Assembly: GCA_032718475.1 (NCBI GenBank)
Contig: JAUCBJ010002846.1
Span: 1-64,000 of the forward strand
Origin: Nemertoderma westbladi
Taxonomy: Eukaryota > Animalia > Xenacoelomorpha
Length of the DNA stretch: 64,000 nucleotides
Reading direction: 5' to 3'
In this document: positions 1 through 64,000 of the stretch, in pieces
Numbering within the stretch: position 1 is the first letter of the stretch
Layout of the letters: the number at the start of each line of letters is the position of its first letter
The notes under the pieces: model-generated
Database searches by the model: none
Told to the model about the DNA's origin: nothing
Seen by the model: the letters and a program-made list of their open reading frames with translations, nothing else
Translations under genes and position numbers: made by a program

Positions 1-1103
1 AACCTGTTTACTAACTATCCCCCCATCTAACCTGTTTTCTAACTACCCCCCCCCATCTAACCTGTTTACTAACTATCCCCCCCCCATCTAACCTGTTTAC
101 TAACTATCCCCCCATCTAACCTGTTTTCTAACTATCCCCCCCATCTAACCTGTTTACTAACTATCTCCCCCATCTAACCTGTTTACTAACTATCTCCCCC
201 CCATCTAACCTGTTTACTAACTATCTCCCCCCATCTAACCTGTTTACTAACTATCCCCCCCATCTAACCTGTTTACTAACTATCTCCCCCCATCTAACCT
301 GTTTACTAACTATCTCCCCCCATCTAACCTGTTTACTAACTATCCCCCCCCCATCTAACCTGTTTACTAACTATCCCCCCCATCTAACCTGTTTACTAAC
401 TATCCCCCCCATCTAACCTGTTTACTAACTATCCCCCCCATCTAACCTGTTTACTAACTATCCCCCCCATCTAACCTGTTTACTAACTATCCCCCCCATC
501 TAACCTGTTTACTAACTATCCCCCCATCTAACCTGTTTACTAACTATCCCCCCCCCCCCATCTAACCTGTTTTCTAACTACCCCCCCCCCCCATCTAACC
601 TCTTTACTAACTATCCCCCCCCCATCTAACCTGTTTACTAACTATCTCCCCCCCATCTAACCTGTTTACTAACTATCCCCCCCATCTAACCTGTTTACTA
701 ACTATCCCCCCCATCTAACCTGTTTACTAACTATCCCCCCCCCCATCTAACCTGTTTACTAACTATCCCCCCCATCTAACCTGTTTACTAACTATCCCCC
801 CCCATCTAACCTGTTTACTAACTATCCCCCATCTAACCTGTTTACTAACTATCCCCCTCATCTAACCTGTTTACTAACTATCTCACCCATCTAACCTGTT
901 TACTAACTATCCCCCCCCCCCCCATCTAACCTGTTTTCTAACTACCCCCCCCCCCCCATCTAACCTCTTTACTAACTATCCCCCATCTAACCTGTTTACT
1001 AACTATCTCCCCCCCCCCCATCTAACCTGTTTACTAACTATCTCCCCCCATCTAACCTGTTTACTAACTATCTCCCCCCATCTAACCTGTTTACTAACTA
1101 TCT
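1..1103. repeat. ~29-bp minisatellite (ATCTAACCTGTTTACTAACTAT + variable C tract), intronic, runs off the left edge of the window
   Basis: Directly visible tandem units whose poly-C tract varies in length; most units contain TACTAAC and a second CTAAC. Confidence 0.95.
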
Positions 1104-1220
1104 ACTAGAATTTTGTTTTTAATTCCGAACACCAGTCAGGATATATACGAGGTACTGTAACATTATCAAGCGCTCAGCATTTTGGAAACACTTTTTAATT
1201 TATTTATTTTCCTATGTCAG

Positions 1221-1537
1221 CACGCAATATTACTGGATATAGGCCGGACGTTCCCAGGTCATCCCTTCTTCAAAACTGAGTACGGTGACGGACAACTGGC
1301 GCTCTACAACGTACTCAAGGCATATTCTCTGATCGATACAGAAGTTGGTTATTGCCAAGGTTTGGGGTTCGTCGCAGGATTTTTATTGCTACACTTGAGC
1401 GAAGAAGAAACTTTAGATACTTTGCGGTTTCTCATGTTTCATCTAGGCCTGCGACGTCTCTACCAACCAAATATGATGAACCTACAGATGCAGATGTACC
1501 GATTGAGTCGACTTATAGTCGACTTATTGAATCCTCT
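1221..1537 (+). CDS. TBC1D1: TBC1D1/TBC1D4-like Rab-GAP, TBC-domain exon ([17 protein letters not shown]...GYCQG...LNP)
   Basis: Acceptor ttttcctatgtcag|, donor CT|gtaagt (phase 2). Contains the TBC catalytic IxxDxxRT arginine finger and YxQ glutamine finger; closely resembles vertebrate TBC1D1/4 (HAILIDLGRTFP...EVGYCQG, from memory). Confidence 0.93.
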
Positions 1538-2292
1538 GTAAGTTGCCCTATTTATCGACTTACTGAATCCTCTGTAAGTTGCCATATTTATCGACTATAG
1601 TCGACTTACTGAATCCTCTGTAAGTTGCCATATTTATCGACTATAGTCGACTTACTGAATCCTCTGTAAGTTGCCATATTTATCAACTATAGTCGACTTA
1701 CTGAATCCTCTGTAAGTTGCCATATTTATCGACTATAGTCGACTTACTGAATCCTCTGTAAGTTGCCCTATTTATCGACTTACTGAATCCTCTGTAAGTT
1801 GCCATATTTATCGACTATAGTCGACTTACTGAATCCTCTGTAAGTTGCCATATTTATCGACTATAGTCGACTTACTGAATCCTCTGTAAGTTGCCCTATT
1901 TATCGACTTACTGAATCCTCTGTAAGTTGCCATATTTATCGACTATAGTCGACTTACTGAATCCTCTGTAAGTTGCCATATTTATCGACTATAGTCGACT
2001 TACTGAATCCTCTGTAAGTTGCCCTATTTATCGACTTACTGAATCCTCTGTAAGTTGCCATATTTATCGACTATAGTCGACTTACTGAATCCTCTGTAAG
2101 TTGCCATATTTATCGACTATAGTCGACTTACTGAATCCTCTGTAAGTTGCCCTATTTATCGACTATAGTCGACTTACTGAATCCCCTGTAAGTTGCCCTA
2201 TTTATCGACTTACTGAATCCTCTGTAAGTTGCCCTATTTATCGACTTATAGTCGACTTACTGAATCCTCTGTAAGTTGCCCTATTTATCGAC
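1509..2292 (+). repeat. 36/46-bp tandem array made of the exon end plus 5' splice donor (GACTTACTGAATCCTCT|GTAAGTTGCC...)
   Basis: 18 GTAAGT copies counted at 1538, 1574, 1620 ... 2224, 2271, each preceded by the exon-terminal sequence. Confidence 0.95.
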
Positions 2293-2327
2293 GTAGACGA
2301 CACTTTTGTAACTGATTGATATTTTAG

Positions 2328-2475
2328 ACATCAGCATTTGGACGGGCACGACGTTGCACCTAGTCTCTACGCTACATCCTGGTTCCTAACCATCTTCTCT
2401 AGTACATTCCCTATGGGTTTCGTGGCTCGAGTTCTAGACCTCATCTTCATACAGGGGCCTCATGTGATATTCAAG
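2328..2475 (+). CDS. TBC1D1: TBC1D1/4-like exon (L)HQHLDGHDVAPSLYATSWFLTIFSSTFPMGFVARVLDLIFIQGPHVIFK
   Basis: attttag| acceptor, AAG|gtaggg donor; phase 2 matches the previous exon; resembles TBC1D1 [27 protein letters not shown]. Confidence 0.93.
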
Positions 2476-2480
2476 GTAGG

Positions 2481-2650
2481 GTAGTGCAAACATGCTAGTG
2501 TAGTGTATAGTTAACCTACTACAGTGTAGTGTAAACATACTACAGTGTAGTGCAAACATACTACAGTGTAGTGCAAACATACTACAGTGTGGTGCAAACA
2601 TATTAGTGTAGTGTAAAGTAAACATACAGTGTAGTGCAAACATACTACAG
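2481..2650. repeat. Degenerate ~21-bp tandem repeat (TAGTGCAAACATACTACAGTG) beginning just after the donor
   Basis: Visible tandem units; explains the spurious MFALHCS-repeat ORF. Confidence 0.85.
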
Positions 2651-2674
2651 TTACAAAAAGTAATTGGTATATTT

Positions 2675-5600
2675 CGATTTAGCTTGCTTTGCTATCATTT
2701 TGTTATTGATTTAGGTTGCTACCACTTTGTTATTGATTTAGGTTACTATCACTTTGTTATTGATTTGGGTTGCTACCACTTTGTTATTGATTTAGGTTGC
2801 TATCACTTTGTTATTGATTTAGGTTGCTATCACTTTGTTATTGATTTAGGTTGCTATCACTTTGTTATTGATTTAAGTTGCTATCACTTTGTTATTGATT
2901 TAGGTTACTATCACTTTGTTATTGATTTAGGTTGCTACCACTTTGTTATTGATTTAGGTTGCTATCACTTTGTTATTGATTTAGGTTGCTATCACTTTGT
3001 TATTGATTTAGGTTGCTATAACTTTGTTATTGATTTAGGTTGCTATCACTTTGTTATTGATTTAGGTTGCTATCACTTTGTTATTGATTTAGGTTGCTAT
3101 CATTTTGTTATTGATTTAGGTTGCTATCACCTTGTTATTGATTTGGGTTGCTATCTCTTTGTTATTGATTTAGGTTGCTATCACTTTGTTATTGATTTAG
3201 GTTGCTATCACTTTGTTATTGATTTAGGTTGCTATCACTTTGTTATTGATTTAGGTTACTATCACTTTGTTATTGATTTGGGTTGCTATCACTTTGTTAT
3301 TGATTTAGGTTGCTACCACTTTGTTATTGATTTAGGTTGCTATCACTTTGTTATTGATTTGGGTTGCTAGCACTTTGTTATTGATTTGGGTTGCTATCAC
3401 TTTGTTATTGATTTAGGTTGCTATCACTTTGTTATTGATTTAGGTTGCTATCACTTCGTTATTGATTTAGGTTGCTATCACTTTGTTATTGATTTAGGTT
3501 GCTATCACTTTGTTATTGATTTAGGTTGCTATCCTATTGTTATTGATTTAGGTTGCTATCATTTTGTTATTGATTTAGGTTGCTATCACTTTGTTATTGA
3601 TTTAGGTTGCTATCACTTTGTTATTGATTTAGGTTGCTATCACTTTGTTATTGATTTAGGTTACTATCACTTTTTTATTGATTTAGGTTGCTATCACTTT
3701 GTTATTGATTTAAGTTGCTATCACTTTGTTATTGATTTAGGTTACTATCACTTTGTTATTGATTTGGGTTGCTATCACTTTGTTATTGATTTAGGTTGCT
3801 ATCACTTTGTTATTGATTTAGGTTGCTATCACTTTGTTATTGATTTGGGTTGCTATCACTTTGTTATTGATTTAGGTTGCTATCACTTTGTTATTGATTT
3901 AGGTTGCTATCACTTTGTTATTGATTTAGGTTACTATCACTTTGTTATTGATTTGGGTTGCTATCACTTTGTTATTGATTTAGGTTGCTATCACTTTGTT
4001 ATTGATTTAGGTTGCTATCACTTTGTTATTGATTTGGGTTGCTAGCACTTTGTTATTGATTTAGGTTGCTATCACTTTGTTATTGATTTAGGTTGCTATC
4101 ACTTTGTTATTGATTTAGGTTGCTATCACTTTGTTATTGATTTAGGTTACTATCACTTTTTTATTGATTTAGGTTGCTATCACTTTGTTATTGATTTAAG
4201 TTGCTATCACTTTGTTATTGATTTAGGTTACTATCACTTTGTTATTGATTTGGGTTGCTATCACTTTGTTATTGATTTAGGTTGCTATCACTTTGTTATT
4301 GATTTAGGTTGCTATCACTTTGTTATTGATTTAGGTTACTATCACTTTTTTATTGATTTAGGTTGCTATCACTTTGTTATTGATTTAGGTTACTATCACT
4401 TTGTTATTGATTTGGGTTGCTATCACTTTGTTATTGATTTAGGTTGCTATCACTTTGTTATTGATTTAGGTTGCTATCACTTTGTTATTGATTTGGGTTG
4501 CTAGCACTTTGTTATTGATTTAGGTTGCTATCACTTTGTTATTGATTTAGGTTGCTATCACTTTGTTATTGATTTAGGTTGCTATCACTTTGTTATTGAT
4601 TTAGGTTACTATCACTTTTTTATTGATTTAGGTTGCTATCACTTTGTTATTGATTTAAGTTGCTATCACTTTGTTATTGATTTAGGTTACTATCACTTTG
4701 TTATTGATTTGGGTTGCTATCACTTTGTTATTGATTTAGGTTGCTATCACTTTGTTATTGATTTAGGTTGCTATCACTTTGTTATTGATTTAGGTTGCTA
4801 TCACTTTGTTATTGATTTAGGTTGCTATCACTTTGTTATTGATTTAGGTTGCTATCACTTTGTTATTGATTTAGGTTGCTATCATTTTGTTATTGATTTA
4901 GGTTGCTATCACCTTGTTATTGATTTGGGTTGCTATCACTTTGTTATTGATTTAGGTTGCTATCACTTTGTTATTGATTTAGGTTGCTATCACTTTGTTA
5001 TTGATTTAGGTTGCTATAATTTTCTTATTGATTTAGGTTGCTATCACTTTGTTATTGATTTAGGTTGCTATCACTTTGTTATTGATTTAGGTTGCTATCA
5101 CTTTGTTATTGATTTGGGTTGCTAGCACTTTGTTATTGATTTGGGTTGCTATCACTCTGTTATTGATTTAGGTTGCTATCACTTTGTTATTGATTTAGGT
5201 TGCTATCACTTTGTTATTGATTTGGGTTGCTATCACTTTGTTATTGATTTAGGTTGCTATCACTTTGTTATTGATTTAGGTTGCTATCACTTTGTTATTG
5301 ATTTAGGTTACTATCACTTTGTTATTGATTTGGGTTGCTATCACTTTGTTATTGATTTAGGTTGCTATCACTTTGTTATTGATTTAGGTTGCTATCATTT
5401 TGTTATTGATTTAGGTTGCTATCACCTTGTTATTGATTTAGGTTGCTATCACTTTGTTATTGATTTAAGTTGCTATCACTTTGTTATTGATTTAGGTTAC
5501 TATCACTTTGTTATTGATTTGGGTTGCTATCACTTTGTTATTGATTTAGGTTGCTATCACTTTGTTATTGATTTAGGTTGCTATCACTTTGTTATTGATT

Positions 5601-8600
5601 TAAGTTGCTATCACTTTGTTATTGATTTAGGTTACTATCACTTTTTTATTGATTTAGGTTGCTATCACTTTGTTATTGATTTAAGTTGCTATCACTTTGT
5701 TATTGATTTAGGTTACTATCACTTTGTTATTGATTTGGGTTGCTATCACTTTGTTATTGATTTAGGTTGCTATCACTTTGTTATTGATTTAGGTTGCTAT
5801 CACTTTGTTATTGATTTAGGTTACTATCACTTTTTTATTGATTTAGGTTGCTATCACTTTGTTTTTGATTTAGGTTACTATCACTTTGTTATTGATTTGG
5901 GTTGCTATCACTTTGTTATTGATATAAGTTGTTATCACTTTGTTATTGATTTAGGTTGCTATCACTTTGTTATTGATTTAGGTTGCTATCACTTTGTTAT
6001 TGATTTAGGTTGCTATCACTTTGTTATTGATTTAGGTTGCTATCATTTTGTTATTGATTTAGGTTGCTATCACCTTGTTATTGATTTGGGTTGCTATCAC
6101 TTTGTTATTGATTTAGGTTGCTATCACTTTGTTATTGATTTAGGTTGCTATCACTTTGTTATTGATTTAGGTTGCTATAATTTTCTTATTGATTTAGGTT
6201 GCTATCACTTTGTTATTGATTTAGGTTGCTATCACTTTGTTATTGATTTAGGTTGCTATCACTTTGTTATTGATTTGGGTTGCTAGCACTTTGTTATTGA
6301 TTTGGGTTGCTATCACTCTGTTATTGATTTAGGTTGCTATCACTTTGTTATTGATTTAGGTTGCTATCACTTTGTTATTGATTTGGGTTGCTATCACTTT
6401 GTTATTGATTTAGGTTGCTATCACTTTGTTATTGATTTGGGTTGCTATCACTTTGTTATTGATTTAGGTTGCTATAATTTTCTTATTGATTTAGGTTGCT
6501 ATCACTTTGTTATTGATTTAGGTTGCTATCACTTTGTTATTGATTTAGGTTGCTATCACTTTGTTATTGATTTGGGTTGCTAGCACTTTGTTATTGATTT
6601 GGGTTGCTATCACTCTGTTATTGATTTAGGTTGCTATCACTTTGTTATTGATTTAGGTTGCTATCACTTTGTTATTGATTTGGGTTGCTATCACTTTGTT
6701 ATTGATTTAGGTTGCTATCACTTTGTTATTGATTTAGGTTGCTATCACTTTGTTATTGATTTAGGTTACTATCACTTTGTTATTGATTTGGGTTGCTATC
6801 ACTTTGTTATTGATTTAGGTTGCTATCACTTTGTTATTGATTTAGGTTGCTATCATTTTGTTATTGATTTAGGTTGCTATCACCTTGTTATTGATTTAGG
6901 TTGCTATCACTTTGTTATTGATTTAAGTTGCTATCACTTTGTTATTGATTTAGGTTACTATCACTTTGTTATTGATTTGGGTTGCTATCACTTTGTTATT
7001 GATTTAGGTTGCTATCACTTTGTTATTGATTTAGGTTGCTATCACTTTGTTATTGATTTAAGTTGCTATCACTTTGTTATTGATTTAGGTTACTATCACT
7101 TTTTTATTGATTTAGGTTGCTATCACTTTGTTATTGATTTAAGTTGCTATCACTTTGTTATTGATTTAGGTTACTATCACTTTGTTATTGATTTGGGTTG
7201 CTATCACCTTGTTATTGATTTAGGTTGCTATCACTTTGTTATTGATTTAAGTTGCTATCACTTTGTTATTGATTTAGGTTACTATCACTTTGTTATTGAT
7301 TTGGGTTGCTATCACTTTGTTATTGATTTAGGTTGCTATCACTTTGTTATTGATTTAGGTTGCTATCACTTTGTTATTGATTTAGGTTACTATCACTTTG
7401 TTATTGATTTAAGTTGCTATCACTTTGTTATTGATTTAGGTTACTATCACTTTTTTATTGATTTAGGTTGCTATCACTTTGTTATTGATTTAAGTTGCTA
7501 TCACTTTGTTATTGATTTAGGTTACTATCACTTTGTTATTGATTTGGGTTGCTATCACTTTGTTATTGATTTAGGTTGCTATCACTTTGTTATTGATTTA
7601 GGTTGCTATCACTTTGTTATTGATTTAGGTTGCTATCACTTTGTTATTGATTTAAGTTGCTATCACTTTGTTATTGATTTAGGTTACTATCACTTTTTTA
7701 TTGATTTAGGTTGCTATCACTTTGTTATTGATTTAAGTTGCTATCACTTTGTTATTGATTTAGGTTACTATCACTTTGTTATTGATTTGGGTTGCTATCA
7801 CTTTGTTATTGATTTAGGTTGCTATCACTTTGTTATTGATTTAGGTTGCTATCACTTTGTTATTGATTTAGGTTACTATCACTTTTTTATTGATTTAGGT
7901 TGCTATCACTTTGTTTTTGATTTAGGTTACTATCACTTTGTTATTGATTTGGGTTGCTATCACTTTGTTATTGATATAAGTTGTTATCACTTTGTTATTG
8001 ATTTAGGTTGCTATCACTTTGTTATTGATTTAGGTTGCTATCACTTTGTTATTGATTTAGGTTGCTATCACTTTGTTATTGATTTAGGTTGCTATCATTT
8101 TGTTATTGATTTAGGTTGCTATCACCTTGTTATTGATTTGGGTTGCTATCACTTTGTTATTGATTTAGGTTGCTATCACTTTGTTATTGATTTAGGTTGC
8201 TATCACTTTGTTATTGATTTAGGTTGCTATAATTTTCTTATTGATTTAGGTTGCTATCACTTTGTTATTGATTTAGGTTGCTATCACTTTGTTATTGATT
8301 TAGGTTGCTATCACTTTGTTATTGATTTGGGTTGCTAGCACTTTGTTATTGATTTGGGTTGCTATCACTCTGTTATTGATTTAGGTTGCTATCACTTTGT
8401 TATTGATTTAGGTTGCTATCACTTTGTTATTGATTTGGGTTGCTATCACTTTGTTATTGATTTAGGTTGCTATCACTTTGTTATTGATTTGGGTTGCTAT
8501 CACTTTGTTATTGATTTAGGTTGCTATAATTTTCTTATTGATTTAGGTTGCTATCACTTTGTTATTGATTTAGGTTGCTATCACTTTGTTATTGATTTAG

Positions 8601-11600
8601 GTTGCTATCACTTTGTTATTGATTTGGGTTGCTAGCACTTTGTTATTGATTTGGGTTGCTATCACTCTGTTATTGATTTAGGTTGCTATCACTTTGTTAT
8701 TGATTTAGGTTGCTATCACTTTGTTATTGATTTGGGTTGCTATCACTTTGTTATTGATTTAGGTTGCTATCACTTTGTTATTGATTTAGGTTGCTATCAC
8801 TTTGTTATTGATTTAGGTTACTATCACTTTGTTATTGATTTGGGTTGCTATCACTTTGTTATTGATTTAGGTTGCTATCACTTTGTTATTGATTTAGGTT
8901 GCTATCATTTTGTTATTGATTTAGGTTGCTATCACCTTGTTATTGATTTAGGTTGCTATCACTTTGTTATTGATTTAAGTTGCTATCACTTTGTTATTGA
9001 TTTAGGTTACTATCACTTTGTTATTGATTTGGGTTGCTATCACTTTGTTATTGATTTAGGTTGCTATCACTTTGTTATTGATTTAGGTTGCTATCACTTT
9101 GTTATTGATTTAAGTTGCTATCACTTTGTTATTGATTTAGGTTACTATCACTTTTTTATTGATTTAGGTTGCTATCACTTTGTTATTGATTTAAGTTGCT
9201 ATCACTTTGTTATTGATTTAGGTTGCTATCACTTTGTTATTGATTTAGGTTGCTATCACTTTGTTATTGATTTGGGTTGCTAGCACTTTGTTATTGATTT
9301 GGGTTGCTATCACTCTGTTATTGATTTAGGTTGCTATCACTTTGTTATTGATTTAGGTTGCTATCACTTTGTTATTGATTTGGGTTGCTATCACTTTGTT
9401 ATTGATTTAGGTTGCTATCACTTTGTTATTGATTTAGGTTGCTATCACTTTGTTATTGATTTAGGTTACTATCACTTTGTTATTGATTTGGGTTGCTATC
9501 ACTTTGTTATTGATTTAGGTTGCTATCACTTTGTTATTGATTTAGGTTGCTATCATTTTGTTATTGATTTAGGTTGCTATCACCTTGTTATTGATTTAGG
9601 TTGCTATCACTTTGTTATTGATTTAAGTTGCTATCACTTTGTTATTGATTTAGGTTACTATCACTTTGTTATTGATTTGGGTTGCTATCACTTTGTTATT
9701 GATTTAGGTTGCTATCACTTTGTTATTGATTTAGGTTGCTATCACTTTGTTATTGATTTAAGTTGCTATCACTTTGTTATTGATTTAGGTTACTATCACT
9801 TTTTTATTGATTTAGGTTGCTATCACTTTGTTATTGATTTAAGTTGCTATCACTTTGTTATTGATTTAGGTTACTATCACTTTGTTATTGATTTGGGTTG
9901 CTATCACTTTGTTATTGATTTAGGTTGCTATCACTTTGTTATTGATTTAGGTTGCTATCACTTTGTTATTGATTTAGGTTACTATCACTTTTTTATTGAT
10001 TTAGGTTGCTATCACTTTGTTTTTGATTTAGGTTACTATCACTTTGTTATTGATTTGGGTTGCTATCACTTTGTTATTGATATAAGTTGTTATCACTTTG
10101 TTATTGATTTAGGTTGCTATCACTTTGTTATTGATTTAGGTTGCTATCACTTTGTTATTGATTTAGGTTGCTATCACTTTGTTATTGATTTAGGTTGCTA
10201 TCATTTTGTTATTGATTTAGGTTGCTATCACCTTGTTATTGATTTGGGTTGCTATCACTTTGTTATTGATTTAGGTTGCTATCACTTTGTTATTGATTTA
10301 GGTTGCTATCACTTTGTTATTGATTTAGGTTGCTATAATTTTCTTATTGATTTAGGTTGCTATCACTTTGTTATTGATTTAGGTTGCTATCACTTTGTTA
10401 TTGATTTAGGTTGCTATCACTTTGTTATTGATTTGGGTTGCTAGCACTTTGTTATTGATTTGGGTTGCTATCACTCTGTTATTGATTTAGGTTGCTATCA
10501 CTTTGTTATTGATTTAGGTTGCTATCACTTTGTTATTGATTTGGGTTGCTATCACTTTGTTATTGATTTAGGTTGCTATCACTTTGTTATTGATTTGGGT
10601 TGCTATCACTTTGTTATTGATTTAGGTTGCTATAATTTTCTTATTGATTTAGGTTGCTATCACTTTGTTATTGATTTAGGTTGCTATCACTTTGTTATTG
10701 ATTTAGGTTGCTATCACTTTGTTATTGATTTGGGTTGCTAGCACTTTGTTATTGATTTGGGTTGCTATCACTCTGTTATTGATTTAGGTTGCTATCACTT
10801 TGTTATTGATTTAGGTTGCTATCACTTTGTTATTGATTTGGGTTGCTATCACTTTGTTATTGATTTAGGTTGCTATCACTTTGTTATTGATTTAGGTTGC
10901 TATCACTTTGTTATTGATTTAGGTTACTATCACTTTGTTATTGATTTGGGTTGCTATCACTTTGTTATTGATTTAGGTTGCTATCACTTTGTTATTGATT
11001 TAGGTTGCTATCATTTTGTTATTGATTTAGGTTGCTATCACCTTGTTATTGATTTAGGTTGCTATCACTTTGTTATTGATTTAAGTTGCTATCACTTTGT
11101 TATTGATTTAGGTTACTATCACTTTGTTATTGATTTGGGTTGCTATCACTTTGTTATTGATTTAGGTTGCTATCACTTTGTTATTGATTTAGGTTGCTAT
11201 CACTTTGTTATTGATTTAAGTTGCTATCACTTTGTTATTGATTTAGGTTACTATCACTTTTTTATTGATTTAGGTTGCTATCACTTTGTTATTGATTTAA
11301 GTTGCTATCACTTTGTTATTGATTTAGGTTACTATCACTTTGTTATTGATTTGGGTTGCTATCACTTTGTTATTGATTTAGGTTGCTATCACTTTGTTAT
11401 TGATTTAGGTTGCTATCACTTTGTTATTGATTTAGGTTACTATCACTTTTTTATTGATTTAGGTTGCTATCACTTTGTTTTTGATTTAGGTTACTATCAC
11501 TTTGTTATTGATTTGGGTTGCTATCACTTTGTTATTGATATAAGTTGTTATCACTTTGTTATTGATTTAGGTTGCTATCACTTTGTTATTGATTTAGGTT

Positions 11601-14450
11601 GCTATCACTTTGTTATTGATTTAGGTTGCTATCACTTTGTTATTGATTTAGGTTGCTATCATTTTGTTATTGATTTAGGTTGCTATCACCTTGTTATTGA
11701 TTTGGGTTGCTATCACTTTGTTATTGATTTAGGTTGCTATCACTTTGTTATTGATTTAGGTTGCTATCACTTTGTTATTGATTTAGGTTGCTATAATTTT
11801 CTTATTGATTTAGGTTGCTATCACTTTGTTATTGATTTAGGTTGCTATCACTTTGTTATTGATTTAGGTTGCTATCACTTTGTTATTGATTTGGGTTGCT
11901 AGCACTTTGTTATTGATTTGGGTTGCTATCACTCTGTTATTGATTTAGGTTGCTATCACTTTGTTATTGATTTAGGTTGCTATCACTTTGTTATTGATTT
12001 GGGTTGCTATCACTTTGTTATTGATTTAGGTTGCTATCACTTTGTTATTGATTTAGGTTGCTATCACTTTGTTATTGATTTAGGTTACTATCACTTTGTT
12101 ATTGATTTGGGTTGCTATCACTTTGTTATTGATTTAGGTTGCTATCACTTTGTTATTGATTTAGGTTGCTATCATTTTGTTATTGATTTAGGTTGCTATC
12201 ACCTTGTTATTGATTTAGGTTGCTATCACTTTGTTATTGATTTAAGTTGCTATCACTTTGTTATTGATTTAGGTTACTATCACTTTGTTATTGATTTGGG
12301 TTGCTATCACTTTGTTATTGATTTAGGTTGCTATCACTTTGTTATTGATTTAGGTTGCTATCACTTTGTTATTGATTTAAGTTGCTATCACTTTGTTATT
12401 GATTTAGGTTACTATCACTTTGTTATTGATTTGGGTTGCTATCACTTTGTTATTGATTTAGGTTGCTATCACTTTGTTATTGATTTAGGTTGCTATCACT
12501 TTGTTATTGATTTAGGTTGCTATCATTTTGTTATTGATTTAGGTTGCTATCACCTTGTTATTGATTTAGGTTACTATCACTTTGTTATTGATTTAGGTTA
12601 CTATCACTTTGTTATTGATTTAGGTTACTATCACTTTGTTATTGATTTAGGTTACTATCACTTTGTTATTGATTTGGGTTGCTATCACTTTGTTATTGAT
12701 TTAGGTTGCTATCACTTTGTTATTGATTTAGGTTGCTATCACTTTGTTATTGATTTAGGTTGCTATCACTTTGTTATTGATTTGGGTTGCTATCACTTTG
12801 TTATTGATTTAGGTTGCTATCACTTTGTTATTGATTTAGGTTGCTATCACTTTGTTATTGATTTAGGTTGCTATAACTTTGTTATTAATTTAGGTTGCTA
12901 TCACTTTGTTATTGATTTAGGTTGCTATCACTTTGTTATTGATTTAGGTTGCTATCACTTTGTTATTGATTTAGGTTGCTATCACTTTGTTATTGATTTA
13001 GGTTGCTATCACTTTGTTATTGATTTAGGTTACTATCACTTTGTTATTGATTTGGGTTGCTATCACTTTGTTATTGATTTAGGTTGCTATCCTATTGTTA
13101 TTGATTTAGGTTGCTATCACTTTGTTATTGATTTGGGTTGCTAGCACTTTGTTATTGATTTGGGTTGCTATCACTCTGTTATTGATTTAGGTTGCTATCA
13201 CTTTGTTATTGATTTAGGTTGCTATCACTTTGTTATTGATTTGGGTTGCTATCACTTTGTTATTGATTTAGGTTGCTATCACTTTGTTATTGATTTAGGT
13301 TGCTATCACTTTGTTATTGATTTAGGTTACTATCACTTTGTTATTGATTTGGGTTGCTATCACTTTGTTATTGATTTAGGTTGCTATCACTTTGTTATTG
13401 ATTTAGGTTGCTATCATTTTGTTATTGATTTAGGTTGCTATCACCTTGTTATTGATTTAGGTTGCTATCACTTTGTTATTGATTTAAGTTGCTATCACTT
13501 TGTTATTGATTTAGGTTACTATCACTTTGTTATTGATTTGGGTTGCTATCACTTTGTTATTGATTTAGGTTGCTATCACTTTGTTATTGATTTAGGTTGC
13601 TATCACTTTGTTATTGATTTAAGTTGCTATCACTTTGTTATTGATTTAGGTTACTATCACTTTGTTATTGATTTGGGTTGCTATCACTTTGTTATTGATT
13701 TAGGTTGCTATCACTTTGTTATTGATTTAGGTTGCTATCACTTTGTTATTGATTTAGGTTGCTATCATTTTGTTATTGATTTAGGTTGCTATCACCTTGT
13801 TATTGATTTAGGTTACTATCACTTTGTTATTGATTTAGGTTACTATCACTTTGTTATTGATTTAGGTTACTATCACTTTGTTATTGATTTAGGTTACTAT
13901 CACTTTGTTATTGATTTGGGTTGCTATCACTTTGTTATTGATTTAGGTTGCTATCACTTTGTTATTGATTTAGGTTGCTATCACTTTGTTATTGATTTAG
14001 GTTGCTATCACTTTGTTATTGATTTGGGTTGCTATCACTTTGTTATTGATTTAGGTTGCTATCACTTTGTTATTGATTTAGGTTGCTATCACTTTGTTAT
14101 TGATTTAGGTTGCTATAACTTTGTTATTAATTTAGGTTGCTATCACTTTGTTATTGATTTAGGTTGCTACCACTTTGTTATTGATTTAGGTTGCTACCAC
14201 TTTGTTATTGATTTAGGTTGCTATCACTTTGTTATTGATTTAGGTTGCTATCACTTTGTTATTGATTTGGGTTGCTATCACTTTGTTATTGATTTAGGTT
14301 GCTATCACTTTGTTATTGATTTAGGTTGCTATCACTTTGTTATTGATTTAGGTTGCTATCACTTTGTTATTGATTTAGGTTGCTATCACTTTGTTATTGA
14401 TTTAGGTTGCTATCACTTTGTTATTGATTTAGGTTGCTATCACTTTGTTA
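2675..14450 (+). repeat. 27-bp satellite (TTGTTATTGATTTAG|GTTGCTATCACT), ~435 copies, derived from the acceptor and start of the 14433 exon
   Basis: Strict 27-bp period; the last unit continues without a break into coding sequence GTT GCT ATC ACT TTG TTA ACC. Confidence 0.97.
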
Positions 14451-14564
14451 ACCTTTTACCAAGGGAATCTCATGTTTTGTGAAAACTTTGAGACATTAGT
14501 TACAGTTCTCAAGGAGAAAATTAATAAATTACCCGACTTACCCGTTGAAACGTTCCTTTCTCAG
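14433..14564 (+). CDS. TBC1D1: TBC1D1/4-like exon VAITLLTFYQGNLMFCENFETLVTVLKEKINKLPDLPVETFLSQ
   Basis: 132 bp, phase 0/0, gatttag| acceptor and CAG|gttagt donor; aligns with TBC1D1 VALSLL...ENLETIVDFIK...TINQ. Confidence 0.9.
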
Positions 14565-14859
14565 GTTAGTAAATTTTGCATTGAAATACTTTAATTTGAA
14601 TGAAACACTGGAGTTGAACAATAATGAACATGTGATTAATGACATCCTATTTCTTTATTATATTTACGGGACGCCAAAAATTAATTTCGGAACATCCCCA
14701 AATGAGTCTTCTATATCAATGATCCCATTTCCATAGGTAGAGAAATTGGGCAGGGTTTAAGGGGTGGGGGGGGGGGGGTTGTGGTGGTGTACTTGCTTGG
14801 AAGTCAACGTTTTGATTTGCTTACTGCATGCACCAAAGAGCTATTATGTAGAAAAAAAA

Positions 14860-15720
14860 ATGTATGATACATTTTGGGTGGACTATATTGAATTGTAATA
14901 TTAAAAAAAAATTATTAATTTTTGACGCCCCTTAGCGGCCTGACCAAAAATTTTAATTTTTGACTTAAAAATGCAACTTCTTTGTTTTATGCTTTATTTT
15001 CAGAAGTTGTAACCTTTTTTTGGAATCAGCATGGCCGATTGCATGAAAAAATTCGAGCAGAATTTTTGTTTCTTACTTTTAAAGGAAAATACCGCTATTT
15101 TTCAAAATATTTTTAAAATTTTTAAAAAAGCACTGTTTTTTTTTCGTAAAAAATGTTATAACCGATGAACAATTACAAAACTAAAAAACTGCTAGAATTA
15201 TTTTTTTGCGCACACTAGTAGCTTTCATTTGATACCAAAAACTTGCCAATTGGTTGAAAAATGGCGGAGGAGATGTGTTTTAAAAAAAGTGAAAATGAAG
15301 TGAAAAAAAATGAAAAAAATCCATTCCGAGATAATTGCCTTTAAAATTTGAACCTTCCCGCGCAAAAAATTGTCTGTAATATATGAGAATGTCTGTCAAT
15401 ATATATAGCAACACGAAAACACAAAATCATGCTAAGATTTTTGCTGTGGGGGTTTACCTGGTCGCTGGTTTAATTTCTGAGGTCAGAATTCACTTTTAAT
15501 GAAATCTGGTTAGTCTGTTTGTCTGTCTGTCGGTCTTTCTGACTATCTGTCTGTCAAATATAAGAAAAGGGCACATCATCTAACTAAAACTTTAGTTATA
15601 GGGGTTTTCCTGGTCGCAGAATTAATTTCGATTCATTTCTGATTTAACATTTGATGATTTCCAAATTGTCTGTTTGGCTGTCAGACTGTCGGTTATATTT
15701 TGACTGACAGGCATACAGAC
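14860..15720. mobile_element. Diverged dispersed repeat (probable non-autonomous DNA element), homologous in inverted orientation to the flanks of the 50-bp satellite
   Basis: Reverse complement of ~15320-15480 aligns with 20864-20915 and 43140-43195; boundaries approximate. Confidence 0.55.
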
Positions 15721-15786
15721 TCTCTCGCTCAAGTATGTTCAGCATACTTTCATTATATCTATCTATATATAGATATATTTATATAT

Positions 15787-16150
15787 CAGACACTATATAA
15801 CATTGGAGGTGTCTCATTGGACCCCCAAGATTGATGTCAATAAAGCCGCTTCAGCTTCGCAGGGCATTGTTTTCTCCATCAGGAACAGCCTGTGCACAAT
15901 CTTGTGTGTATAATCTTGTGTGCACAATCTTGTGTGCACAATCTTGTGTGTATAATCTTGTGTGCACAATCTTGTGTGTATAATCTTGTGTGCACAATCT
16001 TGTGTGTATAATCTTGTGTGCACAATCTTGTGTGTATAATCTTGTGTGCACAATCTTGTGTGTATAATCTTGTGTGCACAATCTTGTGCTTTCCAGCCTC
16101 ATGGAAAAAATAAGCAAGGTGGATAGAACATGACGCGTATACTTGTCTTG
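15787..16150 (+). mobile_element. Degenerate RTE-like LINE 3' fragment (FAGHCF..QEQPVHNLV..QPHG) interrupted by a 14-bp repeat
   Basis: Nucleotide and peptide similarity to the minus-strand fragment at 17854-18143. Confidence 0.6.
15891..16089. repeat. 14/28-bp tandem repeat (TGTGCACAATCTTG / TGTGTATAATCTTG)
   Basis: Visible alternating 14-bp units. Confidence 0.92.
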
Positions 16151-16513
16151 AAGATGCGAAATTCATGTACATTATCTATCATTCTTTGCAGTCGTTTCAG
16201 AAATGTCAATGGCTGCCCACAAAGGGTTGCCCTCAGCTCTACGATAGAAGTGGCCGACAAACGAATCAGTGGTGCCTGCAGGGCGGTGAATGGTTTTGAC
16301 AATAATATATTAGTTACTACCAGTTTGAGAGTACAAATTATTGTACTTGTATCCTTACTCTACTTACACCCTAATGGAACCAAAGCACAGCTCTGGACTA
16401 ATACATCCTTATCAACAAAAAACATCACAACATCATCCAAGGATTAAGCTAGATTAACCATTTTTGATATTGTTTTCTATTTGATCTAAAATTGTTGTTT
16501 TATAAAATTATAG

Positions 16514-16681
16514 GTATTTGACTTAGATATAACGGAAAAACTCCACGAGTATGAGGTAGAATATCACGTCTTGCAAGAAGTAAATGCAGCTAATGAAATG
16601 GATAATAATGAATCCATGAGACAAGAAAGGATAGACGATGTACTTAGACTGCACAATGAGGAGCTTATTGAACAGTTGCAG
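16514..16681 (+). CDS. TBC1D1: TBC1D1/4-like exon VFDLDITEKLHEYEVEYHVLQE...LIEQLQ (post-TBC, coiled-coil start)
   Basis: 168 bp, phase 0/0, tatag| acceptor, CAG|gttagt donor; contains the YEVEYHVLQE motif characteristic of TBC1D1/4. Confidence 0.93.
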
Positions 16682-17016
16682 GTTAGTTTTACTATTACCA
16701 ACAAAATAGTCTGGAATATAATTAATTGCTATTTTTATGTATCACATTTGTGAAATTTTGTCAAATTTGTGAAATGTATTACATTCAAACACACAAGCCC
16801 GCTATCAACAAGCAGAAACGTGATTGGCATAAGTTTGTGGTGCTGCTTCCCAGTGGCTAGTTACCTACAGACCTCTATCTTCATTCAATACTCGTTCTGT
16901 CTCCCTTTGTGAATTTCTCTCTACATTTCCTGGCTTGGCCTCCTGGCGGGGCGTCTAGGTCCTGTGCTTTTTAGTTTTTTACATACTTTGGTACTAATAC
17001 ACCTACTGGTAAGAAC

Positions 17017-19607
17017 TAGTATTGTTATACCCTATCTCGCTATCTCTGCGACAGTTGGACCTACTTCGCACCTTAGGTGTTAAGTAGGTCATTAATTAAT
17101 TAATTAATTAATTAATTGGCCGATTAAACAATTAATTAATTGTTTAATCGATCGATTTGTATCAAATAATGTTGCCAAAGGCAATTTAATTTGACACAAA
17201 TCAATCAGATAGGGACGCGCGATGAATAGATAGTACTACTGTAGGTACAGTAGATAAAATATACAATACAATAGGTACCATACAATACAATATACAGTAC
17301 ATTTGTATTATTTTTTTCATACAGTAGGTAACGATAGAGGCGGGGCCCAAAATATAAATTACCCTCACAGGAAAATACGTGGGCCAGTTTGGCCGTGACT
17401 CAGTCCCCCAATCTGAGGCTGTTGGGCTCTTATTAGACGTAGCAAGATTAATCCCATTGAATCCTGTGTTGAGTTATATTGTATGTCAACGTGTACGTGG
17501 GGCTTGCACGAATTGAAAATTATTTAAACCTCCAGCTTTGCTATTATGTAAGATTGGAAACCACAGGTTTCGGTCTTACGCGCCAGCATTAACCCTCAAT
17601 CGCGCACAGGCCAGCTGCAACCATTAATTACCCCACATACGAACATTGTCAAATACACCGGCAGTAGAAAACACTGTGAATAGCACCACCAAAACTACAG
17701 TAATTTGAGTTCCTTTCTTATGCTTGGTGGGAAAATTTCAAGAAACATCTGGTTCACAATAGATTGCCTTATAGGTTTACGTCTTACAAGCCAGCATTAA
17801 CCCCAAATAGCGCATTACTATTAGGATAGGCATGCTGCATTGCAGCTGCATTTTTAAGAATGCTGTGCCGGCTTATCGACAAAATTGCACCACCACAACT
17901 CCCTATCACCCATGACATTTGGTAGATCATCCGCATCTTCTAGGCCAGTGTCCTTTAAGATGCGTCTCAAGAAAGTCATGGGCTGTCCATCATGCTTATT
18001 CACTCCATGAGGCTGCCAAAGTACAAGATTATGCACTGGCTGGTCCTCACGGCGAAAGCAATGTCCTGCAAAGCGGAGGCGATTTTGTTCTAGTGTCAAG
18101 CTTGGGGGAACCAATGAGACACCTCCAATGTTATAGTGTCTGGTTGGAGATGTGTGCATTGTACGTGACACAATAATCTTGAGTAGTATCTAGAAGTATC
18201 TTGACACAACAGCTTTGAATAGTGTGCGGCAAACTCATCGTCAGTAGGAGTACCGGATTCTTGGACAGATAAGACTTCTCCATTCCAGTCTATGGCTGCC
18301 CAAAGGCGTTTTGGGTCACTATTGGTTGCGAGACGCGCCCATCGACTCTTCGTTGATCCGAATCCTGCCGTCACTGCCCCCTGGCTCCTGTGTTACATAA
18401 TTCGAGGTATGTTTTGAGTTAGATATGTATTTGTAAATATTTAGTGAGAAATAACCGCACATTGCATCAATATCAGACTGGGCCGTTTGTATAATGGGTT
18501 GGTAAATGGTAGAGGGGCGAGCCATGCAGTGAGCATAGCTCGGAGGAACAGCTAACTCTAACACCGACTTAAAGTTTCAAGTGAAGTGCAGTTGGGTTTA
18601 ATTCCCTTAACACAATTCACAGTCGGGGGTCCAGATATTGCGTCAGAGGCATTCAAAAGCTCATCGCCCAAACATTTCGATCGGTTGAGTAGTTGTGATG
18701 ACGTTATATTTGTTGCAGCATCAGTTACGCTGATCAGAGCTGACCACTGATCAGGTCAGTGGGGAGTCGTAAATATCTGTCCACATTCATACATTTAATA
18801 GCTGAGGGGACTTTAGATACCTCGTTAACTAGGGATACTAAATAATCTTGAGAAGAAACCCATTTATCTTTTATCCTAAACCTGAGACCACACTGATAAA
18901 GGGATGAATGAGTTGATAAACCGTTTAAAATTATACACCCAGTGTCAAATGTAAAATGCCTTTGAAAATTTTCCCATGAGAGTTTATTGTCTGGTCGGGC
19001 CATGGTTGGTATTTCCAACCATTGTCCTGTGGTTTCCAATCTTACATAATAGCAAAGCTGGAGGCTTAAATAATTTTCAATTCGTGCAAGCCCCACCTAC
19101 ACGTTGACATACAGTATAATTCAACATAGGATTCAATGGGATTAATCTTGCTACGTCTAATAAGAGCCCAACAGGCTCAGATTGGGTGACTGAGTCAGGG
19201 TCAAACTGGCCCACGTATTTTCCGGTGAGGGTAAATTATGTTTTAGGCCCTGCCACGTCTTTTTCTTTCGTTCTATCATTACCTACTGTATGACAAAAAT
19301 AATACAAATGTACTGTATATTGTACTGTATGGTACCTATTGTATTGTATATTTTATCTACTGTACCTACAGTAGTACTATCTATTCATCGCGCGTCCCTA
19401 TCTGATTGATTTGTGTCAAATTAAATTGCCTTTGGCAACATTTTTTATTTGATCAATTAGTTGATCGATCGATTAAACAATTAATTAATTGTTTAATCGG
19501 CCAATTAATTAATTAATTAATTAATTAATTAATGACCTACTTAACACCTAAGGTGCGAAGTAGGTCCAACTGTCGCAGAGATAGCGAGATAGGGTATAAC
19601 AATACTA
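17017..19607. mobile_element. Foldback-type non-autonomous DNA transposon, ~550-580-bp TIRs (17017-17567 / 19026-19607), TAG...CTA termini, LINE fragments inside
   Basis: Long near-identical inverted repeats read directly; CTGGTAAG near both ends (imperfect TSD, 3 extra bases on the left). Confidence 0.85.
17854..19010 (-). pseudogene. Degenerate LINE ORF2 fragments: APE endonuclease C-terminus (DYLVS...LPTD), linker (KRLWAAIDWNG) and RTE-type C-terminus (RLRFAGHCFR...DRELW)
   Basis: Peptide motifs in short minus-strand ORFs 18734-19096, 18096-18374 and 17854-18171; RT core absent. Confidence 0.6.
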
Positions 19608-20245
19608 CTGGTAAGGTTTTTTACTTAACGTGCTTGATTTTTCAAGCTTCTATTTCAATAATTGTTACTCCCAAAATATAGTCCGAAGATACTAAAACGA
19701 TTAAATTTGGATTTGTAGTGTGAATATTTCACAAATTTTTGTAAAAGAAGCCCTGATTGTGAAGGAGTACTACTATCTGTTATCTTGTAGTATTTCGGTA
19801 CAGTCATTGGTCCATATAAGAGACAGGTTTTGAACTTCGTTGGGTTCTGTGTAAAAATGTAAACACTGGACTTCCTCCGAAATTATGTAATAAGGGGTTT
19901 CCCGGGGCGTAGAATCCATTTTTCCGGGTCTCGAAAGTTGATTTCACCTAGCAGTTGCTGATTTTTGAAGAAATTTTGCAGGAATGGTTACAGATCATTA
20001 TTCGAATTAGTTTTAAGTAGGTTTCTGTAATTATTTGGCTATAGGAGCCCCTTGAAGTTGATATTGAAGTTGTCTCACGTTTGGGTCCATGTCTCAAATT
20101 AGGCAGAATGACTGTACTTCGTTCCTAGATAAAAACAAATCGGATGTATTTCTGGGGTGCCGCCGGAATATAAAGTGTATTTTATAAATCCTACAACTGT
20201 TATCATTGCATCGATTGTGGCTACCGCTACCATATTGTTGTCTAG

Positions 20246-20417
20246 GTGGCGAAAAATCAAAAGAAGTGTCTAGAAGGAACAGTACTGCAACTCCAAGACA
20301 CTGTTTCAAAACTGAAACAAGATATGCGAGAGATGGAGAATGAACGCATTCAGTTAATGGAAGGTGTAACCAGATTGCAAAACGAAATACCTTTTGATCG
20401 CCTTCAGCCATTATTGG
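20246..20417 (+). CDS. TBC1D1: TBC1D1/4-like coiled-coil exon VAKNQKKCLEGTVLQLQDTVSKLKQDMREMENERIQLMEGVTRLQNEIPFDRLQPLL
   Basis: gttgtctag| acceptor, G|gttagt donor (phase 1), 172 bp open; aligns with TBC1D1 VANGRIQSLEATI...SKLKQ...ELER. Not listed in the ORF track. Confidence 0.85.
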
Positions 20418-23400
20418 GTTAGTACTTATACTGTTTACAGTGCCTGAATAACAGTGTAAATACAGTGCCATACAATTTAATTGGAACCTTGGTTAATTGT
20501 TTTTTATTTGAAATTGGCCCACTTTATGTTTGCTAACGTAGGTATCATGTAGCCGGTTGGTGCGCCAATAAATTATTGTTGGGCTAGAAACATTTGAATA
20601 AGTTCATAAAGTAAGTCACCAGTTCTAGTCACAAGGGACCAGTTCTACAACGGGAAAATTATAGACCTGTAGCACTTTAACAATATTATCAAAAACTTTA
20701 TTTTATTACATCTAGAGCTGAATCTTTCAAATTCGAAAACGGCTTAGAGATGTCTTTTACTGTAGTTCTCGAGTTATCGTAAAATATCTGTCTGTCAAAA
20801 TGTAAGACAGACAAACCGACACACGGACAGACTAGATTCCACCAAATATAAAAAAAACTAACATCGGAAATGAAATCAGCGACCCCGAAAACCCCCATAA
20901 ATATAATTTTAGCTCGGTGGTGTGTTTCCTTCCTGTCAGACACTATTAACCAACCAGACCCCATCGGTGGTGTGTTTCCTTCCTGTCAGACACTATTAAC
21001 CAACCAGACCCCATCGGTGGTGTGTTTCCTTCCTGTCAGACACTATTAACCAACCAGACCCCATCGGTGGTGTGTTTCCTTCCTGTCAGACACTATTAAC
21101 CAACCAGACCCCATCGGTGGTGTGTTTCCTTCCTGCCAGACACTATTAACCAACCAGACCCCATCGGTGGTGTGTTTCCTTCCTGTCAGACACTATTAAC
21201 TAACCAGACACTATTAACCAACTAGACACTATTAACCAACCAGACCCCATCGGTGGTGTGTTTCCTTCCTGTCAGACACTATTAACTAACCAGACACTAT
21301 TAACCAACTAGACACTATTAACCAACCAGACCCCATCGGTGGTGTGTTTCCTTCCTGTCAGACACTATTAACTAACCAGACACTATTAACCAACCAGACA
21401 CTATTAACCAACCAAACACTATTAACCAACCAGACCCCATCGGTGGTGTGTTTCCTTCCTGTCAGACACTATTAACTAACCAGACCCCATCGGTGGTGTG
21501 TTTCCTTCCTGTCAGACACTATTAACTAACCAGACACTATTAACCAACCAGACCCCATCGGTGGTGTGTTTCCTTCCTGTCAGACACTATTAACTAACCA
21601 GACACTATTAACCAACCAGACCCCATCGGTGCTGTCAGACACTATTAACCAACCAGACCCCATCGGTGGTGTGTTTCCTTCCTGTCAGACACTATTAACC
21701 AACCAGACCCCATCGGTGGTGTGTTTCCTTCCTGTCAGACTCTATTAACCAACCAGACCCCATCGGTGGTGTGTTTCCTTCCTGTCAGACTCTATTAACC
21801 AACCAGACCCCATCGGTGGTGTGTTTCCTTCCTGTCAGACACTATTAACCAACCAGACACTATTAACCAACCATACACTATTAACCAACCAGACACTAAT
21901 AACCAACCAGACCCCATCGGTGGTGTGTTTCCTTCCTGTCAGACACTATTAACCAACCAGACACTATTAACCAACCAGAGACTATTTACCAACCAGACAC
22001 TATTAACCAACCAGACCCCATCGGTGCTGTGTTTCCTTCCTGTCAGACACTATTAACCAACCAGAGACTATTTACCAACCAGACACTATTAACCAACCAG
22101 ACCCCATCGGTGCTGTGTTTCCTTCCTGTCAGACACTATTAACCAACCAGACCCCATCGGTGGTGTGTTTCCTTCCTGTCAGACACTATTAACCAACCAG
22201 ACCCCATCGGTGGTGTGTTTCCTTCCTGTCAGACTCTATTAACCAACCAGACCCCATCGGTGGTGTGTTTCCTTCCTGTCAGACACTATTAACCAACCAG
22301 ACCCCATCGGTGCTGTGTTTCCTTCCTGTCAGACACTATTAACCAACCAGACCTCCTCATCGGTGCTGTGTTTCCTTCCTGTCAGACACTATTAACCAAC
22401 CAGACCCCATCGGTGCTGTGTTTCCTTCCTGTCAGACACTATTAACCAACCAGACACTATTAACCAACCAGACACTATTAACCAACCAGACACTAATAAC
22501 CAACCAGACCCCATCGGTGGTGTGTTTCCTTCCTGTCAGACACTATTAACCAACCAGACACTATTAACCAACCAGACACTATTAACCAACCAGACACTAT
22601 TAACCAACCAGACCCCATCGGTGCTGTGTTTCCTTCCTGTCAGACACTATTAACCAACCAGACCCAATCGGTGCTGTGTTTCCTTCCTGTCAGACACTAT
22701 TAACCAACCAGACCTCCTCATCGGTGCTGTGTTTCCTTCATGTCAGACACTATTAACCAACCAGATCCCATCGGTGCTGTGTTTCCTTCCTGTCAGACAC
22801 TATTAACCAACCAGACCCCATCGGTGGTGTGTTTCCTTCCTGTCAGACACTATTAACCAACCAGACCCCATCGGTGGTGTGTTTCCTTCCTGTCAGACTC
22901 TATTAACCAACCAGACCCCATCGGTGGTGTGTTTCCTTCCTGTCAGACACTATTAACCAACCAGACCCCATCGGTGCTGTGTTTCCTTCCTGTCAGACAC
23001 TATTAACCAACCAGACCCCATCGGTGCTGTGTTTCCTTCCTGTCAGACACTATTAACCAACCAGACCCCATCGGTGCTGTGTTTCCTTCCTGTCAGACAC
23101 TATTAACCAACCAGACCCCATCGGTGCTGTGTTTCCTTCCTGTCAGACACTATTAACCAACCAGACACTATTAACCAACCAGACACTATTAACCAACCAG
23201 ACACTAATAACCAACCAGACCCCATCGGTGGTGTGTTTCCTTCCTGTCAGACACTATTAACCAACCAGACACTATTAACCAACCAGACACTATTAACCAA
23301 CCAGACACTATTAACCAACCAGACACTATTAACCAACCAGACACTATTAACCAACCAGACACTATTAACCAACCAGACCCCAACGGTGCTGTGTTTCCTT

Positions 23401-26400
23401 CCTGTCAGACACTATTAACCAACCAGACCCCATCGGTGCTGTGTTTCCTTCCTGTCAGACACTATTAACCAACCAGACCTCCTCATCGGTGCTGTGTTTC
23501 CTTCCTGTCAGACACTATTAACTAACCAGACCCCATCGGTGGTATGTTTCCTTCCTGTCAGACACTATTAACCAACCAGACCCCATCGGTGCTGTGTTTC
23601 CTTCCTGTCAGACACTATTAACCAACCAGACACTATTAACCAACCAGACACTATTAACCAACCAGACACTAATAACCAACCAGACCCCATCGGTGGTGTG
23701 TTTCCTTCCTGTCAGACACTATTAACCAACCAGACACTATTAACCAACCAGACACTATTAACCAACCAGACACTATTAACCAACCAGACACTATTAACCA
23801 ACCAGACACTATTAACCAACCAGACACTATTAACCAACCAGACCCCATCGGTGCTGTGTTTCCTTCCTGTCAGACACTATTAACCAACCAGACCCCATCG
23901 GTGCTGTGTTTCCTTCCTGTCAGACACTATTAACCAACCAGACCTCCTCATCGGTGGTGTTCTTCCTTCCTGTCAGACACTATTAACCAACCAGACCCCA
24001 TCGGTGGTGTGTTTCCTTCCTGTCAGACACTATTAACCAACCAGACCCCATCGGTGGTGTGTTTCCTTCCTGTCAGACACTATTAACCAACCAGACCCCA
24101 TCGGTGGTGTGTTTCCTTCCTGTCAGACACTATTAACCAACCAGACCCCATCGGTGGTGTGTTTCCTTCCTGTCAGACACTATTAACCAACCAGACCTCC
24201 TCATCGGTGCTGTGTTTCCTTCCTGTCAGACACTATTAACCAACCAGACCCCATCGGTGGTGTGTTTCCTTCCTGTCAGACACTATTAACCAACCAGACC
24301 CCATCGGTGGTGTGTTTCCTTCCTGTCAGACTCTATTAACCAACCAGACCCCATCGGTGGTGTGTTTCCTTCCTGTCAGACACTATTAACCAACCAGACC
24401 CCATCGGTGCTGTGTTTCCTTCCTGTCAGACACTATTAACCAACCAGACCCCATCGGTGCTGTGTTTCCTTCCTGTCAGACACTATTAACCAACCAGACC
24501 CCATCGGTGCTGTCAGACACTATTAACCAACCAGACCCCATCGGTGGTGTGTTTCCTTCCTGTCAGACACTATTAACCAACCAGACCCCATCGGTGGTGT
24601 GTTTCCTTCCTGTCAGACACTATTAACCAACCAGACCCCATCGGTGGTGTGTTTCCTTCCTGTCAGACACTATTAACCAACCAGACACTATTAACCAACC
24701 AGACACTATTAACCAACCAGACCCCATCGGTGGTGTGTTTCCTTCCTGTCAGACACTATTAACCAACCAGACCCCATCGGTGGTGTGTTTCCTTCCTGTC
24801 AGACACTATTAACCAACCAGACCCCATCGGTGCTGTCAGACACTATTAACGAACCAGACCCCATCGGTGGTGTGTTTCCTTCCTGTCAGACACTATTAAC
24901 CAACTAGACCCCATCGGTGCTGTCAGACACTATTAACCAACCAGACCCCATCGGTGGTGTGTTTCCTTCCTGTCAGACACTATTAACCAACCAGACCCCA
25001 TCGGTGGTGTGTTTCCTTCCTGTCAGACACTATTAACCAACCAGACCTCATCGGTGGTGTGTTTCCTTCCTGTCAGACACTATTAACCAACCAGACCCCA
25101 TCGGTGCTGTGTTTCCTTCCTGTCAGACACTATTAACCAACCAGACACTATTAACCAACCAGACCCCATCGGTGCTGTGTTTCCTTCCTGTCAGACACTA
25201 TTAACCAACCAGACACTATTAACCAACCAGACCCCATCGGTGGTGTGTTTCCTTCCTGTCAGACACTATTAACCAACCAGACCCCATCGGTGGTGTGTTT
25301 CCTTCCTGTCAGACACTATTAACCAACCAGACCCCATCGGTGGTGTGTTTCCTTCCTGTCAGACACTATTAACCAACCAGACCCCATCGGTGGTGTGTTT
25401 CCTTCCTGTCAGACACTATTAACCAACCAGACCCCATCGGTGCTGTGTTTCCTTCCTGTCAGACACTATTAACCAACCAGACCCCATCGGTGGTGTGTTT
25501 CCTTCCTGTCAGACACTATTAACCAACCAGACCCCATCGGTGGTGTGTTTCCTTCCTGTCAGACACTATTAACCAACCAGACCCCATCGGTGGTGTGTTT
25601 CCTTCCTGTCAGACTCTATTAACCAACCAGACCCCATCGGTGGTGTGTTTCCTTCCTGTCAGACACTATTAACCAACCAGACCCCATCGGTGCTGTGTTT
25701 CCTTCCTGTCAGACACTATTAACCAACCAGACCCCATCGGTGGTGTGTTTCCTTCCTGTCAGACACTATTAACCAACCAGACCCCATCGGTGGTGTGTTT
25801 CCTTCCTGTCAGACACTATTAACCAACCAGACCCCATCGGTGGTGTGTTTCCTTCCTGTCAGACACTATTAACCAACCAGACCCCATCGGTGGTGTGTTT
25901 CCTTCCTGTCAGACTCTATTAACCAACCAGACCCCATCGGTGGTGTGTTTCCTTCCTGTCAGACACTATTAACCAACCAGACCCCATCGGTGCTGTGTTT
26001 CCTTCCTGTCAGACACTATTAACCAACCAGACCCCATCGGTGCTGTGTTTCCTTCCTGTCAGACACTATTAACCAACCAGACCCCATCGGTGGTGTGTTT
26101 CCTTCCTGTCAGACACTATTAACCAACCAGACCCCATCGGTGGTGTGTTTCCTTCCTGTCAGACACTATTAACCAACCAGACCCCATCGGTGGTGTGTTT
26201 CCTTCCTGTCAGACACTATTAACCAACCAGACCCCATCGGTGGTGTGTTTCCTTCCTGTCAGACACTATTAACCAACCAGACACTATTAACCAACCAGAC
26301 ACTATTAACCAACCAGACCCCATCGGTGGTGTGTTTCCTTCCTGTCAGACACTATTAACCAACCAGACCCCATCGGTGGTGTGTTTCCTTCCTGTCAGAC

Positions 26401-29006
26401 ACTATTAACCAACCAGACCCCATCGGTGCTGTCAGACACTATTAACCAACCAGACCCCATCGGTGGTGTGTTTCCTTCCTGTCAGACACTATTAACCAAC
26501 CAGACCCCATCGGTGGTGTGTTTCCTTCCTGTCAGACACTATTAACCAACCAGACCCCATCGGTGGTGTGTTTCCTTCCTGTCAGACACTATTAACCAAC
26601 CAGACCCCATCGGTGCTGTGTTTCCTTCCTGTCAGACACTATTAACCAACTAGACCTCATCGGTGGTGTGTTTCCTTCCTGTCAGACACTATTAACCAAC
26701 TAGACCCCATCGGTGGTGTGTTTCCTTCCTGTCAGACACTATTAACCAACCAGACACTATTAACCAACCAGACCCCATCGGTGGTGTGTTTCCTTCCTGT
26801 CAGACACTATTAACCAACCAGACCCCATCGGTGGTGTGTTTCCTTCCTGTCAGACACTATTAACCAACCAGACCCCATCGGTGCTGTGTTTCCTTCCTGT
26901 CAGACACTATTAACCAACCAGACCCCATCGGTGGTGTGTTTCCTTCCTGTCAGACACTATTAACCAACCAGACCCCATCGGTGGTGTGTTTCCTTCCTGT
27001 CAGACTCTATTAACCAACCAGACCCCATCGGTGGTGTGTTTCCTTCCTGTCAGACACTATTAACCAACCAGACCCCATCGGTGGTGTGTTTCCTTCCTGT
27101 CAGACACTATTAACTAACCAGACACTATTAACCAACCAGACACTATTAACCAACCAGACCCCATCGGTGGTGTGTTTCCTTCCTGTCAGACACTATTAAC
27201 CAACCAGACCCCATCGGTGGTGTGTTTCCTTCCTGTCAGACACTATTAACCAACCAGACCCCATCGGTGCTGTGTTTCCTTCCTGTCAGACACTATTAAC
27301 CAACCAGACCCCATCGGTGCTGTGTTTCCTTCCTGTCAGACACTATTAACCAACCAGACCCCATCGGTGGTGTGTTTCCTTCCTGTCAGACACTATTAAC
27401 CAACCAGACCCCATCGGTGGTGTGTTTCCTTCCTGTCAGACACTATTAACCAACCAGACCCCATCGGTGGTGTGTTTCCTTCCTGTCAGACACTATTAAC
27501 CAACCAGACCCCATCGGTGCTGTCAGACACTATTAACCAACCAGACCCCATCGGTGGTGTGTTTCCTTCCTGTCAGACACTATTAACCAACCAGACCCCA
27601 TCGGTGGTGTGTTTCCTTCCTGTCAGACACTATTAACCAACCAGACCCCATCGGTGGTGTGTTTCCTTCCTGTCAGACACTATTAACCAACCAGACACTA
27701 TTAACCAACCAGACACTATTAACCAACCAGACCCCATCGGTGGTGTGTTTCCTTCCTGTCAGACACTATTAACTAACCAGACCCCATCGGTGGTGTGTTT
27801 CCTTCCTGTCAGACACTATTAACCAACCAGACCCCATCGGTGCTGTCAGACACTATTAACCAACCAGACCCCATCGGTGGTGTGTTTCCTTCCTGTCAGA
27901 CACTATTAACCAACCAGACCCCATCGGTGGTGTGTTTCCTTCCTGTCAGACACTATTAACCAACCAGACCTCATCGGTGGTGTGTTTCCTTCCTGTCAGA
28001 CACTATTAACCAACTAGACCCCATCGGTGGTGTGTTTCCTTCCTGTCAGACACTATTAACCAACCAGACACTATTAACCAACCAGACCCCATCGGTGGTG
28101 TGTTTCCTTCCTGTCAGACACTATTAACCAACCAGACCCCATCGGTGGTGTGTTTCCTTCCTGTCAGACACTATTAACCAACCAGACCCCATCGGTGGTG
28201 TGTTTCCTTCCTGTCAGACACTATTAACCAACCAGACCCCATCGGTGGTGTGTTTCCTTCCTGTCAGACACTATTAACCAACCAGACCCCATCGGTGCTG
28301 TGTTTCCTTCCTGTCAGACACTATTAACCAACCAGACCCCATCGGTGGTGTGTTTCCTTCCTGTCAGACACTATTAACCAACCAGACCCCATCGGTGGTG
28401 TGTTTCCTTCCTGTCAGACACTATTAACCAACCAGACCCCATCGGTGGTGTGTTTCCTTCCTGTCAGACACTATTAACCAACTAGACCCCATCGGTGGTG
28501 TGTTTCCTTCCTGTCAGACACTATTAACCAACCAGACCCCATCGGTGCTGTGTTTCCTTCCTGTCAGACACTATTAACCAACCAGACCCCATCGGTGGTG
28601 TGTTTCCTTCCTGTCAGACACTATTAACCAACCAGACCCCATCGGTGGTGTGTTTCCTTCCTGTCAGACACTATTAACCAACTAGACCCCATTGGTGGTG
28701 TGTTTCCTTCCTGTCAGACACTATTAACTAACCAGACACTATTAACCAACCAGACCCCATCGGTGGTGTGTTTCCTTCCTGTCAGACACTATTTATTTAT
28801 TTATTTATGCCAGGCAAAGAACACCCATATCACATTGATTTAAACAACAGACATAATGATTAACAAATTATAATAATATAGCTAGGTATGGTGGGGTGGG
28901 GCCCCGAGCAGGGAAGCACAAACTGCAATGAATAAAGAAAATCAATACAAAACAAAACAAAATAAACAAAATAACAAAACAAAACAAAATAAACGATTTG
29001 GACCTC

Positions 29007-31112
29007 CTAATGGCTGTCCAAGGAACACCGACCAATCAGACGGCTTGTCTGGAACGTCACCATGGCCACACTCTGCACAATACTATTCTGAGACGAGTTC
29101 ACGCGATGCAACAGTGATACCCGCGCATTGTGAAGGACATGAATGAGTTTCGGCAGATTTAATGCACCACACATGTATGATACACTAGAGTCATACCGAA
29201 ATCCAAACAATTTTCTAATTATATTGTTGTAGGCCACCCTAAACTTGTTGTACGTTGCAATGGAGTAATTACTTCGAGCCCACAACGAGCTGCAATAAAC
29301 TTGCGTACAAAATGAGCGAAAAAGTTTCACTTTAACGTCCCGAGAACTGTAGCTGAATTTACGAATGAGGAAATTACCCCTACGATATAAACTCGATAGC
29401 TGATTTAGAATGTCATAATTGTCATCGGTGGTAGAGTGAAATATATGACCTAAGTACTTAAATTTTGTAACTGTCTCAATAGCCTTACCATTTATCGATA
29501 TATATTTAACTAAATCGTTGTTACTAGATTTCGGTATGTATCGCATAAACTTAGATTTCTTCATATTAATCACAATAGAGTGCCTGTCGGCATAACTCGT
29601 GAAAGTGTCAATCAACTTATTTAAACCAGCTATCGAGTTTGATGCTAAAGATAAGTCATCAGCATACAAAAGATGATTTGATCTCTTATTATTTAATTTA
29701 CAACCTACGTTTGTATTAGTTAACTCTACACTTAAGTCGTCCATATATATAGCATAGAAGTAGGCCGATAAAATACCCCCTTGTTTCGTGCCGTTAGTGA
29801 CTGCAAACGAGTTAGATATACAACCCCCCCATCGTATACTAAGAACTTGAAACCGGTACCAATATCGAACTATCCTAATGTAAAACAGAGGAATGTTACG
29901 TTTAATTAATTTATCAAATAACTTGTAATGGTTAACCAGATCGAAAGCCTTTGAGGAATCTATGAAACATATGTACACCGCACTGTCATTTTCTAAATAG
30001 TATTGTATGGTTTCTTTTAAAGCGAAAACGCATAATTCAGTACCTAAATTACTTTTAAATCCAAACTGAGAGTCTGTAGTATTCAGTTTAGAACTGAAAC
30101 GTTCAAGCATAACTAGCTCCAAAACTTTGCTACTTATAGTTGCAAGGGCTATGCCTCTATAATTATCAAAATGTGTGATATCATCATTTTTGTCCTTCAC
30201 GATGGGCAAAATATTGCATAGCATGAACTCGTCATTCATATGACCATGAACATTGAAAGTACTGTACAGAGCCGCCAGGCGGCGGAACAGACGCGCGGTG
30301 CCATGGATATAGTGTTCGCTGGACAGACCATCAGGTCCAATTTTTCCGGGAGACAACCTACCTACAGCAACAGCTACCTCTACATCAGAAACCAACATAT
30401 CATTGCTAAATTCAATATTACTGAAAATAGATTCAATGTCGTGCTTGCCGGAGTCATCATTTACTTTATTGTATAAGTTTTTTAATCTTTCCTTAAAGGC
30501 GTCACATATATATTTTTCGCCCACAGCATCGCCAACTTTACTGGACAGCGGTACGTGTGCACTGCAGTGCTTTTTAACATTAGCCCAAAAGTCATTTTGA
30601 TTACTCGAATATAATGACTCCGCAAGTTTATCAGCGCGTATACCATTAGCATTGCGCTTACACTGTTTAAGTGCGCGTTTAAATTCTAACTTGGACTGAT
30701 AATAATCAAAAAGAATAGGACCTGCTCGGGGACACCCGTTAGTACGCCAAATTCTAAAAAATAATCTTGACCTATCATACAATGATTTAACATAATCATT
30801 CCATCCCGGGACAGCATTAAACTTTGAGTTCACTGAACCTTTCTTTTTCGGAATAGTGCGCTCAGAGGCTAGATGCAATGCACCAACAATATCACAGTAT
30901 AAATTGTTTATTGCACTTAAGTGATCAGGATTAGTACATTGAGCATCTGCACAGTTAGATACAGTATCAGGGACTACAATTGTATTTAAGAGACTGTTCA
31001 AGACTGATTGATATTCATTGATATTAGTTGCATTGGCATTATTCCAATCGCATTTGTTACCTGCACACGTTCTATTACTAGTATTACTATGAATATTAGG
31101 TTCAGGGGCCAC
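29007..31112 (-). CDS. LINE ORF2 reverse transcriptase (truncated copy 1)
   Basis: RT motifs NYRGIAL, QFGF, FIDSSKAFD, QGGILS, YADD, FKYLG. Confidence 0.92.
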   Translation of the reverse strand: MAPEPNIHSNTSNRTCAGNKCDWNNANATNINEYQSVLNSLLNTIVVPDTVSNCADAQCTNPDHLSAINNLYCDIVGALHLASERTIPKKKGSVNSKFNAVPGWNDYVKSLYDRSRLFFRIWRTNGCPRAGPILFDYYQSKLEFKRALKQCKRNANGIRADKLAESLYSSNQNDFWANVKKHCSAHVPLSSKVGDAVGEKYICDAFKERLKNLYNKVNDDSGKHDIESIFSNIEFSNDMLVSDVEVAVAVGRLSPGKIGPDGLSSEHYIHGTARLFRRLAALYSTFNVHGHMNDEFMLCNILPIVKDKNDDITHFDNYRGIALATISSKVLELVMLERFSSKLNTTDSQFGFKSNLGTELCVFALKETIQYYLENDSAVYICFIDSSKAFDLVNHYKLFDKLIKRNIPLFYIRIVRYWYRFQVLSIRWGGCISNSFAVTNGTKQGGILSAYFYAIYMDDLSVELTNTNVGCKLNNKRSNHLLYADDLSLASNSIAGLNKLIDTFTSYADRHSIVINMKKSKFMRYIPKSSNNDLVKYISINGKAIETVTKFKYLGHIFHSTTDDNYDILNQLSSLYRRGNFLIRKFSYSSRDVKVKLFRSFCTQVYCSSLWARSNYSIATYNKFRVAYNNIIRKLFGFRYDSSVSYMCGALNLPKLIHVLHNARVSLLHRVNSSQNSIVQSVAMVTFQTSRLIGRCSLDSH

Positions 31113-31113
31113 C

Positions 31114-34109
31114 GAGAGAAAGCCGCCCCAATATTAGATTATAACAACAACATTTCCATTGGGTAAGAAAGTGGAGAAGAGCCAGGCCCGACTCTCAATT
31201 TTTTAGTTTATATTACGCGATCAATTTTCACTCATCTCGTCATGAACACAACATGTATGTAAACTTTTGATAAATTTGTTGGCTATGCGTTTGCGGCTGT
31301 TTGGGCGGGGTGTGGTAGGCCTACACTTTTCACACTGAAACATTTTGGTTGTGAAATGTTCAGGGCACAGCGATCAGAGATATTTCATATATATTTTATT
31401 ATGAGAGGAAGAAGAACATACAACGTTATTTACTATATTATATGTAACGAAATAATTGTTTTTGGGTTTGGAAGCCTCCCCAAAGAGTTGATATACGATT
31501 ATATTTAAAATTATGGTCATTCACCCGTCTTTAATTAGAAATTTGTTTGCATGAAAGACAGTTTAGTTTGGTTTTTACTGATTATTATCTCTTATCTGAC
31601 TGGGGTAATAATAAAGGATAGGATAAATGGAAGCAAAGTGTGACAGTAACAATTATTTCCCTGACAACCGAGCATGTCTTAAGTATACGATATCTAAAAG
31701 GGGGAAGTTTGGATTCACTGCATAAATGCAGTTCACCAAACTTCCCCCGAATGCGCACTGTAACTTCCCCCTTCCCCCAAATATCCACTGTTGAATTAAT
31801 TTGAAGCGATATAATAAGTACAAAATTGTGCGAGTTTTTAATTGTGTGGTCCATTTGTTATTTGATCTCTATTTATTGTTTAAAGTGCATTTAATATCAC
31901 ACTGGTTTTTTAGAATATTACAACCTTATGTTTTATTTATTAACCCAATCGAAGCCTTAATAAGGGCCGCTTATTTGTACGCATATCCCTAATGCGCTCA
32001 GTATGAGCCAAACAACAAATTAATATGAAAATAAAGTATCTGCAAAGAAAAGAACCCAATGCTATATAATTTGACCTTATTAAAAAATTTGCACTTTTGC
32101 ACACTTATTTGTACAAGTGCACTTCAGCAGATCGTAATGGTGGTTCTTATTTAACAAACTTATGTTTATCCTCTACCGATCTACGATGGTGTATGATCAA
32201 GTGTCAGTCACTAAAAGGGTAAAAAATCTAATTTAATAAATCGCGACATTTGCGATTTTGGACCATATTCATGGGCATTTTAAGTCACTTTATATACATA
32301 AAAAGTTAAACAAATGTTACGATTATAGTTAGAAATCACTCCAAACTACATTTTAATCCAAAAAATAACATTCTACGATGAATGGAACTGGAAATAATAG
32401 TGTTTGAAATATCGAAAAAATGTGTACTTTTTAAGTGCATTATGCACTAAGTGCACATGCGTCTTTTCCCAAGTTGTATCCTATTTCACACACTACAATC
32501 TATCCTCTATCCAATGAAAAAAGTTTCAGATCAAACGGCCTAGTAGAACAGAAGTTATTGATGTTTAAAAATAATCACTCGAAAATTTCAAATTCTCTTG
32601 GTCACGTAGTCTAGTGGTAATCAATCACGTTAACGATACTTAAGTTCGTGGGTTCGAAACCTAATATGACCATTCTTAATTTTTTGCAAAAAAAAATATT
32701 TTTAATTTTTGACTAAATTTCGGTTCTGGTGCTCCAAATTCAATAAAATTGGTATATTCTTTGCCGTAATTTTTTTTCTATCTTTTGAGAGGGGGTATTT
32801 TTGGCCCCAAAAAAAATTAAAAAAAAGGGCCAAAATTACGCGATATTTTTCGACCCTTAAAACTCGTTATTTTAATTATAAATGTTAAGAAAAAAGATAG
32901 TGGAGTTAATTTGCTACATTTTACAGGAACTTTTGGCGCAAAAAGTTAAATTATAATGTAATGGCGATTTATTAAAAAAAAATTTTTAAATTTTTTCGTC
33001 CCTTTTTTATAAGTAGTATATTTCTACGATCGTCTGCCGCTTCAGTTATATAATAGCTATGGCGCTGTAACTACCGTTGAAAGATAGATAATTTGACGCT
33101 CTATAAGACTGTTTAAATAAGTCTCCCAGACCTTATGTATTTTTCGAGCTAGACGAGTTCCCGCGAAGCGAGTTTGAAGCGTGAAATTATAATTTGAGCC
33201 CTAATTTTTTTAATATCGTTTGCGCGGCAAAACCAATCGAATATTTGGATTCCCCGTATCGATATTAACCGTATAAAATGTACTTTAACCTTCAAGAGTC
33301 AAAAATAAAAAAGTTGTTAGTTATAAACTTTTTATTATTTTCTGGCCCTTTTTGGACCCCTTTGCCTACATATTTTTTGTACCCCCATTCGATAGGAATG
33401 TAGCCCCTGTGGTCTTCTACGCTTTCCGAAAAAGAATTGGCAGATTCCTACTAGCGTTGTCAAATTAAAAATTTTGGAAATAATAATTATGTAAAAAAGA
33501 TGGAAAAAACGGACAAAGTTACGGCCCCTTTTTCCACACGAAATATTAATAAATATCTTACCCCCATTCGATACGAAGGTAGTACCACTCTTCCCCTTTC
33601 CAACCGCGTTAATTTCGTCCCCGTACGATTAATATTAGCCGAGTCAGAGCGGATCCCGCAAAGCCATTTTGTCCGTTTTTTCAACTTTGACGGACAATTT
33701 CGGGAAAAAGGCGTGGTAATCTTTTTTGAAAATAAAAACGAATTCACTAATTAATCCCTTCTATCGTATCCCGGCGTCGGTTAAGCAATAACCTAGGGTT
33801 TTTTCGAGCCACTGTAGAGCGCCTTTCAAAAAATTTTTAAGATTGTCAAAAAAATGACGGTTTTTTGTCCGCCGTGTCCGTCGAAGGGTTATATTTAATA
33901 ATGTTAGAGTTGCTAATATCTTAGAATTCCGAGTCGCTCCCCTGGTGCGAAAATAAAAAAAATTGGTCTGTTCCTTCATCGAAAAGTCCCCCAGAATCCC
34001 AAGTTAACCTATATAGTTAGCGATGGCCTGCGGCTTTAGGAGCGGCCGCGGTATTCACCTCCCTCATAGCGGCCGCGGCGGTGTTGCGTCAAATGGAGAA
34101 ATATTTATC
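31114..34109. mobile_element. Unclassified 2996-bp non-coding insertion flanked by a CCACC target-site duplication
   Basis: Empty site in LINE copy 2 reads GGGGCCACCAAGAAATC; CCACC is duplicated at 31109-31113 and 34110-34114. Confidence 0.85.
32600..32672 (+). pseudogene. tRNA-like remnant / SINE head with Pol III A and B boxes
   Basis: 73 nt; GGTCACG..TATGACCA acceptor-like stem, TAGTCTAGTGGT A box, GGTTCGAAACC B box; anticodon arm degenerate. Confidence 0.5.
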
Positions 34110-37100
34110 CCACCAAGAAATCAAAGTAACAGGTAAAGGGCATGTGGTCAGTAATGCTTAAATCGTAATTAATTGTAACATTACTTAGCAATGGAGAGAC
34201 ACTGCCAGAGCATACAATGTGGTCTAACCACGAACACGAATTGTGAGCAGCGCTATTGACCTCCTCTATTGAGTGTCAGACACTATTAACCAACCAGACC
34301 CCATCGGTGGTGTGTTTCCTTCCTGTCAGACACTATTAACCAACCAGACCCCATCGGTGGTGTGTTTCCTTCCTGTCAGACACTATTAACCAACCAGACC
34401 CCATCGGTGGTGTGTTTCCTTCCTGTCAGACACTATTAACCAACCAGACCCCATCGGTGCTGTGTTTCCTTCCTGTCAGACACTATTAACCAACCAGACC
34501 CCATCGGTGCTGTGTTTCCTTCCTGTCAGACACTATTAACCAACCAGACCCCATCGGTGGTGTGTTTCCTTCCTGTCAGACACTATTAACCAACTAGACA
34601 CTATTAACCAACCAGACCCCATCGGTGGTGTGTTTCCTTCCCCTGTCAGACACTATTAACCAACTAGACACTATTAACCAACCAGACCCCATCGGTGGTG
34701 TGTTTCCTTCCTGTCAGACACTATTAACCAACCAGACCCCATCGGTGGTGTGTTTCCTTCCTGTCAGACACTATTAACCAACCAGACCCCATCGGTGCTG
34801 TGTTTCCTTCCTGTCAGACACTATTAACCAACCAGACCCCATCGGTGCTGTGTTTCCTTCCTGTCAGACACTATTAACCAACCAGACCCCATCGGTGCTG
34901 TGTTTCCTTCCTGTCAGACACTATTAACCAACCAGACCCCATCGGTGCTGTGTTTCCTTCCTGTCAGACACTATTAACCAACCAGACCCCATCGGTGCTG
35001 TGTTTCCTTCCTGTCAGACACTATTAACCAACCAGACCCCATCGGTGGTGTGTTTCCTTCCTGTCAGACACTATTAACCAACCAGACCCCATCGGTGGTG
35101 TGTTTCCTTCCTGTCAGACACTATTAACCAACCAGACCCCATCGGTGATGTGTTTCCTACCTGTCAGACACTATTAACCAACCAGACCCCATCGGTGCTG
35201 TCAGACACTATTAACCAACCAGACCCCATCGGTGGTGTGTTTCCTTCCTGTCAGACACTATTAACCAACCAGACCCCATCGGTGGTGTGTTTCCTTCCTG
35301 TCAGACACTATTAACCAACCAGACCCCATCGGTGGTGTGTTTCCTTCCTGTCAGACACTATTAACCAACCAGACACTATTAACCAACCAGACCCCATCGG
35401 TGGTGTGTTTTCTTCCTGTCAGACACTATTAACCAACCAGACCCCATCGGTGGTGTGTTTCCTTCCTGTCAGACACTATTAACCAACGAGACCCCATCGG
35501 TGGTGTGTTTCCTTCCTGTCAGACACTATTAACCAACTAGACCCCATTGGTGGTGTGTTTCCTTCCTGTCAGACACTATTAACCAACTAGACCCCATCGG
35601 TGGTGTGTTTCCTTCCTGTCATACACTATTAACCAACCAGACACTATTAACCAACCAGACCCCATCGGTGGTGTGTTTCCTTCCTGTCAGACACTATTAA
35701 CCAACTAGACCCCATCGGTGGTGTGTTTCCTTCCTGTCAGACACTATTAACCAACCAGACCCCATCGGTGGTGTGTTTCCTTCCTGTCAGACACTATTAA
35801 CCAACCAGACCCCATCGGTGGTGTGTTTCCTTCCTGTCAGACACTATTAACCAACCAGACCCCATCGGTGGTGTGTTTCCTTCCTGTCAGACACTATTAA
35901 CCAACCAGACCCCATCGGTGCTGTGTTTCCTTCCTGTCAGACACTATTAACCAACCAGACCCCATCGGTGGTGTGTTTCCTTCCTGTCAGACACTATTAA
36001 CCAACCAGACCCCATCGGTGGTGTGTTTCCTTCCTGTCAGACACTATTAACTAACCAGACCCCATCGGTGGTGTGTTTCCTTCCTGTCAGACACTATTAA
36101 CCAACCAGACCCCATCGGTGCTGTGTTTCCTTCCTGTCAGACACTATTAACCAACCAGACCCCATCGGTGCTGTGTTTCCTTCCTGTCAGACACTATTAA
36201 CCAACCAGACCCCATCGGTGGTGTGTTTCCTTCCTGTCAGACACTATTAACTAACCAGACCCCATCGGTGGTGTGTTTCCTTCCTGTCAGACACTATTAA
36301 CCAACCAGACCCCATCGGTGGTGTGTTTCCTTCCTGTCAGACACTATTAACCAACCAGACCCCATCGGTGGTGTGTTTCCTTCCTGTCAGACACTATTAA
36401 CTAACCAGACCCCATCGGTGGTGTGTTTCCTTCCTGTCAGACACTATTAACCAACCAGACCCCATCGGTGGTGTGTTTCCTTCCTGTCAGACACTATTAA
36501 CCAACCAGACCCCATCGGTGCTGTGTTTCCTTCCTGTCAGACACTATTAACCAACCAGACCCCATCGGTGCTGTGTTTCCTTCCTGTCAGACACTATTAA
36601 CCAACCAGACCCCATCGGTGGTGTGTTTCCTTCCTGTCAGACACTATTAACCAACCAGACCCCATTGGTGGTGTGTTTCCTTCCTGTCAGACACTATTAA
36701 CCAACCAGACCCCATCGGTGGTGTGTTTCCTTCATGTCAGACACTATTAACCAACCAGACACTATTAACCAACCAGACCCCATCGGTGGTGTGTTTCCTT
36801 CATGTCAGACACTATTAACCAACCAGACACTATTAACCAACCAGACCCCATCGGTGGTGTGTTTCCTTCATGTCAGACACTATTAACCAACCAGACACTA
36901 TTAACCAACCAGACCCCATCGGTGGTGTGTTTCCTTCATGTCAGACACTATTAACCAACCAGACACTATTAACCAACCAGACCCCATCGGTGGTGTGTTT
37001 CCTTCCTGTCAGACACTATTAACCAACCAGACCCCATCAGTGGTGTGTTTCCTTCCTGTCAGACACTATTAACCAACCAGACATTATTAACCAACCAGAC

Positions 37101-38143
37101 CCCATCGGTGCTGTGTTTCCTTCCTGTCAGACACTATTAACCAACCAGACCCCATCGGTGCTGTGTTTCCTTCCTGTCAGACACTATTAACCAACCAGAC
37201 CCCATCGGTGGTGTGTTTCCTTCCTGTCAGACACTATTAACTAACCAGACCCCATCGGTGGTGTGTTTCCTTCCTGTCAGACACTATTAACCAACCAGAC
37301 CCCATCGGTGGTGTGTTTCCTTCCTGTCAGACACTATTAACCAACCAGACCCCATCGGTGCTGTGTTTCCTTCCTGTCAGACACTATTAACCAACCAGAC
37401 CCCATCGGTGCTGTGTTTCCTTCCTGTCAGACACTATTAACCAACCAGACCCCATCGGTGGTGTGTTTCCTTCCTGTCAGACACTATTAACCAACCAGAC
37501 CCCATTGGTGGTGTGTTTCCTTCCTGTCAGACACTATTAACCAACCAGACCCCATCGGTGGTGTGTTTCCTTCATGTCAGACACTATTAACCAACCAGAC
37601 ACTATTAACCAACCAGACCCCATCGGTGGTGTGTTTCCTTCATGTCAGACACTATTAACCAACCAGACACTATTAACCAACCAGACCCCATCGGTGGTGT
37701 GTTTCCTTCATGTCAGACACTATTAACCAACCAGACACTATTAACCAACCAGACCCCATCGGTGGTGTGTTTCCTTCATGTCAGACACTATTAACCAACC
37801 AGACACTATTAACCAACCAGACCCCATCGGTGGTGTGTTTCCTTCCTGTCAGACACTATTAACCAACCAGACCCCATCAGTGGTGTGTTTCCTTCCTGTC
37901 AGACACTATTAACCAACCAGACATTATTAACCAACCAGACCCCATCGGTGCTGTGTTTCCTTCCTGTCAGACACTATTAACCAACCAGACCCCATCGGTG
38001 CTGTGTTTCCTTCCTGTCAGACACTATTAACCAACTAGACCCCATTGGTGGTGTGTTTCCTTCCTGTCAGACACTATTAACTAACCAGACACTATTAACC
38101 AACCAGACCCCATCGGTGGTGTGTTTCCTTCCTGTCAGACACT

Positions 38144-40628
38144 ATTTATTTATTTATTTATGCCAGGCAAAGAACACCCATATCACATTGATTTAAACAA
38201 CAGACATAATGATTAACAAATTATAATAATATAGCTAGGTATGGTGGGGTGGGGCCCCGAGCAGGGAAGCACAAACTGCAATGAATAAAGAAAATCAATA
38301 CAAAACAAAACAAAATAAACAAAATAACAAAACAAAACAAAATAAACGATTTGGACCTCCTAATGGCTGTCCAAGGAACACCGACCAATCAGACGGCTTG
38401 TCTGGAACGTCACCATGGCCACACTCTGCACAATACTATTCTGAGACGAGTTCACGCGATGCAACAGTGATACCCGCGCATTGTGAAGGACATGAATGAG
38501 TTTCGGCAGATTTAATGCACCACACATGTATGATACACTAGAGTCATACCGAAATCCAAACAATTTTCTAATTATATTGTTGTAGGCCACCCTAAACTTG
38601 TTGTACGTTGCAATGGAGTAATTACTTCGAGCCCACAACGAGCTGCAATAAACTTGCGTACAAAATGAGCGAAAAAGTTTCACTTTAACGTCCCGAGAAC
38701 TGTAGCTGAATTTACGAATGAGGAAATTACCCCTACGATATAAACTCGATAGCTGATTTAGAATGTCATAATTGTCATCGGTGGTAGAGTGAAATATATG
38801 ACCTAAGTACTTAAATTTTGTAACTGTCTCAATAGCCTTACCATTTATCGATATATATTTAACTAAATCGTTGTTACTAGATTTCGGTATGTATCGCATA
38901 AACTTAGATTTCTTCATATTAATCACAATAGAGTGCCTGTCGGCATAACTCGTGAAAGTGTCAATCAACTTATTTAAACCAGCTATCGAGTTTGATGCTA
39001 AAGATAAGTCATCAGCATACAAAAGATGATTTGATCTCTTATTATTTAATTTACAACCTACGTTTGTATTAGTTAACTCTACACTTAAGTCGTCCATATA
39101 TATAGCATAGAAGTAGGCCGATAAAATACCCCCTTGTTTCGTGCCGTTAGTGACTGCAAACGAGTTAGATATACAACCCCCCCATCGTATACTAAGAACT
39201 TGAAACCGGTACCAATATCGAACTATCCTAATGTAAAACAGAGGAATGTTACGTTTAATTAATTTATCAAATAACTTGTAATGGTTAACCAGATCGAAAG
39301 CCTTTGAGGAATCTATGAAACATATGTACACCGCACTGTCATTTTCTAAATAGTATTGTATGGTTTCTTTTAAAGCGAAAACGCATAATTCAGTACCTAA
39401 ATTACTTTTAAATCCAAACTGAGAGTCTGTAGTATTCAGTTTAGAACTGAAACGTTCAAGCATAACTAGCTCCAAAACTTTGCTACTTATAGTTGCAAGG
39501 GCTATGCCTCTATAATTATCAAAATGTGTGATATCATCATTTTTGTCCTTCACGATGGGCAAAATATTGCATAGCATGAACTCGTCATTCATATGACCAT
39601 GAACATTGAAAGTACTGTACAGAGCCGCCAGGCGGCGGAACAGACGCGCGGTGCCATGGATATAGTGTTCGCTGGACAGACCATCAGGTCCAATTTTTCC
39701 GGGAGACAACCTACCTACAGCAACAGCTACCTCAACATCAGAAACCAACATATCATTGCTAAACTCAATATTACTGAAAATAGATTCAATGTCGTGCTTG
39801 CCGGAGTCATCATTTACTTTATTGTATAAGTTTTTGAATCTTTCCTTAAAGGCGTCACATATATATTTTTCGCCCACAGCATCGCCAACTTTACTGGACA
39901 GCGGTACGTGTGCACTGCAGTGCTTTTTAACATTAGCCCAAAAGTCATTTTGATTACTCGAATATAATGACTCCGCAAGTTTATCAGCGCGTATACCATT
40001 AGCATTGCGCTTACACTGTTTAAGTGCGCGTTTAAATTCTAACTTGGACTGATAATAATCAAAAAGAATAGGACCTGCTCGGGGACACCCGTTAGTACGC
40101 CAAATTCTAAAAAATAATCTTGACCTATCATACAATGATTTAACATAATCATTCCATCCCGGGACAGCATTAAACCTTCTGGAGTTCACTGAACCTTTCT
40201 TTTTCGGAATAGTGCGCTCAGAGGCTAGATGCAATGCACCAACAATATCACAGTATAAATTGTTTATTGCACTTAAGTGATCAGGATTAGTACATTGAGC
40301 ATCTGCACAGTTAGATACAGTATCAGGGACTACAATTGTATTTAAGAGACTGTTCAAGACTGATTGATATTCATTGATATTAGTTGCATTGGCTTTATTC
40401 CAATCGCATTTGTTACCTGCACACGTTCTATTACTAGTATTACTATGAATATTAGGTTCAGGGGCCACCAAGAAATCAAAGTAACAGGTAAAGGGCATGT
40501 GGTCAGTAATGCTTAAATCGTAATTAATTGTAACATTACTTAGCAATGGAGAGACACTGCCAGAGCATACAATGTGGTCTAACCACGAACACGAATTGTG
40601 AGCAGCGCTATTGACCTCCTCTATTGAG
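38144..40628 (-). mobile_element. 5'-truncated non-LTR retrotransposon (probably RTE-X-like), copy 2, uninterrupted
   Basis: Same tail, TSD and 5' truncation point as copy 1; begins in the APE C-terminus (SWLDHIVCS...ITDHMP). Confidence 0.93.
38360..40546 (-). CDS. LINE ORF2 (end of APE domain plus complete RT), truncated copy 2
   Basis: 728-aa open frame with TDH and YADD motifs. Confidence 0.92.
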   Translation of the reverse strand: MLSNVTINYDLSITDHMPFTCYFDFLVAPEPNIHSNTSNRTCAGNKCDWNKANATNINEYQSVLNSLLNTIVVPDTVSNCADAQCTNPDHLSAINNLYCDIVGALHLASERTIPKKKGSVNSRRFNAVPGWNDYVKSLYDRSRLFFRIWRTNGCPRAGPILFDYYQSKLEFKRALKQCKRNANGIRADKLAESLYSSNQNDFWANVKKHCSAHVPLSSKVGDAVGEKYICDAFKERFKNLYNKVNDDSGKHDIESIFSNIEFSNDMLVSDVEVAVAVGRLSPGKIGPDGLSSEHYIHGTARLFRRLAALYSTFNVHGHMNDEFMLCNILPIVKDKNDDITHFDNYRGIALATISSKVLELVMLERFSSKLNTTDSQFGFKSNLGTELCVFALKETIQYYLENDSAVYICFIDSSKAFDLVNHYKLFDKLIKRNIPLFYIRIVRYWYRFQVLSIRWGGCISNSFAVTNGTKQGGILSAYFYAIYMDDLSVELTNTNVGCKLNNKRSNHLLYADDLSLASNSIAGLNKLIDTFTSYADRHSIVINMKKSKFMRYIPKSSNNDLVKYISINGKAIETVTKFKYLGHIFHSTTDDNYDILNQLSSLYRRGNFLIRKFSYSSRDVKVKLFRSFCTQVYCSSLWARSNYSIATYNKFRVAYNNIIRKLFGFRYDSSVSYMCGALNLPKLIHVLHNARVSLLHRVNSSQNSIVQSVAMVTFQTSRLIGRCSLDSH

Positions 40629-43615
40629 TGTCAGACACTATTAACCAACCAGACCCCATCGGTGGTGTGTTTCCTTCCTGTCAGACACTATTAACCAACC
40701 AGACCCCATCGGTGGTGTGTTTCCTTCCTGTCAGACACTATTAACCAACCAGACCCCATCGGTGGTGTGTTTCCTTCCTGTCAGACACTATTAACCAACC
40801 AGACCCCATCGGTGCTGTGTTTCCTTCCTGTCAGACACTATTAACCAACCAGACCCCATCGGTGCTGTGTTTCCTTCCTGTCAGACACTATTAACCAACC
40901 AGACCCCATCGGTGGTGTGTTTCCTTCCTGTCAGACACTATTAACCAACTAGACACTATTAACCAACCAGACCCCATCGGTGGTGTGTTTCCTTCCCCTG
41001 TCAGACACTATTAACCAACTAGACACTATTAACCAACCAGACCCCATCGGTGGTGTGTTTCCTTCCTGTCAGACACTATTAACCAACCAGACCCCATCGG
41101 TGGTGTGTTTCCTTCCTGTCAGACACTATTAACCAACCAGACCCCATCGGTGCTGTGTTTCCTTCCTGTCAGACAATATTAACCAACCAGACCCCATCGG
41201 TGCTGTGTTTCCTTCCTGTCAGACACTATTAACCAACCAGACCCTATCGGTGCTGTGTTTCCTTCCTGTCAGACACTATTAACCAACCAGACCCCATCGG
41301 TGCTGTGTTTCCTTCCTGTCAGACACTATTAACCAACCAGACCCCATCGGTGCTGTGTTTCCTTCCTGTCAGACACTATTAACCAACCAGACCCCATCGG
41401 TGGTGTGTTTCCTTCCTGTCAGACACTATTAACCAACCAGACCCCATCGGTGGTGTGTTTCCTTCCTGTCAGACACTATTAACCAACCAGACCCCATCGG
41501 TGATGTGTTTCCTACCTGTCAGACACTATTAACCAACCAGACCCCATCGGTGCTGTCAGACACTATTAACCAACCAGACCCCATCGGTGGTGTGTTTCCT
41601 TCCTGTCAGACACTATTAACCAACCAGACCCCATCGGTGGTGTGTTTCCTTCCTGTCAGACACTATTAACCAACCAGACCCCATCGGTGGTGTGTTTCCT
41701 TCCTGTCAGACACTATTAACCAACCAGACACTATTAACCAACCAGACCCCATCGGTGGTGTGTTTTCTTCCTGTCAGACACTATTAACCAACCAGACCCC
41801 ATCGGTGGTGTGTTTCCTTCCTGTCAGACACTATTAACCAACCAGACCCCATCGGTGGTGTGTTTCCTTCCTGTCAGACACTATTAACCAACTAGACCCC
41901 ATTGGTGGTGTGTTTCCTTCCTGTCAGACACTATTAACCAACTAGACCCCATCGGTGGTGTGTTTCCTTCCTGTCATACACTATTAACCAACCAGACACT
42001 ATTAACCAACCAGACCCCATCGGTGGTGTGTTTCCTTCCTGTCAGACACTATTAACCAACTAGACCCCATCGGTGGTGTGTTTCCTTCCTGTCAGACACT
42101 ATTAACCAACCAGACCCCATCGGTGGTGTGTTTCCTTCCTGTCAGACACTATTAACCAACCAGACCCCATCGGTGGTGTGTTTCCTTCCTGTCAGACACT
42201 ATTAACCAACCAGACCCCATCGGTGCTGTGTTTCCTTCCTGTCAGACACGATTAACCAACCAGACCCCATCGGTGGTGTGTTTCCTTCCTGTCAGACACT
42301 ATTAACCAACCAGACCCCATCGGTGGTGTGTTTCCTTCCTGTCAGACACTATTAACTAACCAGACCCCATCGGTGGTGTGTTTCCTTCCTGTCAGACACT
42401 ATTAACCAACCAGACCCCATCGGTGGTGTGTTTCCTTCCTGTCAGACACTATTAACCAACCAGACCCCATCGGTGCTGTGTTTCCTTCCTGTCAGACACT
42501 ATTAACCAACCAGACCCCATCGGTGCTGTGTTTCCTTCCTGTCAGACACTATTAACCAACCAGACCCCATCGGTGGTGTGTTTCCTTCCTGTCAGACACT
42601 ATTAACCAACCAGACCCCATTGGTGGTGTGTTTCCTTCCTGTCAGACACTATTAACCAACCAGACCCCATCGGTGGTGTGTTTCCTTCATGTCAGACACT
42701 ATTAACCAACCAGACACTATTAACCAACCAGACCCCATCGGTGGTGTGTTTCCTTCATGTCAGACACTATTAACCAACCAGACACTATTAACCAACCAGA
42801 CCCCATCGGTGGTGTGTTTCCTTCATGTCAGACACTATTAACCAACCAGACACTATTAACCAACCAGACCCCATCGGTGGTGTGTTTCCTTCCTGTCAGA
42901 CACTATTAACCAACCAGACCCCATCAGTGGTGTGTTTCCTTCCTGTCAGACACTATTAACCAACCAGACATTATTAACCAACCAGACCCCATCGGTGCTG
43001 TGTTTCCTTCCTGTCAGACACTATTAACCAACCAGACCCCATCGGTGCTGTGTTTCCTTCCTGTCAGACACTATTAACCAACCAGACCCCATCGGTGGTG
43101 TGTTTCCTTCCTGTCAGACACTATTAACCAACTAGACCCCATACAGGTAATTTTGCGCGGGAGGTTTGAACTTTGAAGGCGATTTTCTCTGGATGACAAT
43201 TTTTCGCACGAAAAATACTTGAAAAATATCTGCCATCTCTTAACCGTCTTTTGCAATTTTTGCTTTATGGTTGTTTTCAAAAGCTTCGATAAATTTCTTA
43301 ATAAACTTTTCTTAATTAATAATATTTGGCCCCATTTTTTGAATGGAAAATTACAAAAAAACAAAAAATCATGGTGTTTTTCAGTATTTAAAAAATTTTG
43401 AATTTTTTTTACAATATTGAATTGCACTTTGTCTTTTTCCTTTTGAATAATATCTGTTGTGACTTACGGCCTTTTTTACATCGATTATTTCGTGAACTGG
43501 AGTTGGTACGGTGTTCACGTTTATACCATTAGATAAAGCGCATTTTTTAGACCCAGAAAAAATGTAAAAGTCAATTTTTGAAAAATGCGACTTACGGTCT
43601 TTTCACATTACACTG

Positions 43616-43838
43616 CAGAATAGTCGTTATCCCTATTTGGAATTGGCTAGTCTCCGATCAGAATAGTCGTTATCCCTATTTGGAATTGGCTAGTCTCCGA
43701 TCAGAATAGTCGTTATCCCTATTTGGAATTGGCTAGTCTCCCATCAGAATAGTCGTTATCCCTATTTGGAACTGGCTAGTCTCCCATCAGAATAGTCGTT
43801 ATCCCTATTTGGAACTGGCTAGTCTTCCATCAGAATAG
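43616..43838. repeat. 43-bp tandem repeat, ~5 copies (CAGAATAGTCGTTATCCCTATTTGGAATTGGCTAGTCTCCGAT)
   Basis: Visible period of 43. Confidence 0.92.
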
Positions 43839-45078
43839 GTAGTGCATCGAATCAATGTGATTATCTCTTGATTTGGACAAGGCTAGGTTGTTCTTTCTAA
43901 TTATCCATGCATAAACCAGTAAACTAGGCTATATTTTACATATTGCAGTGAAATCGGTTCCGATTTTATAATAAGTTGACCCATGGAATACTGGAATACT
44001 TGGAATACTTGAATGGAATGGAATACTTGACCCATGGTATATTTAGTATTCCATGGTTGACCACATCTTACTACACAGTCAGACAGTAGAGTAGGAACAT
44101 AGTTACTTATCAGTAATCAATGTCAGCCTGTATATTAATTAGCCTCTTAGATCGGAGTCGTAATACCAACTCTCGGCGTCTCCTGCCCTGGCCGCACCAG
44201 AGGAGACGATGCACGATTGATCATATAAGTTCAGCTGTTGGCTAACTAATGCACTACTGAGAGTAATATTTACAGCCAATAAAATGCCAAACAGTTTCAA
44301 CATATGACTGGGAAATATAAGAGCATTGAATCTTGCAGTTGCCTTGAGCAAAGTCTTGGGTCGGAAATCCTCAGTGGAAGTTTCTACTTTAGTCAGACCC
44401 ATCGATGATAGAAAACCAGAACAAATAGCTACCAGAGCAAAGGGGAATGCAGTGGCCGATATAGCTGTTACGCCGGGAGCCATTATCCTGTAATGGCGGG
44501 GATGGTGACTGCTGCAGCGGGGGTAGGCGCGTAGCATTGGGGTCGTTATGAACGCATGCCAACCCACCCCGGTCCATATAGCTGGTAGAAGGGTGATAAC
44601 GGTCAGCACTGGAAACAGGAGCGGCCCCTTGGGCTGAATCACCCTGGTCACCGGGAAGAGAGTTAGCGGTCCAGGAGCCATCGCCGCCATCGCCACAACA
44701 GTTTCCGTGTTCTGGAATATAAACCGCTGCTGCGGCTGTAAATTGGTGCGTATGGCGCGGAAACCGTTCTTAGTTTTTCGACTACTGAAGGTTTCGCTGA
44801 AGTGGGCAAAGCTGGCACCCATTACTGTCTTCTAGAGTTCTATTGAATCTACTGATAGTACAAAACAAAGTTCAATTGTCGTTTGGAGTTTATAGCTACA
44901 TTAAGAGTCAGTAGGATACCGGTACAACAACAACTGCGGTACCGGTACCAGTAGTATGGTAAGTGATACAGTTACATACTGAGGGTCAGTTTACTCTGTG
45001 GTGAATTCAAATTTCCCGTGTGACAAGATAATGGTAGACTTTCAGGTTACAGGAGGGACGCTGTGCTGATGGCCCAAT

Positions 45079-45730
45079 CAGGGCATGATTAAGGGACGGT
45101 GGGGCCCTGGGCAGTCACCAATTTGGGGGCCCCTTGGAGAGGGGCCCAAAACGAGTCAATTTCTTAGTGGAAACGCTCGTATAACTTAATGCATTGTCAG
45201 TGAGTTGCCATTGCCAAAAATTTTCTGAACCTTTGCCCTAGTTTTTTCATAAGAAATTTCGTTGAATACATTGACAAAAAAACAGGCGTATATTGTTAAA
45301 AAAAATAACGATATACTGTACACCTGATGAACGGTTCCAATGGAACCTGAAAGCTTGCAACATTTTAACTTATCTTCATTAGACTAAGACTGTGACTTCG
45401 TTATTTTATTAAATGTCGTTGAAAATTGGTTTAATAATAGCGGCGGAATGGGCATTTAAAAATGGCACAGACAGGACGACAGACCACTCACTATATGCTA
45501 CGGCTCACCTATTAGTATAAAGTATATTGTGAATGTAAGCACAACAAAGATCTTACAACAAGATCTTGACAGGAGAAGATCTACAACAAGATCTGTAACA
45601 AGATGACAAGGGGGCCCCTTCGGGTCTTAACAACTTCGGGCCGACTTAACAAGGGGGCCCCTTCGGGGCCCCCTTGTTAAGTCGGGGCCCTGGGCAATTG
45701 CCTAAAAAGCCATGCCTTAATCAGGGCCTG
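45079..45730. mobile_element. hAT-type MITE
   Basis: Imperfect TIRs CAGGGCATGATTAAGG / CCTTAATCAGGGCCTG, 8-bp TSD GGCCCAAT/GGCCCAAC, subterminal GGGGCCC motifs. Confidence 0.8.
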
Positions 45731-46239
45731 GGCCCAACCCCTAACATACAGTAGTTGCTATTGCTATTAACGGCTTTCTGGAAAAAAAATGCCGGAAATC
45801 CCGCTTCCGCAAAATTAATTAGGTTATGACCTAGAGTTACAATTTCAATTAGGGTTAACCAAACCTAACCCTCAACTTGCCCATGTCATATCCCCCCCCC
45901 CCCCCCTCCCCCTCATGATAGAACTCCCGGCCCCCCACCCCTCTGAAACGTACTATTGGTTGCATTGTTTGCACCCTTTGCTGATATTGTTATACAATAC
46001 GTTTACTGTAGGCAAATTTCCAATTGGGGTGTCGTTTCAGCCTTCGCATAGGGTTAGAAAAGCCTGCTATTACAATATAATTAGTATTATTGTAAGAAAA
46101 TAATAAGTTTAATTCGGAGTATAAAATATTAATTGTCAAGCAGTATACCCTTTCATCTGTTCATAGTATTATTGTAATAATGCGTCTGCTGCCCTGCCCC
46201 CTGGGTCCCTGACGTATGCCCCTCTAATATTCTCGGTAT

Positions 46240-46520
46240 CTATCGGTATCTGTCGGGTCTTGAGTCAGTCGACCATCTATTTACTCTCTCCTCCAGCAGT
46301 ACTCGCGGCCATTCCCTAAAACTCCAGAAACCACGTGCGAGATTACTCCAACGGAACTCTACCTTCCACTTCCGGGTCATTGACCCATGGAATGCACTGA
46401 CCGATAATATAGTCACCTCACCCTCGCTAAACACCTTCAAATCCAGGCTGAACACTCATTATAAACATTTACCCCTGAAATTCACCCCCTCGTGGTGGAA
46501 CCTCACATAATCCACTTATT
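46240..46520 (+). mobile_element. CR1-clade LINE 3'-end fragment
   Basis: Translates TRGHSLKLQKPRAR...FRVIDPWNALTDNIVTSPSLNTFKSRL, the typical CR1 ORF2 C-terminus. Confidence 0.8.
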
Positions 46521-47125
46521 ACCTGCATTAATAATCACCAACTTTTATTCATCACATTAACGTTGTTTTATCTATCATATATTTTAAAATTTTTAATTAC
46601 AATACCAACTTTCATTCGTTGTTTTATCATATATTTTTAAATTTTCAATTACAGCACCAACTATGTTCTATCATATATTTTTAAATTTATAATTACAACA
46701 CCAACTTTCATTCGTTGTTTTATCATATATTTTTTATATTTTTAATTAATTTTATTTCATTTTTTAACAAACCTTTTATACAAACGAGGTTTTAAATAAT
46801 CTCTATGAATTCAAAGATATGTTATACCTATTATATGTAAAACCTTTTAGTGTAATCTACTGATCCTCCAATTTTTATTCAACATATAATTATTTTACTT
46901 AGAGGTTAAACTTTTTTTTTAACTATTATTCGCGAACTAGTAGTTTTAACCAGATTTTAACCATTACATATGCTATTTTAAATATAATTTATGTAGTTCT
47001 AACATAACTTATTTACATATATCAACGTACTTAGATTTATTTTGTATTATTGTTCGATTGTTGATTTTACTTGTACAGGTTCAACAAGCTTAGGCTTTCT
47101 AATACCTTAAACATTAAACATTAAA

Positions 47126-47574
47126 CAATATTCCTGCCCCCCTGGTGGTACCCCTTCCTAGTACGGCCCCCCGGTCAGCCCCCTCTAATATTCCCACCCC
47201 ACAGGCAGCCCCCTCTATAGTCACTGCCCCCTGGTTGGCCCCCTCTATTATCCCCACCCCACAGGCAGCCCCATCTATAGGCACTGCCCCCTGGTCGGCC
47301 CCCTCTAATATCCCCACCCCACAGGCAGCCCCCTCTATAGGCACTGCCCCCTGGTCGGCCCCCTCTAATATCCCCACCCCACAGGCAGCCCCCTCTATAG
47401 GCACTGCCCCCTGGTCTGCCCCCTCTAATATCCCCACCCCACAGACAGCCCCCTCTATAGGCACTGCCCCCTGGTCGGCCCCCTCTAATATCCCCACCCC
47501 ACAGGCAGCCCCCTCTATAGGCACTGCCCCCTGGTCGGCCCCCTCTAATATTCCCACCCCACAGGCAGCCCTGG
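47126..47574. repeat. 60-bp C-rich minisatellite, ~7 copies
   Basis: Consecutive 60-base lines are near-identical. Confidence 0.92.
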
Positions 47575-49110
47575 ATCTAAGTTCACCCAGTTCTAAGTTT
47601 ACCGGTTCTAAGTTAACCGCGCTTCTAAGTTACCAGGATCTAAGTTTACCCGGTTCTAAGTTTACCCGGTTCTAAGTTCATTGGAATCTAAGTTCGGCAG
47701 GATGTAAGTTCACCAGCATCTAAGTTCACCCGGTTCTAAGTTTACCCGGTTACCCGGTTCTAAGTTTACCCAGTTCTAAGTTCGCCAGGATCTAAGTTTA
47801 CCTGGTTCTAAGTTTACCCGGTTCTAAGTTTACCAGTATCTAAGTTTACCCGGTTCTAAGTTTACCCGGTTCTAAGTTCACCAGGATCTAAGTTTACCCA
47901 GTTCTAAGTTTACCCGGTTCTAAGTTCACTGGGTTCTAAGTTCAGCAGGATCTAAGTTCACTAGCATCTAAGTTCACCAGGTTCTAAGTTTACCCGGTTA
48001 CCCGGTTCTAAGTTTACCCAGTTCTAAGTTTACCCGGTTCTAAGTTTACCCAGTTCTAAGTTCGCCAGGATCTAAGTTTACCCGGTTCTAAGTTTACCCG
48101 GTTCTAAGTTTACCAGGATCAAAGTTTACCCGGTTCTAAGTTTACCCGGTTCTAAGTTCACCAGGATCTAAGTTTACCCAGTTCTAAGTTTACCCGGTTC
48201 TAAGTTCACTGGGTTCTAAGTTCAGCAGGATCTAAGTTCACTAGCATCTAAGTTCACCCAGTTCTAAGTTCACCCGGTTCTAAGTTTACCCAGTTACCCG
48301 GTTCTAAGTTTACCCAGTTCTAAGTTCACCAGGATCTAAGTTAACCCGGTTCTAAGTTTACCCGGTTCTAAGTTTACCCGGTTCTAAGTTTACCCGGTTC
48401 TAAGTTTACCCAGTTACCCGGTTCTAAGTTCACCCGGTTCTAAGTTCACCAGGTTCTAAGTTTACCCGATTCTAAGTTCACCCGGTTCTAAGTTCACCAG
48501 GTTCTAAGTTTACCCGGTTCTAAGTTTACCCAGTTACCCGGTTCTAAGTTCACCAGGATCTATGTTTACTGGGATCTAAGTTCACCAGGATCTAAGTTTA
48601 CCAGGTTCCAAGTTTACCCAGTTCTAAGTTTACCCAGTTCTAAGTTTACCCGGTTCTAAGTTTATCCGGTTCTAAGTTTTCCCGGTTCTAAGTTTACCCG
48701 ATTCTAAGTTTACCCGGCTCTAAGTTCACCAGGATCTAAGTTTACTGGGATCTAAGTTTACCCGGTTCTAAGTTTACCCGGTTCTAAGTTTACCCGGTTC
48801 TAAGTTTACCCGGTTCTAAGTTTACCCGGTTCTAAGTTCACCAGGATCTAAGTTTACCCGATTCTAAGTTCACCCGGTTCTAAGTTTACCCGGTTCTAAG
48901 TTTACCCGGTTCTAAGTTTACCCGGTTCTAAGTTCACCAGGATCTAAGTTTACCCGATTCTAAGTTCACCCGGTTCTAAGTTTACCCAGTTACCCGGTTC
49001 TAAGTTTACCCGGTTCTAAGTTCACCAGGTTCTACATTTACCCGGTTCTAAGTTTACCCGTTTCTAAGTTTGCCAGAATCTACAGATCTAAGATTGCCTA
49101 GGTTATGAGT
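47575..49110. repeat. 16-bp tandem repeat (GTTCTAAGTTTACCCG) with variants
   Basis: Visible period of 16. Confidence 0.93.
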
Positions 49111-49132
49111 TTGCCGTGGTTTAGTACAGTCT

Positions 49133-49451
49133 AGGTCGTTGCTTGTGGTATTAGGTATTAAATGTAGCTCCTTCTTCATCTCTGTATAAAACTATTGTTT
49201 CTAAGGTATTGATTATTGTAAGTGATTACGAAATAATTAAATAGGCCTATTAAATATAAAGCCAAAAATAAACAGATACGCCCGGGATCGAACTCGAGTC
49301 TACTGTATGTTAGTAAGTAATATGCGAAGTATCCATTCCACTAATCGGCAAGAATGGAAACATGGGCACAATAAGGAACGTCGGAACGAGCTGTGTTTAA
49401 CGTCTCCTAGACCTGATGACAAGTTGACTATATTTAACCTAGCAACGACCT
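49133..49451. mobile_element. Possible short MITE with 11-bp TIRs (AGGTCGTTGCT) containing a minus-strand tRNA-like A/B box
   Basis: AGGTCGTTGCT ... AGCAACGACCT; reverse complement of 49279-49349 has TAGTGGAATGG and GAGTTCGATCCC. Confidence 0.45.
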
Positions 49452-49504
49452 TACCTATTCCATAGTGTGTTTGTGTAAAATTGTTATTATTTTTATTGGT
49501 TTAG

Positions 49505-49698
49505 ATGTAAGTTGTCCTCGAAGGGAGCGCGCCACTTCAGATATCAACTTCGCAATGGATATACCGGGGCTCCATCAGACTTACAGCAGTTCGGTTGAGG
49601 AACTAAGTTCAGCAGAAACTAGTCCAACTATAGAGAATATTACGCGTGCGGTCTTCCGAACTGACATCACTCATCCTAGCAGCCAAAATATGTACTGA
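49505..49698 (+). CDS. TBC1D1: Probable terminal coding exon of the TBC1D1/4-like gene: (D)VSCPRRERATSDINF...SSQNMY*
   Basis: T-rich acceptor ttttattggtttag|AT; phase 1 complements the G left by exon 20246-20417 (GAT); open to TGA. No recognisable homology. Confidence 0.55.
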
Positions 49699-49934
49699 AC
49701 CTAATACCGGTACTAAACCTAAAACCTAATACCAGTATTAAACCTAATATCGGTGCTAAACCTAATACCGGTACTAAACCTAATACCGGTACTAAACCTA
49801 ATACCGGTACTAAACCTAATACCGGTACTAAACCTAATACCGGTACTAAACCTAATACCGGTACTAAACCTAATACCGGTACTAAACCTAATACCGGTAC
49901 TAAACCTAATACCGGTACTAAACCTACCGGTACT
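49692..49934. repeat. 18-bp tandem repeat (GTACTAAACCTAATACCG), first unit overlapping the putative stop codon
   Basis: About 13 visible units. Confidence 0.92.
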
Positions 49935-50044
49935 TCCCAAACTACCACCGTGTTGGGAACAGTAATTTTCTCATTTGTACTGCTAATTTTTTAGTTGATT
50001 CCAGTTTCACTGTTTCCGATTATATATTATTATTATGTATTTAA

Positions 50045-50448
50045 TATGAAGCGCCGTTTATGCCAAAACTATCTGAATAAATATTATACTCAAGATGTAT
50101 CTAAATCCGAGAATTTATAATCTTACAGTCTTAAAAGTTGTAACAGCGGGAAATCTAAAATGTTATTTTCCTTTCCCTTTATAGTTAGTGTAATGTGTTA
50201 GTGCCATTTTAAATTTCCCGTCGTTTCATATTTTAATACTTTCTCGGCCGAGAATCTCGCAAACTCGGCCGAGAAAAACTCGGCCGAGAAAAACTCGGCC
50301 GAGAAATCTCGGCCGATCGGCCAAGAAAAACTCGGCCAAGAAAACTCGGCCGAGAATTTAGATACATCTTAAGTATAATATTGTTTATTCACACGCATCT
50401 TGAGTATAATATTTATTCAGATAGTTTTGGCATAAACGGCGCCTCATA
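50045..50448. mobile_element. MITE-like element with ~55-bp TIRs and internal palindromic CTCGGCCGAG repeats
   Basis: TATGAAGCGCCGTTTATGCCAAAACTATCTGAATAAATATTATACTCAAGATG inverted at ~50395-50448. Confidence 0.75.
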
Positions 50449-50511
50449 ATTTAATTAAAGGTCTTCCTTGTTTTTTATATCACATATTTTCATCATGTTA
50501 TTTTGTTCAAA

Positions 50512-50830
50512 CGGGATCAAACGTTTTGGGTGTTCAGCGCTCTCGGAACCTTCGGCATCAAACGTTTTGGGTGTTCAGTGCTCTCGGAACCTTCGGCATC
50601 AAACGTTTTGGGTGTTCAGCGCTCTCGCAACTGTCGGGATCAAACGTTTTGGGTGTTCAGCGCTCTCGGAACTGTCGGGATCAAACGTTTTGGGTGTTCA
50701 GCGCTCTCGGAACTGTCGGGATCAAACGTTTTGGGTGTTCAGCGCTCTCGGAACTGTCGGGATCAAACGTTTTGGGTGTTCACAATTGTCGGGATCACGA
50801 TTTTTGGGATCAAACTTTTGATCAAATCGG
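50512..50830. repeat. 41-bp tandem repeat (GGGATCAAACGTTTTGGGTGTTCAGCGCTCTCGGAACTGTC)
   Basis: Period of 41, ~7 copies. Confidence 0.92.
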
Positions 50831-51233
50831 GCTGTTCAATTTTTCTTCTTATTTTCGATGCATGTGAAAGTGAAACGGGATTGGTTTTAAAAAATATATT
50901 TTACACCTTTCGAAAGGCGTGGGTGGGATGATCTTCTTATAGATTCGATCTGACCACTAGAGTTGAATTCTACCTTCTCTAATTTCGATCGTTGGTCAAA
51001 TAATTATTAGCCTATATTGGAAACTTTATTGACATGGTTCATCAGGTTCAACATCAGTGGGAGGATTATTCATTCCCCTTTGTAGTATATTGTACGGTAG
51101 TAACACGTGTCTGTTGACAATCAAGTCAATTTATAGTTGATTACTCTAAATGGCGGTTAAAACATATCAATTAAATGTAATCGAATCAACTTATGTACTA
51201 GTGACACGTTCGCGGGGCCTTTTAGTTAGCAAG

Positions 51234-51247
51234 GCGCCCTCTAGCGG
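51234..51247 (-). promoter_or_regulatory. CTCF-consensus-like motif CCGCTAGAGGGCGC
   Basis: Motif match only; sits in unique DNA ~170 bp before the 49-bp satellite. Confidence 0.3.
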
Positions 51248-51418
51248 GAGACTGGAGAAAATTGCTGAGACCCCCACACAAATTATATTGAGGACTTTCG
51301 ATAGTCTGTCTGTATATACATGTGTGCCAAGTTGGTTGAATTTCATCAAATATTCACTATTACTGGAGTTATTCGCCTTTAAACAATTGTCATCCGACAG
51401 ACAACAGTTGAAACAGCT

Positions 51419-54400
51419 GTATGCCAAGCTAGCTTACTTCTTGGGTCGGCCCACGACAGTGGTACCCGTATGCTAATCTAGCTTACTTCTTGGCTCGGCC
51501 CACGACAGTGGTACCCGTATGCTAATCTAGCTTACTTCTTGGCTCGGCCCACGACAGTGGGACCCGTATGCTAATCTAGCTTACTTCTTGGCTCGCCCCA
51601 CGACAGTGGTACCCGTATGCTAATCTAGCTTACTTCTTGGCTCGGCCCACGACAGTGGGACCCGTATGCTAATCTAGCTTACTTCTTGGCTCGGCCCACG
51701 ACAGTGGGACCCGTATGCTAATCTAGCTTACTTCTTGGCTCGCCCCACGACAGTGGTACCCGTATGCTAATCTAGCTTACTTCTTGGCTCGGCCCACGAC
51801 AGTGGTACCCGTATGCTAATCTAGCTTACTTCTTGGCTCGGCCCACGACAGTGGGACCCGTATGCTAATCTAGCTTACTTCTTGGCTCGCCCCACGACAG
51901 TGGTACCCGTATGCTAATCTAGCTTACTTCTTGGCTCGGCCCACGACAGTGGTACCCGTATGCTAATCTAGCTTACTTCCTGGCTCGCCCCACGACAGTG
52001 GTACCCGTATGCTAATCTAGCTTACTTCTTGGCTCGCCCCACGACAGTGGTACCCGTTTGCCAAGCTAGCTTACTTCTTGGCTCGGCCCACGACAGTGGT
52101 ACCCGTATGCTAATCTAGCTTACTTCTTGGCTCGGCCCACGACAGTGGGACCCGTATGCTAATCTAGCTTACTTCTTGGCTCGCCCCACGACAGTGGTAC
52201 CCGTATGCTAATCTAGCTTACTTCTTGGCTCGGCCCACGACAGTGGTACCCGTATGCTAATCTAGCTTACTTCCTGGCTCGCCCCACGACAGTGGTACCC
52301 GTATGCTAATTTAGCTTATTTCTTGGCTCGGCCCACGACAGTGGTACCCGTATGCCAAGCTAGCTTACTTCTTGGCTCGTCCCATGACAGTGGTACCCGT
52401 ATGCCAAGCTAGCTTACTTTTTGGCTCGCCCCACAACAGTGGTACCCGTATGCCAAGCTAGCTTACTTCTTGGCTCGCCCCACGACAGTGGTACCCGTAT
52501 GCCAAGCTAGCTTCTTCTTTACTTCTTGGCTCGCCCCACGACGGTACCCGTATGCCAAGCTAGCTTACTTCTTGGCTCGCCCCACGACAGCGGTACCCGT
52601 ATGCTAATCTAGCTTACTTCTTGGCTCGGCCCACGACAGTGGTACCCGTATGCCAAGCTAGCTTACTTCTTGGCTCGCCCCACGACAGTGGTACCCGTAT
52701 GCCAAGCTAGCTTACTTCTTGGCTCGCCCCACGACGGTACCCGTATGCCAAGCTAGCTTACTTCTTGGCTCGCCCCACGACAGCGGTACCCGTATGCTAA
52801 TCTAGCTTACTTCTTGGCTCGGCCCACGACAGTGGTACCCGTATGCCAAGCTAGCTTACTTGGCTCGCCCCACGACAGTGGTACCCGTATGCCAAGCTAG
52901 CTTACTTCTTGGCTCGCCCCACGACAGTGGTACCCGTATGCTAATCTAGCTTACTTCTTGGCTCGCCCCACGACAGTGGTACCCGTATGCTAATCTAGCT
53001 TATTTCTTGGCTCGCCCCACGACAGTGGTACCCGTATGCCAAGCAGCTTACTTCTTGGCTCGCCCCACGACAGCGGTACCCGTATGCTAATCTAGCTTAC
53101 TTCTTGGCTCGCCCCACGACAGTGGTACCCGTATGCCAAGCTAGCTTACTTCTTGGCTCGCCCCACGACAGCGGTACCCGTATGCCAATCTAGCTTACTT
53201 CTTGGCTCGCCCCACGACAGCGGTACCCGTATGCCAATCTAGCTTACTTCTTGGCTCGCCCCACGACAGTGGTACCCGTATGCCAAGCTAGCTTACTTCT
53301 TGGCTCGCCCCACGACAGTGGTACCCGTATGCCAATCTAGCTTACTTCTTGGCTCGCCCCACGACAGTGGTACCCGTATGCCAATCTAGCTTACTTCTTG
53401 GCTCGCCCCACGACAGTGGTACCCGTATGCCAAGCTAGCTTACTTCTTGGCTCGCCCCACGACAGCGGTACCCGTATGCCAATCTAGCTTACTTCTTGGC
53501 TCGGCCCACGACAGTGGTACCCGTATGCTAATCTAGCTTACTTCTTGGCTCGGCCCACGACAGCGGTACCCGTATGCCAATCTAGCTTACTTCTTGGCTC
53601 GGCCCACGACAGTGGTACCCGTATGCTAATCTAGCTTACTTCTTGGCTCGGCCCACGACAGTGGTACCCGTATGCCAAGCTAGCTTACTTATTGGCTCGC
53701 CCCACGACAGTGGTACCCGTATGCCAAGCTAGCTTACTTATTGGCTCGCCCCACGACAGTGGTACCCGTATGCTAAGCTAGCTTACTTCTTGGCTCGCCC
53801 CACGACAGTTGTACCCCTATGCTAATCTAGCTTACTTCTTGGTTCGCCCCACGACAGTGGTACCCGTATGCCAAGCTAGCTTACTTCTTGGCTCGCCCCA
53901 CGACAGCGGTACCCGTATGCCAAGCTAGCTTACGTCTTGGCTCGCCCCACGACAGTGGTACCCGTATGCTAATCTAGCTTATTTCTTGGCTCGCCCCACG
54001 ACAGCGGTACCCGTATGCTAATCTAGCTTACTTCTTGGCTCGCCCCACGGCAGTGGTACCCGTATGCTAATCTAGCTTATTTCTTGGCTCGCCCCACGAC
54101 AGCGGTACCCGTATGCTAATCTAGCTTACTTCTTGGATCGGCCCACGACAGTGGTACCCGTATGCTAATCTAGCTTACTTCCTGGCTCGCCCCATGACAG
54201 TGGTACCCGTATGCCAAGCTAGCTTATTTCTTGGCTCGCCCCACGACAGTGGTACCCGTATGCTAATCTAGCTTATTTCTTGGCTCGCCCCACGACAGCG
54301 GTATCCGTATGCCAAGCTAGCTTACTTCTTGGCTCGCCCCACGACAGTGGTACCCGTATGCCAAGCTAGCTTACTTCTTGGCTCGCCCCACGACAGTGGT

Positions 54401-57400
54401 ACCCGTATGCCAAGCTAGCTTACTTCTTGGCTCGCCCCACGACAGTGGTACCCGTATGCTAATCTAGCTTACTTCTTGGCTCGGCCCACGACAGTGGTAC
54501 CCGTATGCTAATCTAGCTTACTTCTTGGCTCGCACCACGACAGTGGTACCCGTATGCCAATCTAGCTTACTTCTTGGCTCGCCCCACGACAGTGGTACCC
54601 GTATGCTAATCTAGCTTACTTCTTGGCTCGGCCCACGACAGTGGTACCCGTATGCTAATCTAGCTTACTTCTTGGATCGGCCCACGACAGTGGTACCCGT
54701 ATGCTAATCTAGCTTACTTCTTGGCTCGGCCCACGACAGTGGTACCCATATGCTAATCTAGCTTACTTCTTGGCTCGCACCACGACAGTGGTACCCGTAT
54801 GCCAATCTAGCTTACTTCTTGGCTCGCCCCACGACAGTGGTACCCGTATGCTAAGCTAGCTTACTTCTTGGCTCGCCCCACGACAGTGGTACCCGTATGC
54901 TAAGCTAGCTTATTTCTTGGCTCGGCCCACGACAGTGGTACCTGTATGCTAAGCTAGCTTACTTCTTGGCTCGGCCCACGACAGTGGTGCCCGTATGCTA
55001 AGCTCGCCTACTTCGTTGCTCGCCCCACGACAGTGGTACCCGTATGCTAATCTAGCTTACTTCTTGGCTCGGCCCACGACAGTGGTACCCGTATGCTGAG
55101 CTAGCTTACTTCTTGGCTCGGCCCACGACAGTGGTACCCGTATGCTAATCTAGCTTACTTCTTGGCTCGGCCCACGACAGTGGTACCCGTATGCTGAGCT
55201 AGCTTACTTCTTGGCTCGGCCCACGACAGCGGTACCCGTATGCCAAGCTAGCTTACTTCTTGACTCGCCCCACGACAGTGGTACCCGTATGCTAATCTAG
55301 CTTACTTCTTGGCTCGGCCCACGACAGTGGTACCCGTATGCTAATCTAGCTTACTTCTTGGCTCGCCCCACGACAGTGGTACCCGTATGCTAATCTAGCT
55401 TATTTCTTGGCTCGCCCCACGACAGTGGTACCCGTATGCCAAGCAGCTTACTTCTTGGCTCGCCCCACGACAGCGGTACCCGTATGCTAATCTAGCTTAC
55501 TTCTTGGCTCGCCCCACGACAGTGGTACCCGTATGCCAAGCTAGCTTACTTCTTGGCTCGCCCCACGACAGCGGTACCCGTATGCCAATCTAGCTTACTT
55601 CTTGGCTCGCCCCACGACAGCGGTACCCGTATGCCAATCTAGCTTACTTCTTGGCTCGCCCCACGACAGTGGTACCCGTATGCCAAGCTAGCTTACTTCT
55701 TGGCTCGCCCCACGACAGTGGTACCCGTATGCCAATCTAGCTTACTTCTTGGCTCGCCCCACGACAGTGGTACCCGTATGCCAATCTAGCTTACTTCTTG
55801 GCTCGCCCCACGACAGTGGTACCCGTATGCCAAGCTAGCTTACTTCTTGGCTCGCCCCACGACAGCGGTACCCGTATGCCAATCTAGCTTACTTCTTGGC
55901 TCGGCCCACGACAGTGGTACCCGTATGCCAAGCTAGCTTACTTATTGGCTCGCCCCACGACAGTGGTACCCGTATGCCAAGCTAGCTTACTTATTGGCTC
56001 GCCCCACGACAGTGGTACCCGTATGCTAAGCTAGCTTACTTCTTGGCTCGCCCCACGACAGTTGTACCCCTATGCTAATCTAGCTTACTTCTTGGTTCGC
56101 CCCACGACAGTGGTACCCGTATGCCAAGCTAGCTTACTTCTTGGCTCGCCCCACGACAGCGGTACCCGTATGCCAAGCTAGCTTACGTCTTGGCTCGCCC
56201 CACGACAGTGGTACCCGTATGCTAATCTAGCTTATTTCTTGGCTCGCCCCACGACAGCGGTACCCGTATGCTAATCTAGCTTACTTCTTGGCTCGCCCCA
56301 CGGCAGTGGTACCCGTATGCTAATCTAGCTTATTTCTTGGCTCGCCCCACGACAGCGGTACCCGTATGCTAATCTAGCTTACTTCTTGGATCGGCCCACG
56401 ACAGTGGTACCCGTATGCTAATCTAGCTTACTTCCTGGCTCGCCCCATGACAGTGGTACCCGTATGCCAAGCTAGCTTATTTCTTGGCTCGCCCCACGAC
56501 AGTGGTACCCGTATGCTAATCTAGCTTATTTCTTGGCTCGCCCCACGACAGCGGTATCCGTATGCCAAGCTAGCTTACTTCTTGGCTCGCCCCACGACAG
56601 TGGTACCCGTATGCCAAGCTAGCTTACTTCTTGGCTCGCCCCACGACAGTGGTACCCGTATGCTAATCTAGCTTACTTCTTGGCTCGGCCCACGACAGCG
56701 GTACCCGTATGCTAATCTAGCTTACTTCTTGGCTCGCCCCACGACAGTGGTACCCGTATACTAAGCTAGCTTACTTCTTGGCTCGCCCCACGACAGTGGT
56801 ACCCGTAAGCTAATCTAGCTTACTTCTTTGCTCGGCCCACGACAGTGGTACCCGTATGCTAATCTAGCTTACTTCTTGGCTCGCCCCACGACAGTGGTAC
56901 CCGTATGCTAATCTAGCTTACTTCTTGGCTCGGCCCACGACAGTGGTACCCGTATGCAATCTAGCTTACTTCTTGGCTCGGCCCACGACAGTGGTACCCG
57001 TATGCTAATCTAGCTTACTTCTTGGCTCGGCCCACGACAGTGGTACCCGTATGCTAATCTAGCTTACTTCTTGGCTCGCCCCACGACAGTGGTACCCGTA
57101 TGCTAATCTAGCTTACTTCTTGGCTCGGCCCACGACAGTGGTACCCGTATGCAATCTAGCTTACTTCTTGGCTCGGCCCACGACAGCGGTACCCGTATGC
57201 TAATCTAGCTTACTTCTTGGCTCGCCCCACGACAGTGGTACCCGTATGCTAATCTAGCTTACTTCTTGGCTCGGCCCACGACAGTGGTACCCGTATGCTA
57301 ATCTAGCTTACTTCTTGGATCGGCCCACGACAGTGGTACCCGTATGCTAATCTAGCTTACTTCTTGGCTCGGCCCACGACAGTGGTACCCATATGCTAAT

Positions 57401-60400
57401 CTAGCTTACTTCTTGGCTCGCACCACGACAGTGGTACCCGTATGCCAATCTAGCTTACTTCTTGGCTCGCCCCACGACAGTGGTACCCGTATGCTAAGCT
57501 AGCTTACTTCTTGGCTCGCCCCACGACAGTGGTACCCGTATGCTAAGCTAGCTTATTTCTTGGCTCGGCCCACGACAGTGGTACCTGTATGCTAAGCTAG
57601 CTTACTTCTTGGCTCGGCCCACGACAGTGGTGCCCGTATGCTAAGCTCGCCTACTTCGTTGCTCGCCCCACGACAGTGGTACCCGTATGCTAATCTAGCT
57701 TACTTCTTGGCTCGGCCCACGACAGTGGTACCCGTATGCTGAGCTAGCTTACTTCTTGGCTCGGCCCACGACAGTGGTACCCGTATGCTAATCTAGCTTA
57801 CTTCTTGGCTCGGCCCACGACAGTGGTACCCGTATGCTGAGCTAGCTTACTTCTTGGCTCGGCCCACGACAGCGGTACCCGTATGCCAAGCTAGCTTACT
57901 TCTTGACTCGCCCCACGACAGTGGTACCCGTATGCTAATTTAGCTTACTTCTTGGCTCGCCCCACGACAGTGGTACCCGTATGCTAATCTAGCTTACTTC
58001 TTGGCTCGCCCCACGACAGTGGTACCCGTATGCTAATCTAGCTTATTTCTTGGCTCGCCCCACGACAGTGGTACCCGTATGCCAAGCAGCTTACTTCTTG
58101 GCTCGCCCCACGACAGCGGTACCCGTATGCTAATCTAGCTTACTTCTTGGCTCGCCCCACGACAGTGGTACCCGTATGCCAAGCTAGCTTACTTCTTGGC
58201 TCGCCCCACGACAGCGGTACCCGTATGCCAATCTAGCTTACTTCTTGGCTCGCCCCACGACAGCGGTACCCGTATGCCAATCTAGCTTACTTCTTGGCTC
58301 GCCCCACGACAGTGGTACCCGTATGCCAAGCTAGCTTACTTCTTGGCTCGCCCCACGACAGTGGTACCCGTATGCCAATCTAGCTTACTTCTTGGCTCGC
58401 CCCACGACAGTGGTACCCGTATGCCAATCTAGCTTACTTCTTGGCTCGCCCCACGACAGTGGTACCCGTATGCCAAGCTAGCTTACTTCTTGGCTCGCCC
58501 CACGACAGCGGTACCCGTATGCCAATCTAGCTTACTTCTTGGCTCGGCCCACGACAGTGGTACCCGTATGCTAATCTAGCTTACTTCTTGGCTCGGCCCA
58601 CGACAGCGGTACCCGTATGCCAATCTAGCTTACTTCTTGGCTCGGCCCACGACAGTGGTACCCGTATGCTAATCTAGCTTACTTCTTGGCTCGGCCCACG
58701 ACAGTGGTACCCGTATGCCAAGCTAGCTTACTTATTGGCTCGCCCCACGACAGTGGTACCCGTATGCCAAGCTAGCTTACTTATTGGCTCGCCCCACGAC
58801 AGTGGTACCCGTATGCTAAGCTAGCTTACTTCTTGGCTCGCCCCACGACAGTTGTACCCCTATGCTAATCTAGCTTACTTCTTGGTTCGCCCCACGACAG
58901 TGGTACCCGTATGCCAAGCTAGCTTACTTCTTGGCTCGCCCCACGACAGCGGTACCCGTATGCCAAGCTAGCTTACGTCTTGGCTCGCCCCACGACAGTG
59001 GTACCCGTATGCTAATCTAGCTTATTTCTTGGCTCGCCCCACGACAGCGGTACCCGTATGCTAATCTAGCTTACTTCTTGGCTCGCCCCACGGCAGTGGT
59101 ACCCGTATGCTAATCTAGCTTATTTCTTGGCTCGCCCCACGACAGCGGTACCCGTATGCTAATCTAGCTTACTTCTTGGATCGGCCCACGACAGTGGTAC
59201 CCGTATGCTAATCTAGCTTACTTCCTGGCTCGCCCCATGACAGTGGTACCCGTATGCCAAGCTAGCTTATTTCTTGGCTCGCCCCACGACAGTGGTACCC
59301 GTATGCTAATCTAGCTTATTTCTTGGCTCGCCCCACGACAGCGGTATCCGTATGCCAAGCTAGCTTACTTCTTGGCTCGCCCCACGACAGTGGTACCCGT
59401 ATGCCAAGCTAGCTTACTTCTTGGCTCGCCCCACGACAGTGGTACCCGTATGCCAAGCTAGCTTACTTCTTGGCTCGCCCCACGACAGTGGTACCCGTAT
59501 GCTAATCTAGCTTACTTCTTGGCTCGGCCCACGACAGCGGTACCCGTATGCTAATCTAGCTTACTTCTTGGCTCGCCCCACGACAGTGGTACCCGTATAC
59601 TAAGCTAGCTTACTTCTTGGCTCGCCCCACGACAGTGGTACCCGTAAGCTAATCTAGCTTACTTCTTTGCTCGGCCCACGACAGTGGTACCCGTATGCTA
59701 ATCTAGCTTACTTCTTGGCTCGCCCCACGACAGTGGTACCCGTATGCTAATCTAGCTTACTTCTTGGCTCGGCCCACGACAGTGGTACCCGTATGCAATC
59801 TAGCTTACTTCTTGGCTCGGCCCACGACAGTGGTACCCGTATGCTAATCTAGCTTACTTCTTGGCTCGGCCCACGACAGTGGTACCCGTATGCTAATCTA
59901 GCTTACTTCTTGGCTCGCCCCACGACAGTGGTACCCGTATGCTAATCTAGCTTACTTCTTGGCTCGGCCCACGACAGTGGTACCCGTATGCAATCTAGCT
60001 TACTTCTTGGCTCGGCCCACGACAGCGGTACCCGTATGCTAATCTAGCTTACTTCTTGGCTCGCCCCACGACAGTGGTACCCGTATGCTAATCTAGCTTA
60101 CTTCTTGGCTCGGCCCACGACAGTGGTACCCGTATGCTAATCTAGCTTACTTCTTGGATCGGCCCACGACAGTGGTACCCGTATGCTAATCTAGCTTACT
60201 TCTTGGCTCGGCCCACGACAGTGGTACCCATATGCTAATCTAGCTTACTTCTTGGCTCGCACCACGACAGTGGTACCCGTATGCCAATCTAGCTTACTTC
60301 TTGGCTCGCCCCACGACAGTGGTACCCGTATGCTAAGCTAGCTTACTTCTTGGCTCGCCCCACGACAGTGGTACCCGTATGCTAAGCTAGCTTACTTCCT

Positions 60401-63400
60401 GGCTCGCCCCATGACAGTGGTACCCGTATGCCAAGCTAGCTTATTTCTTGGCTCGCCCCACGACAGTGGTACCCGTATGCTAATCTAGCTTATTTCTTGG
60501 CTCGCCCCACGACAGCGGTACCGTATGCCAAGCTAGCTTACTTCTTGGCTCGCCCCACGACAGTGGTACCCGTATGCCAAGCTAGCTTACTTCTTGGCTC
60601 GCCCCACGACAGTGGTACCCGTATGCTAATCTAGCTTACTTCTTGGCTCGGCCCACGACAGCGGTACCCGTATGCTAATCTAGCTTACTTCTTGGCTCGC
60701 CCCACGACAGTGGTACCCGTATGCTAAGCTAGCTTACTTCTTGGCTCGCCCCACGACAGTGGTACCCGTATGCTAATCTAGCTTACTTCTTTGCTCGGCC
60801 CACGACAGTGGTACCCGTATGCTAATCTAGCTTACTTCTTGGCTCGCCCCACGACAGTGGTACCCGTATGCTAATCTAGCTTACTTCTTGGCTCGGCCCA
60901 CGACAGTGGTACCCGTATGCAATCTAGCTTACTTCTTGGCTCGGCCCACGACAGTGGTACCCGTATGCTAATCTAGCTTACTTCTTGGCTCGGCCCACGA
61001 CAGTGGTACCCGTATGCTAATCTAGCTTACTTCTTGGCTCGCCCCACGACAGTGGTACCCGTATGCTAATCTAGCTTACTTCTTGGCTCGGCCCACGACA
61101 GTGGTACCCGTATGCAATCTAGCTTACTTCTTGGCTCGGCCCACGACAGCGGTACCCGTATGCTAATCTAGCTTACTTCTTGGCTCGCCCCACGACAGTG
61201 GTACCCGTATGCTAATCTAGCTTACTTCTTGGCTCGGCCCACGACAGTGGTACCCGTATGCTAATCTAGCTTACTTCTTGGATCGGCCCACGACAGTGGT
61301 ACCCGTATGCTAATCTAGCTTACTTCTTGGCTCGGCCCACGACAGTGGTACCCATATGCTAATCTAGCTTACTTCTTGGCTCGCACCACGACAGTGGTAC
61401 CCGTATGCCAATCTAGCTTACTTCTTGGCTCGCCCCACGACAGTGGTACCCGTATGCTAAGCTAGCTTACTTCTTGGCTCGCCCCACGACAGTGGTACCC
61501 GTATGCTAAGCTAGCTTATTTCTTGGCTCGGCCCACGACAGTGGTACCTGTATGCTAAGCTAGCTTACTTCTTGGCTCGGCCCACGACAGTGGTGCCCGT
61601 ATGCTAAGCTCGCCTACTTCGTTGCTCGCCCCACGACAGTGGTACCCGTATGCTAATCTAGCTTACTTCTTGGCTCGGCCCACGACAGTGGTACCCGTAT
61701 GCTGAGCTAGCTTACTTCTTGGCTCGGCCCACGACAGTGGTACCCGTATGCTAATCTAGCTTACTTCTTGGCTCGGCCCACGACAGTGGTACCCGTATGC
61801 TGAGCTAGCTTACTTCTTGGCTCGGCCCACGACAGCGGTACCCGTATGCCAAGCTAGCTTACTTCTTGACTCGCCCCACGACAGTGGTACCCGTATGCTA
61901 ATCTAGCTTACTTCTTGGCTCGCCCCACGACAGTGGTACCCGTATGCTAATCTAGCTTACTTCTTGGCTCGCCCCACGACAGTGGTACCCGTATGCTAAT
62001 CTAGCTTATTTCTTGGCTCGCCCCACGACAGTGGTACCCGTATGCCAAGCAGCTTACTTCTTGGCTCGCCCCACGACAGCGGTACCCGTATGCTAATCTA
62101 GCTTACTTCTTGGCTCGCCCCACGACAGTGGTACCCGTATGCCAAGCTAGCTTACTTCTTGGCTCGCCCCACGACAGCGGTACCCGTATGCCAATCTAGC
62201 TTACTTCTTGGCTCGCCCCACGACAGCGGTACCCGTATGCCAATCTAGCTTACTTCTTGGCTCGCCCCACGACAGTGGTACCCGTATGCCAAGCTAGCTT
62301 ACTTCTTGGCTCGCCCCACGACAGTGGTACCCGTATGCCAATCTAGCTTACTTCTTGGCTCGCCCCACGACAGTGGTACCCGTATGCCAATCTAGCTTAC
62401 TTCTTGGCTCGCCCCACGACAGTGGTACCCGTATGCCAAGCTAGCTTACTTCTTGGCTCGCCCCACGACAGCGGTACCCGTATGCCAATCTAGCTTACTT
62501 CTTGGCTCGGCCCACGACAGTGGTACCCGTATGCTAATCTAGCTTACTTCTTGGCTCGGCCCACGACAGCGGTACCCGTATGCCAATCTAGCTTACTTCT
62601 TGGCTCGGCCCACGACAGTGGTACCCGTATGCTAATCTAGCTTACTTCTTGGCTCGGCCCACGACAGTGGTACCCGTATGCCAAGCTAGCTTACTTATTG
62701 GCTCGCCCCACGACAGTGGTACCCGTATGCCAAGCTAGCTTACTTATTGGCTCGCCCCACGACAGTGGTACCCGTATGCTAAGCTAGCTTACTTCTTGGC
62801 TCGCCCCACGACAGTTGTACCCCTATGCTAATCTAGCTTACTTCTTGGTTCGCCCCACGACAGTGGTACCCGTATGCCAAGCTAGCTTACTTCTTGGCTC
62901 GCCCCACGACAGCGGTACCCGTATGCCAAGCTAGCTTACGTCTTGGCTCGCCCCACGACAGTGGTACCCGTATGCTAATCTAGCTTATTTCTTGGCTCGC
63001 CCCACGACAGCGGTACCCGTATGCTAATCTAGCTTACTTCTTGGCTCGCCCCACGGCAGTGGTACCCGTATGCTAATCTAGCTTATTTCTTGGCTCGCCC
63101 CACGACAGCGGTACCCGTATGCTAATCTAGCTTACTTCTTGGATCGGCCCACGACAGTGGTACCCGTATGCTAATCTAGCTTACTTCCTGGCTCGCCCCA
63201 TGACAGTGGTACCCGTATGCCAAGCTAGCTTATTTCTTGGCTCGCCCCACGACAGTGGTACCCGTATGCTAATCTAGCTTATTTCTTGGCTCGCCCCACG
63301 ACAGCGGTATCCGTATGCCAAGCTAGCTTACTTCTTGGCTCGCCCCACGACAGTGGTACCCGTATGCCAAGCTAGCTTACTTCTTGGCTCGCCCCACGAC

Positions 63401-64000
63401 AGTGGTACCCGTATGCTAATCTAGCTTACTTCTTGGCTCGGCCCACGACAGCGGTACCCGTATGCTAATCTAGCTTACTTCTTGGCTCGCCCCACGACAG
63501 TGGTACCCGTATACTAAGCTAGCTTACTTCTTGGCTCGCCCCACGACAGTGGTACCCGTAAGCTAATCTAGCTTACTTCTTTGCTCGGCCCACGACAGTG
63601 GTACCCGTATGCTAATCTAGCTTACTTCTTGGCTCGCCCCACGACAGTGGTACCCGTATGCTAATCTAGCTTACTTCTTGGCTCGGCCCACGACAGTGGT
63701 ACCCGTATGCAATCTAGCTTACTTCTTGGCTCGGCCCACGACAGTGGTACCCGTATGCTAATCTAGCTTACTTCTTGGCTCGGCCCACGACAGTGGTACC
63801 CGTATGCTAATCTAGCTTACTTCTTGGCTCGCCCCACGACAGTGGTACCCGTATGCTAATCTAGCTTACTTCTTGGCTCGGCCCACGACAGTGGTACCCG
63901 TATGCAATCTAGCTTACTTCTTGGCTCGGCCCACGACAGCGGTACCCGTATGCTAATCTAGCTTACTTCTTGGCTCGCCCCACGACAGTGGTACCCGTAT
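51419..64000. repeat. 49-bp satellite (GCTAATCTAGCTTACTTCTTGGCTCGGCCCACGACAGTGGTACCCGTAT), >250 copies, with higher-order structure; runs off the right edge
   Basis: Period of 49; variant monomers recur at kb-scale spacings. Confidence 0.97.

Follow-up and report, generated by a model that had tools for sequence, protein, structure and literature searches.

Splice-junction tandem arrays in a TBC1D1/4 gene: probable mirage minisatellites and the likely inflation of two 57-nt introns

The TBC1D1/4 gene and its repeat arrays

The plus strand of the 64,000-nt stretch of DNA analysed here (the window) contains the 3' portion of a TBC1D1/TBC1D4 Rab-GAP gene from a fast-evolving animal. GT-AG splicing of exons A–E (Table 1) yields an open, stop-free and conserved frame. 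A profile of 39 homologues, with the query protein itself left out, has only five matches in the window, which are exons A–E, and oyster TBC1D4 can be aligned to the same exons. In a tree of 46 proteins the query lies on a long branch with no clear placement, its best identity being 57%. The host is not Branchiostoma, the orthologue from Branchiostoma lanceolatum being 49% identical to the query. The 37 related loci found on metagenome contigs are distant TBC genes that are uninformative on intron positions, and an Rfam search gave 0 matches at the gathering score.

Tandem repeats make up 43,612 of the 64,000 bases (68%), distributed over 14 independent arrays. The original prediction, according to which unrelated arrays sit at exon boundaries and splicing signals, named six of them, and all six are present at about the positions that it gave. 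The eight that it omitted comprise the 50-nt array, which probably spans an acceptor, as well as seven arrays located at no homology-supported junction. Seven of the 10 supported junctions are free of arrays. When 13 array units were compared with the whole window, none had a match outside its own array. The 27- and 46-nt units are derived from exons, so these arrays were born at this locus.

Table 1. Exons, tandem arrays and mobile elements in the window.
Feature	Position	Strand	Description
29-nt array	1..1102	+	Intron before exon A; about 37 copies, cut by window edge; 33 TACTAAC copies
Exon A	1221..1537	+	RabGAP-TBC domain; Pfam PF00566 E=9e-26; PDB 3qye (human TBC1D1) E=9e-43; query-free profile E=1e-56
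Donor-spanning array	1509..2292	+	Units of 36/46/47 nt; 18 donor copies; 5-nt seed microhomology
Exon B	2328..2475	+	TBC domain; query-free profile match
21-nt array	2481..2651	+	About 7 degenerate copies; wholly intronic, after donor B
Acceptor-spanning array	2674..14450	+	27-nt unit (9 intron + 18 exon C bases); 435 units
Exon C	14433..14564	+	Begins with the terminal array copy (18 nt); query-free profile E=8e-6
Exon D	16514..16681	+	Array-free at both edges; query-free profile match
Exon E	20246..20417	+	Coiled coil; array-free at both edges; query-free profile E=9e-4
50-nt array	20914..43142	+	Three blocks; 236 acceptor-like copies; ~22 kb
LINE insertion	28793..34273	-	Inside 50-nt array; 13-nt target-site duplication
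Candidate 29-nt microexon of TBC1D1/4	43118..43146	+	Terminal copy of 50-nt array; inferred from sequence
Putative last exon F	49505..49698	+	Ser/Thr-rich; weak support; in frame only with microexon skipped
18-nt array	49693..49934	+	Seeded across putative stop codon; 5-nt microhomology
49-nt array	51419..64000	-	257 copies, cut by window edge; minus-strand donor-like motif; any parent exon beyond window

Probable intron inflation and decoy splice sites

The units of the donor and acceptor arrays are copies of the gene's own junctions, with each donor-array unit built from the first bases of the intron and the last of the exon. The array at 1509-2292, predicted to lie at a donor, does span the junction 1537/1538; the first of its 18 donor copies (1538) is the real one, and the other 17 are decoys that read GTAAGT. 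Read directly, the single-copy intron A-B is 57 nt long (2271-2327), and collapse of the array to one unit gives 53 nt because most of the microhomology is removed. The array predicted at an acceptor (2675-14450) likewise spans the junction 14432/14433, and the last of its 435 units (the copy number being that of the assembly) is the real start of exon C. In-register decoy acceptors with an intact AG are found in 318 of the 435 units (a terminal TAG is present in 319 of the 436 units parsed), and a degenerate ancestral acceptor is located at 2682. The fraction of units with AG varies from 0.66 to 0.82 across tenths of the array, the last six units correspond to the consensus, and decoy AGs are not depleted near the real acceptor. 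Expansion of this array continued by block duplication, with 80 identical units recurring at a lag of 154 units, and these higher-order blocks suggest turnover. Intron A-B has grown from 57 to 790 nt (about 14-fold) and intron B-C from 57 to 11,957 nt (about 210-fold), which supports the process originally proposed, namely local duplication and amplification into the intron while a terminal copy keeps the exon. It is thus likely that two 57-nt introns were inflated to 0.8 and 12 kb by splice-junction arrays.

Splicing from the first donor and to the last acceptor gives the gap count of the query at the A/B and B/C joints in 40/40 homologue rows, and only these terminal sites reproduce its gap pattern at both joints. 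We infer the use of the terminal sites from this conserved frame.

The same prediction held that junction-spanning duplications survive because stop codons poison the decoys. All 17 decoy donors reach the same stop, a TAA inside the real donor, and all 318 decoy acceptors lead to a stop within 8-26 codons, at an acceptor TAG or TAA. Poisoning is, however, the default outcome: when 9,275 possible duplications across the junctions of this gene were simulated, 90% were poisoned, and at the donor A and acceptor C sites 100% were. It results from the splice-site consensus in combination with intron phase, so that the stops explain nothing about the survival of the arrays. The available part of the report on human F7 also describes pseudo-sites that are silent although they lead to no premature stop (PMC1557585), which further undermines the claim.

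Exon C begins with GT, and therefore 318 of the 435 unit borders read AG|GT, making stepwise removal of the array possible. It nevertheless seems very improbable that the decoys are used, either by recursive AG|GT splicing that would remove the 12-kb array in steps or by copy-number-dependent tuning of expression via nonsense-mediated decay. The more donor-like start GTTACT occurs in 60 units, each of which comes after an intact TAG and none after one of the 116 AG-less borders. This would fit such use, but these 60 units derive from a few block duplications and are therefore not independent. Moreover, the donor that would be regenerated has no G at +5, and AG|GT is commonplace at phase-0 junctions. 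In the accessible portions of the reports on amphioxus "mirage" repeats, which are discussed below, splicing is left undisturbed (PMC3087553, PMC3902484).

The 50-nt array, exon F and the arrays at motifs

In the unit of the 50-nt array, the first 26 nt close with a pyrimidine tract and CAG, and the other 24 nt belong to the candidate microexon. The array is split into blocks by a LINE insertion, with a reverse-transcriptase ORF at 29010-31133 (PF00078, E=1.5e-28), and by its partial duplicate, a shorter copy at 38147-40628 that is 99.6% identical. The last 50-nt copy continues for 5 nt outside the array, up to a donor (CAG|GTAATT); an acceptor and a donor of such kind would occur together at one array end or another with a chance of about 0.005-0.05. 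With the peptide of the putative microexon, alignment to 32 homologue tails improves beyond all but 1.7% of 600 controls; the corresponding figure for the start of exon F is 22%. Inclusion of the microexon followed by exon F would stop translation two codons into exon F, thus placing the 18-nt array in the 3' UTR rather than at the stop codon, and a search for an exon that would return the microexon to the frame of exon F gave one poor candidate only.

Exon F itself is unmatched by the homologue profile, reaches p<=0.05 against three of the 22 homologue tails, and has an open frame of a length that also follows 68 of 778 YAG sites. The 18-nt array, predicted to lie at the stop codon, spans the TGA at 49696-49698 provided that exon F, for which support is weak, is real and is joined directly to exon E. 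The position of the 21-nt array behind a donor is confirmed, with its start 5 nt past the junction 2475/2476, but it contains no exon sequence and does not span that junction. The 29-nt array had been placed at a branch-point-like motif, a placement that is not supported: 118 nt separate its end from the acceptor at 1221, a branch-like TTAAT is found closer to that acceptor, at -23, and the chance that some unit contains an exact TACTAAC is about 9%. A 43-nt exon directly after this array (1109-1151) was considered and rejected, since it has a weak donor (3/7) and its translation is unlike the protein sequence just upstream of exon A in 11 homologues.

The 49-nt array contains 223 donor-like motifs on the minus strand, with a GC-rich "exon side", and may, to judge from the motif, be a donor array. 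A 230-aa ORF on the minus strand (44142-44831) has no Pfam match and its Atlas leads are all below 0.9, so it lends no support to a minus-strand gene behind this array. Half of the originally named array examples are loose.

Origin of the arrays, junction enrichment and known systems

We consider the arrays to be, with a probability of roughly two in three, "mirage" minisatellites, that is, amplified duplications of exon edges that are likely neutral and likely tolerated, as splicing would keep the terminal site on the exon side. Seeds would arise when short stretches are duplicated in tandem by ordinary means, frequently where microhomology is present, and duplications lying wholly within coding exons would be purged. 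In a 57-nt intron, most of the remaining duplications of 21-47 nt could not avoid a splice site, and targeting would not be needed. Slippage and unequal exchange would then enlarge the seed, with the additional units being read as intron. If the spliceosome chooses its sites across the exon, taking the first donor and the last acceptor, the decoys would be mostly silent, and any mis-spliced RNA could be cleared by nonsense-mediated decay. Attachment to an exon may shield the arrays from deletion. The LINE entered the 50-nt array later.

Among the eight of 14 arrays in which the seed was measured, with the array ends picked by eye, five have seed microhomology of 5-8 nt, against a background of 1.2%, and most seeds thus fit ordinary microhomology-mediated duplication. 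The seeds of the 27-, 50- and 21-nt arrays have only 0-1 nt. The 27- and 50-nt arrays being the largest at junctions, this value weighs against the mirage reading. It also counts against it that an ancestral intron of 57 nt is expected to be intron-defined, which would favour the wrong sites.

To evaluate enrichment, each array was collapsed to one unit, leaving 12,699 nt with 14 seeds and 10 supported junctions. Two of the 14 seeds span a supported junction, with 0.39 expected (P=0.056), three lie within 10 nt of one, with 0.49 expected (P=0.012), and addition of exon F and the microexon, both uncertain, raises the count to five, with 0.70 expected (P=0.0005). The null is conservative in omitting the insertions inside the 50-nt array, and the window itself was selected for this pattern; enrichment at junctions within the window is modest and post hoc. 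That two of 14 arrays landed on splice sites by chance in a repeat-rich genome, the others being over-read as motifs, would accord with the strict test, which stays above 0.05, and with the six named cases, two of which are motif-only and one conditional. We nevertheless regard such a coincidence as highly unlikely, given the two looser tests, the joint probability calculated for the microexon, and the clusters of such arrays that the amphioxus report describes in its available text (PMC3087553).

Both introns with strictly junction-spanning arrays collapse to 57 nt. A seed of 21-47 nt that touches an intron of this length includes a junction in 52-89% of cases, compared with 2-4% for a 2-kb intron, so that straddling is expected once a seed falls there. 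Three arrays are, however, found in or on the two 57-nt introns, whereas the whole collapsed sequence of ~12.7 kb has 14. Geometry alone leaves this excess of three seeds unexplained, and age, retention of the DNA flanking exons, or a true hot spot may be needed to account for it.

Junctions could be true hot spots, owing to transcription- or splicing-coupled nicks, R-loops or nucleosome edges, and as such the main route of intron growth in this lineage. The excess of junction seeds in all three tests would agree with this, as would the fact that the introns with the 27- and 50-nt arrays consist mostly of these repeats and that a probable extra case, the 50-nt array, turned up outside the original list. 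We still find hot spots unlikely, as most supported junctions carry no array and half of the arrays lie away from them, the window had been flagged for the very pattern under test, and both strict cases occur in introns so short that geometry predicts straddling. A broader proposal, which we hold to be rather improbable, is that minimal 57-nt introns of this lineage become multi-kb mainly through satellites seeded on the splice sites of these same introns, that this happens throughout the genome and more often than geometry predicts, and that the spliceosome deals with hundreds of identical decoy acceptors by ratcheting along them as AG|GT recursive points. If this were true, the 435-unit array would offer a natural experiment on how a 3' splice site is chosen and on how intron definition gives way to exon definition. 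A literature search covering few subscription journals and no supplements found no genome-wide test of arrays at exon borders.

Under the mirage reading, this case adds a further animal lineage and arrays of satellite size to what is known of such repeats, with a 57-nt intron that likely grew ~210-fold, starting with a duplicate of its own acceptor. The analysis also supplies two null models that were absent from the original prediction: short ancestral introns make straddling expected, and stops in decoys come free with the splice-site consensus. The 318 near-identical consecutive acceptors would, with RNA data, allow a clean test of last-acceptor choice.

The route had been called little-described, but this type of repeat already has a name, the mirage class of amphioxus (PMC3087553). 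As far as the available text of the reports goes, amphioxus mirages are tandem repeats across exon-intron boundaries, at both 5' and 3' edges, for which no effect on splicing is reported (PMC3087553, PMC3902484); their hosts are Adh3 and the globins BflGb6 and BflGb9 (PMC3087553), as well as PGBD5 and troponin C (PMC3902484). At the level of sequence, the donor A and acceptor C arrays both have a unit that spans the boundary, a partly kept AG or GT, and a terminal copy that preserves the frame; the 50-nt array probably spans a boundary, and the 21- and 29-nt arrays do not. In the features covered by those accounts, the present arrays resemble mirages in having boundary copies at both edges, many units with AG or GT, an authentic terminal copy on the exon side and several arrays per gene, with unit lengths within the 10-72 bp of Adh3 (PMC3087553). 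BflGb6, as described there, has 3-6 units, whereas the array found here has 435 over 11.8 kb. For amphioxus, the accessible accounts document splicing that is undisturbed and repeat lengths that are unstable; the present arrays are known from one sequence.

The 37-bp VNTR in intron 7 of human F7 is similar in that, according to the available part of its description, the first unit spans the exon-intron border and identical donors follow downstream (PMC1557585). Only the most upstream donor is productive there, and the array at 1509-2292, in which the first donor is probably the one used, can be likened to it. The F7 repeat differs in being limited to the donor side, in that its site choice was tested experimentally and in having 5-9 sites (PMC1557585); the donor array here has 18. 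Microhomology-mediated tandem duplication, as outlined in the accessible text (PMC13167724), has seeds flanked by microhomology, as five of the eight measured here do, and is mostly neutral, depleted in coding sequence and expandable. It is, however, general rather than specific to junctions, and three of the eight seeds here, including those of the two largest junction arrays, are without microhomology. The giant introns of Drosophila kl-3 and kl-5 are, in the portion of the report available, also mostly tandem repeat, but they consist of megabases of simple satellite (PMC6508621), whereas 12-23 kb of locus-born junction copies are found here. The splicing-modulating repeats of human, to the extent that their report could be consulted, have no bearing on the present arrays (PMC10078293). 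The arrays belong to a known kind of repeat, of which this is an unusually large case, with the ~210-fold inflation of an intron standing out.

Features discussed in this part (nt, window coordinates)
Feature	Position	Strand	Remarks
Long inverted-repeat elements	17017-19607; 15796-18135		Introns C-D and D-E
Inverted repeat	50045-50448		62-nt arms, 92%; encloses 15-nt array
11-nt tandem repeat	1509-1530		Within coding exon A
LINE insertion	28793-34273	-	708-aa reverse-transcriptase ORF
Shorter LINE copy	38147-40628		99.6% identical to LINE insertion
43-nt array	43616-43838		8-nt microhomology
60-nt array	47166-47571		One frame open
230-codon open frame	44142-44831	-	GC-richer patch

Mobile elements

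The long inverted repeats of introns C-D and D-E have ~550-nt arms (94-100%) flanking a 1.4-kb core, and a 31-nt terminal motif lies at 15796 and, inverted, at 18105. These elements are likely to be non-autonomous DNA transposons, and the 62-nt-armed inverted repeat is likely a MITE with a tandem repeat of its own. The 50-nt array (20914-43142) is interrupted by the LINE, with a 13-nt target-site duplication at the insertion, and the shorter copy, located downstream of this element, lacks ~3 kb.

Open frames and a candidate terminal exon

The 43-nt array contains a TAG as well as a CAG resembling an acceptor, and nucleotides 43619-43666 could form a 15-codon terminal exon downstream of the candidate microexon (43118-43146), which would make this array an additional junction array. 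The open frame of the 60-nt array would encode a 20-residue repeat rich in Pro, Ala, and Ser, with no in-frame acceptor established upstream. The 230-codon frame includes hydrophobic stretches, with no match in Pfam and none convincing in Atlas.

Donors and short repeats near exons

In two distant TBC loci from metagenome contigs (L027:4358-4423 and L031:10273-10318), a 20-nt tandem repeat of 2-3 copies lies ~54 nt downstream of the matched TBC exon. In the window, two microhomology copies of the donor array (1509-2292) come from the 11-nt repeat of exon A, which accounts for array units being 36 and 47 nt long. Of the five donors with support, three (14565, 16682, and 20418) share the sequence GTTAGT, possibly a lineage signature.

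Follow-up and report, generated by a model that had tools for sequence, protein, structure and literature searches.

A 435-copy acceptor mirage in an intron of a predicted TBC1D1/TBC1D4-like Rab-GAP gene of Nemertoderma westbladi

Minisatellites that repeat an exon/intron boundary, known as mirages, have been described in amphioxus in Adh3, the globin genes BflGb6 and BflGb9, troponin C and PGBD5 (PMC3087553, PMC3902484). RT-PCR suggested normal splicing and divergent edge copies were noted (PMC3087553), and the published cases apparently leave splicing undisturbed (PMC3087553, PMC3902484). The 37-bp VNTR in intron 7 of human F7 is likewise a minisatellite at an exon/intron boundary, with several identical, functional splice sites that go unused; the first of its 5–9 donors is chosen by 5'-to-3' scanning (PMC1557585). 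For duplicated globin donor and acceptor sites, the same paper mentions one study in which the proximal copy alone was used and another with the opposite outcome, so the rule of site choice is not settled (PMC1557585). For alternative 3' splice sites 3–100 nt apart, a further report indicates that AGs near the branch point can be bypassed and that acceptors are preferred in the order CAG > TAG > AAG > GAG (PMC2018619). The Rogers model, in which introns arise when AG/GT proto-splice sites are duplicated in tandem, appears in the amphioxus report together with a mirage model (Fig. 7 legend) (PMC3087553).

The window analysed here is the whole 64,000-nt stretch (positions 1–64,000, without N) from Nemertoderma westbladi. 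It contains a head-to-tail array whose unit straddles an intron/exon boundary of its host gene (Table 1). TRF called this array at 2689–14450, with period 27, 435.6 copies, 95% matches and 0% indels. Monomers were defined by strict 27-base steps backward from 14450; the 435 monomers fall into 20 types and, under this cutting, show no indels and a mean identity of 97.4% to the last copy. The commonest type (203/435) is that of the last copy, which forms the start of the exon; the extra copies are confined to the intron, and the coding exon is intact. The interior is homogenised and the edge copies are divergent. The array has a mosaic structure in which blocks recur: runs of 79, 60, 60, 53 and 51 monomers are exactly duplicated within it, the longest spanning 2133 bp. 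By its anatomy (a boundary-spanning unit, intronic copies, partial retention of the splice signal and tandem turnover), it is a mirage minisatellite. The first-pass annotation had described a roughly 435-fold amplified 3' splice site beginning near 2675, with a unit composed of the intron end and the first six codons of exon 14433–14564, between donors 2476 and 14565. The monomer count and the composition of the unit bear this out, the exon and both donors are as it gave them, and its start agrees with the degenerate acceptor AG at 2681–2682.

Table 1. Positions of the repeat arrays, splice sites and coding exons in the window
Feature	Position	Strand	Evidence
TBC1D1/TBC1D4-like coding exon, RabGAP-TBC first part	1221..1537	+	Pfam PF00566 E 9e-26; 67% identity to oyster TBC1D4 (P0005)
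Donor mirage, exon end + 5' splice site, 36/46/47-bp units, 18 donors	1516..2292	+	TRF, sequence
Upstream coding exon ending ...VIFK, donor GT 2476	2328..2475	+	Pfam PF00566 E 4.5e-12
Separate 21-bp intronic minisatellite just past donor, without exon sequence	2513..2651	+	TRF, sequence
Degenerate 5'-most copy, AG 2681-2682, first exon-like base altered, 5-base duplication	2673..2705	+	sequence
Acceptor mirage, 435 units of 27 bp (9 intronic and 18 exonic bases each)	2706..14450	+	TRF + strict-step monomer cutting
Authentic intron end, AG 14431-14432	14424..14432	+	sequence; motif match
Target exon of 132 nt (44 aa), phase 0 at both ends, donor GT 14565	14433..14564	+	tblastn 38% to P0007, E 0.002; ungapped spliced alignment
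Next coding exon	16514..16681	+	tblastn 41% to P0005
Coiled-coil coding exon	20246..20417	+	tblastn 37% to P0005
Probable last coding exon, phase 1, stop reached after 64 codons	49505..49698	+	frame fit only, without homology of its own

The predicted order of a RabGAP-TBC domain followed by a coiled coil, together with best matches to TBC1D1/4, identifies the host gene as a putative TBC1D1/TBC1D4 Rab-GAP; the domain test covered the window, and the N-terminal PTB domains fall outside it. In each of the five homology-supported exons the frame is open and the ends are canonical GT-AG, and their phases fit together. Joined, the six exons give an uninterrupted frame of 376 aa that matches P0005 at 49% over 307 residues, gapless at the FK|VA junction. 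Three protein searches, with best identities of 65–68%, found no close relative and no close transcript-derived protein; the one for the target exon found none among 7 candidates. The donor at 14565 (9/11 consensus positions, duplex −9.8 kcal/mol) is among the strongest of the gene, and the best branch-point-like motif of the authentic acceptor, a motif match only, sits in the preceding copy with its A at −33. A coding tandem repeat (protein VNTR) was ruled out, as the gene's frame contains 351 stops across the array and its longest open run is 26 aa. Another sense frame, with only 13 stops and an open run of 584 aa, was rejected as coding because no array acceptor puts the upstream exon into it; all antisense frames are closed.

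As in the amphioxus mirages, the array consists of tandem minisatellite-like boundary copies within an intron, many but not all keeping the splice signal, with divergent edges. BflGb6 also repeats an intron 3' end with the 5' portion of the exon that follows, the 27-bp unit lies within the range of Adh3 units (10–72 bp), and acceptors and donors are both affected in amphioxus as in the host gene. The array belongs to a known, recurrent kind and stands out by size: 435 copies (11.7 kb) compared with 3 and 6 in BflGb6, 2–7 in PGBD5 and 2–9 overall in the published passages compared. Its higher-order block structure also sets it apart from the amphioxus mirages as reported. In amphioxus, the published tests addressed normal splicing and length instability. 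Literature searches, with most subscription journals outside their coverage, found no report of acceptor copies arrayed in the hundreds. The F7 VNTR is a direct counterpart of the donor array at 1516–2292, and the acceptor array poses the mirror of the F7 question: the first donor is chosen in F7, whereas here the last of many identical acceptors must be chosen, for which first-come scanning would give the wrong answer. The alternative 3' splice sites 3–100 nt apart are pairs of unlike sites, in contrast to hundreds of identical ones at a spacing of 27 nt.

Among the 435 copies, 319 have TAG at the acceptor (318 decoys and the authentic site), 32 have AAG, in which the AG has moved by one base, and 84 have no AG. 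The preference order for acceptors implies that the 32 AAG copies are weak. All 350 upstream copies with an AG reach a stop after 6–26 residues: the 32 AAG copies after 6 residues in a shifted frame, and the TAG decoys after 8 (245/318), 17 (62) or 26 (11), the two longer readings occurring because the next copy has TGG. The first-pass annotation had predicted V-A-I-T-L-L-L-I-stop from any intact upstream copy, which is correct for the 245 and not for the 73 with longer readings; it had been right that some copies lost or shifted the AG, and that the exon is continued only from the last copy. That copy alone gives an ungapped match to homologues in spliced alignment, and it alone is followed by the remainder of the exon, with a donor after 132 nt. 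No design is required to account for the in-frame stop, since the phase-0 intron ends in TAG and the unit length is divisible by three. The five decoys preceding the exon are identical to the authentic site across the whole upstream context and would give exons of ordinary size (159–267 nt), so that the sequence by itself leaves the discrimination unexplained.

We hypothesize, with a probability of about 0.65, that the mirage arose from one boundary-crossing duplication and grew by block-wise unequal exchange, and that the gene works through exon definition and nonsense-mediated decay (NMD), both of which the first-pass annotation had also offered as readings. A single 27-bp tandem duplication across the intron/exon border would have started the array, leaving the old intron end at 2681–2682, with the working exon now 3'-most; the degenerate copy at 2673–2705 is likely that original end, stranded by the first duplication. 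Block-wise unequal exchange between copies would then have enlarged the array, and such intronic growth would be tolerated because the reading frame is never touched. We assume that the cell still splices to the last, true acceptor, which is likely, as are the two steps invoked for it, the choice of that acceptor by exon definition and the clearing of errors by NMD. Each decoy would present just 18 exon bases with no good donor behind them, so that cross-exon pairing with the donor at 14565 would favour the nearest acceptor. As background, and not as evidence for this reading, Reed and Maniatis (1986) reportedly found that a duplicated acceptor is passed over when only a short stub of exon follows it. 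Leakage would be expected mainly to the five identical copies 27–135 nt upstream of the authentic site, and NMD would remove the mis-spliced transcripts, all decoy readings ending in an early stop. Retention of TAG in 318 of 434 decoys (73%) is expected if decoys cost little, and the array itself is probably tolerated as a by-product of a genome prone to repeats rather than serving as a device. Masking of the decoys by RNA structure was considered and rejected (one 153-nt fold, −13.5 kcal/mol, a single fold without shuffled controls).

The intron that hosts the array is lineage-specific. A metagenome scan for homologous loci kept 80 of 518, none from Nemertoderma westbladi; 30 of the 80 have at least two aligned pieces, of which 12 span the FK|VA site and 18 end or lose alignment earlier. 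The 12 include L008; L036 and L070 may be paralogues. Comparison of the orthologous intron had been proposed in the first-pass annotation, and all 12 of these intron-bearing loci lack an intron at the site; the exon, which it had called conserved, is thus conserved as a protein segment but not in its boundary. The intron pattern of the host gene also differs from that of other animal loci. A lineage-specific host intron and a unit containing AG|GT are both features expected under the Rogers model, but the 5' end of the intron (2476–2680) is unrelated to the unit. Intron birth through the 27-bp duplication was rejected on this ground, and the array would have enlarged a pre-existing intron, with no sign of having created it.

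The decoys might instead truly compete, with transcripts lost to wrong acceptors or exon skipping, losses that scale with array length and selection for AG-less copies, as load or as tuning. This is unlikely on balance, although the identity of the nearest decoys to the authentic site speaks for it, as does the substitution pattern. The two AG positions carry 116 of the 301 substitutions, including the first and third commonest variants of the array; 2 of 351 position pairs reach that load, while the test restricted to purines (2/45) is less telling. The load exceeds the prediction of strict neutrality, and AG-destroying variants are suggestively frequent, though not near the exon. The donor array of the same gene keeps GT in 18/18, so the loss is acceptor-specific here. 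However, just two or so mutational events underlie the AG loss, and one of the two variants still leaves AAG. Of the 19 distinct substitutions, 2 fall on the AG, compared with 1.4 expected. Targeted AG loss near the exon was rejected: the last 5 decoys all keep TAG, as do 17 of the last 20, and AG retention is 73–85% at both ends and lowest (64%) mid-array, so that loss is raised neither near the exon nor near the donor. A 77-bp acceptor mirage of 6 copies at an unrelated animal locus (L042) also keeps CAG in 6/6. Tuning of expression by array length, as the first-pass annotation had suggested, has no support here.

An array whose copy number was inflated or scrambled by assembly is improbable. 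Blocks of 1.4–2.1 kb do recur exactly, and the window also contains, outside the array, a 2331-bp duplication at 99.6%, but the 11.7 kb contain no N and no indel, and the 20 monomer types, 4 of them singletons, stand in irregular order. Since the longest exact repeat is far below the array length, this order could be phased by long reads. Quite improbable, too, is a ratcheting, self-erasing array, in which splicing to a decoy would rebuild an AG|GT donor able to splice again to a later copy, finally yielding the normal junction (recursive splicing). Because AG stands at the end of the upstream exon, a donor would be rebuilt at any of the 318 decoys; 319 copies read AG|GT, and none of the 435 has a changed +1 G. 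That GT simply belongs to the Val codon, however, and many other unit positions are also invariant. The rebuilt site would match 7/11 consensus positions, or 8/11 in the 60 copies with a +4 G>A variant, and the five homology-supported donors match 6–9; its +5 is not G, and its predicted U1 pairing is −4.1 kcal/mol compared with −5.4 to −9.8 for the real donors, a value that 21% of 231 background GT sites also attain. A literature search on recursive splicing with tandem repeats found nothing relevant. If ratcheting were true, it would explain how an acceptor mirage could reach 435 copies, and selection within the satellite would then account for the spread both of +4 G>A, which improves the donor match, and of units lacking the AG. 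A silent duplicate locus, where the array grew free of splicing constraint, is very improbable: very large arrays and LINE-like insertions in the introns would suit it, but every repeat expansion in the gene spares the coding sequence, and the homology-supported exons are intact as described above.

Under the favoured reading of a duplicated boundary enlarged by unequal exchange, the biology is probably ordinary repeat turnover, and the value of the locus lies in an extreme natural test of splice-site choice. How the last acceptor is chosen should be directly legible in junction reads, as every decoy produces its own distinctive read and a stop. The locus also indicates that a splice-site repeat can expand from a minisatellite to a 12-kb satellite in a gene with an intact frame, which is relevant to gene annotation in repeat-rich invertebrate genomes.

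The donor mirage in the same gene and the acceptor mirage at L042 show that this kind of array recurs. In the former, the authentic GT at 1538 and 17 decoys all keep GTAAGT, and the first donor (1538) gives an ungapped homologue match in spliced alignment. Repeats at L066 and L035 are intronic and without exon sequence. Tandem arrays occupy 68% of the window, and of the 10 in the gene region, 3 terminate no more than 40 nt from a supported exon edge (p 0.005 in a post hoc binomial test whose count includes the 27-bp array).

Two of the exons, 1221-1537 and 2328-2475, hit Pfam RabGAP-TBC, and every named protein match was an animal TBC1D1 or TBC1D4. Joining the six exons in the table, the last of them probable from its frame fit, gave a 376-aa open frame that aligns with oyster TBC1D4 at 49% over 307 residues, ungapped at FK/VA, the protein junction between exons 2328-2475 and 14433-14564. 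Given this ungapped alignment and the open frame, the acceptor that yields protein is the last one (AG at 14431-14432). No pseudogene lesion is present in the part of the gene covered by the joined exons; protein searches found no close relative.

Positions of exons, arrays and other elements in the window
Feature	Position	Strand	Description
29-bp array	1-1102		~37 copies
Exon	1221-1537
Donor mirage	1516-2292		18 copies; units of 36, 46 and 47 bp
Exon	2328-2475
27-bp acceptor array	2689-14450		435.6 copies, zero indels (TRF)
Exon	14433-14564
Exon	16514-16681
Inverted-end element	17017-19607		Ends ~580 bp (17017-17567, 19026-19607), 92% identity
Exon	20246-20417
50-bp satellite	20914-43146		~240 copies, three blocks
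LINE-like fragment	28794-31121	minus	2.3 kb; 99.6% identical to the next
LINE-like fragment	38147-40475	minus	2.3 kb
Possible micro-exon	43118-43146		29 nt
Open frame	44142-44831	minus	230 aa, within intron
Probable last exon	49505-
49-bp satellite	51419-64000		At least 12.6 kb, 257 copies, runs past the window end

The first-pass annotation had described the satellite in this intron as a ~435-fold amplified 3' splice site, which is borne out: each unit joins intron end, TTGATTTAG, to the opening 18 bases of the exon at 14433. Cut in strict register, the array from 2706 to 14450 divides into 435 monomers, which fall into 20 types and carry 301 substitutions in all; identity to the last copy, itself the commonest type, is 97.4%. 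Monomer types follow one another in an irregular mosaic with exact recurrence of blocks of up to 79 monomers (2133 bp), as rounds of unequal exchange or the duplication of blocks would be expected to leave. The 5' edge holds a single decayed copy, whose AG lies at 2681-2682 with unique intron sequence ahead of it; this copy appears to be the original intron end. The intron was enlarged rather than created by the array, since the repeat unit bears no relation to the 5' part of the intron. Thirty homologous loci were examined for the FK/VA intron; 18 do not reach the site, and none of the 12 intron-bearing loci that cover it has this intron, which is therefore lineage-specific. The intron pattern across 1221-16681 also differs from that of other animal TBC1D1/4 loci: no fetched locus covering the sites of the introns at 1538 and 2476 showed an intron there, and introns common inside the TBC domain elsewhere are missing here.

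The array shows the four sequence-level features of mirages, tandem copies of an intron/exon boundary lying in the intron. Mirages are already known from amphioxus (PMC3087553), with further cases in PGBD5 and troponin C (PMC3902484); this one stands out for its size (435 copies, 11.7 kb), and no acceptor array of comparable size was found in the literature, within partial journal coverage.

Among the 434 upstream copies, or decoys, 318 retain TAG, 32 carry a shifted AAG and 84 have no AG. The upstream context of each copy is identical, and the best branch-point-like motif match of any copy lies inside the preceding one (A at -33), so intron-side signals cannot discriminate between them. Only the last copy has 114 extra exon bases and a downstream donor, at 14565 (9 of 11 consensus positions), which makes exon definition the most likely selector. 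GTTAGT forms three of the gene's five supported donors. Leakage would fall on the five identical copies directly upstream of the exon, giving exons of 159-267 nt. In human F7, with 5-9 identical donors, the first alone is used (PMC1557585). The same paper notes that older results on duplicated globin splice sites conflict, so accurate choice is not guaranteed.

That any intact upstream copy would give eight residues and a stop, as first annotated, holds for 245 of the 318 TAG copies; 62 read 17 residues and 11 read 26, and splicing to an AAG copy leads to a stop after six. All decoy-derived stops lie ahead of at least three further introns. Stops ahead of further introns usually make a transcript an NMD substrate, and decoy-spliced transcripts would qualify. 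Skipping exon 14433-14564 keeps the frame at a cost of 44 aa.

The best explanation, with a probability of roughly 0.65, is a tolerated mirage in which the last acceptor is chosen by exon definition and errors are cleared by NMD. The earlier interpretation is partly upheld: only the last copy yields protein; exon definition and NMD we, too, infer. Alternatively, the array might erase itself through recursive splicing: every intact unit contains AG/GT and exon 2328-2475 ends in AG, so joining to a decoy would regenerate a site that resembles a donor at 7-8 of 11 consensus positions, and a second splice from there would restore the normal junction. However, the U1 pairing predicted for this rebuilt site (-4.1 kcal/mol, a value that 21% of 231 background GT sites attain) is weaker than that of any of the five supported donors (-5.4 to -9.8), and we consider this route unlikely.

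Selection against decoys is hinted at, at most. The two AG positions hold 116 of the 301 substitutions, a number reached by 2 of 351 position pairs overall and 2 of 45 purine pairs in a post hoc test; but only 2 of 19 distinct substitutions hit AG (1.4 expected), each seemingly a single lineage. Nor do AG losses cluster where decoys should compete most strongly: TAG is kept in the last five decoys and in 17 of the last 20, versus 73% overall.

Mirage formation recurs and is not confined to this array. Within the intron that follows exon 1221-1537 lies a donor mirage of exon end plus GTAAGT, intact in 18 of 18 copies; the first copy is the authentic donor, and reading through it runs straight into a stop. 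An acceptor mirage of six 77-bp copies, each with CAG/GT, occurs independently at a different TBC1D1 exon in another organism, in metagenomic locus L042 (1-461; also L040, 1-226). Arrays make up 68% of the window. Of the 10 in the gene region, 3 terminate no more than 40 nt from the edge of a supported exon (post hoc p 0.005, counting the 27-bp array).

The 50-bp satellite, of pyrimidine tract plus CAG, is possibly a third mirage. Its last copy runs into the possible micro-exon, followed by GTAAT, which extends the frame of exon 20246-20417, yet its phase misfits the probable last exon; the DNA after 43146 resembles a dispersed repeat at 15322-15367. The unit of the 29-bp array has a TACTAAC branch-point-like motif and a pyrimidine run without AG. 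Shortly after the array ends come an AG near 1107 and a possible exon of 43 nt (up to 1151, then GT), for which no clear homology support was found. The 49-bp satellite lies outside the predicted coding region.

Both LINE-like fragments sit within the 50-bp satellite and carry long ORFs (708 and 756 aa) with a YADD motif, which we take to be reverse-transcriptase-like; they are one piece duplicated along with the satellite. The inverted-end element probably represents an inserted DNA transposon or MITE-like sequence.
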